Positions 1 to 50,341 of a stretch of 50,341 bases of DNA are shown here, in pieces. The position numbers were made by a program, and so were the translations under genes. How positions within the stretch are numbered: position 1 is the first letter of the stretch; each line of letters starts with the position of its first letter. The stretch is from Anaerolineae bacterium. GTDB lineage: Bacteria > Chloroflexota > Anaerolineae > B4-G1 > SLSP01. A model generated the notes under the pieces. That model saw only the letters and a program-made list of their open reading frames with translations, did not search any database and had not been told where the DNA came from. Location of the stretch: positions 1 to 50,341 of the forward strand of contig DAOUAY010000060.1 of NCBI GenBank assembly GCA_034432995.1. The letters are read 5' to 3'.

Positions 1-24
1 TCTCGCTCCCATGATGACCAACAT
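1..24 (-). CDS. Start of a further minus-strand gene running off the left edge (function unknown)
   Basis: ATG at 24-22 (minus) is preceded by GGAG with a 6-nt spacer, 11 nt after the stop of the upstream GT4 gene. Only 8 codons (MLVIMGAR) are visible. Confidence 0.3.
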
Positions 25-35
25 CACCCACTCCA

Positions 36-1172
36 CTAACTGTTCGAATAGGCTGGGGGCGTGGCGGTCTTAGCTTCCGCCAGGCGCGCATAGACCCGGA
101 GTAAAGTAGATTCCTGCGCCTTCCGTTGAACCTCGTACCAGGCCCGGCCGGAAGACCCCATACGCTCCAGTTTGACCGGATCACCCAGCACGCGCTCCAG
201 GCAACGAGCCAGGGCCGCGGGATGATCCGGTTCAACGATAAATCCCGTTTCCCCTTCCCGCACATATTCGGGCAAAGCGCCTGTACGGGTGACAATGACC
301 GGTTTGCGAAAATAGTAGGCGGCAGCGATAAGCGCCGACTGCGAAGCATCGATGTAAGGCAACACCACCAATCCGCAACGGCAGAAAAGGTCCATAGCCT
401 CCTCATCATTGATCTGGTGGTTATGAATTTCTAATCGGGCTGGCAACGATCCGCCCCAATATTGCGATAAATCCCCAAAGCCGGCGATGATCACCCTGCC
501 AGGAAACGACTTGTCCGTCTTCAGCATGGCACAGGCTGAGATGAGATACTCGACGCCCTTATACGGTTTCAGACGGCCAAAGAAAAGCGCCCACGGCTGA
601 TACTCAACGGATGCCGCAAGATTCGGCAAAGCCCCGAGCCAACTACCGCCGATGAAAAGATGCAACAAAGGGGTCGAGGTCACCCGTTCACGGGGAACGC
701 CCATATCCAAAAGGCTGCGCACGAAAGTTTGTCCGTGGACGAGAATGTGATCCGCGGTGCGGACGACCTGCTGGTTCCAGAGCCGAGTCCGCACCCCGTG
801 GCGACTCGCCCACGGCGGGTCCACCGTGTGGAGGGTGTGCATGACAGGCAATCCCCGCGCCTTTAGCTTGCGCATTAAGGACAGGTTCCAGATGTGCGGC
901 CCAGCAAAATGCACCAGATCAGGGTCTATATCGGAAATCGTCCTGCTGGCTTTACGCAACCCGGCAAGCCTTATGACATCCAATGCAGATCCCGTATTCA
1001 CCGAGTCGATCGGCGTATGCACGTTAACAGCAGGGATGTAACGGTCAAGTGGGGCTTGAGACGATGTTACCAGGTGGACATCATGGCCGGCTTGAGCCAT
1101 GCGGTTAGCAAGATCGGCGGCGTATTGGTGCATCTCGAAGATTGGTGAGAGAAGAGTGTAACAGATTCGCAT
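36..1172 (-). CDS. Glycosyltransferase family 4 (GT-B fold)
   Basis: 378-aa ORF with ATG at 1172 and GGGAG 8 nt upstream. N-terminus MRICYTLLSP...AADLANRMAQAGHDVHLVT and C-terminal PVIVTRTGALPEYVREGETGFIVEP (EX7E-like) are typical of GT4. Confidence 0.8.
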   Translation of the reverse strand: MRICYTLLSPIFEMHQYAADLANRMAQAGHDVHLVTSSQAPLDRYIPAVNVHTPIDSVNTGSALDVIRLAGLRKASRTISDIDPDLVHFAGPHIWNLSLMRKLKARGLPVMHTLHTVDPPWASRHGVRTRLWNQQVVRTADHILVHGQTFVRSLLDMGVPRERVTSTPLLHLFIGGSWLGALPNLAASVEYQPWALFFGRLKPYKGVEYLISACAMLKTDKSFPGRVIIAGFGDLSQYWGGSLPARLEIHNHQINDEEAMDLFCRCGLVVLPYIDASQSALIAAAYYFRKPVIVTRTGALPEYVREGETGFIVEPDHPAALARCLERVLGDPVKLERMGSSGRAWYEVQRKAQESTLLRVYARLAEAKTATPPAYSNS

Positions 1173-1204
1173 GTCGATGACTCCCGGATAATTTCTCTTA
1201 TCCC

Positions 1205-2116
1205 TTACATCGTACGCAATTCGATCAGCAGCCGGCGGTAGATCCGCGCACGACTGGCAAGCCCAGGCTTCAATTTAGAGGCCAGGCCTACAGCAATAAA
1301 CCGCGGCCAATAAGCCAGCCACAGCAATCTCTTGAAATGCTCTGCCCGTCGTGAGCCGCCAAATTTACGGTGGAATTGCGCCTTGCTCCGGTAGAGTTGG
1401 ATATACATCTCCTCGGCGATCTGGCGTGAGCTGGCTTCGCCATAATGTTTCACCTTCGCCTCAGGCACCCACCAAAGCGTCCAGCCAGCCTCCAACAAAC
1501 GATAACAGAGGTCCATTTCCTCGGTGTACATGAAATATTGATCATCCAGAAGCCCCACCTGATTCAACGCTTCTCGTCTGAGCAGGAAACACGCCCCCTT
1601 GATCACTTCTACCTGACGCGGCGTCGATTGATTCCAGCGCGTCTGGGCATAAGTTGCCCTGTGCCAGAGCCAATCCAGAAACATCAACCGCCAGAACTCC
1701 CGCTCCGGCGTCAACAGTGGATGGCACGATGGTTGCAGCGTTCCATCTGCATTGAGCAACATAGGGCCACAGCCACCAGCATCAGGGTGCGCATCCATAA
1801 ACTCGGCCATCGCCTCGACAGCGCCAGCGAACACTTCGGTATCGCTGTTGAGCAAGACGACGTAACGGCCCGTGCTCTGTAGGATGGCCTGGTTGTTAGC
1901 CCGCGCAAAGCCAACGTTCTGCCCATTGTCGATCAGGTGAACGTGCGGAAAGCGTTCACGTACCATTTGTGAACTGCCATCGGTAGAAGCGTTATCGACG
2001 ACGAATGTCTCGACACTAAACCGGTCTGCGTTTACAGCGCACGCTTCCACGGATTGCAGACACTGTGCGAGAAGGTCTTGGGTGTTCCAACTAACGACGA
2101 TGATGCTTATGTCCAT
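1205..2116 (-). CDS. Glycosyltransferase family 2
   Basis: 303-aa ORF. Motifs ISIIVVSWNTQDLL..., VVDNASTDGS, NVGFARANN and LLNSDTEV are GT2 (GT-A) signatures. Confidence 0.85.
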   Translation of the reverse strand: MDISIIVVSWNTQDLLAQCLQSVEACAVNADRFSVETFVVDNASTDGSSQMVRERFPHVHLIDNGQNVGFARANNQAILQSTGRYVVLLNSDTEVFAGAVEAMAEFMDAHPDAGGCGPMLLNADGTLQPSCHPLLTPEREFWRLMFLDWLWHRATYAQTRWNQSTPRQVEVIKGACFLLRREALNQVGLLDDQYFMYTEEMDLCYRLLEAGWTLWWVPEAKVKHYGEASSRQIAEEMYIQLYRSKAQFHRKFGGSRRAEHFKRLLWLAYWPRFIAVGLASKLKPGLASRARIYRRLLIELRTM

Positions 2117-2152
2117 AATCCCCGATTATGTCCGCCTGCTTTTGATGATTGT

Positions 2153-4033
2153 CTAATACGCTCTTACGATCACCGGTAAATAGATTCGATAGGGATTGGC
2201 GATAACAACCGCGACGGCGGTGCTTGCGCCTCCCTCCTGATCCAAAAGTTCGGCAACGTTCACCAAAAGCTCGCGGTTGACCGTGTCGACGCTGACTGTG
2301 TATGTGATGAAGACTTGCTGGTCCGACACAAGCCTCGCCGTCCAGGTGAGCCGGTGTTCATCCTGGTCATAGACCGGAAAGACTTCGGTTCCGTATACCC
2401 GCACATCATCTAGCCAGTCCACACCACTCGCCAGGGTATCCGTCAGTATGAGCGTGGTACCGGGACTGCGGAACTTTAGCACATACGTAACATCCTCACG
2501 ATAATTGGCGCCAGACCGATCCGCTCGTTTCTCCAACTGCGCGACCGGGTCTCCCCAAGTAACCGTGAGTGTCGGTCGCCCCGCGCCGTCACCGCCTGCA
2601 TCGGAACTGAAGAAGTACTTCCCGCTGTTCATAGGCCAATTGGGCGAGTAAAGCGCCAACCGCAACGGCGCTCCGGTCGCATAAGCCTCGGCGACAGCCC
2701 CACTCACATCCCAGTGTCTGGGGATACCAGGCCAGGGTGGTGTTTCGTCCAAAGGATCAACCCAGGTCGCCCCGACGTAGTCTCCCGCCAGCGGTGCGTT
2801 GTTCCACGTGAGTGTGTTCTCCGCCCAATCCTCACGAACTGTAAAAACCTGTATGAAAGAAGGTTGCGGTCCCGGCGACGCCCCGGCACCCGCATTTCCG
2901 AACTGGTAAAGCGTCAACGTCGCGGAAAGCACCACTTTGCCTTGCGGCAGGCTGTACAATGGAAACGTCACATAAGGGCGCGAATCACAGGGCCAATCCA
3001 TTTGTTGTTCGGTGCGCTGGACGTTGAGAAAGATTTCCCCGGCGTAGTTCAGGTCGCCCCAGTTCAAGAAGTAGTCTGGGGCCGCGGCGTCACCACAGAG
3101 ATTGCTTCCTCCCGCCGCCGCATCGATCACCGTCACTCCGTTCAGGCCGTGGCGGATAACTGCCGTTGCACGGGGCAGAGCAGGCGCAGGAATGTATACC
3201 GGCTTCAGGCCATAGTGGAGCTGTCCCCAGGAGGCCGGACGCAAAGGCAGCATCGTCTCGGGCCATACCTGTGCTGCGAACGGAGGTCCCGCGGCGCTAT
3301 CGCGATCATGCACCGCAACCCCAAGCCCCCAAACCGTTCCCTGAGGCGGACGACCAGCAAGCCCCAGACTGCCGTATGGAATGGTATAATAAGCTAACCA
3401 CCCCCGGTCGTCCGTATTATTGTTTGGCACATCGCCGATCCACCCGGTCGAGGCGGTGAAAGGCACAGAAGCCAAAACCCACTGTCCCGCATCGCCCCGG
3501 TAAGCCGTCTGAAAATTGGGGTGACTCTCGCCGCTCCAGTTCAGTTGCACATCGAAGCGATAACTGCCGTCGCCGGGCAACTCACCGACAGCACCGCTGA
3601 GGTTCAGGTAGACGGAGGCCGCGTCCCAGTCCGGCAAAGTACCAGGAGTAGGGTTGGCATTGTACCAGAGCCGGCGGTCGAAAGTGCGCAAGGCCAGGCG
3701 CAGGCTGTCATTAGCGGCGATAAGGCGCACGTCGGTGTAGTTCACATCAGGCGTGACTCGTCCAAACCAGAAGATGCCCGCTTCGTTGAACGATCCGGTG
3801 TGCGGTACATAGACGCGCCGTTGCGGTGTTGCGTGCCCTTGTGGAACGACGTTCGCTGTGGGGGGAAGCGGTACGGCGGAAACATCCAGGTTTGCCGCAC
3901 GCGCCCTTAAGCCTACGATTAACAATATCACCCAAGCCAGTGTCAACAGCCATCGCACCCCACGGTTCCCGGGGCGGCGGGAGCTCCGGGCAAACACATC
4001 GAGTCGACGTGCGCTTGAATTTGCGCCTATCAT
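2153..4033 (-). CDS. Secreted/anchored protein with DNRLRE-like domain and DUF11-like C-terminus
   Basis: The 730-codon ORF overlaps the upstream gene (stop at 4102) in its first ~80 codons. In-frame ATGs at 4096 and 4033 precede a basic/hydrophobic signal-anchor (RRPGNRGVRWLLTLAWVILLIVGLRARA). Contains FTVREDWAENTLTWNNAP (DNRLRE-type motif). C-terminal beta-sandwich-like region ends IANPYRIYLPVIVRAY. The exact start is uncertain. Confidence 0.7.
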   Translation of the reverse strand: MIGANSSARRLDVFARSSRRPGNRGVRWLLTLAWVILLIVGLRARAANLDVSAVPLPPTANVVPQGHATPQRRVYVPHTGSFNEAGIFWFGRVTPDVNYTDVRLIAANDSLRLALRTFDRRLWYNANPTPGTLPDWDAASVYLNLSGAVGELPGDGSYRFDVQLNWSGESHPNFQTAYRGDAGQWVLASVPFTASTGWIGDVPNNNTDDRGWLAYYTIPYGSLGLAGRPPQGTVWGLGVAVHDRDSAAGPPFAAQVWPETMLPLRPASWGQLHYGLKPVYIPAPALPRATAVIRHGLNGVTVIDAAAGGSNLCGDAAAPDYFLNWGDLNYAGEIFLNVQRTEQQMDWPCDSRPYVTFPLYSLPQGKVVLSATLTLYQFGNAGAGASPGPQPSFIQVFTVREDWAENTLTWNNAPLAGDYVGATWVDPLDETPPWPGIPRHWDVSGAVAEAYATGAPLRLALYSPNWPMNSGKYFFSSDAGGDGAGRPTLTVTWGDPVAQLEKRADRSGANYREDVTYVLKFRSPGTTLILTDTLASGVDWLDDVRVYGTEVFPVYDQDEHRLTWTARLVSDQQVFITYTVSVDTVNRELLVNVAELLDQEGGASTAVAVVIANPYRIYLPVIVRAY

Positions 4034-4101
4034 AGAGTGCGGGACGATCGGCTCGGGCGCGTCGCGCCACCTGTTGCAGGTACCGTATGAGCGCATGGCG
4101 T

Positions 4102-7100
4102 CTATCGGTTTCGGAGCACCACGGGCAGATAGCACTGCAACGGGTTGGCGATAATCGTCACCGTGCGTGTGTAGTTCCCCCACGCTTCTCCATCGACTTG
4201 CATCTCGTTGGTCAATGCCGTGGGTTGCCCAGTCGTAACCTGCGTCGTGTATGAGATCACGATCGGATTCGTACTGGAGAGCACTCCCTGCCAATGGATG
4301 GACTGCGGCGAGCACGTCGGTGGATTGCCCCACGAAGCCTCGCACAGTGCAGGGTAATATACCAAACCGGCAGGTAGTAAATCCGTTATGGTCATAGAAA
4401 CCGTCTGCGTCGGGGGCGCGCCACTATCACGTACAGTCAGGGTGTAGGTAAGCACTTCACCCGCGCGAGCGGTCGAACTCGAGGTCGTTTTGGAAACGTC
4501 CGGTGTGGCCGCAGTAGCTTCCAATGTAAGAATCAGGTTCTGAATGTAGAACAGGTCCCCGCGCACAAAGCCTGGCACATCCAAATAACGGGCCAGTTCC
4601 GCACCCGGCTCTTGAAAGATCATCGCCTTGACGGCAAACAGCGCGTTATAGTCATACAAGTGCTGTAGGGTAATCTCGTTGTAGGTGGCCTCATAGTTGG
4701 TTACGAACCAGTATGGAGCATCGTGAGTATACTCGTCAAACGCCACCTGCACCTTGCCGAGTGCGTGGTCGCGCAAATACTGCCCTAATTCCGGCGTCAG
4801 AAAAATAAAGTTGCGGGCCACGGCCAGAGTCTGGCCCCAGTCATGCGCGTCAGGCCCCCAGGGATTATCCTTATCGAACGCCGATATTCGCAGCGCCAGC
4901 AAGCGATCCAGGGTCGCCTGTCGAGCCGTATCGGGCGGGTAACCAGCGAGTTTCTGCAATTCGAGATAGCCTTGCAAGCCGGCTATCCAGGCGTTGTGCG
5001 CAAAGGGGTATTGCGCCAATATATAATCGCTGGGCGGTGTCCACATCCGTTCCCGGCACCGGTCGAACAACGCGCGCGCATTGCCAAAAGTCTCAGCGTA
5101 CTTCCACACGGCATAGAATGTATGCGGCGTCCATTTCCAGTCTGGTCCGGTCCATCCTGCAAAGTCATACGTACTCCACATCGAAGGCGGATAGAGCGGC
5201 ATCGCCACGACGACTTCGGGCGGTAAATCGAAGCCTTCCCGACCAGCGCCGGCGCTCCACCCGATGTGCGTGTAACTGCACGGATGATAATCTCTGAATA
5301 GGTTCTGCAAGTATGTACTGACTTGCTGTCGCAGTGAAGGTGGAAGATACGGATAAGCGCGCGTCAACACCAAAATCGTATCGGCGGGATTGTGCCAATA
5401 GTCGGTTAGATTATCGCCAAGCTCTGATATAGCCTTGGAAGAGAACGCGCCATTGATCCCAAACCCTGGGCGTAGATGACCGGCGGCGACGATGTTCTGG
5501 ATTTCCTCGGTCAGGCGCTGCTGCAAAACGTTCCTATCGACAGGCTCAAGCGGCTCAGTCACCGCAACGATGCTGGCGCGCGGCAAGGCTTTAGCGCCGC
5601 CGGTCGCGGAAAAGGCAATGACGGCGTTGCTGCGATGTATGTATACCTTGCCCCGGTAGGGAATCGGAGCGTTTTGGTCGCCATGATAACCGTAGACGCC
5701 GTTCCAACCGCCGAACACCGTGACCGCATTCGCCTCGTACGTACCGGTTGTTCCTACATTGTAGCCAGGGATTAACCCTGGCAGATTATAGCTAAAAAAC
5801 AGGTACTTGTTGCCGATCATATCGTATGCCCCGGCCGAACGATCACAACATTGATTCCAATAGATAAGGTTGCCACCGCCCGAGTAACCCAGCGGTTCGT
5901 CGTGGGCTGTGACACCTGAAATCCGGGGAGCACGGATGATGCTAGTACCGGGAATCCAACCAGCGACCGCATGACCGTACTTTTGCTCGGAATAGGTATT
6001 GAATGTGTACACGTTGCCATCCGGCATAATGAGCGCCGGGTAACGGCTACCCGAATTTGTCCCGGCACTCAACAAGGGAGCATATTCCGGCTGACCATTG
6101 TGATTGAAATCGTAAGTAATTTCCTGACCGGTCGCAGCATTCAAAATATAGTACGATCGCAACCACGGCTTAGCCTCCAGATAGGTCATCGCCGCAGTCC
6201 CATCCCTGGTACCGTCCGGTTGTTGCGGAGAAAAACCAGACGACAACCCAGGTTCGCCAAGAGTATACCAATCATAGGGAAAACCATCAATAGGTGGAGT
6301 CGTAAGCCGATAAGGCCGTTGCGCTGAGAGAATGACCATATTGCCGCTAACGACGGGCCACCATGAGTGGAAGCCCGCGCTCGGCAATTTGGCGGACTTC
6401 CAGACCAAACTACCGGATAATGCATTCAAGGCGTAGGCATGCGCATCATTCGAGGCAAAGTAGATCGTCTGATGGTTGGCACTGGCAGCGGCTGAAAAGT
6501 GAATCGGCCCATCGGTTTTGTATTGCCAGGCCAACGTACCCTTGCGCGCCGCATCGTCATTCGAATAGATAGCGTAGAAGGTACCGTCCCGATTGCCCAG
6601 GTAAACCCGATTGTTGACGACTAAAGGGTTAGTGTCAAAACCGGCTTCCGCCTCAAAAGTCCACAGCCCCACCCCGGTGGCAGCGTTGATCGCGTGCAAT
6701 TTATGATCCATACCGCCCACATAAGCCACACCGTTGACGACTGTGGGCGCATTGCCCAACGGCATGGCGGTGGGATAGACCCAGCTTTGCGCTCCCGTTG
6801 CAGCGTTTAGAGCATACAGCCCGTTAGCCGTGCTGATGAACAACGACCCGTCTGCCGCAATGATCTGGACCTTGTTCGGAATGTACGACTCGAACACCTT
6901 GTACCATTCCGGCTTAAGATTACCACGCACCTCTTCTGACGTCCACGAAGTGCGTTGAGGATTGGCTGCCGCCATCGGCCAGTTAGCCTCGGCGCTCGTC
7001 TCTTCCAGAGCTTCGTCTCCGAGCAAGTCATGGTGAGTGACATCGAAGGACTCCCAACTTTCCCGCGCGCGCGTGTCCACTACGGAACCTTCACCCTCGA

Positions 7101-7209
7101 ACGAGGGGGCAATCAGCGGAAAAGATAGAGTACTACTCGAAAACAACAACGCAAAGATGAGATATAGCCGTCGGAGTCCGCTTCGTCGTGTTGCTTTGGA
7201 TATTTGCAT
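4102..7209 (-). CDS. Secreted PQQ-like beta-propeller repeat protein with C-terminal DUF11-type domain
   Basis: ATG at 7209 (MQISKATRRSGLRRLYLIFALLFSS signal) has AGAAGGTG upstream. Repeated blades: YALNAATGAQSWVY, HAINAATGVGLWTF, YALNALSGSLVWKS. C-terminal GEVLTYTLTVRDSG...ITDLLPAGL is a DUF11-type repeat, and the protein ends IANPLQCYLPVVLRNR. Confidence 0.75.
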   Translation of the reverse strand: MQISKATRRSGLRRLYLIFALLFSSSTLSFPLIAPSFEGEGSVVDTRARESWESFDVTHHDLLGDEALEETSAEANWPMAAANPQRTSWTSEEVRGNLKPEWYKVFESYIPNKVQIIAADGSLFISTANGLYALNAATGAQSWVYPTAMPLGNAPTVVNGVAYVGGMDHKLHAINAATGVGLWTFEAEAGFDTNPLVVNNRVYLGNRDGTFYAIYSNDDAARKGTLAWQYKTDGPIHFSAAASANHQTIYFASNDAHAYALNALSGSLVWKSAKLPSAGFHSWWPVVSGNMVILSAQRPYRLTTPPIDGFPYDWYTLGEPGLSSGFSPQQPDGTRDGTAAMTYLEAKPWLRSYYILNAATGQEITYDFNHNGQPEYAPLLSAGTNSGSRYPALIMPDGNVYTFNTYSEQKYGHAVAGWIPGTSIIRAPRISGVTAHDEPLGYSGGGNLIYWNQCCDRSAGAYDMIGNKYLFFSYNLPGLIPGYNVGTTGTYEANAVTVFGGWNGVYGYHGDQNAPIPYRGKVYIHRSNAVIAFSATGGAKALPRASIVAVTEPLEPVDRNVLQQRLTEEIQNIVAAGHLRPGFGINGAFSSKAISELGDNLTDYWHNPADTILVLTRAYPYLPPSLRQQVSTYLQNLFRDYHPCSYTHIGWSAGAGREGFDLPPEVVVAMPLYPPSMWSTYDFAGWTGPDWKWTPHTFYAVWKYAETFGNARALFDRCRERMWTPPSDYILAQYPFAHNAWIAGLQGYLELQKLAGYPPDTARQATLDRLLALRISAFDKDNPWGPDAHDWGQTLAVARNFIFLTPELGQYLRDHALGKVQVAFDEYTHDAPYWFVTNYEATYNEITLQHLYDYNALFAVKAMIFQEPGAELARYLDVPGFVRGDLFYIQNLILTLEATAATPDVSKTTSSSTARAGEVLTYTLTVRDSGAPPTQTVSMTITDLLPAGLVYYPALCEASWGNPPTCSPQSIHWQGVLSSTNPIVISYTTQVTTGQPTALTNEMQVDGEAWGNYTRTVTIIANPLQCYLPVVLRNR

Positions 7210-7253
7210 AGAACACCTTCTGGGGCGCAAAATCTACACTGCGATTATCCTAC

Positions 7254-7281
7254 ATTATACAGACTCCTCACCTTATGTCCA
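7254..7281 (-). promoter_or_regulatory. Candidate internal sigma70-type promoter (TGGACA-N16-TATAAT with TG extension)
   Basis: Minus strand reads TGGACA (7281-7276), a 16-nt spacer ending TG, then TATAAT (7259-7254). It lies in the AT-richer 128-nt gap between the Wzy_C gene stop (7359) and the propeller gene ATG (7209). Confidence 0.45.
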
Positions 7282-7358
7282 GATCAAGTTGTGATAAAAT
7301 ATACTAATCCCATTGAACTTTGCTACAAAACTCCCTGCTGCCCTACGCCATTTCACAG

Positions 7359-8771
7359 CTAGACATGCCCAGATTCACGCACATCCACGGCGACCAGCCC
7401 CCCCAGAAACAACCACACCAGGATACTCGCCTGAAAGCCCGGGAAACCGACGTTGTAGACAAACGGGAGCATCCAATCAGCCAAAAGCATAATGATCAGG
7501 CTCCCTACCCAGGCCGCAGTCATGCCGCCGACGTAACCGCCGGTGAATCCTGTTGGGTAGCGGTCGCTCAGCCGCCAACCTAAGAAAAACAGCTCCACGG
7601 CAAACCACAGAAAAAGCCCCAGGCCCAGCAAGCCGGTATGGGCAAAAAGGTCGACATAGTTGTTGTGCGAATTGATCTGGGGCTGAAACCATATAGCGCG
7701 CTGATAACGCAGAGGTTGCATACCGGCGTAGTTGCGATAGGAAGCCGGCCCTATGCCGGTGAGCGGATTTCGCTTTGTGACGCTTATCACGCGCTCGATC
7801 AGCACCAGGCGCGAGGCGCCACTCTCATCCCACTTTTCATCGCCGCCGGCGAACTCATAGAGGAGGCCAGAAACCAACCCCAATAGCAGCGCGAGCGATC
7901 CTACCACCAGAATTGCGCTACGCAGACGCGGCAGGCGCAGCCAAAGCATCACGCCCGCCGCCGCCACAATCCCCACCCAGTTGGAAGTACGCTCATCCTG
8001 CAAGATAAAGGCATAGGCCAACACCGCAGCCAACACCGCCAGGAGAAAGAGCCGTGCGCCCCCCCCGAGCGCGCCATTGAACAAAAGCTGGCCGCCAGTC
8101 AGCGCCGCCAACAAGAGCCAGAATGGCGCGCGAATAAAGGCCAAAGTAACAAACCCCCAGGTCACATCGCGCACGCCAGGCAGGACACATAGGATCGCCA
8201 GCCCGCCCCCCAGGATAAGAAAGAACCACGTCAGGCGCGGCAACCAAGTCTCGACGTCACGAAGGTTAGCCATTAACCAGAAAGCCAACGCCGCGAAGGC
8301 GAAGATGGCCCATTGCGCCAACTGCACCAACCAGAAATTGTTCGATTTGGGCACAGCAGGATCCCAGAAAGCGTTGCCCACCAGATACGAGAGCAGTCCC
8401 GCCAGCAGGAAGAGGGTTAGAGGCCGGTTGACGCGCGAAGCCGACCAGCACCAGGCACGCTGGCGTATGTTGTCCAACAACCACAACGCAAAAAGCGCCG
8501 GGATGAGCAGCGTGGCAACGTTGAGCAAAACCTCAGTGCCGGTGCTGATCTCGAAGCGCACCACCAACGCCGCTGCAATCAGCGCCAGCAAACCCAGTTG
8601 GGGCGCGTGCAGCAACGCCAACGCCCCGATGCCAGCGGAAAGCAGCAGCAGCCAACGCAGTGACGCGCGCAATCCCAAAAAGACAGCCGCGAGCAACACC
8701 CCGGCTACCACCGCGGCGATCCAAACACGCTTCGCATTCGGCTGCGCTAATGTTTTTTCGAGATTACTCAT
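7359..8771 (-). CDS. O-antigen ligase (Wzy_C) family polytopic membrane protein
   Basis: First ATG at 8771 (the longer ORF starts with TTG and overlaps the upstream gene). About 10 or more hydrophobic segments. INSHNNYVDLFAHTGLLGLGLF resembles the Wzy_C loop/helix signature. Confidence 0.75.
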   Translation of the reverse strand: MSNLEKTLAQPNAKRVWIAAVVAGVLLAAVFLGLRASLRWLLLLSAGIGALALLHAPQLGLLALIAAALVVRFEISTGTEVLLNVATLLIPALFALWLLDNIRQRAWCWSASRVNRPLTLFLLAGLLSYLVGNAFWDPAVPKSNNFWLVQLAQWAIFAFAALAFWLMANLRDVETWLPRLTWFFLILGGGLAILCVLPGVRDVTWGFVTLAFIRAPFWLLLAALTGGQLLFNGALGGGARLFLLAVLAAVLAYAFILQDERTSNWVGIVAAAGVMLWLRLPRLRSAILVVGSLALLLGLVSGLLYEFAGGDEKWDESGASRLVLIERVISVTKRNPLTGIGPASYRNYAGMQPLRYQRAIWFQPQINSHNNYVDLFAHTGLLGLGLFLWFAVELFFLGWRLSDRYPTGFTGGYVGGMTAAWVGSLIIMLLADWMLPFVYNVGFPGFQASILVWLFLGGLVAVDVRESGHV

Positions 8772-8809
8772 AGCGATTTCGAATCTTGTGTTTCTGCTTC
8801 CTTGCCGTT

Positions 8810-9991
8810 TTACCCACTTGCCTTGGCGACCTCTTCTACCAAAGCCACAAACTGTGCGCCAATGATCTCCCAATTATACCGCTGTTCTACGAGCGCACGC
8901 GCATTATGCCGCAGTCGCTCGCGCAAACGACCATCATGCATCACACGCAGCACGGCATCAGCGAAAGCCTCAGGCGTATCCGCCAGCAACACGTGCTCGT
9001 TATCGACGACTTCCAGCCCTTCAGCGCCCTTGGAGGTGGAGACGACCGGCGTTCCTAGCGCCATCGCCTCGAGGATTTTAAGCCGCGTGCCCCAACCCTG
9101 CCGTAACGGGACGATACAAACGGCGCTTTGCGCCACAGGCAGGCGAATGTCCTCCACATAACCGGTAAGACGAACGCTGGCATCCAATCGCAAACCGTCT
9201 ACGTCCACACCCTGAGTCGACCCGGTGATACGTAGGGTAACATCGGGCGTTTTCTGCTTGATCAAGGGATAGATTTCTGCCAGAAAGTAGCGCATTGCAT
9301 CGTAGTTGACGTTGTAGGTGAGCGCGCCATTGTAGATCAACGTACGAGGCTGAACTTCCGTCAAACCGAGGCGGTGATGTGCGCAATCCACCCCGTTGGG
9401 GAGAACGGCGACGGTCGACCGATTCCCCGCCAGAGCCTGTACACTCTCCACTTCCAAAGGGGAGGACACTGCACAAACCTGGAATTTTGGGAAGAGCGCT
9501 CCCTCGTAACGATAGGCTTTGTACCAACTAAGCCAGGTGCGCCAACGGCTCAAGCGTGTAGTTTGTCTTTGATAACGTTCGCGCAATTGATGAGTCAACG
9601 AGGTATCCACATCCAAAACACGCGGGAGCTGGGAAAAACGTAATGCATAGTGTCCGATGAACACCTCCAGCGCCACAATCGCGTCCCACTTGTCCAGATC
9701 CGGCAGACGATCGATGGTCGATTGCATCTCTCCGATTCGCCAGAAGACCAGAGGAACCGGCGAGAGATATTTGATAAGCTGCGGTAACTGCACGTAGCGA
9801 AAGGGATCAGCATGCACGGGGTACATCGTTACATTTTCGTGGGCCTCCGGCTCGGTTTTGGAATCAGGATCAAAGGCCACAAGCGTAACGCGATGTGTCT
9901 TCGCCAGTGGTCGTAGCAGGTAATTAGCGCGGATCTTGGCGCCATTATCTGGCGGATACGGGGACCAGGTAGAGAGAAATAAGATATGCAT
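8810..9991 (-). CDS. Glycosyltransferase family 4
   Basis: 393 aa. MHILFLSTWSPYPPDNGAKIR N-terminus, and C-terminal GWGTRLKILEAMALGTPVVSTSKGAEGLEV (GT-B nucleotide-sugar binding region). Confidence 0.8.
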   Translation of the reverse strand: MHILFLSTWSPYPPDNGAKIRANYLLRPLAKTHRVTLVAFDPDSKTEPEAHENVTMYPVHADPFRYVQLPQLIKYLSPVPLVFWRIGEMQSTIDRLPDLDKWDAIVALEVFIGHYALRFSQLPRVLDVDTSLTHQLRERYQRQTTRLSRWRTWLSWYKAYRYEGALFPKFQVCAVSSPLEVESVQALAGNRSTVAVLPNGVDCAHHRLGLTEVQPRTLIYNGALTYNVNYDAMRYFLAEIYPLIKQKTPDVTLRITGSTQGVDVDGLRLDASVRLTGYVEDIRLPVAQSAVCIVPLRQGWGTRLKILEAMALGTPVVSTSKGAEGLEVVDNEHVLLADTPEAFADAVLRVMHDGRLRERLRHNARALVEQRYNWEIIGAQFVALVEEVAKASG

Positions 9992-9994
9992 CGC

Positions 9995-10675
9995 TCACCC
10001 CAGAAACTTGCGATAATCTAGTGTGTAGTCCAGATTGGCTTCACGCTGACCGATCGGCCTGGCCGGCACGCCGGCCACGATGGCGAAAGGCGCAACGTCA
10101 CGGGTCACAACCGCACCAGCGCCTATGATGGCACCCTCCCCGATGGTGATGCCGGGCAGCACCAGCGCCCGCGCGCCTACAAACACGCGATCGCCGATTC
10201 GCACAGGAGCACCCCGCTCCGCGAAAGTCGAGCTGTGCGGGTCGTGCTCCAACGTCAAAATAGCTACCCCCTCCGAAATGCTGACGTTGTTGCCGATCTG
10301 GATGCCCGTCCGCCCATCCAACAGCACGTCCCGATTGATCACCGTATGCTGGCCCAGTTGCACACCGGCAGGTCGATAAAACCGGCAATAGCGATGAATG
10401 TTGGTGCCGGGTCCGATCTTCATCTGCAGAACGTATCGGTAGATGAACAGCCGGAAACCGTGTGAGGGTACCCACCCCGTTGACTCTGCCAGAAAGTCGC
10501 GGAAGTCATACCACAACCAATAGAACCGGTTGAGCATGCGTCTTATCCCATAGGGCAATCGCTTTCGTAGACCAGGCGGCACAAAACCGGCAAGCCGCTG
10601 ATAATCATGCGCGATCTCGCTTAACTGCACGTCAGGTTGTTTTGCGTCCATAGTTCTCACTGGTAGCGTGTACAT
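9995..10675 (-). CDS. Left-handed beta-helix (hexapeptide) sugar O-acetyltransferase, WcaF-like
   Basis: Hexapeptide repeats IQIGNNVSISEGVAILT...IGDRVFVGARALVLPGITIGEGAIIGAGAVVTRDV. ATG at 10675 overlaps the upstream stop (TGATG). An alternative ATG is at 10651. Confidence 0.8.
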   Translation of the reverse strand: MYTLPVRTMDAKQPDVQLSEIAHDYQRLAGFVPPGLRKRLPYGIRRMLNRFYWLWYDFRDFLAESTGWVPSHGFRLFIYRYVLQMKIGPGTNIHRYCRFYRPAGVQLGQHTVINRDVLLDGRTGIQIGNNVSISEGVAILTLEHDPHSSTFAERGAPVRIGDRVFVGARALVLPGITIGEGAIIGAGAVVTRDVAPFAIVAGVPARPIGQREANLDYTLDYRKFLG

Positions 10676-11859
10676 CAGGCCGACGCCAGGACTTTGGTAA
10701 AGACTGCCAGTAACTGCGCGATATGCGACTGCGCGTTCCACTCCGCTACCGCTTTGCGGCGCGCGTGCTGGCTCATCTGATGGCACAAATCAGGAGAACC
10801 TAACAAGCGCTCAAGCGAACGGGCAAAGCCGATCACGTCGCCACTCTCGACCAGGTACCCCGAAACACCATCTTCGAGCCAGGTGGTGACGCCGCCAACC
10901 GCAAAGGCCACTACCGGACGGCCTTGAAGGAACGCCTCAGGGCCGAGGCGGCCAAATGGCTCCGGCCACAACGAGGGCACCGCCACACACGCACAGGCTT
11001 GCAGGTTGGCGCGCATCTCAGCAGGACTCAACCAACCCAAAAAGCGCACACGGTCGGCCATGCCCAGTTGTTTCGCCAGCATCTCACAACTTTGACGTTC
11101 TGGACCGTCGCCGGCAACCACGAGCTGCCAGTCGCACGCCACCCTAGACAGCGCCTGGATCAAGTACGCCAATCCTTTTTCCGGCGTCAACCGCCCGGCA
11201 AACAGGACTGTGCGTGAATCCGTCGCCGGTGATAATGGCGGCAGCGGCTCAGTGTTGAGCACAGGTGAAAGCAGCGAAAGCTTCTCCGGTGCAATCCCAC
11301 CTCGCTGGAGCAAGTTCACCATAAAGCGGCTACCCACGAAGACATGCCTGACATGACGGTACGCGGATGCAAAGGCGCGCACGCGACGGAGCAAATGCGC
11401 GTGGCGCAAAGGATTGCGTCCCCAACAACAGTCTTCGATCTGCGCGTTGAACAAACAGACCAGCCCGGCTGTGTGGGGACACACTTTTGCCCGGCGGCGC
11501 AGATATTGGGCCGATCCAGGACAGACAAGGTAAGGGCCATGCACATAGGCCACTGTGGGCAAACGCTGCGCAATCCATTCGACGATGCCTGGATGATACA
11601 CCGCGTGAATATACGCGACATCGGGGCGAAAACGGGCGATCACCCCAGCGAGCGTCTGTTGCGCTTGTGCGGATACCTTTGGCCACTCCGGCAGAAACGC
11701 ATAAGTTGTATCGTTGAGCAACGTTCCGGCGTCATCCGGTTCGAAGTAGACCAGGTGCGAAGCGTGCCCCGCTGCCTGCAAAGCGGCGGCTACTTCCGCG
11801 ATGTATCCTTCTACGCCGCCAACATGGGATCCTGCCAGGTTCAGGTGCAAAATGTTCAT
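10675..11859 (-). CDS. Glycosyltransferase family 4
   Basis: 394 aa. MNILHLNLAGSHVGGVEGY N-terminus and PSLWPEPFGRLGPEAFLQGRPVVAFAVGGVTTWLEDGVSGYLV. ATGA overlap with the upstream gene. Confidence 0.8.
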   Translation of the reverse strand: MNILHLNLAGSHVGGVEGYIAEVAAALQAAGHASHLVYFEPDDAGTLLNDTTYAFLPEWPKVSAQAQQTLAGVIARFRPDVAYIHAVYHPGIVEWIAQRLPTVAYVHGPYLVCPGSAQYLRRRAKVCPHTAGLVCLFNAQIEDCCWGRNPLRHAHLLRRVRAFASAYRHVRHVFVGSRFMVNLLQRGGIAPEKLSLLSPVLNTEPLPPLSPATDSRTVLFAGRLTPEKGLAYLIQALSRVACDWQLVVAGDGPERQSCEMLAKQLGMADRVRFLGWLSPAEMRANLQACACVAVPSLWPEPFGRLGPEAFLQGRPVVAFAVGGVTTWLEDGVSGYLVESGDVIGFARSLERLLGSPDLCHQMSQHARRKAVAEWNAQSHIAQLLAVFTKVLASA

Positions 11860-13094
11860 CGGATTATCGATCCGAGCCAGATTTCGATGTTGTCCACCAT
11901 GCGATCCAGCGTAAAGCGTTGCAGCACCGTCTGCTGACCGGCTCGCGCCAATCTGTGTCGCTGCGTAGGCGCATTCAGGAGATACCGCACGTGGTCAGCT
12001 AGGCGGGCGGCGTCGCCGGCGGTAAAGGTGAGCGCGTTTTCTTCGTTGACCAGCATCTCCACCTGCCCACCCACCTCGGAGCCGATGACCAACAACCCCG
12101 CTGCCATCGCCTCCATCACGGTGCGCGCCATCGCCTCTGGCCCGGTAGAGGTGAACAAGAACACGTCATACGCCTGCAACATCGCCGGTACGTCCGCTCG
12201 CGCTATCCAATCCTGGAAGCGCACGCGGTCTTGCAGATTCAGTTCGGCCACCTGAGCGTGCAAGTCGGCCACGTAGTCAGGATGCCCGCGTCCCAGGATC
12301 GTCAGTTCGACGCGCCCGGCCAATCCCTGCTGCGCGAGCAATCCCAGCGCCTCAATGGCCACGTGAACGCCCTTGATAGGCACCAGGCTGCCGAAATAGA
12401 GCAGTCGCAACGGCCGGCCTTGCAATTCCGCGCTCGTGTTGGGAGCAAAGAGAAAGGGGGCCGGATCGATGCCATTGTACAGCACATCCGCCGTAGCCGG
12501 GATCGCCTGCGCGGCGACCAGTTTGTCTCGCATATAGCGACTGACGCACATTGTATGGACGAAGGCGAGGTGCGGCGGATAGCCCTCACGCCGCAGCCGG
12601 GCAAGCGCCAGAGCACGCAATGGACGCTTCAGAACCTCGGTCAATCTGCGCGTTGCTGGGAGACGCCAGTACTCGGCGTGCGCGTCCGGATCCATAGGCC
12701 ACGTGCTGGCGATGTAATAGGCCACGCGGCCAGGCAGCCACTGCTCCGCCCAATAGGGGAGGCGGCGGGACAGGTTCCACATGTTCCAGACGACGAACAC
12801 ATCCGGCCGGACCGCCTCGATCGCTTGGCGCAGGGCTTGCTCATTCGCCGATTCTTGAGCGCGCCGCGCGAGAAAGAACGCGCGCATACTGTAGTAGTGA
12901 ATGTCGGCTTCCAGGAAGAGCGAGCGGATGACGCCGTCTTCAGCAGCTCCCGCCGATTCCGCGCCAGCGCGGCTGGTCAGCGCCGCGACCTGATGCCCCC
13001 GTGCCTGCAAGCGTATGGCGACCTCGGCCGTGAGTTGCTCCATGCCGCCCAGCTCGTGAGGTGGATAAAAGTTCGATAGAAACAGCAGATGCAT
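11856..13094 (-). CDS. Glycosyltransferase family 4
   Basis: 412 aa. MHLLFLSNFYPPHELGGMEQ, and FLFTSTGPEAMARTVMEAMAAGLLVIGSEVGGQVEMLVNEENALTF. Confidence 0.8.
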   Translation of the reverse strand: MHLLFLSNFYPPHELGGMEQLTAEVAIRLQARGHQVAALTSRAGAESAGAAEDGVIRSLFLEADIHYYSMRAFFLARRAQESANEQALRQAIEAVRPDVFVVWNMWNLSRRLPYWAEQWLPGRVAYYIASTWPMDPDAHAEYWRLPATRRLTEVLKRPLRALALARLRREGYPPHLAFVHTMCVSRYMRDKLVAAQAIPATADVLYNGIDPAPFLFAPNTSAELQGRPLRLLYFGSLVPIKGVHVAIEALGLLAQQGLAGRVELTILGRGHPDYVADLHAQVAELNLQDRVRFQDWIARADVPAMLQAYDVFLFTSTGPEAMARTVMEAMAAGLLVIGSEVGGQVEMLVNEENALTFTAGDAARLADHVRYLLNAPTQRHRLARAGQQTVLQRFTLDRMVDNIEIWLGSIIR

Positions 13095-13103
13095 CTCGGC
13101 CCT

Positions 13104-14108
13104 CTAGACGAGTCCCTCGCGCAGGACGAAGAAGGATTCCAACTCGCGCGCGAACTGCTCGCCGTCCCAATTGACTACCGCCCAGCGGCACAGACGAAAC
13201 GGGTCCGCGCCGGCCTCGACACAACCGGGGATCGTGGTTACTGCGCCCCGCATCCCTAGTTGCCTCACAATATCTACAGTATCGTCTTCCCAATCCGCCG
13301 CACGGCCATACGGATATGCAAACATATCGATCGGCCGGCCGAGGATCGCCTCAAGTTGGCGGCATCCCTCGGCTATTTCACGGCGCTGCGCCTCGACGCT
13401 CAGTTTAGACAGCGTCGGATGGTTCACAGTATGCCCACCGACCTCGATGAGTCCGTCACTGACCATATCGACCATTTCGGCGCTGGTCATCACCCGATGC
13501 GTAGGTCTGCCGGAGTCACCTACACCCGCCCAGGTCATTAACGCTTCCAGAATTCCAGCTCGCGTTTGCGTATCTTGTTGCGCGATCAGCGTGTATAGCG
13601 CCCGATGCGTGGTTGTTCGTTGACCAAGCGTACCGGTATCCCAGGCATAGTTCTGACCATTCAGGCGCAGGTGAAGCTCAGGCGGAACCTGTGACGGCAT
13701 CAGCACAACGCGCTCAAGCTCATCCCACCAGAACTCGCATTGGCTATCGACGTGCCCACTGACCACAAATACGGTCGCCGGTACATCGGCAGCGTGCAGC
13801 AAGGGACGGGCTTCACTGTAGTTATCGTAGTAGCCATCATCGAAGGTCACGGCCACGGCCCGGTCCGGTAGGGAGTCTGTATTAAGCGCATCGATCAGCT
13901 TGGGCAACGGCATCGGCGTGCAACACCGGCGTAGGATTTGCATGTGCTCGGCGAAATACGCCGGCGACACGGCCAGATTATAGGTGTCGGGGACAAGGTC
14001 GATCACGCGATGATACATCAAAATGACGCCGCCCGGCTTGAACCAGCGCCGGATCGCGCCGAGCGTCTTCAAGACGCGCCCTCTACCCCGCATCGTTCGC
14101 CGCTCCAT
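13104..14108 (-). CDS. Polysaccharide deacetylase (CE4/NodB-type)
   Basis: VAVTFDDGYYDNY (Asp-Asp motif) and GGHTVNHPTLS (His motif) are NodB-homology signatures. An alternative ATG is at 14093. Confidence 0.8.
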   Translation of the reverse strand: MERRTMRGRGRVLKTLGAIRRWFKPGGVILMYHRVIDLVPDTYNLAVSPAYFAEHMQILRRCCTPMPLPKLIDALNTDSLPDRAVAVTFDDGYYDNYSEARPLLHAADVPATVFVVSGHVDSQCEFWWDELERVVLMPSQVPPELHLRLNGQNYAWDTGTLGQRTTTHRALYTLIAQQDTQTRAGILEALMTWAGVGDSGRPTHRVMTSAEMVDMVSDGLIEVGGHTVNHPTLSKLSVEAQRREIAEGCRQLEAILGRPIDMFAYPYGRAADWEDDTVDIVRQLGMRGAVTTIPGCVEAGADPFRLCRWAVVNWDGEQFARELESFFVLREGLV

Positions 14109-15345
14109 GCGAGGATTGCGCGGTCTGGCCTGTGCGGCGCTGGTGATAGCAGCTCAGGGCATCCAACAGCCGCCGCCCCAGAAAGGATTTGACGTACCGC
14201 GACGCCAGTTGGCGATCTGTTAGCAGCGACCGGTCTTCTTTGACGGCTCTCGCCATGTACCACCGGCTCTGTCTCATCCACCCGTCGCCATAGGCGAACA
14301 TCCCCAAGGCCAGATAGGCGTGCGCGTAAGCGGCGCGCTTGAGGTCGCGTAAATCCGGCGGCGTGTCCGGTGAGTCGAAAAGGACCCGCACCGTTTCCAG
14401 GACCACGCGCTCGCTCTCCTCAAGGTTGTGCGAGTGGAAATCGCCGCGATAACCGCGCGGCTGGTAGCCGCAGGCAAGCTCGTAGAAAAAATCGAGCCGG
14501 CGCGCGTATTCGGGATAGTAGTGCAGCGCCTGCCGCAATCGCTCCTGGCCAAGTGCGACGTTCTGGCTTTCCAGATGTGCGAGACCGGTGATTCGGTAAG
14601 CGCCGCCATAAGCGCGCCGGCGCACATCTGGCCATGTGGCCGGATCGCCCTCTGCCGGTCCAAAGAGCCTGGCGATAGCTTTGATCTTATCGTGCAACAT
14701 ATGTTCGGTATTCGCGGAGAGACCGCCGCCATGGACACGATAGAGTGCCACAATATCTGGAATACCCACAAAGTCATACTGACGAGCTATCCGCAGCCAC
14801 AATTCCCAATCGTCATTACCCCGCAGCGAAGGGTCCAACGGACCGACAGCATCCAACACGGTCTTGCGCACGGTGACGACCAACGGCGGGAACCAGCCCC
14901 CTTCCACCAACGTGTCGTACATCCTTTCCGGAGCAACGACTCGGCACGTAACCTGGGGCAGATAGTTGCCCTCACTGTCGATCGCCTGGTAAGCGGCATA
15001 GAGGGCGCCTGCCTCTGGGTGTGGTTGCAGAATCGCCAGAGCTGTTTCCAAGCGATCGGGCAGCCAGAGATCGTCATCGTCCAGGAAGCAGACGTACCCC
15101 CCGCGCGCGTGCGCGATGCCGGTATTGCGCGCGCCCCCCTGCCCCTGGTTTTCCTGATAGATGTAACGCACACGGGGATCGTCGAAACTGGCGACGACCT
15201 CCCGTGTGCGATCTGTCGAGCCATCGTCCACGACAATCAATTCCAGGTTTTGCCACGACTGCGCCAGGACGCTCGAAATGGCTTGAGCGATATAGCCGGC
15301 ATGGTTATATGCCGCCATGATGACACTCGCTGTAGGATTCGTCAA
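14083..15345 (-). CDS. Glycosyltransferase family 2 with helical (TPR-like) C-terminal extension
   Basis: TTG start at 15345 with GAGGTG 5 nt upstream. SVIMAAYNHAGYIAQAISSVLAQSWQNLELIVVDDGSTD and the FLDDDD (DXD) motif. Confidence 0.8.
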   Translation of the reverse strand: MTNPTASVIMAAYNHAGYIAQAISSVLAQSWQNLELIVVDDGSTDRTREVVASFDDPRVRYIYQENQGQGGARNTGIAHARGGYVCFLDDDDLWLPDRLETALAILQPHPEAGALYAAYQAIDSEGNYLPQVTCRVVAPERMYDTLVEGGWFPPLVVTVRKTVLDAVGPLDPSLRGNDDWELWLRIARQYDFVGIPDIVALYRVHGGGLSANTEHMLHDKIKAIARLFGPAEGDPATWPDVRRRAYGGAYRITGLAHLESQNVALGQERLRQALHYYPEYARRLDFFYELACGYQPRGYRGDFHSHNLEESERVVLETVRVLFDSPDTPPDLRDLKRAAYAHAYLALGMFAYGDGWMRQSRWYMARAVKEDRSLLTDRQLASRYVKSFLGRRLLDALSCYHQRRTGQTAQSSHGAANDAG

Positions 15346-15370
15346 TGCATCACCTCAGAAGTACACAGAT

Positions 15371-16840
15371 TCACCCTTGCCGCATCCTGCGCCACGCAAA
15401 CGTTGCCAAGATCAGAATAAAGGCCAATACGGTGGGGAGCAGGAATGGCGCTGCCACACTCTCGGTTATCTGCGGCGGCCCAACGTCGATTGCGGGGATA
15501 GCATTCGTAGCCAACCCCGGTGTTTGTGGCGTGGGAGAGGCTGCGGGCATCAAGGTGTCGGCGGGCAATGCGGCAATGGATGGCGGAATCGAGCTACGAT
15601 CGAGGTGTGGCGCATCGACATCCTTGTGCGCATACCAGACCGTCGTATCCACCTCCAAACGGTTATCGTACACCACGTGGAGCCGGTTTCCCTGGCAGAC
15701 GACCATACGCTGGCCGTGTGGGTCCATATGGCGATTCTCGATGCGTTCATGAGCCGACCATTGCGCGCCGTCGAAAGTAGACACAAAGACCCCACTGTTA
15801 ACGCTGGTTACGGCGCGCAGGACGCCGGCGCTGTCTTTCGCCAGGAAGTTGAGGCCTCCAAAACCGGCATCCAGGCGGATGATTTCGACGGGATTGCTCC
15901 AGGTAACACCACCATCAGTAGACCACATGTGCATCCGGCGCGGGTTATGCCAGGTAAGATGCACCTCGTCTTTACCGAAGGCGAAAGGGGCGATGTCTGA
16001 GATCAAGGGCATCGTTTCACTTTGTTTGGCGATTGCCCGGTACGGCGCCCAGGTCTGCCCGGTATCCGGCGAGCGCAGATAGCCTACCTCGAAGTAGAGG
16101 CCATACACCTGCGACCGTTGGGTGATTCCAATATGTATCCGGCCTGCATCATCGATAATGGCGCTGGACAACAGGTAGGAAGGCTCTATTGTCGCAATCT
16201 CATAGATAGGTGTTGGGTCACTCCATGTTAAGCCACCATCGACCGATTGCAGTTGATAAACCGCGGATCGATATCCCTCAGCCTCAAAGGAGGCATAGAA
16301 GAGATAAAGTGTGCCAGATTTGTCCACATCGATCCGCACTGACCCTGCTTGAGCAATGAGCAACCGAGGCGTATCCCAGGCTCTTACATTCGCCGCATCT
16401 GCGAGCGGGGCGCGGCTATAATAGACGCTTCCTTGTACATCACGATCTGTCCATACCAGATGGACAACACCGTCTGGTGCGGTGACAGCAACCGACAAAT
16501 TGACCGCCAACTCATCGGATGTGGCCAGTACATCGACCGGGGCCGACAGGCTGCCGTCCTTATCCGTCCGGTAGTAAATTTCAGCTCCCCCCTCATGCCC
16601 TTTACCCCAGAAAATGTGCAGGTTCTGAAAGGCATCGCAGAACAACACCCCATTGCGATCTTTGCCCTCAGTCATGGGATAGGCAATGTCCACCGGACCG
16701 GTCCATCCAGGCGCGATACCTTGAGCGTACACCCGCTCATGCGCTGCCAGACCGGCGGACGCCAAAAACAGTAAGCACAGCACAATCTGGGCAGCCATTC
16801 TCGCTGTTATGTGCTTCATCTGATGCTCTCGCTTAGCCAT
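15371..16840 (-). CDS. BNR/Asp-box beta-propeller protein (sialidase-like fold), signal peptide plus C-terminal TM anchor
   Basis: Asp-boxes SVDGGLTWSDP, SPDTGQTWAPY and STDGGVTWSNP. N-terminal signal AAQIVLCLLFLASAGLAA. Pro-rich stalk, then LLPTVLAFILILATFAWRRMRQG at the C-terminus. No FRIP motif seen. Confidence 0.75.
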   Translation of the reverse strand: MAKREHQMKHITARMAAQIVLCLLFLASAGLAAHERVYAQGIAPGWTGPVDIAYPMTEGKDRNGVLFCDAFQNLHIFWGKGHEGGAEIYYRTDKDGSLSAPVDVLATSDELAVNLSVAVTAPDGVVHLVWTDRDVQGSVYYSRAPLADAANVRAWDTPRLLIAQAGSVRIDVDKSGTLYLFYASFEAEGYRSAVYQLQSVDGGLTWSDPTPIYEIATIEPSYLLSSAIIDDAGRIHIGITQRSQVYGLYFEVGYLRSPDTGQTWAPYRAIAKQSETMPLISDIAPFAFGKDEVHLTWHNPRRMHMWSTDGGVTWSNPVEIIRLDAGFGGLNFLAKDSAGVLRAVTSVNSGVFVSTFDGAQWSAHERIENRHMDPHGQRMVVCQGNRLHVVYDNRLEVDTTVWYAHKDVDAPHLDRSSIPPSIAALPADTLMPAASPTPQTPGLATNAIPAIDVGPPQITESVAAPFLLPTVLAFILILATFAWRRMRQG

Positions 16841-16916
16841 TAATCTCCATCTCCCAAATCATACACACAAAATCCTGTCATAGCTGATGTCATCGTCGGG
16901 AACGCAAAATCAAGTC

Positions 16917-18065
16917 TTAGTAAGATGGAGGGTTGCCCCGTAAGTACGCCACCAGATTTCTACGGATCATAGACGCTCTTTCCCCGAAACAGGCCTCGAA
17001 CCAGAGCGAAAGGACGCCTTTGTTCCTGGCAATCGAGGGATCGAGGGCTAGAGCGCGCGTATAGCAGCGACGGGCAATCCGCATGTACCGCTTTTGGTAA
17101 GCGGTAAAGCCCAACGCTTCATAGCTTCTAGCTCGCGTCACCCGGCGGAAAGAAGGCGTAGCGTATCCGGCGCCATCCGCAGCAGCAAGCGCCGTTTTGA
17201 CAAAGTCCAGGCTGGATGCCAGGCCATCGGTTTCACTCGCCGCGTAGGTTGCCGCCGCTCCGGCTGCAATCGCTTTGCTCGCGCCGGTTCGTATGACATC
17301 CGCGTAGGCTGCGCCAAGATGCCGGTAAAAGTGCGCGTACATCGGGAACGTCACCTTGATCTTGGCCAGCGGGTTCTGCCACCACCAGACGCCTCCACCG
17401 TGCAGACGGTAAACACCCATCACCTCATTGATGTATCCGATGTCCCCATGCTGGGCAAACAACACGAAAAACGGCCAATCCATCGGTTGCTCAAGGTACC
17501 ATTCGGGCAACCCTCTGAACGCCCCAAGCCGGAGCATCACCGACGCCGTGGGGATGAAATTCAGGATCAAAAGATCTTCCAGGGTTGAAATTTCCTTCTG
17601 ATCCGCTGAACAGAACCGGTGCGATTCGCTCTGTCGATCCTCGGTCTGCACCATCACATCGTGGAAGCACATCGAGCACTCTGGATGCGCTTCCATGAAA
17701 TCTACCTGTTTCTGTAACTTGTATGGATCGGTCCAATAGTCGTCGCCTTCGCACGAAGCTATATATTTACCGCGCGCTCGCGGAAATTGAATGTGCGCTG
17801 TAATAGGAACACCCTTAGAGTATTGGTTTTCATGCTGGTAGATTGGCAATACCAGATTCGGATGCCGTTTCTCATATTCGCAGATGATCTCGGCGGTACC
17901 ATCGGTGGAGGCATCATCATGGACCAGAATCTCAAAAGGGAATGTGGTCTGCTGCATCACAAAACCTTCGAGCGCTTCACGGATGAAATGCACATGGTTG
18001 TAGGTGACGCAGTTAATGCTAACGAGCGGTACATCATGCATTGACATATCTCTCATAGAACACAT
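16917..18065 (-). CDS. Glycosyltransferase family 2 with helical C-terminal extension
   Basis: VSINCVTYNHVHFIREALEGF, ILVHDDASTDGT and CEGDDYW. Visibly AT-richer than neighbouring genes. Several in-frame ATGs (18065, 18056, 18047, 18041). Confidence 0.8.
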   Translation of the reverse strand: MCSMRDMSMHDVPLVSINCVTYNHVHFIREALEGFVMQQTTFPFEILVHDDASTDGTAEIICEYEKRHPNLVLPIYQHENQYSKGVPITAHIQFPRARGKYIASCEGDDYWTDPYKLQKQVDFMEAHPECSMCFHDVMVQTEDRQSESHRFCSADQKEISTLEDLLILNFIPTASVMLRLGAFRGLPEWYLEQPMDWPFFVLFAQHGDIGYINEVMGVYRLHGGGVWWWQNPLAKIKVTFPMYAHFYRHLGAAYADVIRTGASKAIAAGAAATYAASETDGLASSLDFVKTALAAADGAGYATPSFRRVTRARSYEALGFTAYQKRYMRIARRCYTRALALDPSIARNKGVLSLWFEACFGERASMIRRNLVAYLRGNPPSY

Positions 18066-18135
18066 CGGTAATAGTAGCGTAAACGACCGAATTATGAAAC
18101 AGCCTCATCCTGAAGCTCGCCCATGGTATAACCAC

Positions 18136-19218
18136 TCACACACGACGACGTACTACCAACACCGTTACGGCGAGAACACACAGCATCAGTAACACAGCGC
18201 CCAGTATAAACGAATCCGACTGCGCAGACCGACTCTGTAGCGTAACCGCTGTAGGCGAATCCGCCGTCGCACCGAGTGTGAACTCAGAACCCAAATCGCC
18301 AACATCCACAGTGAAAATCAGCTGATCGCCGGAAACGTTGGTGCTTCCGACGGTAACGACGGCAAAGTCATTGCTGCTGCCGGTGGCGCGTTTGAGCAAA
18401 ACGTAGGTGCCCGTTGTACTGAACGAACCCTGCCCTCCGGTATCGGAGATGTCGAAAGTCAACGTGACTTGACCGCCGTCGGCTGCCTCATCGTGGACAT
18501 CCAACTGCCAGACACGCGCCCAGCGTTTGCCGACACCACCGGGCAAATTGCTGGTCACATTGGCAAAAGCATTATTGTTGTGCCCAAATATAATCCCATC
18601 GCCGGGATCATTGAGGAACGTACTGTCCGCGATCTCCAACCCGCCGGATGAAGCCGGACCAGGGCGCCGAGTTGAGATAATAGCAGCAATATCGTTCTGA
18701 TAGGCCAGAATCAGGTCGCCATGCCAACTGGTCGTCACTTTGTAGGCCGGACTACCATTCTGGAAGTTGATCCAGCCCACGTTTTCTCCCCAAGCGTAAC
18801 CAGCGAAGTCGCCGGTCACCGGGTCCACGGTTACCCCACCGCCTGTCGGTCTAAAGTCGATCCAGCCCACATTGAATCCCCAGGCGTAGCCAGACAGGTT
18901 ACCGACACCGTCGTTATTGACGCCATAGTTGTGGGCGGCATTGTTGGCGTAGCTGCAGGGACTGCCACTTATGCAGGTACCCAGGCGAATCCAGCCAACA
19001 TTCTCGCCCCATGCGTACCCTTCGAGATGGTCAGAGTAGACGGTCACGCCACCATTGTCCGGCGCAAAACTGAGCCAACCTACGTTGATACCCCAGGCCC
19101 ACTTGTCCGTCGGGTCGATGTTACTGGCAGCGAGAACGGCCGTACCAGACACCAGAAATAGCATCAACCCCACTAATAGCGCGCGAAGCAGGTGTTGGGT
19201 GCGTATCTCAATTTTCAT
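18136..19218 (-). CDS. Surface protein with four [KG][WY]AWGxNxGW[IL]x[FL] repeats, C-terminal TM anchor (uncharacterised family)
   Basis: ATG at 19218 with GGAGGA upstream. Signal peptide LLVGLMLFLVSGTAVLAA. Repeats KWAWGINVGWLSF, GYAWGENVGWIRL, GYAWGFNVGWIDF and GYAWGENVGWINF. Ends PTAVTLQSRSAQSDSFILGAVLLMLCVLAVTVLVVRRRV. Confidence 0.8.
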   Translation of the reverse strand: MKIEIRTQHLLRALLVGLMLFLVSGTAVLAASNIDPTDKWAWGINVGWLSFAPDNGGVTVYSDHLEGYAWGENVGWIRLGTCISGSPCSYANNAAHNYGVNNDGVGNLSGYAWGFNVGWIDFRPTGGGVTVDPVTGDFAGYAWGENVGWINFQNGSPAYKVTTSWHGDLILAYQNDIAAIISTRRPGPASSGGLEIADSTFLNDPGDGIIFGHNNNAFANVTSNLPGGVGKRWARVWQLDVHDEAADGGQVTLTFDISDTGGQGSFSTTGTYVLLKRATGSSNDFAVVTVGSTNVSGDQLIFTVDVGDLGSEFTLGATADSPTAVTLQSRSAQSDSFILGAVLLMLCVLAVTVLVVRRRV

Positions 19219-19300
19219 TGTATATCCTCCATGCCTGGATAAAAAACACTGAAACGATCCTCACAGCAATCCAGAGCATTGACCCGCCAACGTCCAGGCA

Positions 19301-20278
19301 TCATTGACCACCACGTACCGGCCATACGTATAACCTATAATCCACCTCGCCGCCGTCGGCCGCATTCTTGCCAATGTGATGCACGCGGGCCCCCCACATA
19401 CTTACGAAATAGGCGTTATACCGGTACGTGACGTGAGTCGTACTCGTCCAGTACCATCGTGACCATACATTGACAAAGGGGTGGTTCAACGGCAATGACG
19501 GGTTCTCCTGCCCATAATCCATCAGGCTATGCAGTTCGCGCACATTGGGCAGCCGCCAGTCGGTTTGATAGCTGCCATTGTTGCTGGTATCGCCGCAATT
19601 ACGGGCAATACCATCCGTGCCGGTCATGGTACCGGTTGCATTCAGTTGTTTGACATTCAAAGTAGCCGTAAACCAAGTGCTGCCAGATTCAGTGCCCTGA
19701 CAATTGGCGTTCTTGAGCCAGATCAGCCCGGTCATGTTGTCCGTCACCGTACCATTCCCATTGTCGGTGAAGCGTGGCACAAGCATATCGATACCCATTT
19801 GCAGGTCTCCGTCTACACCTGCCGGACAATTCGCAGTTCCACATATACACGCAACAAACGGACTTACTGTGCGATAACAAGCAGTTTGTCCTGTCTTGGC
19901 TACGGGGAGATATGGACGCGTTCCTGTGATCACACCCCACGCGCCTTCGCTCAGACCCCAAACCACCGTGCCACTCACGACTTTGGTTTGCGTGGCAGCG
20001 TTCGTGTAAGTGACCGGCGCCACAGACATGATGTCGTCCAGAGATACCATCGTACTGGTTCCTGGCCCGCTGCTGGGTTCTGTAGGTCCGGCCATCCTTT
20101 CGCTTGCCGCCCCGGTCGTCAGCCGGTCGTAGATCTGTTGCAGGGTATACATCTGCGAAGCAGGGTCCATAGGGCCGCCGGGGGGTTCGAGATTCCCAGC
20201 CAACACTATAGCTCCGGCTGAGAATAAAACACCGATTACGAATCCGACAGCTATGCCGATTGTTAATCGATTACGCAT
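19301..20278 (-). CDS. DUF1566 (Lcl C-terminal / C-type-lectin-like) domain protein with N-terminal membrane anchor
   Basis: ATG at 20278 with AGGAGA 6 nt upstream (the longer ORF reaches 20320). N-terminus MRNRLTIGIAVGFVIGVLFSAGAIVLAG. Contains TVTDNMTGLIWLKNANC...DWRLPNVRELHSL...YWTSTTH, the classic DUF1566 pattern. Confidence 0.8.
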   Translation of the reverse strand: MRNRLTIGIAVGFVIGVLFSAGAIVLAGNLEPPGGPMDPASQMYTLQQIYDRLTTGAASERMAGPTEPSSGPGTSTMVSLDDIMSVAPVTYTNAATQTKVVSGTVVWGLSEGAWGVITGTRPYLPVAKTGQTACYRTVSPFVACICGTANCPAGVDGDLQMGIDMLVPRFTDNGNGTVTDNMTGLIWLKNANCQGTESGSTWFTATLNVKQLNATGTMTGTDGIARNCGDTSNNGSYQTDWRLPNVRELHSLMDYGQENPSLPLNHPFVNVWSRWYWTSTTHVTYRYNAYFVSMWGARVHHIGKNAADGGEVDYRLYVWPVRGGQ

Positions 20279-20324
20279 TGTAATTCTCCTTTGCTTAGCA
20301 GACCTTGATTGACAACGCAAAGCC

Positions 20325-20355
20325 AGGAGAACACCGTAAAAACCGGCGTTCTCCT
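20325..20355 (-). other. Intercistronic hairpin (12-bp stem with one mismatch, 7-nt loop)
   Basis: AGGAGAACACCG-TAAAAAC-CGGCGTTCTCCT lies between the stop at 20452 and the start at 20278. No clear U-tract follows on the minus strand. Confidence 0.3.
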
Positions 20356-20451
20356 ACGATTGAGCCGCCTATTTCGGCACATTACCAGTTTACGTCAAAC
20401 CCCAGTTTTACCTCAATAATCAGCGTAAATCCGGACCCATAAGAAGCAATC

Positions 20452-21834
20452 TTAGTGTCGGCGACGACGGGCGCCCCACAATCCAATCGTCGCAACTACC
20501 CCACCAACCAGCAGCAATGCCCTATACGCACTGCGCGCAGCAATACGCTGCAAGTGTACGGACGTGGGCGCAGTGAGCAGTGTGGTGCTCACCGGACCGT
20601 GGAACGTGCTCACGCCCTTCACGTCGATGTCTTCCAGCCTATAGTAGTAGACCACAGCGGGTTGTACGTCCGTATCGAGCCACTCGTAAGTGCCACCCAT
20701 GGCCTCGCCTGGGAACTGCGGCGGGATAAGCGCGTCGTTCAACTGTGTGTAAGGTCCCTCGAACGCTGTGCTGCGGTAGAGATTGAAACCCACGTGGTCA
20801 AGCTCTTGAGCTGTTTCCCAAGTGACCAGCATTGCGGTTTCTTGAGGAATCACCTCGAAGCTAACCAGCGTCACCGCAGTGGGGGTGCCGTTGCCCAGCG
20901 TGAAATAGGAACCCAGGTTGGCGACACTCACATTGTTGAAAACGACCTGGTCGCCTGTATGGGGACCGGGAGCGGTGGCGATACCCGTAAAACCACCGCT
21001 GGTACCGCTGCGTTTGAGCAAGGTATAGGGGCCGCTGGGCATGGTTCCGAAACCCGCTTCACTGAAGTCGAAGGTGAGGGTCACAGCGCCGCCGTTGGTC
21101 CCGGCTCCATCGTGGGTGTCGAACTCCCAGATCCGCTGCCAGCGTGAGGTGACGCCCGCAGGACAGTCGGCAGGCGTTTCGCCAGTGCCGGTTTGGTGAC
21201 CAAAGATGATCCCATCGCCGGCATCGTTGAGGAAGCTGACATTGGCCATGCTCAATCCGGCGGATGAAGCCGGACCAGGCCGCCGCGTGGTGATAATGGC
21301 GGCGATGTTGTACAGGTAGTCTTCATGCAGATCGCCGCGCCAACTGGTCATCACCTTGTAAGACAAGCTGTCATTCTTGAAGCGAATCCAGCCGGTATTC
21401 TCGCCCCAGGCGTAGCCGTCGAAATCGCCGGTGACCGGGTCTACGGTGACCCCGCCGCCCCTGGGGCTAAAGTTGATCCAGCCGATGTTAGTCCCCCAGG
21501 CGTACCCAGACAGGTTACCTACGCCGTCATTGTTGACGCCGTAGTTACTGGCAAGAGTGTTAGTGTAGCTACATGGGCTGCCGCTCGTGCAGGTGCCCAG
21601 ACGGATCCAGCCGATATTCTCCCCCCAGGCGTAGCCTTCGAGATGATCGGAGTAGACGGTCACGCCGCCGTTGGTTAGCTCGAAACTAATCCAGCCTGCG
21701 TTAGTGCCCCAGGCCCACCTGTTGGTAGGATCGATGTTACCGGCGGCCAGAACGACAACCGCAGACGCCAGGAGCAAAACCAGCCCCACCAGCAGCGCGC
21801 GGGGCAATTGTTGGATGCGTAGTTTAATTTTCAT
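20452..21834 (-). CDS. Paralog of 18136-19218: WxNxGWI-repeat surface protein with an extra C-terminal domain and TM anchor
   Basis: ATG at 21834 with AAGGAGGA upstream. Repeats RWAWGTNAGWISF, GYAWGENIGWIRL, GYAWGTNIGWINF and GYAWGENTGWIRF. Extra module TAVTLVSFEV...WETAQELDHVGFNLYRS...YYYRLEDIDVKG. Ends PTSVHLQRIAARSAYRALLLVGGVVATIGLWGARRRRH. Confidence 0.8.
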   Translation of the reverse strand: MKIKLRIQQLPRALLVGLVLLLASAVVVLAAGNIDPTNRWAWGTNAGWISFELTNGGVTVYSDHLEGYAWGENIGWIRLGTCTSGSPCSYTNTLASNYGVNNDGVGNLSGYAWGTNIGWINFSPRGGGVTVDPVTGDFDGYAWGENTGWIRFKNDSLSYKVMTSWRGDLHEDYLYNIAAIITTRRPGPASSAGLSMANVSFLNDAGDGIIFGHQTGTGETPADCPAGVTSRWQRIWEFDTHDGAGTNGGAVTLTFDFSEAGFGTMPSGPYTLLKRSGTSGGFTGIATAPGPHTGDQVVFNNVSVANLGSYFTLGNGTPTAVTLVSFEVIPQETAMLVTWETAQELDHVGFNLYRSTAFEGPYTQLNDALIPPQFPGEAMGGTYEWLDTDVQPAVVYYYRLEDIDVKGVSTFHGPVSTTLLTAPTSVHLQRIAARSAYRALLLVGGVVATIGLWGARRRRH

Positions 21835-21922
21835 TGCATATCCTCCTTACTTGAATAGAGAAGGCGTTTGAAACGGATCGCCCGGCAGGCAGTACCCACC
21901 AAAGCATCCCAGCGCCCCGGCG

Positions 21923-22909
21923 TCATTGTTGGCCGCCCCGCACCGGCCATATGTATAGTCGATAATTTAGTGGATCTTCGACATGGTATGTTGCATTCTT
22001 GCCTAGATGGAACACACGGCCACCCCACATGCTCACGAACCAGGCGTTGCCGTTGTACGTGGCGTGGGTAGTACTCGTCCAATACCACCGGTTATAGACA
22101 TTGGTGAATGGATAAGGACGCGGCAATGAAGGCTGGTCCATCTGATAATCGATCAAGCTGTGCATCTCGCGCAGGTTGGGCAGCCGCCAATCGGTTTGAT
22201 GAAAGCCGCCGTTGCTGGTGTCACCGCAGCCGCGCCGTACACTGTCCGTGCCGATCATCTCGCCAGTCGCATTTAGTTCCGCCACATTCGCGATAGCAGT
22301 AAACCAGTCACTGCCAAATTCGGTACCCTGACAGTTAGCATTCTTGAGCCAGATCAGTCCGGTCATATTATCTGTCACTGTGCCATTATCATTGTCGGTA
22401 AAGCGTGGCGAAATCGCAGGGACTCCCATTTGGTAATACCCGTCTTGGCCTACCGGACAATTTTCGGTTCCACATGTGCAAGAGCTAAAAGGGCCTACTA
22501 TGCTAAAACAAGTCGTTTGCCCGGTCTTGAGTAGGGGCAAATACGGACGCGTTCCCGCAATCTCGCCCCAAGCACCTGAACTCAGCCCCCAGAATGCCCG
22601 GCCACTCACGACGTCTGCCGATGTCGCGGCGTTCGTTTGTATGGCCGGCGCCGCAGCCATGACCTGGTCCAGAGTAACCATCGTGCCGGTTCCCGGCCCG
22701 CTGCTGGGTTCCGTGAACGTAGTCATCTTCGTTCCCGCCGCGCCGGTCGTCAGCCGGGCGTAGATCTGTTGCAGGGTATACATCTGCGAGGCAGGATCCG
22801 TCGGGCCGCTGGCGGGGTCGAGAGTCCCCGCCAACACTACCGCCCCAGCCGAGAGCGCGATGCCAATAACAACGCCAATAACGACTCCGATTGTCAATTT
22901 GTTACGCAT
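21923..22909 (-). CDS. DUF1566 domain protein with N-terminal membrane anchor (paralog of 19301-20278)
   Basis: ATG at 22909 with AAGGAGGA upstream. MRNKLTIGVVIGVVIGIALSAGAVVLAG, and TVTDNMTGLIWLKNANC...DWRLPNLREMHSL...YWTSTTH. Confidence 0.8.
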   Translation of the reverse strand: MRNKLTIGVVIGVVIGIALSAGAVVLAGTLDPASGPTDPASQMYTLQQIYARLTTGAAGTKMTTFTEPSSGPGTGTMVTLDQVMAAAPAIQTNAATSADVVSGRAFWGLSSGAWGEIAGTRPYLPLLKTGQTTCFSIVGPFSSCTCGTENCPVGQDGYYQMGVPAISPRFTDNDNGTVTDNMTGLIWLKNANCQGTEFGSDWFTAIANVAELNATGEMIGTDSVRRGCGDTSNGGFHQTDWRLPNLREMHSLIDYQMDQPSLPRPYPFTNVYNRWYWTSTTHATYNGNAWFVSMWGGRVFHLGKNATYHVEDPLNYRLYIWPVRGGQQ

Positions 22910-22988
22910 TTGAATCCTCCTTCAACTAACGATTAGTTTACTTTCTAACAGTATCTGCTGGTCCTGAACTCAACGGCAGCCGAAGGCG

Positions 22989-24017
22989 TCATTCAGCAGG
23001 GCTAGAGGTACCTTTCTGACGATCCATGTTCTGGATCGTCCCAAACGCTTTCTGAAAATCAAGCCAACGCGACGGCGAAACCCGCGCGCTGTTCGTCGTC
23101 GCAAAGCTGTCCGGCCCTACATACTGGCCCTCGATGTGACAGCCCTGCGCGGCCATTTTCGAGTGCAGCATCTCCCACACCACGGCCGGGGCCTGGCAGA
23201 ATTGTTCGTACCCTACAACCAGTTTCCGGGCTTCATCCACGCGCGAGAAGCCCTCGTCCACGGCCTTTTGGGTGTAGTAAACCTGACCCGCCACCTGGGT
23301 GATGGGATCATGCTCGATCAGCCAACGATATTCCGGGGGTTTGAAGCCATACCACCTCTCTTCCGCGCCGAAATACTCCAGACGTTTTTCCATAATGGAC
23401 TGCATCACATAGAGTGGATCGCGCTTGACGTGAACAAAGAGAACCTTGTCGAAAGCCGCATCCAAAAAGGGGATATTCCAGTTGAGCAACATCGCTTTCA
23501 TGGCGAGCGGCTTGTCCAGGGCGGCTTCCAACGTCGCCAGTTCGGCATTGAGGCGCGCAACATCCACTTTTTCCAACGCCTCCGGCGAAACAACGTTCGC
23601 ATCCTGCTCGAACGTGAAAAACCGCCGCCAGAAGTACCAAAACTCGTGCGGCGCTGTCGCCCCTTTCGTTTTCCCGTGAGAGGACGTGTAGGCGTCGACA
23701 TTCTGCCGGTTGGTGATCTCGTTCATGTAATCGTGTTCGAACAAGATCTGCTGGACGCGCGCCCCGATGTACGGCGCTCGATAGAATCTGGAGACGGTAT
23801 TGGAAGGGTAGCCCCAACGCCCACTGGCGGCCAACCACTGAAAGAGAAGCGTGGTGCCGCTGCGCGGGACGCCCATGATCAACAAGAGTGGAAAACGCGG
23901 CTTTGTGTATGCCTGGTTCACCGTCTCCTGACAGACCGAGAGCAAGGTGTTCAACTCCGTCAGCAATTGCTCCAGCGTGACGCTTTTACGAAACTCAGCC
24001 GTTGGCGATGTGTTCAT
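22989..24017 (-). CDS. Sulfotransferase family protein (PAPS-dependent type)
   Basis: LLIMGVPRSGTTLLFQWL matches the 5'-PSB loop of sulfotransferases. ATG at 24017 has AGAGGTG 5 nt upstream (the track ORF begins at GTG 24023). Confidence 0.7.
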   Translation of the reverse strand: MNTSPTAEFRKSVTLEQLLTELNTLLSVCQETVNQAYTKPRFPLLLIMGVPRSGTTLLFQWLAASGRWGYPSNTVSRFYRAPYIGARVQQILFEHDYMNEITNRQNVDAYTSSHGKTKGATAPHEFWYFWRRFFTFEQDANVVSPEALEKVDVARLNAELATLEAALDKPLAMKAMLLNWNIPFLDAAFDKVLFVHVKRDPLYVMQSIMEKRLEYFGAEERWYGFKPPEYRWLIEHDPITQVAGQVYYTQKAVDEGFSRVDEARKLVVGYEQFCQAPAVVWEMLHSKMAAQGCHIEGQYVGPDSFATTNSARVSPSRWLDFQKAFGTIQNMDRQKGTSSPAE

Positions 24018-25212
24018 CACCACACCTCTGCTTGATCTCTGGCCCGTGGGCCGCCGCCATACGCACGATCTGGCAAATCACGCCGATCTCCTCCGGCCCA
24101 ACCGCGGTGCCCGTCGGCAACGACATCACCCGCTGGGTCAGCCGCTCCGTCTCTGGCAACAACAGGCCCGCGTGCGGAAAGTAAGATCGATACGGTTCCA
24201 TTTCGTGGCAGCCGGGGTAGAAATAGCGCCGCGCCAGCACGTTCTCGGCGTGCAGGATGTTCACCAGGTCGTCGCGGCTGACGCCGGCGGCGCTTTCATC
24301 CACCTCGACGATGACGTACTGGTAGTTATTGCGCTCGGTTTCATCATACGCGATCAACTGAAGGCCCGGTATGCCCTGCAAACCGGCCTGATACGCTTCG
24401 TAGTTGCGGCGATTGGCGGCGATAAACGCATCCAGCGACTCCAGCCCGGTCAGTCCCATCGCCGCCGAGATTTCGGACATCTTGCCGTTCGTGCCGACGT
24501 AGATGACCCGGTCGTAGCCGGCAAAGCCAAAGTTCGTCATCAGGCGGATCTTGGCGGCCAGAGCGTCGTCGTTGGTCACCACCGCGCCGCCCTCGAAGGT
24601 GTTGAAGAACTTGGTGGCGTGAAAGCTGAAAATCTCCACCGCGCCAAAGTTGCCGATCATCTGCCCCTTGTAGGAGTTGCCGAAGGCGTGCGCGGCGTCG
24701 AACATCAGTTTCAACCCGCGGCGTTGGCTGATTTCGGCCAACGCTTCGATAGCGCAGGGCCGGCCCCACACGTGCACGCCCATGATGCCGCTCGTGCGCG
24801 GGGTGATCATCGCTTCCACTTTGGCCGGATTCAAGTTGTGCGTGGCCGGGTCCACGTCGCAGAAGACCGGGGTGATCTCCTGCCATTGCAGCGCGTGAGC
24901 GGTGGCAATAAAGGTGAACGACGGCACGATCACCTCGCCGCTCATTCCTAATGCGCGGGAAGCGATCTCCAGCGCCACCGTGGCGTTGCACATGGCGATG
25001 CAGTGCTTGACGCCCACGAATTCGGCGATGCGCGCTTCGAATTCCTTCACGAAAGGGCCGCGGTTGGTCAGCCAGCGGCGGTCGAGCAGGTCATTGATGC
25101 GGGCCAATAAGGCTTCGCGGTCGCCGACGTTCGGCCGGCCAACGTGGAGCGCTTCGGCAAAGGCCGGCGTCCCCCCAAATAAAGCAAGTGAGGCGAGAGC
25201 AGTTTTCGACAT
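23995..25212 (-). CDS. DegT/DnrJ/EryC1/StrS-family PLP-dependent sugar aminotransferase
   Basis: FVKEFEARIAEFVGVKHCIAMCNATVALEIA and VEIFSFHATKFFNTFEGGAVVTND (PLP-lysine context SFHxxK). Confidence 0.85.
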   Translation of the reverse strand: MSKTALASLALFGGTPAFAEALHVGRPNVGDREALLARINDLLDRRWLTNRGPFVKEFEARIAEFVGVKHCIAMCNATVALEIASRALGMSGEVIVPSFTFIATAHALQWQEITPVFCDVDPATHNLNPAKVEAMITPRTSGIMGVHVWGRPCAIEALAEISQRRGLKLMFDAAHAFGNSYKGQMIGNFGAVEIFSFHATKFFNTFEGGAVVTNDDALAAKIRLMTNFGFAGYDRVIYVGTNGKMSEISAAMGLTGLESLDAFIAANRRNYEAYQAGLQGIPGLQLIAYDETERNNYQYVIVEVDESAAGVSRDDLVNILHAENVLARRYFYPGCHEMEPYRSYFPHAGLLLPETERLTQRVMSLPTGTAVGPEEIGVICQIVRMAAAHGPEIKQRCGDEHIANG

Positions 25213-25332
25213 AGAATATCCTCAAGCTAAACAGGATTTACGCAAATCGGCTACATTCTACCGCCGAGCACGCAGAGAGCGCAGAGAATTTGTAATTTTT
25301 CAGCGGCCTCGGCGGTGAAAAATCCTGATCGA

Positions 25333-25995
25333 TTAGTCATCTATATCAGTACTGGAGACCAGACCCTTCCTGGCATACAGTCCCGGATATGCGCTCCAGG
25401 GTTCGGTATCCCTGGCAATGGCGGCGGCCATCCCCACCATCGTCCCCTCGGCGATATGCACCCCGTCACGAATCGTCGAATTGAGTCCAAAGAAACAGTA
25501 GGGTTCGACAACGCAATGTCCGGCCAGCACCACGTGGGAACTGAAGAACACGTGGTCCTTGACCTGGGTATGGTGTCCGATGTGGTTGCCGGCCCACATC
25601 ATCACGTCATTGCCGATCGTGGCGTAGGGTTGAATGATGTTGTGCTCGAGAATGAAGCAGTTTTCGCCGACCGGCGTGCCGGGGAAAACGGAGGCGCGCG
25701 AACTGATGTAGCTGATTAGCGAATAGCCTTTGGTTTTGATTTGCAGGTAAATGGCCTCTCTAAGACGATTCATCTTGCGATGCGACATGGGTGCAAAGAA
25801 GACGTAGTCCGCCGGGTTATAACGCTGTTCGACTTCCTCGAAGGGGACCACGGGTAAACCCTCGAATTCAGGGGTGTCGGGCATATAAGAACCCGACACG
25901 CAGAACGCAACCACTTCGTGAGGACCGTCGTGCCTGAGATAAAAATGCGCGAGCGAAGCGAAATCTCGCACCCCAAAGATGATGACTTTTGCCAT
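25333..25995 (-). CDS. NeuD/PglD-like sugar N-/O-acyltransferase (Rossmann-like N-domain plus hexapeptide C-domain)
   Basis: ATG at 25995 with GGAGGCG upstream, 2 nt after the upstream stop. MAKVIIFGVRDFASLAHFYL, and hexapeptide region IGNDVMMWAGNHIGHHTQVKDHVFFSSHVVLAGHCVVEPYCFFGLNSTIRDGVHI. Confidence 0.75.
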   Translation of the reverse strand: MAKVIIFGVRDFASLAHFYLRHDGPHEVVAFCVSGSYMPDTPEFEGLPVVPFEEVEQRYNPADYVFFAPMSHRKMNRLREAIYLQIKTKGYSLISYISSRASVFPGTPVGENCFILEHNIIQPYATIGNDVMMWAGNHIGHHTQVKDHVFFSSHVVLAGHCVVEPYCFFGLNSTIRDGVHIAEGTMVGMAAAIARDTEPWSAYPGLYARKGLVSSTDIDD

Positions 25996-25997
25996 AG

Positions 25998-26630
25998 TTA
26001 GCGCCTCCGGTACAGGTAAGCCGTGTACTCGTAGAGACCATAGTCGTTGCGGATGACGAAGTCTCTGCCCAACGCCTGCGTGACGAAACTGGCCAGGGTA
26101 TCGAGCGGCAGGTGAAACAGATCGTCCCGTTCCCAATCCACGTGGGACGACATCACGTTGAAGGCCAGGCCGACGCGGGCCTTGACGTACACTTTCCGCA
26201 ACATCGCAAAGAAGTATTCGAGCATCTCCGCGTAGGAAAGCGACCGCTTCTCGGTGAAGACGCCGTTCATCACGATATAGTCGAATTCCGGGAGCGCATC
26301 CCCTGCGGTGAGCACATCCAGACAGTAATAGGGTAACGCAGGGAACTTCTGGCGAGACAGCGCGATAAACTCTTCAGAAATATCGAGGCCCGCATATGCA
26401 ATGTGTGTGAGTCCTTTGCGCCGGATGTACTCGTACAGATGCGAAGCGCCGCAGCCGAAATCGAGCAAACTCACGTTCTGACCATCTCCCTTGATCACAT
26501 CCAGCATAACCTGATAGCGGATATCGACGTGTTCCGGCTTGGGCCAATCGACGCCCAGGTGCGTATCGCCGTGCTGCGCCAGACATGCCTCATAATGGGC
26601 GACAATTTCCAGGTATTTTTTCTCCACCAT
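25998..26630 (-). CDS. Class I SAM-dependent methyltransferase
   Basis: SAM motif I VSLLDFGCGASHLYEYI. 210 aa. Confidence 0.8.
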   Translation of the reverse strand: MVEKKYLEIVAHYEACLAQHGDTHLGVDWPKPEHVDIRYQVMLDVIKGDGQNVSLLDFGCGASHLYEYIRRKGLTHIAYAGLDISEEFIALSRQKFPALPYYCLDVLTAGDALPEFDYIVMNGVFTEKRSLSYAEMLEYFFAMLRKVYVKARVGLAFNVMSSHVDWERDDLFHLPLDTLASFVTQALGRDFVIRNDYGLYEYTAYLYRRR

Positions 26631-26633
26631 TGC

Positions 26634-27602
26634 TTAACGCTCTCCATAGCGGTATAGCGGAAAGTAGCCGGTTTCAGGCAGGTCTGCGCGCCGTTGGACA
26701 AGCGCCTGATACGTCGCCCGATCGAAGATGCGCCCGCACAGGTAAGCCACGCGCGTATCGGTCGACCAGCCGCGTTTGAAGCGGCTCAAGCCGTCATCTT
26801 CCGTGCCCTGGATCCCGGCCCCCGCGCCCAACGCCAGCCAGCCGACGCCGAGGCCCGCAAAATACTCGAGGGCGAACCAGAAAAGGGCGAATGAGGCGCG
26901 CGCATCGTAACCGGCGTCGCTATAGGCGCCGAGGTGATAATAGGCCACATTTCCCGTCACGTACCACAACAGAATCCCGACGGTTTCGCCCTCTGCGACC
27001 GCCCGCAGCGCGATCATACCCGGCGCCTGCAACTGGCGCGCAAACGAGGTTCTGGAAAAAGCTGTGATCCCGTGGATCTGATGCCGCTGGATCAACACGT
27101 CGTACAGCGCCATCCAGTCATCCAGCAGCGTCAATGGCTCTGAGCACACGTCGACGGTCACGCTCCGCAACGCTTTGCGCGCATTGCGAACGTGGTGGGC
27201 ATCGACAAAATCGCGCGCCGGACGGCTCAAATCGACCACGTAATGACGCTTGAACGCGACCATCAGGTCGGGGAAACATGCCTGCAAATCGTCAATGCTG
27301 TAATCGCCGAAGGGATCGGCCACCAGCACCAAACTGACCCAGTTGCGGCCTACGCTTTCCAAATCCTGGCGCAGGGCAGACCAATCGCAGCACGCGAAGA
27401 GCGGGTAACAGCCCATCGCATCGACAGCATCAGAACTGGCAATGCCGCGCTCCAACACCCACCCGCCGCTCTTAGGCAAAAGAACCGGCTGCCCCCATTC
27501 GCCCAGCGCGGCGGCATACGCAGCATGGGCATAGCCAACTGTGGCTCCGGCGCAGGTCGCGCCCGCCCCCCCATCGCCTGCGCCGCGTCCGAACTCAGTC
27601 AA
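26634..27602 (-). CDS. GNAT-fold acyl/aminoacyl transferase, FemAB/CelD-like (Acetyltransf_6-type)
   Basis: TTG start. C-terminal half LRAVAEGETVGILLWYVTGNVAYYHLGAYSDAGYDARASFALFWFALEYFAGLGVGWLALGAGAG...GLSRFKRGW resembles FemAB-related/BioF2-like acetyltransferase domains. Confidence 0.55.
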   Translation of the reverse strand: MTEFGRGAGDGGAGATCAGATVGYAHAAYAAALGEWGQPVLLPKSGGWVLERGIASSDAVDAMGCYPLFACCDWSALRQDLESVGRNWVSLVLVADPFGDYSIDDLQACFPDLMVAFKRHYVVDLSRPARDFVDAHHVRNARKALRSVTVDVCSEPLTLLDDWMALYDVLIQRHQIHGITAFSRTSFARQLQAPGMIALRAVAEGETVGILLWYVTGNVAYYHLGAYSDAGYDARASFALFWFALEYFAGLGVGWLALGAGAGIQGTEDDGLSRFKRGWSTDTRVAYLCGRIFDRATYQALVQRRADLPETGYFPLYRYGER

Positions 27603-27712
27603 GGTTCCCCCTTCGAAAACAAACCGTCAATCTCGCTAATCTACGCGAATTCATAATCGATTAGCCGAAATTCGCGTGGATTCTGCGAATGCAGACATTC
27701 GCGGCTAGATTT

Positions 27713-28972
27713 TTAATCCCCGTCGCCGAGATAGTCCGTCGACCAGTGCAAGCGTGGACACAGCACGCCTGGCTCTTTGCCATACCAGGCGAATTTTCGT
27801 TCGGCGGTATCGATCACTTCGAAGCCGATCACGCCGTCCTGTTGATAGGTAGCGGCTGTACTGCCGCGCACAAGGAACAATCCGGCGTGGTGAAAACCAC
27901 TGTTCAACAAACTGCCGGGGATATGGCAAACGCTGCGGAACAGGCCGGCTGGCGGGCGATGGTGCATGACCGGGTCTGCCACAGGGCCGGTCGTAAAAGC
28001 GACAATGCCCTGGTCGTTGAAAATATGCAGCGTGGCGTGAAGATGCTCTTCGGGCAGCAGGTTCCAGTATTCGACCTCGATGCGCAGCGGGGTCTGCATC
28101 GTAATCACGTCGCCTGGGACGCCATCCTCGGGCCGCACAGCGATGCGGCGCAACCGGACCGTTTCATTGCCAGGCGCGGTCTCGATGTCCGGCCAGATGC
28201 GCTCACTGGCGCCGTCTTCTCCCAGGCCCGCGCGCAAGTAAGCCGTGACGATCTCATTCACCCCGCCCTGGGCCTTCAACCGGCCGGCGTCTATCCAGAA
28301 CACGCGCTGGCACAACGTCTGCACTGCCACCATGTTGTGACTGACAAACAACACTGTCCGCCCTTGCTTGGCAACATCGCTCATCTTTCCCAGGCACTTT
28401 TTCTGGAAAGCAGCGTCGCCCACGGCCAACACTTCATCCACCAGCAAGATCTCCGGCTCCAGGTGGGCCGCCACGGCGAAGGCCAGCCGCACGTACATCC
28501 CGCTGGAATAGCGCTTCACCGGTGTATCCAGGAACCGCTCGATCTCCGAGAAGGCCACGATCTCGTCGAACTTGCGGTCGATTTCGACGCGCTTCATCCC
28601 CAGGATTGCGCCATTCAAGTAAATATTCTCGCGCCCTGTAAGTTCGGGATGAAAGCCCGTGCCCACTTCAAGCAGGCTCCCCACTCGTCCGCGGGTTTCG
28701 GCAAAGCCTGTCGTTGGCTCTGTGATGCGCGACAGGATTTTGAGCAATGTGGACTTTCCGGCGCCGTTCCGCCCGATCACGCCCACGACCTCACCACGCT
28801 CCACCTCAAAGGAGACATCCTTGAGCGCCCAAAGGATTTCATTCTCCCTAGACCGTCCATCACGCCGGAAGCGGGCCACCAGCGCGTCGCGCAACGTGTC
28901 GTGCCGCTCCTGCGCCGCGCCGATGCGATACAGCTTGCCAATGTTCTCGATTTTGATTGCGATATCGTTCAT
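27713..28972 (-). CDS. Polysaccharide ABC exporter ATP-binding protein (Wzt/TagH-like) with C-terminal beta-sandwich extension
   Basis: ATG at 28972 (MNDIAIKIENIGKLY). Walker A GVIGRNGAGKSTLLKIL, signature YSSGMYVRLAFA, Walker B ILLVDEVLAVGD. About 180 aa extra at the C-terminus, as in the Wzt carbohydrate-binding domain. Confidence 0.85.
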   Translation of the reverse strand: MNDIAIKIENIGKLYRIGAAQERHDTLRDALVARFRRDGRSRENEILWALKDVSFEVERGEVVGVIGRNGAGKSTLLKILSRITEPTTGFAETRGRVGSLLEVGTGFHPELTGRENIYLNGAILGMKRVEIDRKFDEIVAFSEIERFLDTPVKRYSSGMYVRLAFAVAAHLEPEILLVDEVLAVGDAAFQKKCLGKMSDVAKQGRTVLFVSHNMVAVQTLCQRVFWIDAGRLKAQGGVNEIVTAYLRAGLGEDGASERIWPDIETAPGNETVRLRRIAVRPEDGVPGDVITMQTPLRIEVEYWNLLPEEHLHATLHIFNDQGIVAFTTGPVADPVMHHRPPAGLFRSVCHIPGSLLNSGFHHAGLFLVRGSTAATYQQDGVIGFEVIDTAERKFAWYGKEPGVLCPRLHWSTDYLGDGD

Positions 28973-29007
28973 CGGAAAGTTTTCGTTCCTGGATGCGCCA
29001 GCGTCGA

Positions 29008-29853
29008 TCAAACAATGTCGGCAAAAGTGCGCTCGGTGTCGCGGAAAAAGATCAAACCGCTGATCAACGTCACAAGCGAGATCACAACCGAAAGCCCTAT
29101 CAGCGGAGCCGACAGGTAATCTCCCACTACCGCCTGGCCTAAAACCGCCCAGCGGAAGCCCTCTACCACCCCCGTCATCGGATTGAGGCTCAATAAAAAG
29201 CGGTAACGCTCCGGCAGCAGGTTGGAACCGTACACGACTGGCGTCACGTACATCCATATCTGAATGAGGAAAGGCAGCAGGTAGTTCACATCACGATACT
29301 TGACGTTAAGCGCCGAAAGCCACAGTCCAAAACCCAGCGCCGTGAGCATAGCCAACAGGATCAACGCTGGCAGCACCAACAGCGCGGGGGTCGGCGCAAT
29401 CCCATAGACAACCATCAACACGATGAGCGCGCCAAAGGCAATGGCGAAGTCCACGAGGCTAGAAAAGACACCTGAAAGCGGGATCACCAGCCGTGGGAAA
29501 TAGATCTTGGTGACCAGGTTGGCGCTGTTGACCACACTGGTCGAAGAGCGGGTGAGCGCCTGCGAGAAGTAATTCCAGGGCAGCAAGCCGGCCAAAGCAA
29601 AGACCGGGTAAGGCGCGTCGCCGGAGTCCACTTGCAGCAAGATCCCGAAGAGCACGGTGAAGATAACCATGCTCACTAACGGCTGGAGCACTACCCACAA
29701 CACACCGAGCAACGTCTGTTTGTAACGCACCTTGACGTCGCGCCACGCGAGGAAATAAAGCAGCTCACGATAGGTCCACACGTCGGTCAGGCCCAAACCC
29801 AGACCGCGCCGGTCTTCGCTCGATTTTATCCACGTTATCTTGGTCGCTTCCAT
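29008..29853 (-). CDS. ABC-2 type polysaccharide exporter permease (Wzm/TagG-like)
   Basis: 281 aa with six hydrophobic segments. YRELLYFLAWRDVKVRYKQTLLGVLWVVLQPL is typical of ABC-2 permeases. Lies directly upstream of the ATPase gene. Confidence 0.85.
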   Translation of the reverse strand: MEATKITWIKSSEDRRGLGLGLTDVWTYRELLYFLAWRDVKVRYKQTLLGVLWVVLQPLVSMVIFTVLFGILLQVDSGDAPYPVFALAGLLPWNYFSQALTRSSTSVVNSANLVTKIYFPRLVIPLSGVFSSLVDFAIAFGALIVLMVVYGIAPTPALLVLPALILLAMLTALGFGLWLSALNVKYRDVNYLLPFLIQIWMYVTPVVYGSNLLPERYRFLLSLNPMTGVVEGFRWAVLGQAVVGDYLSAPLIGLSVVISLVTLISGLIFFRDTERTFADIV

Positions 29854-29857
29854 TTGA

Positions 29858-31198
29858 TCAAGACAGATATACGTAGTCGATCAGATTGTACCCGCTGCCC
29901 CACGGGTTGCCGCGCTCATAGGTTCCAAGTTTCACACTATTTGCATATACCAGGTAATCATCTGCGGCATCATCAAGTTGTAATTCAGCATCAAGGAAGT
30001 CGCACATCACGCAGTCTATCGCTACTGGGTCAGTGGCAAATAAAAGACTATCAGGCGCCCGATTGCCAAATGTAACCCACGGCTTTGCTTTACTATAATT
30101 ATTCTCCCAGTTGCCAAACAGCGCATCCCCGATCACCAACACAGTCTTGCCGGCGATATTGGCGTTACGGTAGATATCCACCAGAGGGTTGTAAAACACG
30201 CCGCCGTAGTAGCGTTCCCAAGTATACACCCAATCGTGCAAAGGGTAGCAGTTCTCGATTGAGCCGAAGTGATTCTTGAAAGCCAGTGTCACACCGGTTC
30301 CCCAGTGACGCTTCACAATGGGGATGTCGATGACGTAGGTAGCATTGACCAACACATCCGTAACCTTGATCCCCGACGGGGGCGTCGCAATACCCGGCGG
30401 GTTGCGCCAGACGACGTTCGCCGAGGGATTGGCGCTGGTGTAGCCGGCTTTTTCGTTGCAAAAAGAGTCAAAGTAGCGCACGCCCGGATACAGACAGCCA
30501 GCTTTGAACCGTGTGTTGATGTTTCGCGGTCCCCAGTCAGGATAAGCTTGACCGGTGGCGTCATAGATCCAAATATCACTCGTCTGGAAATTGGGGTAAG
30601 CCGCAAACAACCCCTTGATGAGAGCATTGATCGGGTGAATCAGCGCGTCAAGCTCCAGGTTCGTACTGTTGCAGGTCTGGTAGTTATTATTGAAGTTCAC
30701 CTTGATAGCAATACCTTTACCCGGCGCGTATCCCGGCACCAGCGTCTGCCAGGCCTGGGCCAGTGACGAGGCATTGGTCAGCGCCTTCACACCCCGCTCC
30801 ACCATCGTATCCACCCGCGCCTGATTGACGTAGTTGCCGTAATAGGTGTTTCCATAATTCCACGACGTCACACCGATATCACGGACATGCACGACACGGG
30901 AACCCACCGATGATGAGGTGGGCGTAACCGCAGGCGTGGCAGTCGCTGTTGACGTCTTCGTCAGAGTTGCAGTTGGCGTTGGAGTCTTGGTCAAAGTTGC
31001 AATTGGCGTGTTGGTAGGCGTCGGGATCACAGCGCTGGATTCCCCGCCCATAACTAGCGGCAGATACGCGCGAGGTTCCAGATCATCCGCGGCCCGTCCC
31101 GCAAGCGGCTTACAACCGGTCAACGCGCCTATGCCGGCTTTACCTGCTACCAGGGCGAGTAGTCTCAACAATTCTCGTCTTGACAATTTTTTACGCAT
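29858..31198 (-). CDS. TAT-signal lipoprotein with Thr/Pro-rich linker and DUF362-like domain
   Basis: MRKKLSRRELLRLLALVAGKAGIGALTGC (twin-arginine plus lipobox Cys). Linker TPTNTPIATLTKTPTPTATLTKTSTATATPAVTPTSSS. C-terminal part (AIKVNFNN..., VTLAFKNHFGS) resembles DUF362. Confidence 0.6.
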   Translation of the reverse strand: MRKKLSRRELLRLLALVAGKAGIGALTGCKPLAGRAADDLEPRAYLPLVMGGESSAVIPTPTNTPIATLTKTPTPTATLTKTSTATATPAVTPTSSSVGSRVVHVRDIGVTSWNYGNTYYGNYVNQARVDTMVERGVKALTNASSLAQAWQTLVPGYAPGKGIAIKVNFNNNYQTCNSTNLELDALIHPINALIKGLFAAYPNFQTSDIWIYDATGQAYPDWGPRNINTRFKAGCLYPGVRYFDSFCNEKAGYTSANPSANVVWRNPPGIATPPSGIKVTDVLVNATYVIDIPIVKRHWGTGVTLAFKNHFGSIENCYPLHDWVYTWERYYGGVFYNPLVDIYRNANIAGKTVLVIGDALFGNWENNYSKAKPWVTFGNRAPDSLLFATDPVAIDCVMCDFLDAELQLDDAADDYLVYANSVKLGTYERGNPWGSGYNLIDYVYLS

Positions 31199-31234
31199 TT
31201 GTTCCCTCCAGGATCCCTCATGTCTCGCAAAATA

Positions 31235-32269
31235 CTAAGGAGAAGAGGCTACCGAATAGTCAAACAACGCATCCAGGGAAACCCCTAAGCGCTCCGCCAC
31301 CAACGTGACCAACTCCGACGATTTGGGAATCTCCAACCGGCGCAACGCCTCGTCGCGTTCCATATACCCTTCCCGCACCAATCCCGCCAGTTCCATCGCG
31401 TAGGCATGATAGCCCGTCTGCTGGACGTGGACCTGGTTGGCAAACGCATTGAGCAGGCAATTGGTCGAGTTCGGGTCGGTATCGTCGGGCTTCTTCCAAC
31501 CAAGTTGCTGGATGACCGCCACCGCCTCCTCTTCGCGCCAGTCGAGGAAAACGAGCGGCGAGACGTTGACCGGCATCCGTGACGCCGCCTCGAAGTGGCG
31601 CGCTTCCGGAAAGTAGGCAGCGACCTGCTCGCCCATCCGGGTGAACGGCGAAGCTGCGGCCTCCACCATCGCTTGCAGCATTTTACGAATGGGACGTAAA
31701 AACGCCGACGGCAACGGAATCTGGCCCGGCGACCAACCGTAGACCATCATCGGGATATCCTTTTCCAGGGCGAGTCGCAGGGCCAAACCCTTCGCCAGTC
31801 CCATACAGGTGTTACAAATGCCGCTGGCGCGCTCCAGCGCCTTAGGCGGATACATCCCCGGCGCTACAGATGCCGCGAAAACCCGCTGTAAAAATGGGAA
31901 AGCCGGCCGGATGATGATGTGGTCGATGCTCAAATTGTCTGCCACGGTGCGCATGTTGTCCAGCGCCGCCGGCGAGACGAACCCATTGTCGAACGTAAAG
32001 GCTAACATCCGCAAACCGTACACATGACGCATCAACCAGAGCGTGTACGTGCTGTCCTTACCGCCACTCCAGCTCATCAAGCCATGATAGCCTGACTCGG
32101 CGCGCACCTCAGCCGCAAATTGTTCGAAACGCGCGCGTAACTGGGCTTTCTGTTCGGCACGATGTTCGTGGCTTGGCGCGTGACGGCAGTACTGGCAGAC
32201 GCCTTCCTCATCGAACTGAATGCCTGGAAAAGTCTCCGGCAACACACAGCGAGTACAAAGCTTCATCAA
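31235..32269 (-). CDS. PP-loop N-acetyl sugar amidotransferase-like protein (WbpG/WbuX-like)
   Basis: N-terminal CTRCVLPETFPGIQFDEEGVCQYC zinc-ribbon-like motif and PP-loop SGGKDSTYTL. ATGA overlap with the upstream gene. Confidence 0.65.
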   Translation of the reverse strand: MMKLCTRCVLPETFPGIQFDEEGVCQYCRHAPSHEHRAEQKAQLRARFEQFAAEVRAESGYHGLMSWSGGKDSTYTLWLMRHVYGLRMLAFTFDNGFVSPAALDNMRTVADNLSIDHIIIRPAFPFLQRVFAASVAPGMYPPKALERASGICNTCMGLAKGLALRLALEKDIPMMVYGWSPGQIPLPSAFLRPIRKMLQAMVEAAASPFTRMGEQVAAYFPEARHFEAASRMPVNVSPLVFLDWREEEAVAVIQQLGWKKPDDTDPNSTNCLLNAFANQVHVQQTGYHAYAMELAGLVREGYMERDEALRRLEIPKSSELVTLVAERLGVSLDALFDYSVASSP

Positions 32270-34236
32270 TGTCCCCCCTCTTTTCGACAGATGCGCACCG
32301 GCTCGACCTCAGGTACAGACCGATCGAAGCCCTCGATGAACTGCCGGTATAAAAGTTGCGTGGATAGCGCACCCACCAGGGCCATGTCCTCGAATTCGCT
32401 GAATTCGCCACGCACCTTGTATTTGCGCAGCAAACGCTCGATTGGCTCCGGCGCAAAGACCCCGCTGCTGCGGATACCCTCAGGCGACAGCAAGTCCGTC
32501 ACATAGTCCAACGGTTGCTCGAGGAACGCTTTGTGGATCGGCGCGCGGTAAGGTTGTTTGTAGCGTTCGACGATCTCCGGCGGCAAGAAGCCGGCCGCGC
32601 TTTGTTTGAGAATATGCTTCTCCCGCAGCCCGCGCATCTTGAGGTGCGGCGGAAGCCGTCCGGCAAACTCCACCACCCGATAATCGAGGAAGGGAAACCG
32701 GCCCTCGATAGAATTGGCCGCCATCACCCGGTCGCCCTGTGAAGACAGTAAGTAGGCGGACATAAAGGTCGTGACTTCGAGGAACTGCGCCTGCGCCAAC
32801 GGGCTGCGACCCTGCAAAATCCCGTCGAAGTTCGCCAATGCCTCGTCCACCGGATCGTACGCATTTAGCTGGAAATCTGCGGAGAGGAAATTCCGCATCC
32901 GGGCCGTGCTGTTCCAGCGCATCAGGTGCGAGTAAGCGAGGCGGTCGGTCTCGGTCAAGCCCTTGCCGAAGAACGCCGCCAGGTAAGCATCGCCGCCGCG
33001 CGTCACGTTGGCGATGTAGGGATACAGGCGGCGCAACAGCAATGGGCGCAACGTGGACTCGGGTTCGCGCGCCCAGAAACGCCTGATCTTGTCTTCCTTG
33101 TAGATGTCGTAGCCGCCGAGGAATTCGTCGGACCCCTCGCCCGTGAGCACAACCTTGATGCCGTTATCTCGCACCAGCTTGGAGAGCAGATACATCGGCA
33201 CGGGCGAAGTGCGCAAAATGGGAACCTCGGTGTGCCAGATGACCTCAGGCAGCACCCGGCCAATGTCCGCATCTTCGCAGTATGTTCTGCGGTGATCGGT
33301 CCCCAGAAACGCCGTCGCCAACTCCTGATATTTGCTCTCGTCGTAGGCGGCGTTCGCAAAGCCAATCGAGAAGGTACAGAGCGATTCCGGCGTATGCTCA
33401 CGAATCAGGCCGGCGATGTACGTGGAATCGAGGCCGCCACTCAGATAGCTGCCCACCGTCACGTCAGCGCGGAGCCGCAAGCGCGTGGCGTCAGATAACA
33501 ACGCGCGCAGTTGCTCCGCCGCTTCACCTTCTGATAATTTGGCCTCTTTGCCTTCAGGCGGAAATTCGAGGCTCCAATATTGTGAGACCGTGCGCCCGGC
33601 CTTTGTCACCAGCATATAGTGACCCGGCCGCAGTTCCTCGATGCCCTCGAAGACCGTGCGCGGCGCGAGAGGCGCCCAGAAGGTAAAGGTCTGCGCCAGC
33701 GCATAGGGGTCCAGGCGCGCCGGGATGCGTTCATCCAACAGAATCGCCTTGATCTCTGACCCAAACACCAATCCCTGAGGCAACGGCGCGTAGAAAACAG
33801 GACGGACGCCCAACCGGTCACGCGCCAGGAACAATGTCTCTTGCCTGGTGTCCCAGATCGCAATGGCGAACTGCCCGTTGAAGTGTTGGAGACATCCCGG
33901 ACCGAGTTCCTCGTAGAGATGTAGGATGACCTCGGTATCGGACTGCGTGGAGAAGCGATGACCACGTTGCGCGAGGTCTGCGCGCAACTCAACGTAATTG
34001 AAGATCTCGCCGTTGAATACGATCCACAGCGCCCCGTCCTCATTGCAGATCGGTTGTTGCCCGGTGGTCAGGTCGATGATGCTGAGGCGCGCGCTGCCCA
34101 TCCCCAGTTTGTCGTCCACGTAGACGCCGAACTCGTCGGGGCCGCGGTGGCGGATAGAGGTCAACATCCGGCGCAAAAGGCCCACATCGGGTCGCTGCGC
34201 CCCACTCCAATCAAGACAGCCCACGATACCACACAT
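32266..34236 (-). CDS. Asparagine synthase family glutamine amidotransferase (AsnB-like)
   Basis: MCGIVG Ntn-nucleophile start and PP-loop SGGLDSTYIAG. 656 aa. Confidence 0.85.
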   Translation of the reverse strand: MCGIVGCLDWSGAQRPDVGLLRRMLTSIRHRGPDEFGVYVDDKLGMGSARLSIIDLTTGQQPICNEDGALWIVFNGEIFNYVELRADLAQRGHRFSTQSDTEVILHLYEELGPGCLQHFNGQFAIAIWDTRQETLFLARDRLGVRPVFYAPLPQGLVFGSEIKAILLDERIPARLDPYALAQTFTFWAPLAPRTVFEGIEELRPGHYMLVTKAGRTVSQYWSLEFPPEGKEAKLSEGEAAEQLRALLSDATRLRLRADVTVGSYLSGGLDSTYIAGLIREHTPESLCTFSIGFANAAYDESKYQELATAFLGTDHRRTYCEDADIGRVLPEVIWHTEVPILRTSPVPMYLLSKLVRDNGIKVVLTGEGSDEFLGGYDIYKEDKIRRFWAREPESTLRPLLLRRLYPYIANVTRGGDAYLAAFFGKGLTETDRLAYSHLMRWNSTARMRNFLSADFQLNAYDPVDEALANFDGILQGRSPLAQAQFLEVTTFMSAYLLSSQGDRVMAANSIEGRFPFLDYRVVEFAGRLPPHLKMRGLREKHILKQSAAGFLPPEIVERYKQPYRAPIHKAFLEQPLDYVTDLLSPEGIRSSGVFAPEPIERLLRKYKVRGEFSEFEDMALVGALSTQLLYRQFIEGFDRSVPEVEPVRICRKEGGH

Positions 34237-34242
34237 GGTTAA

Positions 34243-35778
34243 CTACCTCAGATCACGCTTCTGTATTTTGCCCGATTCCGTCCGGGGAAAAGACGCGCGG
34301 AATTCGACCTGCTTCGGCATCGCGAAGTCCTCGAGATACTGCGCGCAATGACGGAGCACATCACGCTCGCTCAGGTTGGCGTCTGGCGCGCAAACCACAA
34401 ACGCCTTGACCGCCTCGCCCAACAGCGCATCCGGCGCACCGATGACCGCCGCTTCCACGACGCCCGGTAGACGGTAGAGCACGCTTTCCACTTCTTTGGG
34501 CGCCACTTTTTCGCCGCGGGTTTTGATGATGTCATCTTTGCGCGCCACAAAGTAGAGGAAGCCTTCGTCATCCATCTTGAAAAGGTCCCCGGTGTAAAAG
34601 AACCGCTCAGCGGGATAACGGCCTGGCCGGTAACGATCCGCCGTGGTCTTTGGGTCTTGCCAATAGCCCTGCATCACGTGCGAGCCGCGCACCACCAACT
34701 CGCCCACCTCGCCCGGCCCCACGCGCCGCCCGGCCTCGTCCTCGATCCACACCTCGGTGCCGGGAATGGCGATCCCCACCGAACCGGGCCGGCGGTCGAG
34801 TTCCTCGGGCGGCAGATAGAGCGTGCGCTTGCACTCCGTCAACCCGTACATCGAATAGAGTTTGGCCCAGGGAAAAGCGTCGCGCAAGCGCTGGACATGT
34901 TCGACGGGCAGAGCCGCCGCTGTATTGGTCAAATAACGCAGCGATGAAAGATCGAACCGGCTCAAATCCATCTGCAGGAGCATGGCAAAGAGCGTGGGCA
35001 CGCCGGGCAGCCCGGTCACGCGCTCTTCTTCGATCCGCTTGAGGGTCGCGGCGGGGTAGACGAAGGAACGCTCCAACACCAGCGTGCCGCCAAACTTGAA
35101 CGTCATCAGCAGTTGGTACAACCCGTAGTCGAAGGAAAGCGGCAGCACGTTGATGACGATGTCATCCGGCACATTTTCCAGATATGTGATGATCGAGGAA
35201 GCAGCAAACGCGACGTTGGCGTGGGTGGACATCACCCCTTTGGGATCGCCGGTGCTGCCAGACGTGTAAATCAGGCAGGCCAGGTCAACGTCGATACACA
35301 GCTTCACTGGAGCGTCCGGTGAAGCTGCGGCTAACAGCGCGGGGAATGACTGCATAGTGCTATAGTGCGCGGCTCCCGCATCGGCGTCCTGCTCACAGAG
35401 CACGCCAAGCATCAAGGAGGGTACAGACGCCATCATCTCGGCAACCACTTCAGCCTGCCGTCCCGGCGCGAAGAGGGCTTTCGCCTGGCAATTGCTCAGG
35501 ACATAGGCTAGTTTATCCGGCTTCGTCGTCGTATTGACCACTACGAAGGTCGCGCCGGCTTTGAGGATGCCAAAAATCGCCAGCACCGCCTCGACGGAGT
35601 TCGGCAACCAGACGGCCACGCGATCCCCACGCTGCGCGCCGGCCGCCAGCAGCCCGTTGGCGACTCGATTGGCGCCCTCGTCAACTTGCCGGTAGGTGAA
35701 CCGCTGACCCGCGCAAATCAAGGCCACCTTATCGGGGGCGCGTTTGGCGCTGTTCTCCAGAAATTCATGCACTAACAT
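34243..35778 (-). CDS. AMP-forming acyl-CoA/acyl-carrier ligase (ANL superfamily)
   Basis: ATG at 35778 (MLVHEFLENSAKRAPDKVAL) overlaps the ACP stop by 7 nt (ATGTTAG). Motifs LIYTSGSTGDPKGV, YTGDLF and GKIQKRDL. Confidence 0.85.
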   Translation of the reverse strand: MLVHEFLENSAKRAPDKVALICAGQRFTYRQVDEGANRVANGLLAAGAQRGDRVAVWLPNSVEAVLAIFGILKAGATFVVVNTTTKPDKLAYVLSNCQAKALFAPGRQAEVVAEMMASVPSLMLGVLCEQDADAGAAHYSTMQSFPALLAAASPDAPVKLCIDVDLACLIYTSGSTGDPKGVMSTHANVAFAASSIITYLENVPDDIVINVLPLSFDYGLYQLLMTFKFGGTLVLERSFVYPAATLKRIEEERVTGLPGVPTLFAMLLQMDLSRFDLSSLRYLTNTAAALPVEHVQRLRDAFPWAKLYSMYGLTECKRTLYLPPEELDRRPGSVGIAIPGTEVWIEDEAGRRVGPGEVGELVVRGSHVMQGYWQDPKTTADRYRPGRYPAERFFYTGDLFKMDDEGFLYFVARKDDIIKTRGEKVAPKEVESVLYRLPGVVEAAVIGAPDALLGEAVKAFVVCAPDANLSERDVLRHCAQYLEDFAMPKQVEFRASFPRTESGKIQKRDLR

Positions 35779-36038
35779 GGGATACCTTGTTTCGCACAAA
35801 TGTAGCGCGTCAGGCGCTCCACAGAGTCGAAGTTATCGGGGACGACCTCCTCATCTTTCACCTCGACATCGAAAGTTTCCTCTACAAATAACAGGAGTTC
35901 TAGGATGCCGGTGGAATCTACAATGCCGTCTTCAAGAAAGGAAGCAGTGTTGTGTAGCTTTCCTTCATCTTTGGTGTAAAGGAAATTCTCCAGGATGTAG
36001 GTGCGAATTTGTGTTTCTATTGATAGTGTTGTAGACAT
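35772..36038 (-). CDS. Acyl/peptidyl carrier protein
   Basis: 88 aa. GIVDSTGILELLLFVEETF carries the phosphopantetheine serine context (DSxG). Markedly AT-richer than flanking genes. Confidence 0.8.
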   Translation of the reverse strand: MSTTLSIETQIRTYILENFLYTKDEGKLHNTASFLEDGIVDSTGILELLLFVEETFDVEVKDEEVVPDNFDSVERLTRYICAKQGIPC

Positions 36039-36077
36039 CGATCTCTCCCGTATACTTTGACTGTCTCGACAATTAAC

Positions 36078-38708
36078 TTAGCGCTTCATAAGCTTCACGA
36101 CCACCATGCCACCGACAAGCAAGAGCGCAATCCCTATCCCCCCAAAGGCTAACATCGGCAAAGTTATCGGCCCGAGCGCCAACACCGGAGCCGACGGCTG
36201 GGCCGGGTATGGATTCACCGCCGGGCGCGGGGTCGGTGTCGGGACTGGTGTTGATTCAGGCATTGGAACCGCGGTTGGCACAGGGGCGAGATTCGGCACG
36301 AACGCCGGCCGGCTCTCAATGCTGCGGCGCGTATGCCAGAGCATAGGCGTCAATACCTTGTCCTGGCGCTTGCTCCCCAGTCCTACCACATCGATGAACC
36401 CTGATTCACCAGCCACCGCTAGGGCAGCCCCGCCGGTTGGTGCATAAACGCCTGCCAACTCGACCGAGTCAAGGCTAGACCACTGCCCCTCAGCATAGAC
36501 AAGATAATGTAACAGGACGGCATCTCCGGTTTTCGTGCCCAGTGCAGTGATATGCAGTCTGCCCGAATTATCCTGTGTCATTACTGCGTATCCCTCAATC
36601 GCTTGCAGACCAGGAATTTGAGAGACATAGTCCCAGGTCAATCCATAATCACTGGAACTGCGATGCTGGACAATGTTACGCGCCAGATCCTGCCACGTGA
36701 CGACAACCTGTCCGGTCAAGGTGGCAGCGACCTGCGGCCAATCGTGAGCGCCATCGGTCAATAGCATGGCGTCCGTCCATGTTTCGCCTTCGTCCGTTGA
36801 GCGCGCATAATACACACCCTGGGGCAACCCGAAGCCTGGCAGCGGCGCGCGAACCCAAACCACGTGAATCACTCCGTTTTCATCTACGGTGATGTCAGGA
36901 TGATCCACGCAGGGCCAGCCTTCTGCCCCAGCATCAAAGAGCTGTACGGTCTCTTGCCACGATTCGCCATTATCGTCGCTGCGGGCGTAATAGATGCCGC
37001 GCCCTTCATTGAACGGCACGGCATAAACCACGTGTAATCGCCCCAGCAAGTCGGCGGTTATCGCGGGGATGCCCCCCACAACAGCCTCATCGGACATTGC
37101 CCGCTGGCTCCAGCCACTGACAGCAAAAGCATCGTTAGGATAAGCCCGACTGTAAAACACTGTCCCTGTTGACCCACCATTCCAGACGGCGTGGAGAAAC
37201 GGCTCGACATAGACCAAGGCTGGCGCTTGAGCCACTCCCTCATCGGCGCCGAGAACCGCCACCGGGCGGCTCCAGGAAGTTTGATCGCGCCGACTATAAT
37301 ACAGCATGGATCCAGCCTGGCCCACAGAACGCGGAGCGCTCCACATCACGTGAACTCGCCCCTCAGCATCTGTCGCGACTGCCGGAAAACCAGGAGTACC
37401 CCCGTCCTCAAAAATAATCGTGGGACCGGCCCATAGTGAGGGTGGCGCGAAGGTCCATTCCAACGCGTCGACCTGCCCTTCCAGCACCCAGATGTCGCCA
37501 TCGCGATCCTGACCGGTCACAACAAGTTTGTTATCCCGTGTTACGCCAGTTCGCAGCGCTTCCAGGTAGGTCGTTGTACCGGTCTGGGGATTCTCGAAGC
37601 TGAAGCTCAAGCGCTTCGACGCCGACCATTGTTCCCCATTCCATGCCGCCATTGACAGATATCCGGTATCTTCTCCACGCATGAAAAGCAGTAGACCTGC
37701 TGGCGTTTGCGCTGTCACAATTTGCACCGGGCACGACGGCAAATCCTCGAAAAACCGCGATGCTGTGGACCAGGTCTTCCCACCATCTTCGGAACGCTGT
37801 TGCTGCAAGACGCATGTGGAGGCTACGCCGCCCTGCTCCCATAGCGCCACAAATCCTGCTGCTTGCCCCTGACTCGACAAGGCGGGCAGCGCGATAAAGC
37901 GCGGATGCAGTCCAACAATGTGCCCGTCTCCCACTTCAGCAGGCTCAGTCCAGGAAAGGCCCCCATCTGTCGAGAAAACATAGAACGCGACTGCCTGTCG
38001 AGGATCATCCCAACCCGCCACGACGTTACCCGACGCATCTGCTGCAAGTGATAAATGGACCGTATCCGCCGTCCACAGCCGGGCATAGAGCGACGTGTAC
38101 AACGCTACCGGTTCTGACCAGGTAACACCGCCATCGGTCGAGCGCAAGTGATAGATGCCCGCCGGAAATGCATCCAATTGCTGCGTCTGGCAGTAGACTA
38201 GATGCAAGACGCCTTGAGCGTCACTCGTCAATTCCCAGGCGATGGCCGATTCTGCCAACACCTCAGGGGTCGTCCATACCGTCGTGCCCAGGCGAAGGCG
38301 GCTATACGACAACGAACGCAGGTTTGTTACCCGGTCAGGTTCTCCCAACCATAAGGCAAGAGCCGTCTCACCTATGCCTACAATCTGGGGCATAGCAGAA
38401 ATGGTTGAAGGAATCAAGAGATCGCTCTCCGCTTCTGGCATTTGGATAGGCGCCGGTGTAGGAGCGGACCAATCATTATCAAGCGCATAGGCCGTTGTCA
38501 GCCCGTCGAAGCGATCCCACCAGAAGACCTGAGTCTGCCCGTCGGGACCTACCACGAGCACAGGAGATTCCGCTGCGCCAGAGCGCGAGAGGTTGATCGG
38601 CTCCGACCACAACGCATCATCCGTTTGGGTAAAACCCGCTTTGTGCCCGCCCAGCGACAACAGGCAGACGATCACCCACGCGACGATCACTCGACTCACG
38701 CGGCTCAA
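36078..38708 (-). CDS. Large BNR/Asp-box multi-propeller protein, signal peptide plus Pro-rich stalk plus C-terminal TM anchor
   Basis: TTG start with GGAGGA 6 nt upstream. Asp-boxes STDGGVTWSEP, STDGGLSWTEP, SEDGGKTWSTA, SDDNGESWQET, STDEGETWTDA and SSDYGLTWDYV. Ends ...PVPTPTPRPAVNPYPAQPSAPVLALGPITLPMLAFGGIGIALLLVGGMVVVKLMKR. Confidence 0.8.
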   Translation of the reverse strand: MSRVSRVIVAWVIVCLLSLGGHKAGFTQTDDALWSEPINLSRSGAAESPVLVVGPDGQTQVFWWDRFDGLTTAYALDNDWSAPTPAPIQMPEAESDLLIPSTISAMPQIVGIGETALALWLGEPDRVTNLRSLSYSRLRLGTTVWTTPEVLAESAIAWELTSDAQGVLHLVYCQTQQLDAFPAGIYHLRSTDGGVTWSEPVALYTSLYARLWTADTVHLSLAADASGNVVAGWDDPRQAVAFYVFSTDGGLSWTEPAEVGDGHIVGLHPRFIALPALSSQGQAAGFVALWEQGGVASTCVLQQQRSEDGGKTWSTASRFFEDLPSCPVQIVTAQTPAGLLLFMRGEDTGYLSMAAWNGEQWSASKRLSFSFENPQTGTTTYLEALRTGVTRDNKLVVTGQDRDGDIWVLEGQVDALEWTFAPPSLWAGPTIIFEDGGTPGFPAVATDAEGRVHVMWSAPRSVGQAGSMLYYSRRDQTSWSRPVAVLGADEGVAQAPALVYVEPFLHAVWNGGSTGTVFYSRAYPNDAFAVSGWSQRAMSDEAVVGGIPAITADLLGRLHVVYAVPFNEGRGIYYARSDDNGESWQETVQLFDAGAEGWPCVDHPDITVDENGVIHVVWVRAPLPGFGLPQGVYYARSTDEGETWTDAMLLTDGAHDWPQVAATLTGQVVVTWQDLARNIVQHRSSSDYGLTWDYVSQIPGLQAIEGYAVMTQDNSGRLHITALGTKTGDAVLLHYLVYAEGQWSSLDSVELAGVYAPTGGAALAVAGESGFIDVVGLGSKRQDKVLTPMLWHTRRSIESRPAFVPNLAPVPTAVPMPESTPVPTPTPRPAVNPYPAQPSAPVLALGPITLPMLAFGGIGIALLLVGGMVVVKLMKR

Positions 38709-39250
38709 ATCAGATCCTCCAAATCCAGTTCCGTCTTGACCAAACGGCTCATGACGTTCAAAAAGACCAACACCCGGCCTTTGGGCGTGATCTGCTGATC
38801 GAATATCGCCTCCAGTCCCTCCAACGGACCGCGAGCGATGCGTATCACTTCGCCTTTCTTGAAGGGCGCGTCAAACACATCCGTAACCTGCATATTCTCA
38901 AGTCGGCGGCGAAGATACATCACAACTTCGTCGGGAACGACAACCGGACGCCCACCGGCAGCAACGATACGCCGTAATCCAGGGGTCCAACACACATCAG
39001 CAAACCGCTGCTCGCCGGGGTCGAAATAGGCAAAGAGATACTGCGGTAGGAAGGGCTTCATACTGCGACGGTCACGCCGGCGCACGACCACAGCGATCTG
39101 GGGAATATAGGTTTCCACCCCGCAGTTACGGAGCACTTCCTGCACGAGGTATTCTTTGTGCGGTTTGGTGTACAAAGCATACCAGTTGCGGTGCGACTGC
39201 GCCTGCTTGCTTTCCCCCTCCGCACAAACTTGTATGTCCGCCTCATCCAT
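38705..39250 (-). CDS. NusG-family specialised paralog (NGN plus KOW), RfaH/LoaP/UpxY-like
   Basis: ATG at 39250 with AAGGAAAGGAG upstream. NGN-like WYALYTKPHKEYLVQEVLRNCGVETYIPQ and KOW-like FKKGEVIRIARGPLEGLEAIFDQ. Located inside a glycan locus, not in a secE-nusG-rplK context. Confidence 0.8.
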   Translation of the reverse strand: MDEADIQVCAEGESKQAQSHRNWYALYTKPHKEYLVQEVLRNCGVETYIPQIAVVVRRRDRRSMKPFLPQYLFAYFDPGEQRFADVCWTPGLRRIVAAGGRPVVVPDEVVMYLRRRLENMQVTDVFDAPFKKGEVIRIARGPLEGLEAIFDQQITPKGRVLVFLNVMSRLVKTELDLEDLI

Positions 39251-39282
39251 AGATGGAAACTCCTTTCCTTCTTGGTGCTTCC

Positions 39283-39309
39283 ATTATACCAGATGGAGAT
39301 AGGCTCCAA
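39283..39309 (-). promoter_or_regulatory. Candidate extended -10 promoter in front of the NusG paralog
   Basis: Minus strand reads TTGGAG (39309-39304), a 15-nt spacer, then TGgTATAAT (39291-39283). It sits about 30 nt upstream of the ATG at 39250 and abuts the stop of the upstream gene. Confidence 0.45.
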
Positions 39310-39311
39310 CT

Positions 39312-41246
39312 TCATGGCTGGGCTGCTCGCTGCTCGGCCTCTTGTGCTTTTTGTAGGGCGTCCTCAGCGCCTTCAGGATGCACTAACGCAATCGTCCGCC
39401 AGGCATAAGCAGCCCGTACAAAATCATCGTTGACCCAGTAGCGATCCCAAGCCTGACCCTCTAAACGCACTTGTGCCCAGGTAAGACCGGCGACTACCTC
39501 GGCAGCCTCTTCGACGCGGCCCAGCGCTACCAGCGTATCACCGCGCAGCAACCGCGTCACAGGGTCGCGGTGCCCCGCTTCCCAGGCAGCCTCAATATGA
39601 TGAAAGGCGGCTTCATACTCACCGCGCGAAAGATGAATACCCGCCAATCGCTGCCGCGCCGTGGCGTTCCGCGCGTCAAGAGCGATGGCGCGCTGGAAGA
39701 GCGCCGTACTCGCTGTCAAATCCTCCGCTTGCCGCACGGAGTCTACGATGTAGCCGGGGGTCTTCCCGAACTCGTAACGCGCCAACTCCACCCGCGCCTG
39801 GCGCATCGCGCCCAAGCTGGCATAGCCTTGCGCTACCAGAGGGCGCCAGAACCAAACGCCCAAGGCCAGCAGCAGACCCAGAGCGCCTATGGCCCACTGT
39901 CTTCTTTGAGGGTGAGGCGCTGCCGGCGGCGCACCCGCCGCCGCTACCGCCCACTCCACAAGCGCAAACGGCACCAAGAAGAGCAACAACCACTGGCTTC
40001 CGTAGAGCACATCCTCCACCTGCCCGTGGATCACAACCGCCGCGAGCGAAACCAGCCCTGCCTCGATGATCCAAGCCTGCTGCCAATCCACACGCCGCAA
40101 CGCGCGCATCGCCTGCCAGATACAAAGGATCACCAAACCCAGGAACAGCAGCAGTCCCGCTATGCCTTGCTCGACCAGCAAATCCACGAAGACATCGTGG
40201 CTATTGTGGATATACCCCACGTGGATGAGCAAGGTGTAGATCGAGAAATTCAACTGGAACGTGCCCAATCCCGATCCCGTGAGTACGTAATCCCAAGCCA
40301 GCGGCAACGAGTCTTTCAACAGTGACAACCGGCCTGTTATCGCGCCCGCACCGGGCAGATCGTAAGCCAGCACGGCGAAAAGCCCAATCACCACCAGCGC
40401 CCCGCCGAGAACAAGCGCTCCGGCGATCCACTGCAAGCGCGCTCCATCTGTAAAGCGACGACCCAGCCAACGCCACAGCCCCCACAGCGAGAAGCTCACC
40501 AACGTGGCAAACCAGGCGCCCCGCGTCGTCGTCACCAGCAGACCAAACAGGACGATCCCTGCCGCCGCCACCCACAGAAAGGGAAGTGTGCGCCGCAGCC
40601 AGCCGGGCAAACACAAAGACGTTTCCTTGTGAGCCAACCGCGCCAACGGCACGTAGAAAGGCAACGTCATCGCCAGCAGACCGCCGATGATGTTGGGATT
40701 GGTCGCCTCTGCCGCCGCCCTCGGCAGCAGCGCCGAGATCGACTCCCCCAACGCTACCAGCGCGGGCACTTTGAGCGGATGGGCGCTCCAGTCGTTGGTC
40801 AGGAAGAAATAGACCGTGAGCGCCACGCCGAACAGCCCCCCGATGGTCAACACACCATACAGATGCTTGAGATCCGGCTGATTGACCAGCGCGTAGTAAA
40901 GGCCCCAGGCGCCCACCACGAGCCAGAACTTGGCCCACGCCGGCCCAGGCGCGTAAGCCGTCTGCGTTCCTATCAGCGCCGAGAGCAAAAAAAGCAACAG
41001 CAGTATATCAACCAGCTTGATGTCGCTGGGCGTAAACCGCCGCAATAAGCCGGTGCGCCACCGGTAAAGCCCCCACATCAGCACCAGCAAGAGCGCTGCC
41101 CAAGAGCCAGGCCAACTACTCAGGTGCGACACCGCGCCGCCTTGCGTATACCAAAGCGCCCCGGCAAACAGCGCGCATCCCAATTCAATGTAGGGCGATA
41201 GAGCGCGCAGTTTCGATGGTGAGAGTGTAGAAGCCGGTTCGCTCAC
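39312..41246 (-). CDS. O-antigen ligase (Wzy_C) family membrane protein fused to C-terminal TPR repeats
   Basis: GTG start. About 12 hydrophobic segments. GYIHNSHDVFVDLLVEQGIAGLLLFLGL (Wzy_C-like). C-terminal ~170 aa with TPR-like helices (ALDARNATARQRLAGIHLSRGEYEAAFHHIEAAWEAG...). Confidence 0.75.
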   Translation of the reverse strand: MSEPASTLSPSKLRALSPYIELGCALFAGALWYTQGGAVSHLSSWPGSWAALLLVLMWGLYRWRTGLLRRFTPSDIKLVDILLLLFLLSALIGTQTAYAPGPAWAKFWLVVGAWGLYYALVNQPDLKHLYGVLTIGGLFGVALTVYFFLTNDWSAHPLKVPALVALGESISALLPRAAAEATNPNIIGGLLAMTLPFYVPLARLAHKETSLCLPGWLRRTLPFLWVAAAGIVLFGLLVTTTRGAWFATLVSFSLWGLWRWLGRRFTDGARLQWIAGALVLGGALVVIGLFAVLAYDLPGAGAITGRLSLLKDSLPLAWDYVLTGSGLGTFQLNFSIYTLLIHVGYIHNSHDVFVDLLVEQGIAGLLLFLGLVILCIWQAMRALRRVDWQQAWIIEAGLVSLAAVVIHGQVEDVLYGSQWLLLFLVPFALVEWAVAAAGAPPAAPHPQRRQWAIGALGLLLALGVWFWRPLVAQGYASLGAMRQARVELARYEFGKTPGYIVDSVRQAEDLTASTALFQRAIALDARNATARQRLAGIHLSRGEYEAAFHHIEAAWEAGHRDPVTRLLRGDTLVALGRVEEAAEVVAGLTWAQVRLEGQAWDRYWVNDDFVRAAYAWRTIALVHPEGAEDALQKAQEAEQRAAQP

Positions 41247-41258
41247 ACGCCTTCTCGC

Positions 41259-42914
41259 TTACTTCCAACCCAATGTTTCCAGCCCGATACGCACTGCTGA
41301 GGTGATCATACTCGGATCGCCGAGCAACAGCTTGAGATAGGTCAGCATTGGCTTGGGACGGAAGGCCCACTCGCGGAAGGCGCGCTTGGCCCACCGTTCC
41401 AGGTCTTCGGCCTTGAGGTTGGGATAATCCAACACGGTGGAACGATCCATGTCCACGTCTTCCCAGCGGGTGCCGGGACGAAACCAGCCGTTCTCCACCA
41501 CCTCGAAAAAGAAGGGCGTGCCGGGATGCGGCGCCGCGATGTGAAAAAGGATCAAATCGAGCGGCAGGCGCTTGGCAAAATCGATCGATTTGCGGATGCT
41601 GGCCTCGGTCTCGCCGGGCAAGCCAATGATGAAGTAGCCCCAGTTCATGATGCCGGCCTCTTTGGCCCAGCCCAGCGCCTTCTCCACCTTCTCCAGCGTG
41701 ATGCCCTTGTTCATCCGCTTGAGCATCTCCGGCTCGCCGGACTCGATCCCCCAGGAGATCATCCAGCACCCGGCGCGGCGCATCTGTTGCAGCAATTCCA
41801 GATCGACGAAATCCACCCGGCTGTTGCACGTCCAGCGAACCGGCAATTTCCGTTCGAGGATACCTTCGCAGATGCCCATCACGTGCTCGCGGTTGACGGT
41901 GAACAGGTCGGTGTACATGTGAATCTTGCGCACACCCAGATTCACCAACACTTCGATCTCATCGACCACGTTCTCCGGCGTGCGAAACCGCACCGACGCG
42001 CCGTAAGAGACGTGCTTGATGCAAAAACGGCATCCGGCCGGACATCCTCGGCTGGGAACGGAGAAGGCATACGGCCCGCCGACCAGCGGCGCACGATAGG
42101 CTTTGAGGGGCAATAAATCGTGGCGCGGCAATGGCAGGTCATCGAGATTGGCAATGTAGGGGCGCGGTGGATTGATGACGACCTCAGAGCCATTGCGCCA
42201 AACCAGGCCCTTGATCCTGGTGAGCGGCGCATCGCCATCCGCAAAATGGGCGGCGTGCCAGAGAGGCTGCCAGCCGGGATCGTGCGTAGTAAATAAACGC
42301 TTCAGCCGCAAAGCGAAATCCGGTGCGGCGCTGGGCCACCAAACATCGTCTCCGCCACCGCCGTCGCCCGCCGATGCTGCGCCGTTCCTCATCCGTTCGG
42401 ACACATCGACGAGTTCGCGCAAGGTCAGTTCCGGCTCACCGAGCAGCACGTAATCCAGGGCCGGGTAAGTCTTCATCGTCGAGGCCGGCATCGGCGTCAC
42501 GTGGGTGCCAAAGGCCATCGTGACTGCGCCGCGCGCTTTTGCCAGGAAAGCGCCGTACATGTCATTTTGCAACGTAGGCGCCGTCACCTGAGTGATGTAG
42601 TAACGCGGTCGTTTCTCATCCAGCAACCGCTCGAATTCGGCCCACGACATCCGTTCAGGCATCGCATCGATCACTTCGACGCGGAAATCGGGGAAGAGCG
42701 CCGCCATCTGCGCCAGATCCACCTGCGGCCAGATCATGCCTTCGCGCGAGCGCCGCCCTACCCGGTGTTGGCTGCGAATCCATATCCCGCCATCGGGCGC
42801 GGGCGGATTGACGAGCAGAATATCGACGGCGCTGGGCGGACGTTTTGCCAGTTCCTCGTAGAGCAGCGCGTCGGTATTCGGAAAGTTGGGGGCTACAATT
42901 CTTTGTTGAACCAC
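41259..42914 (-). CDS. B12-binding domain radical SAM protein (class B)
   Basis: GTG start. N-terminal Rossmann-like DILLVNPPAPDG... region and radical SAM cluster motif SRGCPAGCRFCIKHV (CxxxCxxC). 551 aa. Confidence 0.8.
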   Translation of the reverse strand: MVQQRIVAPNFPNTDALLYEELAKRPPSAVDILLVNPPAPDGGIWIRSQHRVGRRSREGMIWPQVDLAQMAALFPDFRVEVIDAMPERMSWAEFERLLDEKRPRYYITQVTAPTLQNDMYGAFLAKARGAVTMAFGTHVTPMPASTMKTYPALDYVLLGEPELTLRELVDVSERMRNGAASAGDGGGGDDVWWPSAAPDFALRLKRLFTTHDPGWQPLWHAAHFADGDAPLTRIKGLVWRNGSEVVINPPRPYIANLDDLPLPRHDLLPLKAYRAPLVGGPYAFSVPSRGCPAGCRFCIKHVSYGASVRFRTPENVVDEIEVLVNLGVRKIHMYTDLFTVNREHVMGICEGILERKLPVRWTCNSRVDFVDLELLQQMRRAGCWMISWGIESGEPEMLKRMNKGITLEKVEKALGWAKEAGIMNWGYFIIGLPGETEASIRKSIDFAKRLPLDLILFHIAAPHPGTPFFFEVVENGWFRPGTRWEDVDMDRSTVLDYPNLKAEDLERWAKRAFREWAFRPKPMLTYLKLLLGDPSMITSAVRIGLETLGWK

Positions 42915-42962
42915 AAAATCACGCCTTGTATTTGGATTGATGACGCTGTCGCGCCCACACGT

Positions 42963-44252
42963 TCAGCTAATATAATCGCGGTCGAGGTCGGCGCCGATGA
43001 GGATCTCGCGCTGGCTCAGTTCGTCCAGGACGCGCATGATCACCCAGAAGATCACCAATTGCACGCCCATCAACACGAGCATCGCGCCCGCCGTCAGATA
43101 GAGCCACAATCGCGTGATGTCCCAGCCACTCAAGCCCAAAATCAGGCTAAACACGCCGATGACGAAGCCACCTGACATAGCAGCAAGCCCCATCCAGCCA
43201 AAAGAGCGATCCAGGGGCGGCTCGAAGATGGGCTTGCCGAACAACCCTTTCTGCACGACGTCCTTGTTGAACAGGGCCACCAGATAATTGAAGGTCGCGC
43301 CGAGAGCGAATAGCGTGAAGCCCACCAGGCCGAAAATCATTGCCGCGAAAACCCCGGTCACACCCCAGGGTCCAAGTTGGTTCACACCGCTCAACCGCAA
43401 GATCATCAAGCCCAGGGCAATCAGTACTCCAGCACAGAACAACCCGAAGCCCACACCACCGAGCGGTCGGGCAGGGTTGTACGTCAGCGCCGTCCAGATG
43501 ATGGTTTGCAGGAATCGCATGCCATCGCGCACCACACTAAGCTTGGAACGGCCGGCCCGCTCCTCGTAAGGCATCGGGATTTCCGCAAACTTCAACCCTT
43601 CGTGCACCGCGCGGGTGCTCATCACCGGCGTAAAGTTCAAACCATCGGGGAGCGGATAAAGCCGGAGCAGCGTCTCACGGCGGAAGACGCGCATGCCGCT
43701 GGCCGGATCGACGACCGGCCTGCCGCTGAGCGCCGTGACGAGATTGGCCCAGATGAAGTTACCCACTTTGCGCACGAACGGCATACCGCTGGACGCGCCG
43801 GAGCGCCGCGAACCGACAACCACGTCGGCGCCCTCTTTGATCGCCTGGCAGAGTTCGGGAAATGACTCCGGCGGATAGGTGCCGTCGGCGTCGAGAAAGC
43901 CGAGCAGGTCGCCGCAGGCCGCGCAGAAGCCGGTTTTGAGCGCCGCGCCATAACCGCGGTTTGGGCTGTGCTGGAGCAAGCGCACGCTCGGATAGCCTCG
44001 CACAATTTCGGCCGTGCGATCTTTAGAACCATCGTCGACCACCAGCAGTTCCAGTTGCAGCCCGATAGCCGCCAGCGCCGGTTCTACCGCCAGCACACGC
44101 TCTACGATATCCGCGATGCCGTCTTCCTCGTTGTAGGCCGGGATGACCACCGAAAGCATCCGCGGAATCCCTTCCTGCTCCAACAAACAGGCTTCTTCAG
44201 TGTTGATGCTCTTGTCCGTGCTCTTCACGACTGTTTCCACCGCTGCTACCAT
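42963..44252 (-). CDS. GT2 polyprenyl-phosphate glycosyltransferase-like (DPM1/GtrB-type) with four C-terminal TM segments
   Basis: LSVVIPAYNEEDGIADIVERV, LLVVDDGSKDRT and FLDADGTYPPE, followed by hydrophobic segments. An alternative ATG at 44159 has AGGAAGG upstream, so the start is uncertain. Confidence 0.8.
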   Translation of the reverse strand: MVAAVETVVKSTDKSINTEEACLLEQEGIPRMLSVVIPAYNEEDGIADIVERVLAVEPALAAIGLQLELLVVDDGSKDRTAEIVRGYPSVRLLQHSPNRGYGAALKTGFCAACGDLLGFLDADGTYPPESFPELCQAIKEGADVVVGSRRSGASSGMPFVRKVGNFIWANLVTALSGRPVVDPASGMRVFRRETLLRLYPLPDGLNFTPVMSTRAVHEGLKFAEIPMPYEERAGRSKLSVVRDGMRFLQTIIWTALTYNPARPLGGVGFGLFCAGVLIALGLMILRLSGVNQLGPWGVTGVFAAMIFGLVGFTLFALGATFNYLVALFNKDVVQKGLFGKPIFEPPLDRSFGWMGLAAMSGGFVIGVFSLILGLSGWDITRLWLYLTAGAMLVLMGVQLVIFWVIMRVLDELSQREILIGADLDRDYIS

Positions 44253-44307
44253 TGCGCCTCACTTTCCCATTTACACGGCTGTTTTGTACGTAAGTTACTT
44301 TTTTGTT

Positions 44308-44347
44308 CCGCGCTCCGCCCTTCCGACAAGCTGTGCTGGTCAGAAGG
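44308..44347 (-). promoter_or_regulatory. Conserved leader element, copy A: 9-bp hairpin followed by GCGGAGCGCGG (ops/JUMPStart-like)
   Basis: Minus-strand RNA reads CCUUCUGAC-N11-GUCGGAAGG-GCGGAGCGCGG. A 24-nt core is identical to 45295-45318. It lies 56 nt upstream of the ATG at 44252. Confidence 0.5.
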
Positions 44348-44506
44348 ATCAGTGGTATTCAACTTGAGGGGCTGCGCAGTTAAACCACAAGCCTCTACTT
44401 ATTCCAGGGTACACCCAATCGACGAAAAAAAAGTTAGCATTACATCGCAATTATGTGGCAACTTCGTAAGTGATCACGTGGACATCATCCCTACTCGATC
44501 GATCCC

Positions 44507-45262
44507 TCAATCCACAGACAGATAGACCGGGCCACGCTGCGCATCTGTCGAACCATCGATCTCGCGTAGAACCCGGGCCGGCACGCCGCCGACAACGGTG
44601 TGGGCAGCCACGTCTTTGGTCACTACAGCGCCGGCCGCAATGACCGCGCCCTGCCCCACCCGCACTCCATCCGTGATCACCGCCCCGGAGCCAATCCACA
44701 CGTCATCCTCGATCACGATCCCCTCCGCCGTGATGCCCTGTTCCACAAAAGATCGCTGCGGATCGTCGAAAACGTGATTGACGGCAATGATTTGCACCAT
44801 CGGAGAAGTATAGACCCGATCCCCGATCGTCACGCCGCCCTGTCCGCGAATCACAGTATACTCGCCGACGAGACTATCCCGCCCGATATGGATACCGGCA
44901 TGGGGCAAATCGCGGAAGTTGTAGACGTGGAGCACTGCCCCATGCATAACCAGCGTCCCTGCACCAATCGCCACCCCTTGCGGGCAGGCGTGGATGTACA
45001 CCCCTTGATCGAGATATGCGCCACGCCCCAACCGCAGGTGATTGGCAAAACACACCCTCACGCCAGGCTCGATAGCCGCCAATCCCTCCATCTTCAACAT
45101 CAAACGGTAGAAGACAGCACGCAATCCTATACCCAGAGGTGTGGGAATCCAGCCAAACAGAACCTGCAGGAGTTGCTCGAGCAGGTAACGCAGAGGCGTG
45201 TCAGCCTGGCGGTGTAAGTAAAGGCTCAGACCAGCCGTAGGGTGACGTTGATTTGAATCCAT
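44507..45262 (-). CDS. Hexapeptide-repeat acetyltransferase (WcaF-like), first gene of the minus-strand cluster
   Basis: Hexapeptide region [15 protein letters not shown]...[18 protein letters not shown]...[32 protein letters not shown]. Start chosen at ATG 45262 because the longer ORF (GTG 45397, ATG 45340) would translate through the conserved leader element. The start is uncertain. Confidence 0.7.
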
Positions 45263-45294
45263 CGAACTCAACGCGTAAGATTCCCCTCTCTGTA

Positions 45295-45334
45295 CCGCGC
45301 TCCGCCCTTCCGACAAGCAACGCCAGTCAGAAAG
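45295..45334 (-). promoter_or_regulatory. Conserved leader element, copy B: 9-bp hairpin followed by GCGGAGCGCGG (ops/JUMPStart-like)
   Basis: Minus-strand RNA reads CUUUCUGAC-N11-GUCGGAAGG-GCGGAGCGCGG. It lies 33 nt upstream of ATG 45262. Differences from copy A keep pairing as G-U wobbles only in the sense orientation. Confidence 0.5.
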
Positions 45335-45545
45335 CGTCATCACTGTTTGTTGCGGGACCACCTCAGGTTGCCGGACAAAAGCCAGAAACTGAGACACTCC
45401 AGTGTGAGAAAGAATTGATACTATAGTATACTACCAACAACACAACAGAAACGGGTGATATGAATGCCCCTCCTCATATCATTGGACAACGGATGCTGGT
45501 GGTATACAGAGTCCCGTGTGAGTTGTCTATTCCAGAATATCTACT

Positions 45546-45574
45546 ATTATAACCAAAATGGTTAGAGTTTGCAA
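45546..45574 (-). promoter_or_regulatory. Candidate sigma70-type promoter for the minus-strand cluster (TTGCAA-N17-TATAAT)
   Basis: Minus strand reads TTGCAA (45574-45569), a 17-nt spacer, then TATAAT (45551-45546), within the AT-rich divergent region. It predicts a leader of more than 140 nt. Confidence 0.5.
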
Positions 45575-45640
45575 GGCGTTTGACTTTCCAACCTTTCCTA
45601 AGCCCGGAGTCATCGACGCATACTTCATCGCGAAAAGATC

Positions 45641-45668
45641 ATGACTCTCACAAAAACTGTGCTACAAT
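45641..45668 (+). promoter_or_regulatory. Weak candidate promoter for the histidine kinase gene (ATGACT-N16-TGcTACAAT)
   Basis: Extended -10-like TGCTACAAT at 45660-45668 and a -35-like ATGACT at 45641-45646. If real, it favours the ATG at 45700 as the start. Confidence 0.3.
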
Positions 45669-45699
45669 GAAATCTATCATCGGCTATCCAGATTTGACC

Positions 45700-47376
45700 A
45701 TGGAACAACAAACACAAAATCAGATACAACTGCTATTGGTGATGCCTGCAGAGGATGATGAAGCCGCAGCAGTCCGTGCCGCACTCGCACAACACCCCAT
45801 CATCGCTGTGACCCCTTGCCAGACGACCGAGATGCTGGCAGATATTCTGGCACAGCAACCGATGGACGCTGTATGCCTGACAGCAAATGGAACCAAAAGC
45901 GATAACGACAGTATAGACGTATGGATCGCCCACCTCAAGGCGCTGGACAAGCAACTTCCCATCATCGTGCTTGCGTCTCCGGCAACACGCGCCTTCACCG
46001 TCGGTCTGATGGCCGATAAGTGGATCACCGTACTCTCTGAGGATAACGTGCCGTTGCCATGTTTCCCGGCGCTGCTGCGCAAGCTGATCGACTACGAACA
46101 CGCACAGCGATCAGAGACGGATTTTTACCTGAAAGACGCCCATATCCTGATCCAGGCATTGATCTCAGCCAATACGCAACTCGCGCCACACAACGTCCTG
46201 GCAGCCACGTGCCGGCAAATCCGTCAGGCGCTTGACGTCTCATTGGTCATCGCTGGCCTGATTGAGGGGGATCAACTGGTCATTGTTGGCGAAGACCGCG
46301 AGCCGGATTACCCTTCCGCCATCGACGATGTGGTCTACCTGCCGCAGACGCCGTTCTTACAGTACGCCTTGACGACGCAGCGCACCCTCGTCTTCAGCGA
46401 TGTACAAACCGACATTCCGCGTTTAGCCGATTACCTGCATCGCGCTAAAGTGCGTGGGTTGCTGATTACGCCTCTGGTTGCCCACGACAAGGTCATCGGC
46501 ATGGTCAGCATAGAGCACGACGAACCGCGTACTTTTACCCGGCGGGAAATCGAACTCGTCAAGCTCATCGTGACTGCTGCCGCACCGGTTCTGGAAAATG
46601 CGCAGCTTCTACAGGAAACCCAGGCTGCCCAGCAACGGGCGGAAGAAGCCCTGGCCTATTTGCAACGCCTGGACACACTCAAGACACAATTTATCCAGAA
46701 TGTCTCCCACGAGCTGCGCACCCCCCTCGCTATCGTGCGCGGCTACATCGACCTCACGCTCGATAGTGCGTTGGGCGATGAGATGGAGCCGGTACTCAAA
46801 CAGTCTTTCCAGACCATCCGGACGCACATCCACCACCTGAATGCCCTGGTCGAGGCCGTTACCTTGTTGGAAGACGCCGAGACGCAACGGCTTTCCCTGC
46901 TGCCTCAGTCTGCGCTACCCATCATGCGGACAACACTACAAGCAATCAAAGAACGTGCGACGCAACAACAAGTGCAAATCATCGCCGATCTGCCACAGGA
47001 ACTCCCCATCGTCAATCTGGACGCCCACTACTTCATCCGCGCCCTTCACCAGATTCTCGACAACGCCATCAAATTCAACAGCAAACCGGGACGTATGTGG
47101 GTTACCGCGCGGGCAGAAGGAGACGAAGTGCGATTGCAGGTCAAGGATGAAGGTATCGGCATTGCCGAGACTGAGCTTCAGCACATCTTCGAGCGCTTTT
47201 ATCAGATCGATGGCACGACCAGCCGCAAGTATGGCGGTCTGGGATTAGGGCTGGCCATCGTCAAGGAAGTCGTTGCCGCCCATCATGGTCGCGTATGGGC
47301 CGAGAGTCAGGGCGCGGGATGCGGAACGACGGTGACCATAATGCTGCCCATCTACAAACCAGAGGTGGACCTATGA
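45700..47376 (+). CDS. Soluble sensor histidine kinase: receiver-like N-domain, GAF, HisKA, HATPase_c
   Basis: H-box SHELRTPL, N-box ILDNAIKFN, G-boxes VKDEGIGI and GGLGLGLAIV. GAF-like region (...LITPLVAHDKVIGMVSIEHDEPRTFTRREIELV). No TM segments. Alternative starts at ATG 45667 and TTG 45580. Confidence 0.85.
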   Translation: MEQQTQNQIQLLLVMPAEDDEAAAVRAALAQHPIIAVTPCQTTEMLADILAQQPMDAVCLTANGTKSDNDSIDVWIAHLKALDKQLPIIVLASPATRAFTVGLMADKWITVLSEDNVPLPCFPALLRKLIDYEHAQRSETDFYLKDAHILIQALISANTQLAPHNVLAATCRQIRQALDVSLVIAGLIEGDQLVIVGEDREPDYPSAIDDVVYLPQTPFLQYALTTQRTLVFSDVQTDIPRLADYLHRAKVRGLLITPLVAHDKVIGMVSIEHDEPRTFTRREIELVKLIVTAAAPVLENAQLLQETQAAQQRAEEALAYLQRLDTLKTQFIQNVSHELRTPLAIVRGYIDLTLDSALGDEMEPVLKQSFQTIRTHIHHLNALVEAVTLLEDAETQRLSLLPQSALPIMRTTLQAIKERATQQQVQIIADLPQELPIVNLDAHYFIRALHQILDNAIKFNSKPGRMWVTARAEGDEVRLQVKDEGIGIAETELQHIFERFYQIDGTTSRKYGGLGLGLAIVKEVVAAHHGRVWAESQGAGCGTTVTIMLPIYKPEVDL

Positions 47377-48053
47377 TCCCTCCTTCACAGCGCGACATAC
47401 GTTACTTACTCACCCTCTTGCTGCTCCTGCTGCTGATGGCAGCCTGCAGCAGCCCTACCCCATCACCGCCGCCCACCGCAACGGCCACAACCCCATCAGC
47501 GACTTCGTCCTTCAAAGATGACTTCGAGCCACCCAACCCAGCCTGGGCGCGCTTCGAGACAGCAGAAAGCGCTGTTTACGCGCAGGCTGGCGAGCTTTTC
47601 CTGGAAGATCGCGGCAAGGGCATCGGCGTGTACGCCCCACTCGCGAGCAAAACTTACACCGACACTATGGTGACGGTACAGGTGCGACACGTCCAGGGCA
47701 CGGTCAACAACTGGATGGGTGTCATTTGCCGCCAACTGGATCAAGATAACTATTACCTGCTGGCAATCAGCGCCGATGGTTTCTATCTAGTCCTGCGGGT
47801 CGAAGATGGCATCCAAATGCCGTTGGTCGGCCCAGAAACCAGCGATTTCATCCATACCGGTAAGGCTCGGAACGATCTGGGAGTCCGGTGCGTGGGTAAT
47901 GCGTTGTCATTGTGGGTCAACGACGAAAGAGTATCCACATACCTTGACAATGCTCTGCACGGAGCAGGAGGCGTAGCCCTCTTCTCCGATGCAGTCGAGC
48001 GCGGTGAAACGTCGGTGACAGCGTTCGACAACTTTACGCTCACGAAACCGTAG
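47373..48053 (+). CDS. Lipoprotein with Ser/Thr/Pro linker and concanavalin-like (DUF1080/LamG-like) domain
   Basis: ATG at 47373 overlaps the kinase stop (ATGA). LLTLLLLLLLMAAC lipobox. Linker SSPTPSPPPTATATTPSATSS. The jelly-roll-like assignment (NWMGVICRQLDQDNYYLLAISADGFYLV...) is low confidence. Confidence 0.6.
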   Translation: MIPPSQRDIRYLLTLLLLLLLMAACSSPTPSPPPTATATTPSATSSFKDDFEPPNPAWARFETAESAVYAQAGELFLEDRGKGIGVYAPLASKTYTDTMVTVQVRHVQGTVNNWMGVICRQLDQDNYYLLAISADGFYLVLRVEDGIQMPLVGPETSDFIHTGKARNDLGVRCVGNALSLWVNDERVSTYLDNALHGAGGVALFSDAVERGETSVTAFDNFTLTKP

Positions 48054-48088
48054 AGAGAGTGGGGATTGAGGGATCGGAGATTGCGCGA

Positions 48089-48730
48089 ATGACAGTGGAC
48101 TGGAAACGGTACGCGCAGGTAGGATTGTTGGCGGCGTGGGGGATCGCCCTCGTCGGCTATTTCGGGCCGTGGGTGGGACGGCGGGCGGCGGCGCTCGCCT
48201 GGAACGCCTACGACCTCTTCGACCTGCTGCGATTGCTGCCGGAGATCGAAACCGGCGCGCTGTCGGTGAACCTGCAAACACTGCGGTTACCATTGGTAGG
48301 ATTGGCGGTGCTGCTGCCCGTTTTCCTGGCGGACGCGCCCACAATGTGGCGCATTGGCGGCGCACTCGGGGGCGCGGTATTGGCCCTGGCGACGCTCCCC
48401 CCCTATCCCGAAATCGTGAGCGCGTGGCACACACCGGGCTGGCGCGTCCCCTTCTGGTGGGGTGTCGGCGCGATGCTGGCGGCGGGCGTTGCCATATGGG
48501 TCGCGCCGCGTCTGGGACGTTATCGCCCCTGGTTCTTGCTGATGTGGCTCGCGGTCACCGGGTTACCCGCCGCAGCGACGTTCGCCCGGCTGCTGCCCGC
48601 GCTGAGCACGCTTCACGCCGCCGAGATCGGCCCCGGTTGGGGATTCTGGGTTTGTATGGGCGGTCTGGTCTGTGCAGCCGTACTCCTATGGGCGCAAGCC
48701 CTCTCCACGCCATTCAAACGACACGACTAA
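48089..48730 (+). CDS. Polytopic membrane protein, unknown function
   Basis: ATG at 48089 with GGAGA 9 nt upstream. About six hydrophobic segments. No recognisable catalytic motif. Confidence 0.6.
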   Translation: MTVDWKRYAQVGLLAAWGIALVGYFGPWVGRRAAALAWNAYDLFDLLRLLPEIETGALSVNLQTLRLPLVGLAVLLPVFLADAPTMWRIGGALGGAVLALATLPPYPEIVSAWHTPGWRVPFWWGVGAMLAAGVAIWVAPRLGRYRPWFLLMWLAVTGLPAAATFARLLPALSTLHAAEIGPGWGFWVCMGGLVCAAVLLWAQALSTPFKRHD

Positions 48731-48760
48731 GGACTATCGACTAAAGACTATCAGACTATT
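48725..48760. repeat. Five tandem GACTAWN(N) units
   Basis: GACTAAG GACTATC GACTAAA GACTATCA GACTATT. The first unit overlaps the TAA stop at 48728-48730. The array ends 17 nt before ATG 48778. Confidence 0.8.
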
Positions 48761-48777
48761 CTGAAAGAAGGTATGCT

Positions 48778-49053
48778 ATGCAGCAAAAAACGAGTGAAGA
48801 CATCCCGATCGCGCGCATCCAGGCTGTTAAAGCGCGTCATGAAGCTGACTTGCTGAAAAAGGCTAACGTCGTCGGAGTCGGCATCGGACTGCGGATGCGG
48901 CAGGGCCGGCCGGTGGGCGGTCCCGCACTGATCGTCAATGTCACCCACAAAGTCCCCCTCGAACAACTGCGTCCCGAAGATCGCATTCCCGATATACTCG
49001 ATGGCGTGCGCGTGTGGGTGGAGGCCATCGGCGAGGTGAAGGCACAGCGATAA
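48778..49053 (+). CDS. Free-standing homolog of the N-terminal (pro-like) domain of the downstream S1 protease
   Basis: 91 aa with AAGAAGG 7 nt upstream. NVVGVGIGLRMRQGRPVGGPALIVNVTHKVPLEQLRPEDRIPDILDGVRVWVEAIGEVKAQ aligns colinearly with residues ~25-95 of the protein from 49195. Confidence 0.65.
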   Translation: MQQKTSEDIPIARIQAVKARHEADLLKKANVVGVGIGLRMRQGRPVGGPALIVNVTHKVPLEQLRPEDRIPDILDGVRVWVEAIGEVKAQR

Positions 49054-49060
49054 GAAAGGG

Positions 49061-49095
49061 AGTAAGAAGTAAGAAGTAAGAAGTAAGAAGTAGGT
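49061..49095. repeat. Tandem heptamer array (AGTAAGA x4 plus degenerate AGTAGGT)
   Basis: Read directly: four perfect units at 49061-49088 and a fifth degenerate unit at 49089-49095. Confidence 0.9.
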
Positions 49096-49112
49096 AAAGA
49101 ACTCATCATTTG

Positions 49113-49168
49113 CTGATTCACTGATTCACTGATTCGCTGATTCACTGATTCGCTGATTCACTGATTTG
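49113..49168. repeat. Tandem octamer array (CTGATTCR x6 plus CTGATTTG)
   Basis: Seven head-to-tail 8-nt units read directly: CTGATTCA, CTGATTCA, CTGATTCG, CTGATTCA, CTGATTCG, CTGATTCA, CTGATTTG. Confidence 0.9.
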
Positions 49169-49178
49169 CCATTTGCCA
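49165..49178. repeat. TTTGCCA x2 tandem heptamer abutting the Shine-Dalgarno site
   Basis: TTTGCCATTTGCCA is followed by TTTTT and then AAGGAGG (49184-49190), with the ATG at 49195. Confidence 0.8.
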
Positions 49179-49194
49179 TTTTTAAGGAGGAACG

Positions 49195-50202
49195 ATGAGC
49201 AATCAAATTATGGCGCAAGCGCGTGCAATTTACCAACAAGTACTGCCCGATCTTTTCAAGCGGCAGAACGTGGTGGCCTGTGGATTGGGCTATAAAAACG
49301 CCGAAGGACAACCCACCAGCGAACTCAGCCTTATCGTCTCCGTCACCCAGAAACTGCCCCTCGACCAACTCCTGCCACAAGACGTCATCCCCAAATCGTT
49401 GGAAGGGATGTTGACCGACGTAGTGGAGACCGGACGCATCCGCGCGCAAATCGCCGAAAACCCCAGAGGTCGCTTTCGACCGGCGCAGCCCGGCGTCTCC
49501 ATCGGCCACCGTGATATCACGGCGGGAACGTTCGGCCTGCTGGTGCAACGCGACGGCGCGCCCCTCATCCTGAGCAACAACCACGTCCTGGCCGACTCCA
49601 ACGCCGGGCGGATCGGCGATCCCATTTACCAGCCCGGTCCGGCCGATGGCGGGACAGCCATCGACCGCATCGCCGCCCTGAGCGAGTTTGCGCCATTGGA
49701 CTTCGGCGACAACCCCTCGCAATGTCGCATCGCGGACAGCGTCGCCGCAGTGCTCAACTTCATCGCTCGCGTGACCGGTTCCAGCCACCGGCTACAATCC
49801 GTGCAACAAACGGCGGGGGTCAACATGATGGATGCGGCGCTGGCCCAGCCGGACACACCCGATCTCGTCATTCCGGCGATCCTCGGCCTGGGGCTGCCTG
49901 CCGGCGTGAATACACCGGCTTTAGGGACGCAGGTGCAAAAAATGGGACGGACCACCAGCCTGACGTCTGGCTACGTTACGCAGGTCGATGTGACGGTCAG
50001 CGTAGACTATGCCGGCCGCACCGCTTTCTTCGCCGATCAGATCATCACCAGCAGCATGAGCAGTCCCGGCGACTCTGGCTCCGGCATCCTGGATATGGAT
50101 CGCCGCGCCGTTGGCCTGCTCTTCGCCGGCTCCACCACTGTGACCATCTTCACGCCCATCCAGCGCGTCTTGGATTACTTCGGCGTGCAACTCGCCCAAT
50201 AG
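49195..50202 (+). CDS. Chymotrypsin-fold (S1) serine protease with N-terminal pro-like domain, no signal peptide
   Basis: AAGGAGG lies 4 nt upstream of the ATG. Catalytic triad contexts LILSNNHVLAD (His), NMMDAALAQ (Asp) and SSPGDSGSGILD (Ser). No hydrophobic N-terminal segment. Confidence 0.8.
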   Translation: MSNQIMAQARAIYQQVLPDLFKRQNVVACGLGYKNAEGQPTSELSLIVSVTQKLPLDQLLPQDVIPKSLEGMLTDVVETGRIRAQIAENPRGRFRPAQPGVSIGHRDITAGTFGLLVQRDGAPLILSNNHVLADSNAGRIGDPIYQPGPADGGTAIDRIAALSEFAPLDFGDNPSQCRIADSVAAVLNFIARVTGSSHRLQSVQQTAGVNMMDAALAQPDTPDLVIPAILGLGLPAGVNTPALGTQVQKMGRTTSLTSGYVTQVDVTVSVDYAGRTAFFADQIITSSMSSPGDSGSGILDMDRRAVGLLFAGSTTVTIFTPIQRVLDYFGVQLAQ

Positions 50203-50220
50203 ATGCGATCTGCACAAAAA

Positions 50221-50252
50221 CAGGGGCAACGCTGACAAGCGCGTTGCCCCTG
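50221..50252. terminator. Hairpin terminator between convergent genes (12-bp GC-rich stem, 8-nt loop)
   Basis: CAGGGGCAACGC-TGACAAGC-GCGTTGCCCCTG. On the minus strand it is followed by TTTTTG (50220-50215), and on the plus strand by TGTGATTG. Confidence 0.65.
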
Positions 50253-50270
50253 TGATTGAAACCAATCGCT

Positions 50271-50341
50271 CTACCCTAACGCGACGTCCAAAATCATCAT
50301 CACGGTGAAGCCTAACATCACGCCGAAGGTGGCGAGATGTG
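50271..50341 (-). CDS. 3' end of a convergent gene encoding a hydrophobic C-terminus (membrane protein, possibly a metal-transporter type)
   Basis: The minus frame reads ...HLATFGVMLGFTVMMILDVALG then TAG (50273-50271), and the terminator hairpin follows. Only 22 codons are visible, so the family assignment is speculative. Confidence 0.3.
   Translation of the reverse strand, partial: HLATFGVMLGFTVMMILDVALG

Follow-up and report, generated by a model that had tools for sequence, protein, structure and literature searches.

The window analysed here, i.e. the whole 50,341-nt stretch of DNA, belongs to an uncultured Thermoflexus-like Chloroflexota bacterium (MAG); the loci closest to it by identity (90–92%) are from Chloroflexota and Thermoflexus. 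Its minus strand carries 35 consecutive ORFs with family support (36 to 45262/45397), to all of which Pfam, NCBIfam or profile assignments could be given (35/35). This stretch is 96.6% coding, with a median intergenic gap of 33 bp and six overlapping junctions, and the probability that 35 genes would share one strand under random orientation is 6e-11. A histidine kinase, RecA and DnaB form the right border. At the left, a 36th minus-strand ORF starting at about 24–27 exits the window, which therefore truncates the cluster. A candidate promoter-like site (45546..45574, minus strand; TTGCAA-17-TATAAT, 10 of 12 matches, a consensus match only) lies ahead of g34, in the intergenic region between divergent genes. 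Terminator-like sites were not above chance in the only interval scanned, 30–47 kb. The 45-kb single-strand cluster is real: its products would make a sugar polymer for the cell surface, decorate it and export it. All the genes described below are on the minus strand.

The eight glycosyltransferases are four GT4 (g1, g6, g8, g9) and four GT2 (g2, g11, g13, g33). The GT4 g1 (36..1172) matches generic GT4 models only in NCBIfam and has a 62% identical orthologue in a related locus, L092 (relatives are designated by L numbers); the 69% identical orthologues of the GT2 g2 (1205..2116) adjoin a Wzy_C gene in L092 and L093. The segment 8810..13094 encodes g6, an stp1-like GT4, the hexapeptide acyltransferase g7 and the GT4s g8 and g9, with a TIGR03087 score of 204.8 bits that does not reach the cut-off of 316.65. 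It is followed by the CE4 polysaccharide deacetylase g10 and the GT2 g11 (13104..15345; PF01522, 92.7 bits; PF00535, 133.4 bits); the deacetylase model of PEP-CTERM loci does not match g10. In a profile search, g13 (16917..18065) was recognised as a GT2 with a weak TPR match. Five decoration genes occupy 22989..27602: g18, a sulfotransferase; g19, a DesI-like 4-aminotransferase; g20, a NeuD/PglB/VioB-type acyltransferase; g21, a methyltransferase; and g22, a FemAB-like GNAT whose Pfam match is Acetyltransf_6. In this segment, TIGR04427 scores 553.6 bits for a cut-off of 650 and TIGR03570 136.2 bits for a cut-off of 160.8. At the other end (41259..45262) lies a block conserved across many Anaerolineae, made of the B12-binding radical SAM protein g32, the GT2 g33, with C-terminal membrane helices, and the hexapeptide acyltransferase g34. 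As a polyprenyl-phosphate glycosyltransferase (Dpm1/AglJ/ArnC type), g33 provides the cluster with an enzyme that loads the lipid carrier. Finally, g30 (38705..39250) is a NusG paralogue of the specialised RfaH/UpxY kind (PF02357, 63.9 bits; TIGR01955, 106.1 bits, cut-off 144.5; NF033644, 83 bits, cut-off 100).

Export is represented by a Wzt-type ABC ATPase, g23, and a Wzm permease, g24 (27713..29853), for which TagH and galactan Wzt were the best NCBIfam matches; the C-terminal extension of g23 (about 170 aa) matches neither Pfam Wzt_C nor a known carbohydrate-binding domain. The two Wzy_C genes differ greatly in sequence. The polytopic membrane protein g5 (7359..8768) belongs to this ligase or polymerase family (PF04932, 61.4 bits versus a cut-off of 31.7), with no NCBIfam match and no PDB relative by sequence. 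The second, g31 (39312..41246; PF04932, 47.9 bits), ends with a TPR domain, the only part covered by its PDB matches, and scores 27.1 bits with TIGR03097 (cut-off 188.1). Wzy_C followed by a C-terminal TPR is the architecture of the O-oligosaccharyltransferases WsfB and PglL (PMC2943079), in support of the comparison that the preliminary description drew with S-layer glycosylation (slg) clusters. In a monoderm devoid of lipid A, the classical acceptor for a Wzy_C ligase that works with an ABC exporter is missing; attachment of the polymer to co-encoded exported proteins is possible.

Models for exosortase, sortase, Wzx, Wzz and Bac_transf gave no match among all the window proteins, in agreement with what had been noticed at the outset for the first four. 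The claim that the initiating phosphoglycosyltransferase is also missing holds for the window, where Bac_transf is not matched, but absence is not established, since part of the cluster lies beyond the window and Bac_transf genes occur in relatives: one directly follows the g1 orthologue in L092 and others are found in other related loci. The "missing" enzyme is thus, at least partly, a window-edge effect.

The segment 31235..36038 encodes the WbuX-like PP-loop amidotransferase g26, the AsnB g27 (TIGR01536, 504.9 bits versus a cut-off of 267), the acyl-AMP ligase g28 and the carrier protein g28b. The proposed resemblance to exosortase A EPS loci stands only in part. Each match to the exosortase-A-associated NCBIfam models is below its trusted cut-off (TIGR03098, 498.7 bits for 592.35; TIGR03108, 432.6 bits for 816.9) or absent, which the preliminary description itself had named as a refutation. 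But this carrier/ligase/AsnB module has homologues in six Verrucomicrobiota loci (61–64% identity for the ligase), where a gene with an exosortase signature lies 4–8 kb away; one of these genes exceeds the XrtC cut-off (327.5 bits versus 300). Judging from these sequences, the likeness to exosortase-linked EPS loci is one of genuine homology. None of the roughly 50 Chloroflexota loci has an exosortase-signature gene near the module. PEP-CTERM is confined to outer-membrane bacteria (PMC1569441). Chloroflexota being monoderm, one would not expect an exosortase in them (PMC1569441, PMC10284905).

Nine proteins, the number announced as a minimum, begin with a signal or anchor sequence (g3, g4, g12, g14, g15, g16, g17, g25, g29). 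The exported DNRLRE/CBM96 protein g3 (2153..4096, start position adopted from the gene call in L091; NF033679, 79.6 bits, cut-off 34; PF24517, 38.3 bits) ends with a YLP-box, IYLPVIVRAY, and passes both NCBIfam models of a "YLP-box putative sorting motif" (NF050076, 15.7 bits for 15; NF053834, 13.8 bits for 10). The next one, g4 (4102..7209), was resolved by profile search into a PQQ-like beta-propeller, a region of about 600 aa without family and a DUF11, with CYLPVVLRNR as its end; its family has at least 805 members, some fused to CBM96, and g4-like genes are kept beside Wzy_C in L092 and L093. Two proteins are BNR beta-propellers with a signal peptide and a C-terminal anchor: g29 (36078..38708; profile and topology) has two propellers and a Pro/Thr stalk, and its paralogue g12 (15371..16840; PF13088, 44.8 bits, and topology) has one propeller, a Pro-rich stalk and a membrane anchor. 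Orthologues of g12 are present in L005, L006, L084–88 and L092, those of g29 in L004–6 (67–69% identity), L020 and L022 (31–32%) and L063 (25%); PL42/GH145 propellers are weakly matched by g29 (PDB match, E 0.004). In the lipoprotein g25 (29858..31198; PF04015, 46 bits), a TAT signal, found as twin-arginine across its homologues, precedes an AYLPLV motif, a Thr/Pro-rich linker and a DUF362 with a LarA-like fold. Its AF2 model (pLDDT 85) retrieves lactate and malate racemases with Foldseek (E 6e-5, probability 1.0), its fold has invariant His and Lys residues, and LarA and DUF362 share one Pfam clan (PMC11770544).

The remaining four form two tandem two-gene cassettes (18136..22909), each pairing an Lcl_C/DUF1566 protein (g15, g17; PF07603, 73–83 bits) with an anchored GYAW-repeat protein (g14, g16). 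At least 1729 homologues of g16 exist, and the model of g14 (pLDDT 88) has no fold match in the PDB. These gene pairs are an autonomous cassette, also met in L089 and L090 away from any glycan locus.

The whole gene order is retained in genus-level relatives (81–85% identity). At the class level (L005, L006, L022, L027, L056, L062, L063, L066, L092, L093, for example), the ligase/AsnB module is accompanied by DUF362, BNR, g4-like, g3-like, Wzy_C, GT4 and GT2 genes; several of the surface-protein genes are retained in orthologous loci. Gene content, synteny and conservation are demonstrated by these data. They bear out the earlier view that genes for glycan assembly and export are clustered here with those of surface proteins, and likewise the set of genes on which it was based (g22, g10, g27, g28/g28b, the GT4s, g5/g31, g24/g23 and g21).

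The best explanation, to which we give as a whole a probability of about 0.55, is that the window contains most of one cell-envelope glycan biosynthesis supercluster; that the cluster makes more than one product is conceivable. We infer the steps of the pathway, the acceptor and the roles of the exported proteins as follows. The glycan would be assembled on a polyprenyl carrier, starting with a Bac_transf enzyme, its gene being left of the window or at another site, and/or with the Dpm1/AglJ-like g33, and would be elongated by the eight glycosyltransferases. Its heavy decoration would involve a 4-amino-4,6-dideoxyhexose that is made by g19 and receives an N-acyl group from g20; sulfate, methyl and acetyl groups; amidation via the g27/g26 pair; and an acyl or aminoacyl group from the g28/g28b pair. 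After export through Wzm/Wzt (g24/g23), the transferase g31, perhaps g5, would pass it to an envelope acceptor. The RfaH-like g30 may aid transcription through the long operon. Most of the co-encoded exported proteins (g25, g12, g29, g3 and g4) would not simply be cargo but conserved partners outside the cytoplasm, with a part in processing, modifying or binding the glycan, and the Lcl_C/GYAW pairs would be a separate mobile cassette, probably located here by chance in this lineage.

A tentative alternative is that several independent units yielding more than one product lie side by side on one strand: a conserved lipid-linked decoration block (g34–g26), a variable ABC-exported polymer (g25–g6), a Wzy_C/GT/propeller group (g5–g1) and the inserted Lcl_C/GYAW cassette. 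Blocks do recombine in relatives: g32–g34 are elsewhere or on the opposite strand in L012, L014, L016 and L018; g2, g5 and g6 directly flank the ligase module in L027, L062 and L066; L092 has a different order and a second AMP-ligase; and a WbqC gene replaces g22 and g21 in L084 and L085. The gaps above 100 bp coincide with block borders, and the divergence of the two Wzy_C genes points the same way. However, the order kept within the genus and the lack of any excess of terminator-like sites over chance in the scanned 30–47 kb argue against separate units, and the close packing of the genes, with just one RfaH-like gene among them, is suggestive of long transcripts. As to the proposal that the exported proteins are glycosylation substrates encoded in cis, we find it plausible but rather unlikely in its explicit form, where g31 and/or g5 would transfer the Wzm/Wzt-exported lipid-linked glycan, or the polyprenyl-P-sugar of g33, to Ser/Thr in the Pro/Thr-rich stalks or linkers of g29, g12, g25, g14 and g16, as WsaB/WsfB do for S-layers. 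In its favour are the WsfB/PglL-like architecture of g31; the slg clusters, whose map legend lists sgsE and spaA (PMC2943079); the unavailability of a lipid A-core acceptor, as monoderm Chloroflexota have no outer-membrane genes; the adjacency of g31, g30 and g29 in L005 and L006 and of g31 and g29 in L022; the Thr/Pro-rich linker retained in the g25 family; and the faster divergence of exported proteins (67–69% for g29 where enzymes are at 87–92%). Yet the TIGR03097 score of g31 is far below cut-off, neither Wzy_C protein has a sequence link to a solved member of the family, and a Pfam search of the cluster proteins found no SLH or other S-layer domain. Of the Ser/Thr/Pro-rich linkers invoked, those of g25 and g29 alone passed our test (60% across 20 residues), and another, SSPTPSPPPTATATTP, is outside the cluster, in a plus-strand lipoprotein (47448–47495). 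Conservation fits conserved substrates and accessory enzymes equally well. The conserved exported proteins resemble enzymes or glycan binders, not passive substrates, and the Lcl_C/GYAW cassette also occurs without glycan genes.

It is improbable that the YLP-box, which ends g3 and g4 but directly follows the signal peptide in g25, is a sorting tag by which a putative enzyme couples proteins to glycan or wall, as a monoderm counterpart of PEP-CTERM/exosortase. The existence of the NCBIfam models, the recurrence of the motif at the ends of large exported ORFs near the module in L010, L013, L016 and L032, its Pro, conserved to 90% or more in the family of g25, and the exosortase linkage of the module in Verrucomicrobiota are consistent with it. 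But the window has no candidate sorting enzyme, the eight such ORFs among about 800 neighbouring genes may be no more frequent than in the genome at large, no membrane helix adjoins the motif as it does in PEP-CTERM or LPXTG signals, and no paper found describes it.

The supercluster that we favour can be set against known systems. Like the RfaH, UpxY and LoaP paralogues, g30 is a NusG-fold factor inside a very long polysaccharide operon, but its scores do not reach the RfaH and UpxY cut-offs, a site resembling ops was not found and its gene is internal instead of heading the cluster. With the ABC-dependent pathways for O-polysaccharides (E. coli O8/O9a) and wall glycopolymers (teichoic acid, TagGH), in which the initiating enzyme is often encoded outside the cluster, it shares cytoplasmic polymerisation on a lipid carrier and a Wzm/Wzt-type exporter. 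It differs from them in that a lipid A-core acceptor is not expected in Chloroflexota, that no LCP ligase is in the window and that the Wzt extension matches no known carbohydrate-binding domain. PEP-CTERM/exosortase EPS loci (XrtA type, and XrtC-linked in Verrucomicrobiota) have the homologous module, with TIGR03098 as best match, and likewise combine, within a single EPS-type locus, an stp1-like GT4, Wzy_C, a FemAB-like GNAT and a CE4 deacetylase; they belong to outer-membrane bacteria (PMC1569441), whereas the present host is a monoderm, its cluster lacks exosortase and PEP-CTERM proteins, and the partners are BNR, DUF362 and YLP-box proteins. The slg clusters of Geobacillus stearothermophilus and Paenibacillus alvei also come from monoderm hosts, export a lipid-linked glycan by Wzm/Wzt and contain a Wzy_C protein (which g31 resembles in architecture), a methyltransferase function, the AsnB homologue wsfA and, in the map legend, S-layer protein genes (PMC2943079). 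The present cluster, in which no S-layer/SLH protein was recognised and whose window holds neither rml genes nor a WbaP-type initiator, is far larger and adds the ligase/carrier/AsnB module, a B12 radical SAM protein, a polyprenyl-P GT2, an RfaH-like factor and conserved enzyme-like exported proteins.

The 35 consecutive minus-strand genes (g1 to g34 and g28b, numbered from the left edge) run from position 36 to 45262/45397, with a coding share of 96.6% once starts are refined, a median gap of 33 bp, six overlapping junctions and only five gaps above 100 bp. Every ORF of the cluster has a Pfam or NCBIfam assignment, save g14 and g16, and nine of the encoded proteins carry an N-terminal signal or anchor. 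A 36th minus-strand ORF (…VMLVIMGAR, window 1-27), which starts at about 24-27, 8-11 bp after the g1 stop codon, leaves the window at its left edge; the cluster is therefore truncated there. A contig nearly identical to the window exists in MAG GCA_964534215.1. Exact-sequence look-ups of g28 (with its TTG-start residue) and g1 gave no match, and none of the contigs matched by those of g27, g2 and the ORF at 49195 reaches beyond the left edge of the window. The closest genome loci, judged by the ligase, belong to a Chloroflexota MAG (92%) and to Thermoflexus sp. (90%).

The right boundary falls at about 45.4 kb, because beyond g34 come genes for a divergent histidine kinase, small exported proteins, Zip, RecA and DnaB. 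The plus-strand genes outside the cluster, at 45580-50202, comprise a GAF histidine kinase that has no response regulator beside it, a lipoprotein (47295-48053) whose linker contains SSPTPSPPP, an ORF without assignment (48059-48730) and, at 49195-50202, a trypsin-like protein that weakly matches the NAL1 type. The gene inventory of the preliminary description proved correct, apart from the 36th ORF, the count of Ser/Thr/Pro-rich linkers and the place of one of these: only g25 and g29 pass the richness test, and the linker SSPTPSPPPTATATTP (47448-47495) belongs to the plus-strand lipoprotein and not to the cluster. A promoter and terminator scan of the 30-47 kb region yielded a single good site resembling a promoter, in front of g34, with overall counts no higher than in shuffled sequence; no RNA family was found in the window at the Rfam gathering thresholds. 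The g34/g33 junction, a non-coding gap of 254 bp (44253-44506) in an otherwise tight cluster, measures 33 bp and 4 bp in two homologous loci from other genomes, L006 and L022, respectively. The supercluster for an envelope glycan in a monoderm phylum is real and well delimited.

The locus had been described as resembling exosortase-A EPS loci while lacking any exosortase. Within the window the second statement was borne out: none of the 39 proteins matched an exosortase (EpsH/Xrt) model, and a six-frame scan for the exosortase signature motif was negative. The C-terminal segments of g3, g4, g12, g14, g16 and g29, scanned separately, had no match to the PEP-CTERM domain and returned only a YLP-box in g3 and, below threshold, matches to JDVT and GVDTG. 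The NCBIfam models for exosortase-A-associated proteins were all below their trusted cut-offs or without a match. Scores against cut-offs were obtained with TIGR03098 for the acyl-AMP ligase g28 (498.7 bits versus 592.35), TIGR03108 for the AsnB protein g27 (432.6 versus 816.9), TIGR03087 for the GT4 glycosyltransferase g6 (204.8 versus 316.65) and TIGR03097 for the Wzy_C protein g31 (27.1 versus 188.1). With E values up to 10, no match was obtained between the FemAB-related model and g22, between the PEP-CTERM-locus deacetylase model and g10, or between the PEP-CTERM-associated models and the other Wzy_C protein, g5. Given these scores and the lack of exosortase and PEP-CTERM domain, membership of the exosortase-A system was rejected. 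The outer-membrane criterion leads to the same verdict: PEP-CTERM is restricted to bacteria with an outer membrane, i.e. diderms (PMC1569441), and the current paradigm holds Chloroflexota to be monoderm (PMC10284905), so that the absence of an exosortase is expected rather than anomalous.

The resemblance itself held up for one part of the locus, the module formed by the ligase g28, its carrier protein g28b and the AsnB g27, with or without the PP-loop amidotransferase g26. A scan of a genome collection with the ligase gave 80 loci, and a tblastn matrix showed the module to be conserved in Chloroflexota, Verrucomicrobiota, Cyanobacteria, Alphaproteobacteria and some Firmicutes-like MAGs, g26 being present in some loci and absent from others. 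ORFs bearing the exosortase signature are located at a distance of 4-8 kb from the module in six loci of Verrucomicrobiota (L029 15410-16294, L036 17854-18834, L037 17464-18411, L048 11156-12124, L057 15563-16489 and L060 11238-12176). XrtC was the best model for all three of those that were scanned; the L029 ORF was above the cut-off (327.5 versus 300) and the other two just under it (267.4 and 275.3). No such ORF was found in the Chloroflexota loci. Proteins with 7-8 helices that follow g25 in L005, L006 and L066 were considered as exosortases and discarded, as they look acyltransferase-3-like by eye and are devoid of the signature. An 8-helix protein near the module in L027 (11505-12848) resembles, by eye, GT-C/PMT-type glycosyltransferases. 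A literature search for the ligase/AsnB/exosortase combination gave no match. As judged from the conserved module, the resemblance to exosortase-linked loci is one of homology rather than chance.

As to assembly and export, g23 and g24 match PF00005 and PF01061, and their best NCBIfam models are TagH and galactan Wzt/Wzm; no Wzx-type match was found among the window proteins. The ABC-2 permease and its ATPase (g24/g23), together with eight glycosyltransferases, are what is seen in ABC-transporter-dependent glycan pathways. The NusG paralogue g30 passes the Pfam NusG model (63.9 bits) and remains below the RfaH (106.1, cut-off 144.5) and UpxY (83, cut-off 100) models. For initiation, g33 is a polyprenyl-phosphate GT2 of the Dpm1/AglJ/ArnC type with C-terminal membrane helices; a WbaP-type initiating transferase is indeed missing from the window, the left edge of which cuts through the cluster. 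Bac_transf-type genes (DELPQ motif) are found beside the module in the Anaerolineae loci L012, L014-18, L024, L027, L062 and L063. In L092, the g4 orthologue of which is 77% identical, the g1 orthologue (62%) is directly followed by a Pfam Bac_transf gene; its N-terminus differs from that of the ORF found at the same position after g1, at window 1-27. The statement that there is no initiating transferase thus concerns the window only and not the system.

Blocks of the cluster recombine among relatives. Since, in addition, the two Wzy_C proteins g5 and g31 are unrelated at the BLAST level, it is possible that the cluster makes more than one product. In L084/L085 (85% identical), a single WbqC-family gene (4913-5629) stands in place of g22 and g21 (window 25998-27602), a serotype-like exchange of a decoration step.

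The exported proteins fall into several types. Those encoded by g12, g14, g16 and g29 end with a membrane helix and a basic tail, in g25 a twin-arginine signal is combined with a lipobox, and g3 and g4 carry a C-terminal YLP motif. In the genus-level relatives (L084-L088, 81-85% for g16) the entire gene order is kept, surface-protein genes included, and at the class level several exported proteins stay linked to the enzymes; the pairs g17-g16 and g15-g14 (18136-22909) are the exception. They belong to a cassette in which a gene for an anchored protein with GYAWGENxGWI repeats comes after at least one Lcl_C/DUF1566 gene. This cassette varies in copy number, some of the genus-level relatives having a third Lcl_C gene, and recurs beside housekeeping genes (L089 7232-11563, L090 9364-15669); being self-contained there, it has no fixed link with glycan synthesis. 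For g14 a confident model (pLDDT 88) was obtained, and Foldseek found no fold relative of it in the PDB.

Among the exported proteins, g25 (29858-31198) has homologues of 39-55% identity next to the module in at least nine loci. Members of the family have a strong twin-arginine signal and, in many cases, a lipobox; they share a Thr/Pro linker and, some 15 residues past the TAT signal, an AYLPLV motif (31052-31066 in g25) with a Pro that is at least 90% conserved. Its DUF362 domain (PF04015, 46 bits versus 24; model pLDDT 85) and LarA belong to the same Pfam clan (PMC11770544), CL0471, and g25 combines the DUF362 domain with a LarA-like fold: Foldseek aligned the model with the LarA/Mar lactate and malate racemases (E 6e-5, probability 1.0, TM 0.36-0.40). 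Invariant His and Lys residues are found across 63 g25 homologues. LarA-family proteins are nickel-pincer racemases; from the modelled fold, g25 is a candidate for an epimerase or racemase that works outside the cytoplasm on a substituent of a glycan.

The anchored protein g29 contains two BNR propellers of the g12 kind in tandem and has a weak likeness to PL42/GH145 propellers; anchored proteins of the g29/g12 family occur in L004-6, L020, L022, L063, L084-88 and L092. The CBM96/DNRLRE protein g3 and the propeller g4 are tied together by fusions, as some of the at least 805 members of the g4-like family are fused to CBM96 (e.g. P0286 and P0333), which suggests a functional link between the two neighbours. 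Near the Wzy_C gene g5, both are found in L092, g4 in L093 and g3 in L027. The features of g25, g29/g12 and g3/g4 fit extracytoplasmic processing or binding proteins, and would equally allow conserved substrates.

If these proteins were substrates, a candidate for their modification would be g31, in which a Wzy_C domain is followed by a C-terminal TPR. This is the architecture of WsfB and PglL, and slg clusters also contain wzm/wzt and an AsnB homologue (PMC2943079). O-glycosylation of surface proteins by g31 would also suit a host in which the classical WaaL acceptor is missing, and the adjacency of g31 to g29, kept with g30 in between in L005 and L006 and as g31-g29 in L022; the Pro/Thr-stalked anchored proteins would be plausible targets. 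We nevertheless hold it to be unlikely: g31 has no sequence-level tie to any characterised transferase, no S-layer-type protein was found in the cluster, the exported proteins are of enzyme-like character and the Lcl_C/GYAW cassette is autonomous. The Wzy_C family also includes ligases and polymerases. In phmmer searches against the PDB, g31 was matched through its TPR only and g3 at chance level only, with no match for g5, g25 and g14, so that ligase, polymerase and oligosaccharyltransferase roles are not separable by sequence.

A broader proposal gives the YLP-box a part. The C-terminus of g3 (2153-2185) passes two models of this putative sorting motif (NF050076, 15.7 versus 15; NF053834, 13.8 versus 10), and that of g4 (4102-4134) displays the motif by eye (CYLPVVLRNR*), no model match being reported. 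In module neighbourhoods, large exported ORFs ending in YLPL[VI].R are present in the Chloroflexota loci L010, L013, L016 and L032. A literature search for 'YLP-box' gave no description of the motif, and we know of no partner enzyme. Chloroflexota would, according to this proposal, possess a monoderm analogue of the exosortase-coupled EPS/protein system, in which the same module and g31 O-glycosylate, or anchor through glycan, surface proteins encoded in cis (type-I anchored BNR propellers and YLP-box proteins), and the YLP-box would serve as a new tag for recognition or sorting. We consider it a long shot.

Chloroflexota abound in sludge, sediments and hot springs and, to our knowledge, almost nothing is known experimentally of the assembly of their envelope glycans. 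The envelope-glycan cluster and its relatives provide a recurrent, testable gene set, i.e. the module, a TAT-exported LarA-like lipoprotein, anchored BNR propellers, propeller-DUF11/YLP-box proteins and Wzy_C proteins, which connects the EPS loci that accompany exosortases in diderms with a phylum of monoderms. If g31 is a protein O-oligosaccharyltransferase, general O-glycosylation extends to a new phylum, with a possible use in glycoengineering; if not, the locus is an ordinary cluster for an envelope polysaccharide, though a well-delimited one.

The analogy drawn earlier with S-layer slg clusters stands for the Wzm/Wzt ABC exporter (g23/g24). The architecture of g31 is like that of WsfB, and no SLH or S-layer family was recognised among the nine exported proteins. 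To conclude, the supercluster is in part homologous to exosortase-linked EPS loci and in part analogous to S-layer glycan clusters, and its conserved exported partners are lineage-specific.

Follow-up and report, generated by a model that had tools for sequence, protein, structure and literature searches.

The window, a 50,341-nucleotide stretch of DNA from an Anaerolineae bacterium, carries two colinear gene pairs, diverged copies of a widespread operon that we would give an even chance of encoding a two-part ligand-binding module of the cell surface. ORF calls place the four genes on the minus strand, each pair consisting of a gene for a DUF1566/Lcl_C protein (D) followed by one for a Trp-rich repeat protein (R): D1 (21923-22909; 328 aa) and R1 (20452-21834; 460 aa), then D2 (19301-20278; 325 aa) and R2 (18136-19218; 360 aa). 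On the same strand, a sulfotransferase gene (22989-24023; Pfam Sulfotransfer_3) lies directly upstream of D1 and a GT2 glycosyltransferase gene (16917-18065; Pfam Glycos_transf_2) directly downstream of R2. An earlier, sequence-only reading had described a tandem duplication of a D/R pair at these positions, and the ORFs bear it out: D1 and D2 share 68% identity over 327 aa (E 3e-170), R1 and R2 share 63% over 333 aa (E 8e-142), and the common peptides quoted in that reading are visible in the sequence. The strong Shine-Dalgarno sites attributed to each gene are also present, as GGAGGA/AGGAGA 6 to 8 nt ahead of each ATG, and D2 starts at the ATG at 20278, which has such a site, rather than at the TTG at 20320. 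Between R1 and D2 is a terminator-like hairpin (20324-20356, minus strand) with a 13-bp stem and a weak T tail, a consensus match of a kind that, this hairpin included, is no commoner here than in shuffled sequence. Each family has exactly two members in the genome, and all four genes lie in this stretch as D-R pairs.

The duplication of the pair is old, and purifying selection acts on each copy. The dS between the paralogs exceeds 1, and the dN/dS of about 0.2 for both copies, a comparison that the sequence-only reading had proposed, indicates that neither has been pseudogenised. Within the pair, constraint is strongest on the Trp-rich domain of R (dN/dS 0.086); the tip region of D, in the window copies, has a dN/dS of 0.085.

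The order of D followed by R is a conserved two-gene operon across many bacterial phyla. Seventy-four evaluable R loci from many phyla were scored for a D gene within the flank, and D and R were adjacent and co-oriented in 66 of them, with D directly upstream of R on the same strand in 56, DGR genes between or beside the two in 6, and D downstream of R in 4. None of the 74 had a D ORF on the strand opposite R. The remaining 8 loci had no D within the flank, indicating that R is not exclusive to D. Approached from the D side, R abutted D in 3 of 4 fresh look-ups. The proposal that the pair forms a conserved surface module thus found strong support well beyond this genome, contrary to the refuting outcome named in the sequence-only reading, in which the two families would not co-occur in other genomes. 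The double pair also recurs at this locus in no fewer than two further lineages. Elsewhere, the loci L117, L038, L032, and L116 contain tandem D-R arrays or several D genes for one R, and L083, from the cultured Acidovorax sp. M2(2025) (NZ_CP186262.1, about 885.8-898.3 kb), has the order D-D-R. No third gene family recurred near the pair in 80 loci, the large additional clusters being antisense ORFs of R and D. The pairing is stricter than shared regulation usually produces, and it spans monoderm and diderm phyla. One protein (P0163) is a natural single-chain fusion of R domains with Lcl_C domains; such fusions are rare, with one clear (P0163) and one partial example among 255 R proteins. The distance matrices of R and D correlate with an r of 0.49 to 0.50 (p 0.001), compared with 0.51 for the two halves of D. 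Co-divergence of this kind between R and D is explicable by co-inheritance alone.

The D proteins belong to a known family. Against a curated gathering cut-off of 34.9 bits, D1 scores 82.9 bits and D2 scores 73.3 bits with Pfam PF07603 (Lcl_C, formerly DUF1566), and the match in D1 spans residues 176 to 310. D1 opens with an N-terminal hydrophobic signal or anchor; an N-module (SQMYTLQQIYARL...FTEPSSGPGTGTMVTLDQVM) comes next, and after a Cys-rich linker the protein closes with a C-type-lectin-like domain whose last residues are IWPVRGGQQ. The N-module (residues 29 to 88; 22646-22825, minus strand) is conserved in the D subfamily that neighbors R, where T45, L46, Y50, R52, L53, F65, T66, E67, P68, P72, T76, and L80 are invariant or nearly so (alignment A2). 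In the AF2 model of D1 the lectin part has a pLDDT above 90, and the N-module, modeled as a monomer, has a pLDDT of 50 to 70. In Foldseek comparisons the modeled lectin domain matched the solved C-terminal domain of Lcl (8q4e; probability 1.0, TM 0.61, E 7.7e-4) and the tip of Bd2740 (8oks; probability 1.0, TM 0.71 on the target), so that the predicted fold of the D C-terminal domain is C-type-lectin-like, as in Lcl. In diderm relatives the N terminus of D is an ordinary signal peptide with a conserved ...AG|[SND]L[DN][SP]P junction, and the hydrophobic stretch in the window's D proteins may likewise be a cleavable signal peptide rather than an anchor. In some relatives of D, repetitive, shaft-like segments separate the N-module from the tip. 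Of the apparent "N-module only" D ORFs, one proved to be an Lcl_C protein recognized by Pfam, one was truncated by masked sequence, and one had a divergent CLec-like end.

The R proteins have no comparable assignment. R1 begins with a signal peptide and a four-hairpin Trp-rich domain, continues with a beta-sandwich module and a further module of about 100 aa, and closes with the motif PTSVHL, a transmembrane helix, and RRRRH; R2 likewise has a signal peptide, a Trp-rich domain, and a beta-sandwich module, followed by PTAVTL, a transmembrane helix, and RRRV. About 100 C-terminal residues of R1 are missing from R2, and the R1 C-terminal module is common to five other ORFs of the genome. The Trp-rich domains (residues 31 to 175 in both proteins; 21310-21744 in R1 and 18694-19128 in R2, minus strand) are 79% identical, acidic, and Asp-rich, and each contains four A-W-[GS]-x-N-x-G-W-[IL]-x-F units whose core residues are invariant in an alignment of 24 homologs. 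In the AF2 model of R2 (pLDDT 82.4, pTM 0.74), DSSP assigns the domain (P0001) four beta-hairpins, with strands at 34-43/47-50, 64-71/75-78, 107-114/118-121, and 137-144/148-152, each hairpin corresponding to one A-W-G-x-N-x-G-W-I-x-F unit. The family numbers 5,736 cluster representatives at E≤1e-3. Its domain almost always directly follows the signal peptide, starting at a median of residue 31 and at or before residue 80 in 253 of 255 proteins. The sequence-only reading had one partner anchored at its N terminus and the other at its C terminus; the C-terminal transmembrane helix and Arg tail of R1 and R2 agree with this, whereas the N-terminal anchor of D is doubtful in light of the signal peptide of the diderm relatives. 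An anchor or sorting tail is present at the C terminus of at least 100 of the 255 R proteins, and 155 have unclassified tails, many of these being fragments; the tails in relatives are IPTL-like, PEP-like, or YLPLVL. Minimal R proteins of about 170 to 200 aa comprise little beyond the repeat domain, and some of them (e.g., in L081) have no recognizable anchor.

Database searches with R1 and R2 returned no match to Pfam, for each R sub-region even at E≤10 (in a Pfam set without PF26628), or to NCBIfam, sorting-domain models (LPXTG, PEP-CTERM, and IPTL-CTERM) included. Precomputed matches to PF26628 (DUF8202) are recorded for some R homologs, and the two that carry a confidence mark are rated "faint." A profile search against PDB sequences gave nothing significant, and a Foldseek comparison of the R fold, a check suggested by the sequence-only reading, gave nothing in PDB or BFVD at E≤1e-3. 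The repeat domain was not mentioned in the literature searched. The earlier statement that neither family has an assigned role consequently holds for R but fails for D, since DUF1566 already has known roles as a C-type-lectin-like adhesin tip and as a DGR target domain. All four proteins were without matches in PHROGs and PADLOC; with these blank results and the lack of a BFVD fold match for R, a phage structural or anti-phage defense origin was rejected.

In the mechanism that we propose, D would be a secreted, variable subunit with a signal peptide, a conserved N-module, and an Lcl_C ligand-binding tip; in some relatives it also carries fiber-like shaft repeats, and the tip is the same domain that DGRs hypermutate in some lineages. 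R would be the constant partner, in which the signal peptide is followed by the conserved acidic four-hairpin domain at the mature N terminus, and its distal parts would supply variable stalk or adhesin modules, ending here in a transmembrane helix and Arg tail that would retain the protein in the membrane. R would hold or present D at the cell surface, probably through the conserved N-module of D, and one R could therefore serve one or several D variants. We infer a D-R heterocomplex, as the sequence-only reading did, and with it the physical contact, the contacting surfaces, and the ligand.

It is possible, although we consider it doubtful, that D and R are instead independent binders acting side by side without contact, with the R hairpin domain itself binding carbohydrate or envelope and D binding a second ligand. 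The two would then be co-expressed because the same adhesion or sheath-organizing task needs both, and R would be analogous to aromatic repeats of the choline-binding or SLH type. The R domain is aromatic rich, repetitive, and all beta, like many glycan-binding repeats; it is fused to varied adhesin modules (PKD, Big, cadherin, TSP3, and dockerin); it occurs in the 8 loci that have no D in the flank; and the pair sits here in a glycan locus adjoining a sulfotransferase. However, R matched no known cell wall- or choline-binding repeat family, or other carbohydrate-binding repeat, by sequence HMM at E≤10 or by fold, and the fixed order, the common strand, and the almost exclusive association with a single DUF1566 subfamily in monoderm and diderm phyla alike go beyond what co-regulation usually brings about. 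A single envelope ligand common to all of those phyla is also hard to name. It is improbable that R, instead of being a structural partner at the surface, acts like a chaperone or usher dedicated to the export, folding, or maturation of D. Such a role would fit a tightly linked downstream gene that often accompanies several D genes, as well as minimal R proteins that hardly exceed the repeat domain, but the long adhesin-type extensions and C-terminal surface-sorting tails of many R proteins suit proteins that are displayed, and R is unlike known chaperone and usher folds.

D is demonstrably A-to-N hypermutated in two relatives, L079 and L081, and not in the copies in the window. The D gene in L079 is a true DGR target, with 19 of 21 mismatches at template adenines, as are the D genes in L081 (22 of 23 and 21 of 21); these DGRs include Avd, TR, and RT, with R inside the cassette, and R is the last gene in several DGR cassettes. 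Given these homologous targets and the faster divergence of D1 from its positional ortholog (69% identity, compared with 80 to 85% for D2, R1, and R2; 85% for D2 in L030), the window's D genes might be current DGR targets, with paralog divergence made by the DGR. This is very improbable, as the window contains no TR copy for D1 or D2, mismatches between them fall at A sites in only 18 of 67 and 12 of 64 cases, giving no adenine bias, and the window has no DGR RT, the genome's RVT_1 matches lying only on contigs C23 and C30. The divergence of D1 is, moreover, gene-wide and mosaic-looking, with a tip that is identical to that of L116_Da, and the low tip dN/dS given above also speaks against it. 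An active DGR at this locus was rejected on the missing TR, adenine bias, and RT.

Taken further, the four-hairpin Trp-rich domain could be a dedicated docking base for DUF1566 lectin-tipped fibers, making the pair a new two-component surface receptor system of many phyla in which R is the constant and D the exchangeable or DGR-hypermutated subunit, and R an unrecognized accessory of a class of DGR cassettes. We advance this proposal only tentatively.

The glycan-locus setting of the pair is specific to this lineage. Within it, the sulfotransferase occurs only in genomes that also carry the D-R pair, and their joint inheritance is limited to this lineage; elsewhere in the genus it was found in a single genome (G011), which is also a pair carrier. 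The GT2 gene adjoins the pair in L030 and L116 and was not found in the 11 other genomes of the genus that were searched, although the contig of G011 ends before its position. No empty, pair-less version of the glycan-locus site was found in relatives, and the insertion into the locus described in the sequence-only reading is accordingly an interpretation. In this Anaerolineae lineage the module, duplicated long ago, travels with a sulfotransferase-containing glycan locus. Because the pair travels with this ABC-type locus, the ligand of D or R may be a sulfated glycan. The link to sulfated glycans concerns about three related lineages only. The association with a glycan locus that the sequence-only reading had drawn holds in this lineage but does not extend to most other pairs, which lie in unrelated contexts or DGR cassettes. 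It is decidedly improbable that D and R themselves belong to the glycan pathway, for instance by setting the chain length of the locus's sulfated polysaccharide or by attaching or organizing it. Within the genus, the pair is confined to the variant of the locus that has the sulfotransferase and GT2, and the solved Lcl_C domain, that of Legionella Lcl, binds sulfated glycosaminoglycans (PMC11162425). Outside the lineage, by contrast, the pair adjoins dnaE (G026), YceG/GidA (L032), cytochrome genes, transposases, or DGRs and no glycan cluster, and no glycan gene recurs in the 80 loci.

DUF1566/Lcl_C proteins, familiar as adhesin tips and DGR-diversified surface proteins, have so far been treated as stand-alone; what is new is that one large subfamily of them is almost always encoded with the partner R, whose defining domain, shared by thousands of relatives, lacks a solved structure and has only faint DUF8202 matches on some of those relatives. 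A D-R complex, if real, would account for the surface retention of secreted lectin subunits, would add a conserved component to DGR biology, and would give a role to protein dark matter in Chloroflexota, Desulfobacterota, large sulfur bacteria, Patescibacteria, and others. For this genome, it would point to a possible protein-glycan pairing in the envelope of an uncultured Anaerolineae organism, in which a lectin lies next to a pathway for sulfated glycan.

Among characterized systems, D shares its Pfam domain and the predicted C-type-lectin-like fold at its C terminus with Lcl, the collagen-like protein of Legionella pneumophila (8q4e). Both proteins are exported and surface associated; Lcl, an adhesin with a trimeric head, binds sulfated glycans, and for D the adjoining sulfotransferase is the only hint of a sulfated ligand. 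D differs from Lcl in having its own conserved N-module and Cys-rich linker in place of collagen repeats and a coiled coil, and in having an obligatory-looking partner gene, R, which Lcl is without. The C-terminal domains of Lcl and of Bd2740 from Bdellovibrio bacteriovorus are adhesin tips (PMC11162425); the lectin fold of D also matches the C-terminal domain of Bd2740 (8oks), with a sequence identity of only 12%, and no R-like partner is known for that protein. The CLec2, or category "d," variable proteins of DGRs, such as LdtA of Legionella (PMC5758913), belong to the same domain family as D and have the same end (...VWPVRGG), but D1 and D2 lack the TR, RT, and adenine-biased variation of that class, in the published description of which (PMC5758913) a conserved Trp-repeat partner gene does not figure. 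By analogy only, R resembles the choline-binding CW_binding_1 and SLH repeats, which likewise are short aromatic or Gly-rich hairpin repeats in exported proteins and join a constant module to variable functional parts; R, unlike these, has a fixed set of four N-terminal hairpins rather than an open-ended array, and its conserved neighbor is protein D rather than a wall-polymer pathway. Compared by description only, R and the DGR accessory CH1 (conserved hypothetical 1; PMC5758913) are both small, acidic, motif-less proteins conserved beside DGRs; CH1 is reported only from DGRs without avd (PMC5758913), whereas R occurs together with avd in L044, L079, and L081.

The four genes lie on the minus strand as the two colinear pairs described by the sequence-only reading, with D1 (21923-22909, 328 aa) and R1 (20452-21834, 460 aa) followed by D2 (19301-20278, 325 aa) and R2 (18136-19218, 360 aa), where D denotes DUF1566/Lcl_C lectin-type proteins and R denotes tryptophan-rich four-hairpin repeat proteins. 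Identity is 68% between D1 and D2 (E = 3e-170) and 63% over 333 aa between R1 and R2 (E = 8e-142), and the strong Shine-Dalgarno sequence reported for every gene was recovered as a GGAGGA- or AGGAGA-type ribosome-binding site 6 to 8 nt 5' of each ATG. The interval separating R1 from D2 contains a terminator-like hairpin (20324-20356); such matches are no commoner here than in shuffled sequence. D1 and D2 match Pfam Lcl_C (PF07603, formerly DUF1566) well over threshold, and D belongs to an established family; R1 and R2 have no Pfam or NCBIfam matches, and R subregions searched at E ≤ 10 were likewise blank. The 5.06-Mb metagenome-assembled genome (729 contigs) has two D and two R genes in total, and this stretch holds all four. 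R1 is ~100 residues longer than R2, with the extra sequence placed ahead of the C-terminal anchor. This extra module (VSFEV...GFNLYRS...YYYRLEDID, ~100 aa; 20455-20877, minus strand) is flanked by two PT[AS]VxL motifs, has no Pfam match at E ≤ 10, and is a portable pre-anchor module, since it is repeated at 34 to 68% identity in five further open reading frames of the same genome (C576:222-668, C576:2154-2630, C54:1288-1620, C212:14879-15148, and C103:13127-13438).

Tandem duplication as such is ordinary. Nei-Gojobori estimates of dS are 1.07 for D1/D2 and 1.35 for R1/R2, with dN/dS close to 0.2 for both pairs (0.21 and 0.20, respectively), and the duplication is old, with both copies maintained. 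Constraint is strongest in the R repeat domain (dN/dS of 0.086), and the C-terminal lectin domain, or tip, of D is likewise constrained (0.085). The order sulfotransferase, D, R (~461 aa), D, R (360 aa), GT2 is also found in GCA_040364335.1 (L030/L031), and a JGI metagenome contig (L116) has the same order plus one additional D (D-R-D-D-R). The L030 orthologs of R1, R2, and D2 are 80 to 85% identical to the window genes, whereas D1 shares only 68 to 69% identity with its positional counterpart (L030:6048-7022). D1 is instead 79% identical overall, and 100% identical across the last 30 aligned columns, to the first D of L116 (L116:2105-3079). It thus looks mosaic: its tip agrees fully with the L116 allele and its middle has diverged, while D2, R1, and R2 keep their identity to L030. 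This points to recombination or to replacement of alleles in the first D slot. In the same genus, G011 retains DegT, sulfotransferase, and D in order until its contig ends; its D is 100% identical to that of L030 over 249 aa, and G011 and L030 are one species.

The window is a single long minus-strand glycan locus of the ABC-transporter type, including ABC2_membrane, ABC_tran, many GT2 and GT4 genes, DegT, a Wzy_C protein, a BNR protein, hexapeptide and GNAT acyltransferases, a methyltransferase, and a polysaccharide deacetylase, with a sulfotransferase gene immediately upstream of D1. The 489-aa BNR/sialidase-like beta-propeller protein (15371-16840, minus strand), two genes downstream of R2, has an N-terminal signal and a C-terminal transmembrane helix, and its position is conserved in L030 and L116. 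Of 61 related genomes, G026, of a different genus, alone had a full-length R homolog, and only G011 and G026 had high-score D homologs. The module had been described as inserted in the glycan locus, which the comparison does not demonstrate: among the same-genus genomes searched, G011 is the only other one with the sulfotransferase and none has the GT2, so that no relative offers an empty site. The pair belongs to a variable variant of the locus. Given this setting the pair might be read as a component of the glycan pathway, which we consider highly improbable; in G026 a lone D-R pair (R 68% identical) sits beside dnaE without glycan genes, and in L032 a single 520-aa R, beside YceG and GidA, has three Lcl_C genes ahead of it. 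As a tentative local hypothesis, the ligand of D or of R in this lineage might be a self-glycan, which is reasonable because the module accompanies a sulfotransferase-bearing locus and an Lcl_C domain of solved structure is known to bind sulfated glycans.

D followed by R is a conserved operon well outside the window's lineage. A scan with the R domain, using one genome per species, gave at least 492 relatives, of which the best 80 loci, not a random sample, were surveyed. These came from Chloroflexota, Gemmatimonadota, Melioribacteraceae, Desulfobacterota, Thiomargarita and other Gammaproteobacteria, Planctomycetota, Verrucomicrobiota, Nitrospirae, Patescibacteria, an Acidovorax isolate, and others. 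When D and R profiles were run on six-frame open reading frames of the 80 loci, 74 of 81 R genes could be evaluated, and the co-occurrence expected from the sequence-only reading was found: D lay directly upstream on the same strand (within 750 nt) of 56 of the 74, genes of a diversity-generating retroelement (DGR) stood between or beside D and R in 6, D was downstream on the same strand in 4, and 8 had no D within the flank. None had a D on the opposite strand. Two to four D genes precede one R in ten of these best 80 loci, and the pair has no further gene family as a recurrent neighbor in them. Starting from the D side, R abutted D in three of four fresh look-ups, the exception sitting among transposases. 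Tandem arrays also occur elsewhere, as L117 holds three D-R pairs in succession. ISL3, IS66, mutator-type, and DDE_Tnp_1 transposase genes flank D or D-R units on three ENA contigs (L120-L122), and R domains of different phyla share 60 to 65% identity, which together point to horizontal spread of the module. Adjacent R and D have distance matrices that correlate (r = 0.49 to 0.50, p = 0.001) about as one half of D does with the other (0.51); this fits inheritance as a unit and does not by itself prove contact, and D and R might act as parallel, independent binders, a reading that is unlikely but deserves weight. The only clear natural fusion of R and Lcl_C domains seen is a 3,269-aa metagenomic protein (P0163) with at least two Trp-repeat domains, two Lcl_C domains, Big_13, Big_6, cadherin-like, Peptidase_C13, CHB_HEX_C, and dockerin modules.

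The AF2 model of D places residues 170 to 300 in a lectin domain with pLDDT above 90 that matches the C-terminal domains of Legionella Lcl (8q4e, probability 1.0) and Bdellovibrio Bd2740 (8oks, TM 0.71) in structure comparison. Lcl has a C-type-lectin-like fold, trimerizes, and binds sulfated glycosaminoglycans (PMC11162425). In the R-adjacent D subfamily, a conserved module of its own follows the signal sequence (SQMYTLQQIYxRL...FTEPxSGPGxGTMxTLDEIM), modeled as a monomer with moderate confidence only, and some members carry repeated shaft-like segments. Across lineages the D N terminus consists of a charged n-region, 10 to 25 uncharged residues, and a conserved junction, ...AG|[SND]L[DN][SP]P. 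It is an ordinary cleavable signal peptide in diderm relatives, which makes the earlier proposal of N-terminal anchoring doubtful.

For R2, AF2 (pLDDT 82.4, pTM 0.74) predicts a signal peptide, four beta-hairpins (residues 34 to 152), each on A-W-G-x-N-x-G-W-I-x-F, a second all-beta module (residues 175 to 317), and a C-terminal helix (residues 336 to 359) followed by RRRV. Structure search recovered no known fold, with no PDB or BFVD match at E ≤ 1e-3, and a profile search against PDB sequences found nothing. This second, beta-sandwich module of R2 (residues ~188 to 325) is a building block common to very large surface proteins, as it also lies within giant open frames (2,100 to 5,200 aa) of related Anaerolineae (G009:C34:37329-37721, G001:C23:61471-61860, G026:C55:6897-7295, G017:C207:33723-34127, and G002:C95:5028-5417). 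An exhaustive search with the 145-aa R domain gave 5,736 cluster representatives at E ≤ 1e-3, of which 2,729 reached E ≤ 1e-10; precomputed PF26628 (DUF8202) matches on some R relatives are faint wherever a mark is given. The domain starts at residue 31 (median) and, in 253 of the 255 proteins collected, no later than residue 80; whole proteins range from 160 to 3,269 aa and continue with differing modules (PKD, Big, cadherin, TSP3, dockerin, or Peptidase_C13). At least 100 of the 255 end in an anchor or sorting tail: a transmembrane helix plus basic tail (75), a YLPLVL[KR]-type tail (19), or IPTL-like (3), PEP-CTERM-like (2), or dockerin-like (1) tails. Many of the rest are fragmentary, and some others, including the R of L081, are genuinely anchorless. 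The tail shared by the 19 proteins, among them P0029, P0042, P0071, P0078, P0088, P0100, P0147, P0165, P0187, and P0205, has the motif [YF][LIV]P[LIVM][LIVM][LIVM][KRN] within ~10 residues of the stop and no transmembrane helix; it occurs mostly in Chloroflexota-like proteins and looks like an unrecognized sorting or attachment tag. R could also serve as an assembly factor for D, which we regard as improbable.

DUF1566 is the CLec2, or category 'd', class of DGR variable proteins, with Legionella LdtA as its example (PMC5758913). L079 (Desulfococcaceae) has a template repeat (TR) 0.7 kb downstream of the 3' end of D, and 19 of the 21 positions at which the two differ are template adenines. In L081 (Verrucomicrobia), where two D genes share a single template, 22 of 23 and 21 of 21 differences from it fall at adenine sites. 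The cassettes read R-D-Avd-TR-RT (L079), D-D-(MutS-like open reading frame)-Avd-TR-RT-R (L081), D-RT-R (L040), Avd-RT-R (L044), RT-R (L076), Avd-R (L070), and D-D-Avd-(RT fragments)-R (L091), where RT is reverse transcriptase and Avd an accessory gene. A full-length RT frame ahead of R (L040, L044, L076, and L081) is separated from it by 4 to 26 nt between stop-to-stop frames. The MutS-like frame (L081:2179-2499, JABGOW010000201.1, 106 aa), between the D targets and Avd, resembles a MutS domain-I fragment and is probably a member of the accessory class that Wu et al. 2018 call 'MSL'. D thus belongs to a family with a tip recognized as a ligand-binding surface, and R keeps company with D even within DGR cassettes. 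An active DGR at the window locus is effectively excluded, since the window has no template repeat, D1/D2 mismatches show no adenine bias (18/67 and 12/64), and RT matches are confined to other contigs of the genome; one, on C23 (2186-2776, minus strand), lies in a 354-aa frame with an RVT_1 score of 65 bits.

The best-supported reading is that D and R form a bipartite surface module, in which D would be a secreted variable subunit bearing the lectin tip and R a constant partner presenting its conserved domain at the distal N terminus on its own C-terminal tether. Co-translation from one operon suggests that the two assemble. R may act as a shared base for D, which fits the several D genes per R, the diversification by DGRs of D and never of R, the strong constraint on the R domain, and a D N-terminal module that is conserved yet poorly self-folding.

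The conserved D-R operon, its location inside DGR cassettes, and the size of the unnamed R-domain family all appear to be new; open-access text, which the literature search covered, held no account of any of these, and an earlier description elsewhere is therefore possible. CH1, a DGR accessory gene with a small, acidic product devoid of motifs, has been reported in avd-less DGRs only (PMC5758913), whereas R is also found in Avd-bearing cassettes.

Follow-up and report, generated by a model that had tools for sequence, protein, structure and literature searches.

Introduction

RfaH is a specialised NusG paralog associated with the ops element (GGCGGTAGCGTG in E. coli), which lies in sense orientation in the leaders of long envelope-polysaccharide operons and carries a flipped-out base, T6, that E. 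coli RfaH reads. The current view is that RfaH arose from a duplication born in Proteobacteria. LoaP, a NusG paralog from Bacillus and its relatives, is reported to act by binding a hairpin in leader RNA, and the UpxY proteins of Bacteroides capsule loci are encoded in cis to a polysaccharide operon whose control requires a leader signal. To our knowledge, recruiting signals have been described for only a minority of the specialised NusG paralogs found beyond the Enterobacteria. A 2020 survey placed ~95% of RfaH proteins in Proteobacteria (PMC7593976), and our search of the literature on NusG paralogs, RfaH and LoaP in Chloroflexi and Anaerolinea found no description of the element reported here.

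The window, a 50,341-nt stretch of DNA from an Anaerolineae bacterium, contains two copies of a leader element at the head of a 45-kb co-directional sugar-polymer gene cluster, which also encodes an RfaH-like NusG paralog. From sequence comparison, we assign a probability of roughly 55% to the reading that this element is the Chloroflexota counterpart of JUMPStart/ops, a transcribed leader signal that would pause the polymerase and load the paralog.

Two copies of a hairpin-and-box element head a glycan cluster

A repeat search of the window found a 42-nt direct repeat (44304-44345 and 45291-45332, 86% identity), and a direct check bore out the identical 24-nt core that the original prediction had placed at 44308-44331 and 45295-45318. 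In the sense reading, on the minus strand, each copy is C(C/U)UUCUGAC-N11-GUCGGAAGG-GCGGAGCGCGG, a 9-bp hairpin followed by GGCGGAGCGCGG; the hairpin is a 9-bp stem with a 5-bp core that ends 3 nt before GGCGGAGC. Copy 1 (45295..45334, covariance model score 65.5 bits) occupies the leader of the cluster's first gene and comprises a 5′ arm (CUUUCUGAC, 45326-45334), a loop containing an inner GGC/GCU mini-stem (UGGCGUUGCUU, 45315-45325), a 3′ arm (GUCGGAAGG, 45306-45314), an ops-like core (GGCGGAGC, 45299-45306) and a GCGG tail (45295-45298), with a predicted pause after C45297. Copy 2 (44308..44347, 68.7 bits) sits in a 255-nt gap between the acetyltransferase and glycosyltransferase genes, and its 5′ arm (CCUUCUGAC, 44339-44347), loop (44328-44338), 3′ arm (GUCGGAAGG, 44319-44327), ops-like core (GGCGGAGC, 44312-44319) and tail (44308-44311) are likewise on the minus strand. 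The distance from the box end to the start codon is 32 nt for copy 1 (ATG 45262) and 55 nt for copy 2 (ATG 44252).

With up to three mismatches allowed, the 20-mer GTCGGAAGGGCGGAGCGCGG has exactly two matches in the window, both on the minus strand, and a position-weight scan scored each copy at 38.8 bits, with the runner-up site at only 2.4; neither search found a further copy in the window. The hairpin's fold is preserved only in the transcribed direction, as had been proposed, with z-scores of -3.6 and -2.7 for the sense strands and +0.5 and -0.5 for the antisense strands.

All of the cluster's genes discussed here are on the minus strand. Copy 1 precedes a hexapeptide-repeat acetyltransferase gene (44507..45262, with an alternative TTG start at 45271) and copy 2 precedes a family-2 glycosyltransferase (GT2) gene (42963..44252). 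The remaining co-directional glycan genes (36..42914), which are presumed to depend on the element, encode a B12/radical-SAM enzyme, a Wzy/TPR protein, the NusG paralog, a BNR protein, an AMP-binding enzyme, an asparagine synthase, an ABC ATPase, a DegT aminotransferase, and GT2 and GT4 glycosyltransferases. Cluster synteny is kept in loci L050, L131 and L132, and both L050 and L038 carry the element at the position orthologous to copy 2. A promoter-like site, identified by its match to the consensus (TTGCAA-17-TATAAT, 45546..45574, minus strand), lies ~210 nt upstream of copy 1, and L038 and L044 likewise have TTGC(A/T)A-N17-TATAAT upstream of their element. We found no terminator-like sites in 44100-45700. 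Elsewhere in the cluster, a canonical ops-like GGCGGTAGC at 39943-39951 is not kept in the L050 orthologue and is probably a chance match.

The box is a conserved leader sequence throughout Chloroflexota

Across a 596-Gb genome collection, the exact 20-mer GTCGGAAGGGCGGAGCGCGG occurs at 49 loci, of which ~44 belong to Chloroflexota and span at least five classes. The original prediction held that the duplication was not a product of chance, and this distribution agrees: the box is a conserved element found phylum-wide. Nearly all of the Chloroflexota loci are intergenic leaders, mostly upstream of glycan genes, and a T precedes the 20-mer in 48/48 cases, although the search did not force that base. 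The first downstream gene is most often gmd (14 loci), followed by homologues of the window's GT2 (7) and acetyltransferase (7, directly after the box), and then by UDP-glucose dehydrogenase (3), Wzz (3), Wzy (2), UDP-GlcNAc 2-epimerase (2) and LCP (2); glycan genes follow the box in ~43 of ~62 family members. Several loci of one genome can reuse one identical box. A few boxes are found upstream of non-glycan genes, which encode SSB and an ABC-F ATPase.

The conserved box is ~22 nt long, asymmetric and strictly orientation-specific. Its best-conserved part is the single-stranded (A/U)UGUCGGAAGGGCGGAGC-R-Y-G, and conservation ends at position +19. Searches around the box instances found no second conserved motif upstream or downstream and no sigma-70 promoter at a fixed distance, nor a consistent one upstream of most instances. 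At gathering thresholds, no Rfam family was detected anywhere in the window.

The box core matches ops without its flipped-out base

Removing T6 from E. coli ops, GGCGGTAGCGTG, gives the invariant core of the box, GGCGGAGC-R-Y-G. Among 23 independent paralog-derived instances, the positions after GGCGGAGC include the Y in 22 and the G in 16. GGCGG-AGCG-Y-G is common to both elements, and in the variants GGCGGAGCGUG (L079 and L116), which are ops minus T6, 11/11 aligned positions agree. The full 12-nt ops consensus is nowhere attained among main-class instances, all of which lack T6, and one box subclass instead reads GGCGGAUGC (GGAUGC). Both elements also share the GG...YG flanks of a consensus pause, and in the box GGGCGGAGC-R-Y-G places GG at -11/-10 and Y-G at -1/+1 of the predicted pause; in ops the Y-G is the TG of positions 11/12. 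A GC...GC mini-stem around a GGNA-type loop could also form in both. In ops, a mini-hairpin of the non-template strand, closed by C3:G8, presents G5 and T6. In the box, C3:G7 may pair around a GGA loop, only one double substitution preserves that pair (L077, GGGTGGAACG), and in the GGAUGC subclass a 4-nt loop is still flanked by GC...GC. Like ops, the box, whose transcription we infer, stands in sense orientation in the leaders of long envelope-polysaccharide operons and is associated with a NusG paralog of the RfaH family. Unlike ops, which is found in Proteobacteria, the box is found in Chloroflexota, has 10 more invariant nucleotides upstream (AUGUCGGAAG), and is paired with a paralog gene that usually sits within or next to the target operon.

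As a control, the Rfam JUMPstart model (RF01707) scored 60 bits in E. coli, 75 nt before rfbB, where a 5-bp hairpin is followed directly by GGGCGGUAGCGUG. The Chloroflexota element shares this arrangement, with a 5-bp-core hairpin followed 0-3 nt later by GGGCGG(U)AGCG(U/C)G, and lies some tens of nucleotides upstream of the first gene in O-antigen or capsule-type clusters. The two differ in that RF01707 gives no match to our element, whether at its gathering score of 35 bits across the window or at E<=10 within 44200-45600. Further differences are the stem, YYGRC/GUCGG rather than the CUGGU/GCCAG of Rfam, the 3-nt AAG spacer, the loop of 3 to ~30 nt and the 3′ arm, which is itself almost invariant. 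With the GGCGGAGCGUG variants and the E. coli layout in hand, the likeness to ops/JUMPStart is stronger than the sequence alone had shown.

The hairpin covaries but is less conserved than the box

The original prediction of a leader hairpin holds up, with two corrections. The stem covaries in orthologous clusters, but the box rather than the hairpin is the best-conserved part, and roughly 40% of instances have no recognisable 5′ arm. In an anchored-arm test, a 5-nt complementary 5′ arm was present in 44/71 box instances, where 34% is expected by chance. Compensatory changes, which the original prediction had suggested looking for, appear both in diverged orthologous clusters and in paralog-derived matches. 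Nine orthologous elements align without gaps, and 86.9% of the cells in that alignment pair, compared with 77.8% in shuffled alignments (0/500), and five pairs are altered on both sides (4/500 shuffles). Among 24 paralog-derived matches, 81% pair, compared with 74% when shuffled (0/500), and there are six two-sided pair changes. G-U pairs are frequent, and thus the stem appears to be formed at the RNA level. The RNAfold statistics (paired arm bases and MFE) did not distinguish real flanks from swapped or shuffled flanks. The R1-fitted alignment of the exact-box set carries no covariation signal, because the 3′ arm never varies in that set. A MAFFT alignment right-justified 41 variable-loop instances and is unsuited to structure analysis.

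An RfaH-like NusG paralog is encoded beside the box

The original prediction pointed to a NusG paralog in the same cluster, and the 181-aa product of 38705..39250 (minus strand) is indeed a NusG-family protein (Pfam NusG, 2.1e-17) and the presumed trans-acting partner of the element. It is encoded within the operon that the two boxes head, 5-6 kb further downstream. RfaH is its best-scoring NCBIfam family at 106 bits, compared with 83 for UpxY, 44 for LoaP and 40 for NusG, although every cut-off is missed, including those of the RfaH families (TIGR01955, 106.1 versus 144.5; NF006534, 83 versus 124). Its best match among solved structures is E. coli RfaH (2.4e-13), and its homologues carry the name RfaH in JGI. 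An AlphaFold2 model has a well-scored N-terminal domain (pLDDT 85-96), which drives the Foldseek matches, and a low-confidence C-terminal domain (130-181, pLDDT 50-67) with mixed strands and helices; RfaH itself has an autoinhibited, alpha-helical C-terminal domain that refolds into a beta-barrel.

Using the definitions of the RfaH pocket and of the consensus-pause flanks of ops from PMC5995543, we compared the ops-contact residues K10/H20/R23/Q24/R73. Only K10 is kept; in the window paralog the other four are replaced by V, N, C and P, and the wider clade has a conserved W-x-P-G/H at positions 71-74. The protein differs from RfaH where the DNA differs from ops, with T6 lost from the box and the residues of the T6 pocket (H20, R23 and R73) replaced in the paralog.

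The link between box and paralog was found from both directions. Starting from the motif, a paralog gene lies directly upstream of the box in 12 loci, 70-350 nt away and on the same strand. Starting from the paralog, in an independent metagenome set of ~70 loci with enough downstream sequence, a box lies downstream of the gene in 28-31 loci, at 75-370 nt and always on the same strand, with position-weight scores of 16-39 bits compared with 1.5 for the 99.99% background quantile. The co-occurrence of covariance-model matches with NusG paralogs, also raised at the outset, was found as well: model R1, built from seven window-type seeds and too narrow, gave 11 matches (E<0.01) and model R2 gave 24 (E<=0.1), all on the paralog's strand. 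About 55% of the paralog loci have no nearby box, and paralogs that keep the enterobacterial T-R/K-G-V motif have no box at their loci. Box variants track paralog clades, a co-variation that is confounded by shared descent.

A candidate pause and loading site

If the element pauses the polymerase and loads the paralog, transcription would begin upstream and run through the element. The polymerase would then pause at the 3′ half, GGGCGGAGC-R-Y-G, which fits the consensus elemental pause (G-11 G-10 ... Y-1 G+1), and the paused complex would expose GGCGGAGC on the non-template strand, where GC-GGA-GC could form a two-pair mini-hairpin that is ops-like but has a 3-nt loop without T6. The upstream hairpin would form in the nascent RNA, with its core stem ending ~13 nt upstream of the predicted 3′ end of the paused transcript, the place expected for a pause-stabilising hairpin. 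The N-terminal domain of the paralog would read the exposed box, bind the clamp and exclude NusG and Rho, and the loaded paralog would keep the polymerase processive through the long glycan operon. The predicted pause is at the C/U-G step of GGCGGAGCG(C/U)G; the hairpin would prolong it and the paralog would alter it. With two copies, the paralog would load both where the operon begins and again behind its first gene, the second point possibly served by an internal promoter. Against this proposal, the ~22-nt box exceeds the ~10-11 nt of non-template strand that is exposed in a transcription bubble, so the upstream half, UGUCGGAAGG, needs a second explanation.

We read the element most readily as a new, phylum-specific kind of site at which the polymerase would pause and the paralog would load. 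Its resemblance to the UpxY system extends to the cis linkage of the paralog gene to a polysaccharide operon and to the leader signal, but each UpxY serves its own locus whereas the box is reused at several loci, as in an RfaH-like regulon, and the paralog scores 83 bits against the UpxY cut-off of 100 (NF033644). More tentatively, and with the odds leaning against it, the Chloroflexota box and proteobacterial JUMPStart/ops may be true homologues or may descend from an ancient co-transfer of regulator and site with glycan clusters. If so, the loading of an RfaH-type factor by a hairpin plus GGCGG(N)AGCGYG would be much older or more mobile than thought. On this same tentative reading, the loss of T6 and the remodelled W-x-P pocket would record the co-evolution of a protein with its non-template DNA, and the bipartite element would be recognised in two forms, as a hairpin in the nascent RNA and as non-template DNA.

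What is new here is a defined, phylum-wide 22-nt candidate signal with natural variants and partner-protein clades. Glycan and envelope regulons of the mostly uncultured Chloroflexota would become predictable from it. It would also offer a natural experiment in how RfaH:ops read-out changes with loss of the flipped T and remodelling of the pocket, and it bears on the single or repeated origin of the ops/JUMPStart system.

Alternative explanations

The element could instead act purely as RNA, in the manner of LoaP, with the paralog or a partner binding the nascent hairpin and the single-stranded GGGCGGAGC tail and with no DNA read-out. The covarying hairpin, whose many G-U pairs indicate that it forms in RNA, is consistent with this alternative, as is a bubble too small to expose the whole conserved box. 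Like LoaP, the paralog is a specialised NusG paralog encoded beside the operon that it is proposed to control, with a leader hairpin, and the order of paralog, leader element and operon resembles loaP-dfn. However, the paralog is RfaH-like, at 106 bits far closer to RfaH than to LoaP (NF033641, 44.4 bits against a cut-off of 125), and the core fits both ops and the consensus pause. The ops-like single-stranded box dominates the element's conservation and stays invariant in the ~40% of boxes without a recognisable 5′ arm. The leaders also lack consistent terminators, with strong terminator-capable hairpins after the box in just 6/28 long leaders. We consider an RNA-only element unlikely, though deserving of real weight.

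An improbable alternative is that the box works as double-stranded DNA, serving as a transcription-factor operator or belonging to an alternative-sigma promoter, and that its only tie to the paralog gene is a common regulon. Many boxes do end only ~12-60 nt before a start codon, and most instances lack a consistent sigma-70-type promoter upstream. Yet the box's asymmetry and fixed orientation, the end of its conservation at +19 and the absence of a conserved -10-like element at promoter spacing all argue against such a site. The covarying hairpin at a variable distance points to a transcribed element, and the window lineage has its TATAAT promoter-like site upstream of that element. Near the boxes the NusG paralog recurs, whereas we found no regulator or sigma gene that does.

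A coding origin, in which the box begins a leader peptide (NUG UCG GAA GGG CGG AGC GCG...) or belongs to an N-terminal extension of the copy-1 acetyltransferase (ORF 44507-45397), is very improbable. In 66/71 instances the box has A/U/G-UG at its 5′ edge, and the copy 1 box is in frame with the acetyltransferase, but the NUG frame stays open no longer than the other two frames (medians of 23, 23 and 17 codons). Relative to the downstream start, these frames behave inconsistently: 31 stop before it, 15 pass it out of frame, 10 form in-frame fusions and 10 overlap. Both coding versions were rejected on this reading-frame comparison, which gave no support to the early worry that copy 1 might be translated. 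Variation inside the box has no third-position pattern, unrelated genes follow the same box, and the divergent N-termini of acetyltransferase homologues start after it.

Finally, chance in GC-rich DNA or a selfish repeat has a negligible claim to explain the duplication and the ops likeness: ~4-6 of the 49 exact matches, in coding regions of unrelated phyla or otherwise doubtful, fit the number, roughly one or more, that chance would give in 1.2e12 positions, but shuffles of the window predict 0.02 copies, and ~44 matches belong to one phylum, where they occupy leaders of the same gene classes beside the same regulator family.

A duplicated leader element at the head of the cluster

The leader element, a hairpin followed by an ops/JUMPStart-like box, occurs twice on the minus strand of the window, as copy 1 (45295-45334) and copy 2 (44308-44347), both of the form C(C/U)UUCUGAC-N11-GUCGGAAGG-GCGGAGCGCGG. 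Copy 1 lies 32 nt ahead of the first cluster gene, a hexapeptide acetyltransferase (44507-45262, minus strand), and copy 2 lies 55 nt ahead of the second, a GT2 gene (42963-44252, minus strand). The original prediction of a duplicated leader hairpin with a box was borne out in every detail. A repeat search of the window returned the copies as a 42-nt repeat with 86% identity; the 20-mer GTCGGAAGGGCGGAGCGCGG has only these two matches in the window with up to 3 mismatches, where 0.02 are expected; and a position-weight matrix gives each copy 38.8 bits and the runner-up site 2.4 bits. Better-than-shuffle folding is restricted to the sense strand of both copies (z = -3.6 and -2.7; antisense, z = +0.5 and -0.5).

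The acetyltransferase and GT2 genes head a run of minus-strand genes of about 45 kb, which takes in a B12/radical-SAM enzyme, a Wzy/TPR protein, the RfaH-like NusG paralog (38705-39250, minus strand), a BNR protein, an AMP-binding enzyme and asparagine synthase, together with an ABC ATPase, a DegT aminotransferase, and enzymes of the GT2 and GT4 families. Copy 1 is preceded, at a distance of about 210 nt, by a TTGCAA-17-TATAAT site, and a gene for a GAF-domain histidine kinase (45580-47376, plus strand) diverges from the cluster head. A divergent histidine kinase is likewise present in L044 (1576-3243), one of the orthologous loci, which suggests that operon initiation is under separate control.

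The gene order acetyltransferase, GT2, radical-SAM, Wzy, paralog, BNR is kept in the orthologous loci L050, L131 and L132, and the paralog stands at the cluster front in L134 and L135. The element is conserved across these loci, as predicted: every orthologous cluster compared has a box, at a variable position, before the acetyltransferase (window copy 1, L044, L132), before the GT2 gene (window copy 2, L050, L038) or just after the paralog (L131, L134, L135). The duplication in the window is one configuration of several. In L134 (15601-17810) and L135 (6340-8549), the radical-SAM and Wzy genes of the glycan operon are separated by an inserted block of genes of toxin-antitoxin or defence type (AbiEii, HicA and nucleotidyltransferase).

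A family of boxes across Chloroflexota

In a collection of one genome per species (596 Gb), exact matches to the 20-mer occur at 49 loci. About 44 of these are Chloroflexota, with record names that point to Anaerolineae, 'Chloroflexia', Thermoflexia, Ardenticatenia and Ca. Limnocylindria, among others. The remaining loci are coding-region matches in unrelated phyla, in a number close to the chance expectation. The base preceding the 20-mer is T in 48/48 loci, with mostly A one position further upstream; apart from these bases just before the box, sequence up- or downstream of it is not conserved. The first downstream gene most often encodes GDP-mannose dehydratase (14 loci), GT2 (7) or a hexapeptide acetyltransferase (7), and more rarely UDP-glucose dehydrogenase (3), Wzz (3), Wzy (2), UDP-GlcNAc 2-epimerase (2), an LCP protein (2) or others. 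Several single MAGs carry at least two boxes at separate loci; the box therefore marks a regulon.

Association with the RfaH-like paralog

The proposed association with the NusG paralog holds from both directions. Using the window paralog as a tblastn query, we found that 12 of the 20-mer loci have a paralog gene on the strand of the box, with its end 70-350 nt before the box. Conversely, metagenomes were scanned with a paralog alignment and 80 loci were fetched, about 70 of which extend 150 nt or more beyond the paralog gene; 28 of these ~70 carry a box 75-370 nt downstream of the paralog gene on the same strand, and three more carry a diverged box, G(C/U)GCCGGUCC-GGCGGAGCCUGC. Box scores in the paralog loci are 16-39 bits, compared to 1.5 bits at the 99.99% background quantile. 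The covariance-model search that had been proposed agrees: R1, a model built from seven window-type elements, has 11 matches at E<0.01, and R2, which includes diverged orthologues, has 24 at E<=0.1, all on the paralog's strand. Among the fetched paralog loci, no box was found where the paralog keeps the enterobacterial T-R/K-G-V motif.

The window paralog scores best with the RfaH profile (106 bits), followed by UpxY (83), LoaP (44) and NusG (40), and is below every curated family cut-off. Its top solved-structure matches are E. coli RfaH, and its near homologues come from Anaerolineae MAGs and are named RfaH by JGI. At positions 71-74, where the ops-contact loop of E. coli RfaH is A71-T72-R73-G74, the Chloroflexota paralogs (window and loci L004-L135) instead share W-(M/L/T)-P-(G/H), and the box variants GGAUGC and GCCGGUCC track paralog clades. 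In an AlphaFold2 model, the N-terminal domain is confident and the C-terminal domain (pLDDT 50-67) mixes strands and helices. According to a 2026 preprint (PMC13015549), RfaH homologues whose C-terminal domain is predicted to be mixed or NusG-like tend to lie next to or within long operons of the LPS type, and they may work in cis; the gene layout in the window matches this pattern, but the match settles nothing.

Conserved core and hairpin

Judged on instances found independently of the exact 20-mer search, GGCGGAGC is essentially invariant, followed in conservation by the flanking U-GUCGGAAGG and then by R-Y-G, with Y in 22/23 and G in 16/23 instances after the core. Core variants include GGCGGAGCGUGC, GGCGGAGCACGG and GGCGGAGCCUGC, with a subclass GGCGGAUGCU. 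The 5' edge of the box (45314-45316 and 44327-44329 in the window) could serve as a start codon (A/U/G-UG) in 66/71 instances, and C is depleted there. Within the box, GC-GGA-GC could pair as a mini-stem around a 3-nt loop, or a 4-nt loop in the GGAUGC subclass; in a single case, L077 (GGGTGGAACG), a double change keeps the mini-stem pair as T:A.

The 3' arm of the upstream hairpin never varies in the exact-box set, and consequently covariation is not measurable there; 83% of cells pair, a level that shuffles also reach (91/500). RNAfold measures did not distinguish real flanks from shuffled or swapped ones. A selection-free test, for a 5-nt arm complementary to GUCGG 3-30 nt upstream, found such an arm in 44/71 instances (38/64 clusters), compared to 34% in shuffles and reversed flanks (p = 4e-5). 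Arms are extended by at least 3 further pairs in 32% versus 10% (p = 3e-4), and position -3 covaries with its partner (paired in 63-68% versus 40% when permuted).

The diverged orthologues are the clearest evidence for the hairpin. Their stems are GUCAGAG/CUCUGAC (L132), GUCCA/UGGAC (L131) and UGCCAGA/UCUGGCA (L134), with a 44-nt spacing equal to the window's. In a gapless alignment of nine orthologues, 86.9% of cells pair, compared to 77.8 +/- 2.2 when shuffled (0/500), and slid controls give 34-56%. The compensatory changes that had been sought are present: five pairs changed on both sides in this alignment (4/500), and six in the 24 paralog-derived R2 matches, where 81% pair versus 74% (0/500) in an alignment fitted to the model. 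The frequent G-U pairs argue for an RNA stem. The hairpin is thus genuine and under selection in many lineages, that of the window among them, but is absent from about 40% of boxes.

Relationship to ops and JUMPStart

The ops element is a consensus pause, with pausing caused by TG at positions 11/12; in its non-template strand, a C3:G8 pair presents the loop G4-A7, and T6 is flipped into an RfaH pocket formed by H20, R23, Q24 and R73; the bases read specifically are G5 and T6 (Zuber et al. 2018, PMC5995543). Aligned to ops (GGCGGTAGCGTG), the Chloroflexota core is ops minus T6. Its GC-GGA-GC could form the same stem as ops, with a 3-nt loop in place of the 4-base loop. The pocket residues H20, R23 and R73 are not kept in the window paralog or the other Chloroflexota paralogs, whereas K10 is. 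The loss of both base and pocket would fit a changed but related read-out.

As a positive control, the 39-bp JUMPStart was located upstream of rfbB in E. coli and run against Rfam, where it scored 60 bits with RF01707. The RF01707 consensus is a 5-bp hairpin (cUGGu...gCCAg) with GGGCGGUAGCGUG immediately after it; in the control it lies 75 nt ahead of the first gene. The Chloroflexota element shares this plan of a 5-bp-core hairpin, then GGCGG-AGCGYG, then the first gene, but has a 3-nt spacer after the hairpin and 12-60 nt to the first gene. RF01707 does not detect the element in the window, and the element is not in Rfam. The suggested likeness is upheld by the T6-less core and the shared layout; the element appears JUMPStart/ops-like in its working, yet it falls outside RF01707 by the membership test. 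An ops/JUMPStart-type signal is known as a kind; what is new is the sequence class, the phylum, and a core that lacks T6 together with a remodelled patch on the protein, and we found no mention of the motif or of a NusG-paralog signal in Chloroflexota in the searchable literature.

A canonical-ops-like GGCGGTAGC (context GGGCGGTAGCGGCGG) at 39943-39951 (minus strand) matches 10/12 bases of E. coli ops, inside the Wzy/TPR gene and some 700 nt ahead of the gene for the paralog. Its 10-mer was not found in the orthologous L050, and the match is therefore probably due to chance.

Proposed mechanism and alternatives

The best-supported reading, with a probability of roughly 55%, is that the box acts as a pause and a loading site. 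RNA polymerase would pause at the box, and the RfaH-like paralog would read it on the non-template strand and load. The hairpin would assist in the nascent RNA, its core ending some 13 nt behind the RNA 3' end at the predicted pause, and loading would lead to processive antitermination along the long operon. The strongest competing reading, which we judge unlikely, is that hairpin and tail are recognized purely as RNA, in the manner of LoaP; it is kept alive because bubble exposure alone does not account for the 10 further invariant nt that precede the ops-like core. An operator or promoter is a weak alternative, as the box is asymmetric, has no conserved -10 region and is accompanied by a covarying hairpin. 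A coding role is rejected: reading frames are mixed, variation has no codon pattern, and the frame that begins at the NUG edge is open no further than the other two and bears no constant relationship to the gene that follows. Chance is excluded by the copy number in the window and the concentration of loci in one phylum.

Boxes in other contexts

Perfect boxes also lie 14-24 nt before non-glycan genes (L007 2635, L033 1327, L008 6700), encoding a single-stranded-DNA-binding protein in two MAGs and an ABC-F-type ATPase; membership of the regulon may thus go beyond glycan genes. A full 22-nt box within an rmlD-like coding region of an Anaerolineales MAG (L032 3131-3152) may serve as a loading site or be coincidental. 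The sequence directly after the box begins with short tandem repeats or long palindromes in L020 (~800-880), L045 (~1100-1190), L018 (2670-2710), L090 (1120-1200) and L077 (1120-1160), with ACGTTGGA repeats, AATTTCGAA repeats and GTAATTGGGTAATTGCCAATTACCCAATTAC among these five loci; they are not general across the family. On one contig, four boxes in series follow the paralog gene (L013 1922, 2481 and 3974; L047 1445), alternating with small genes that resemble toxin-antitoxin or PIN-type cassettes. Two of these boxes have identical downstream 19 nt, and the cassettes therefore appear to have been duplicated along with a box.
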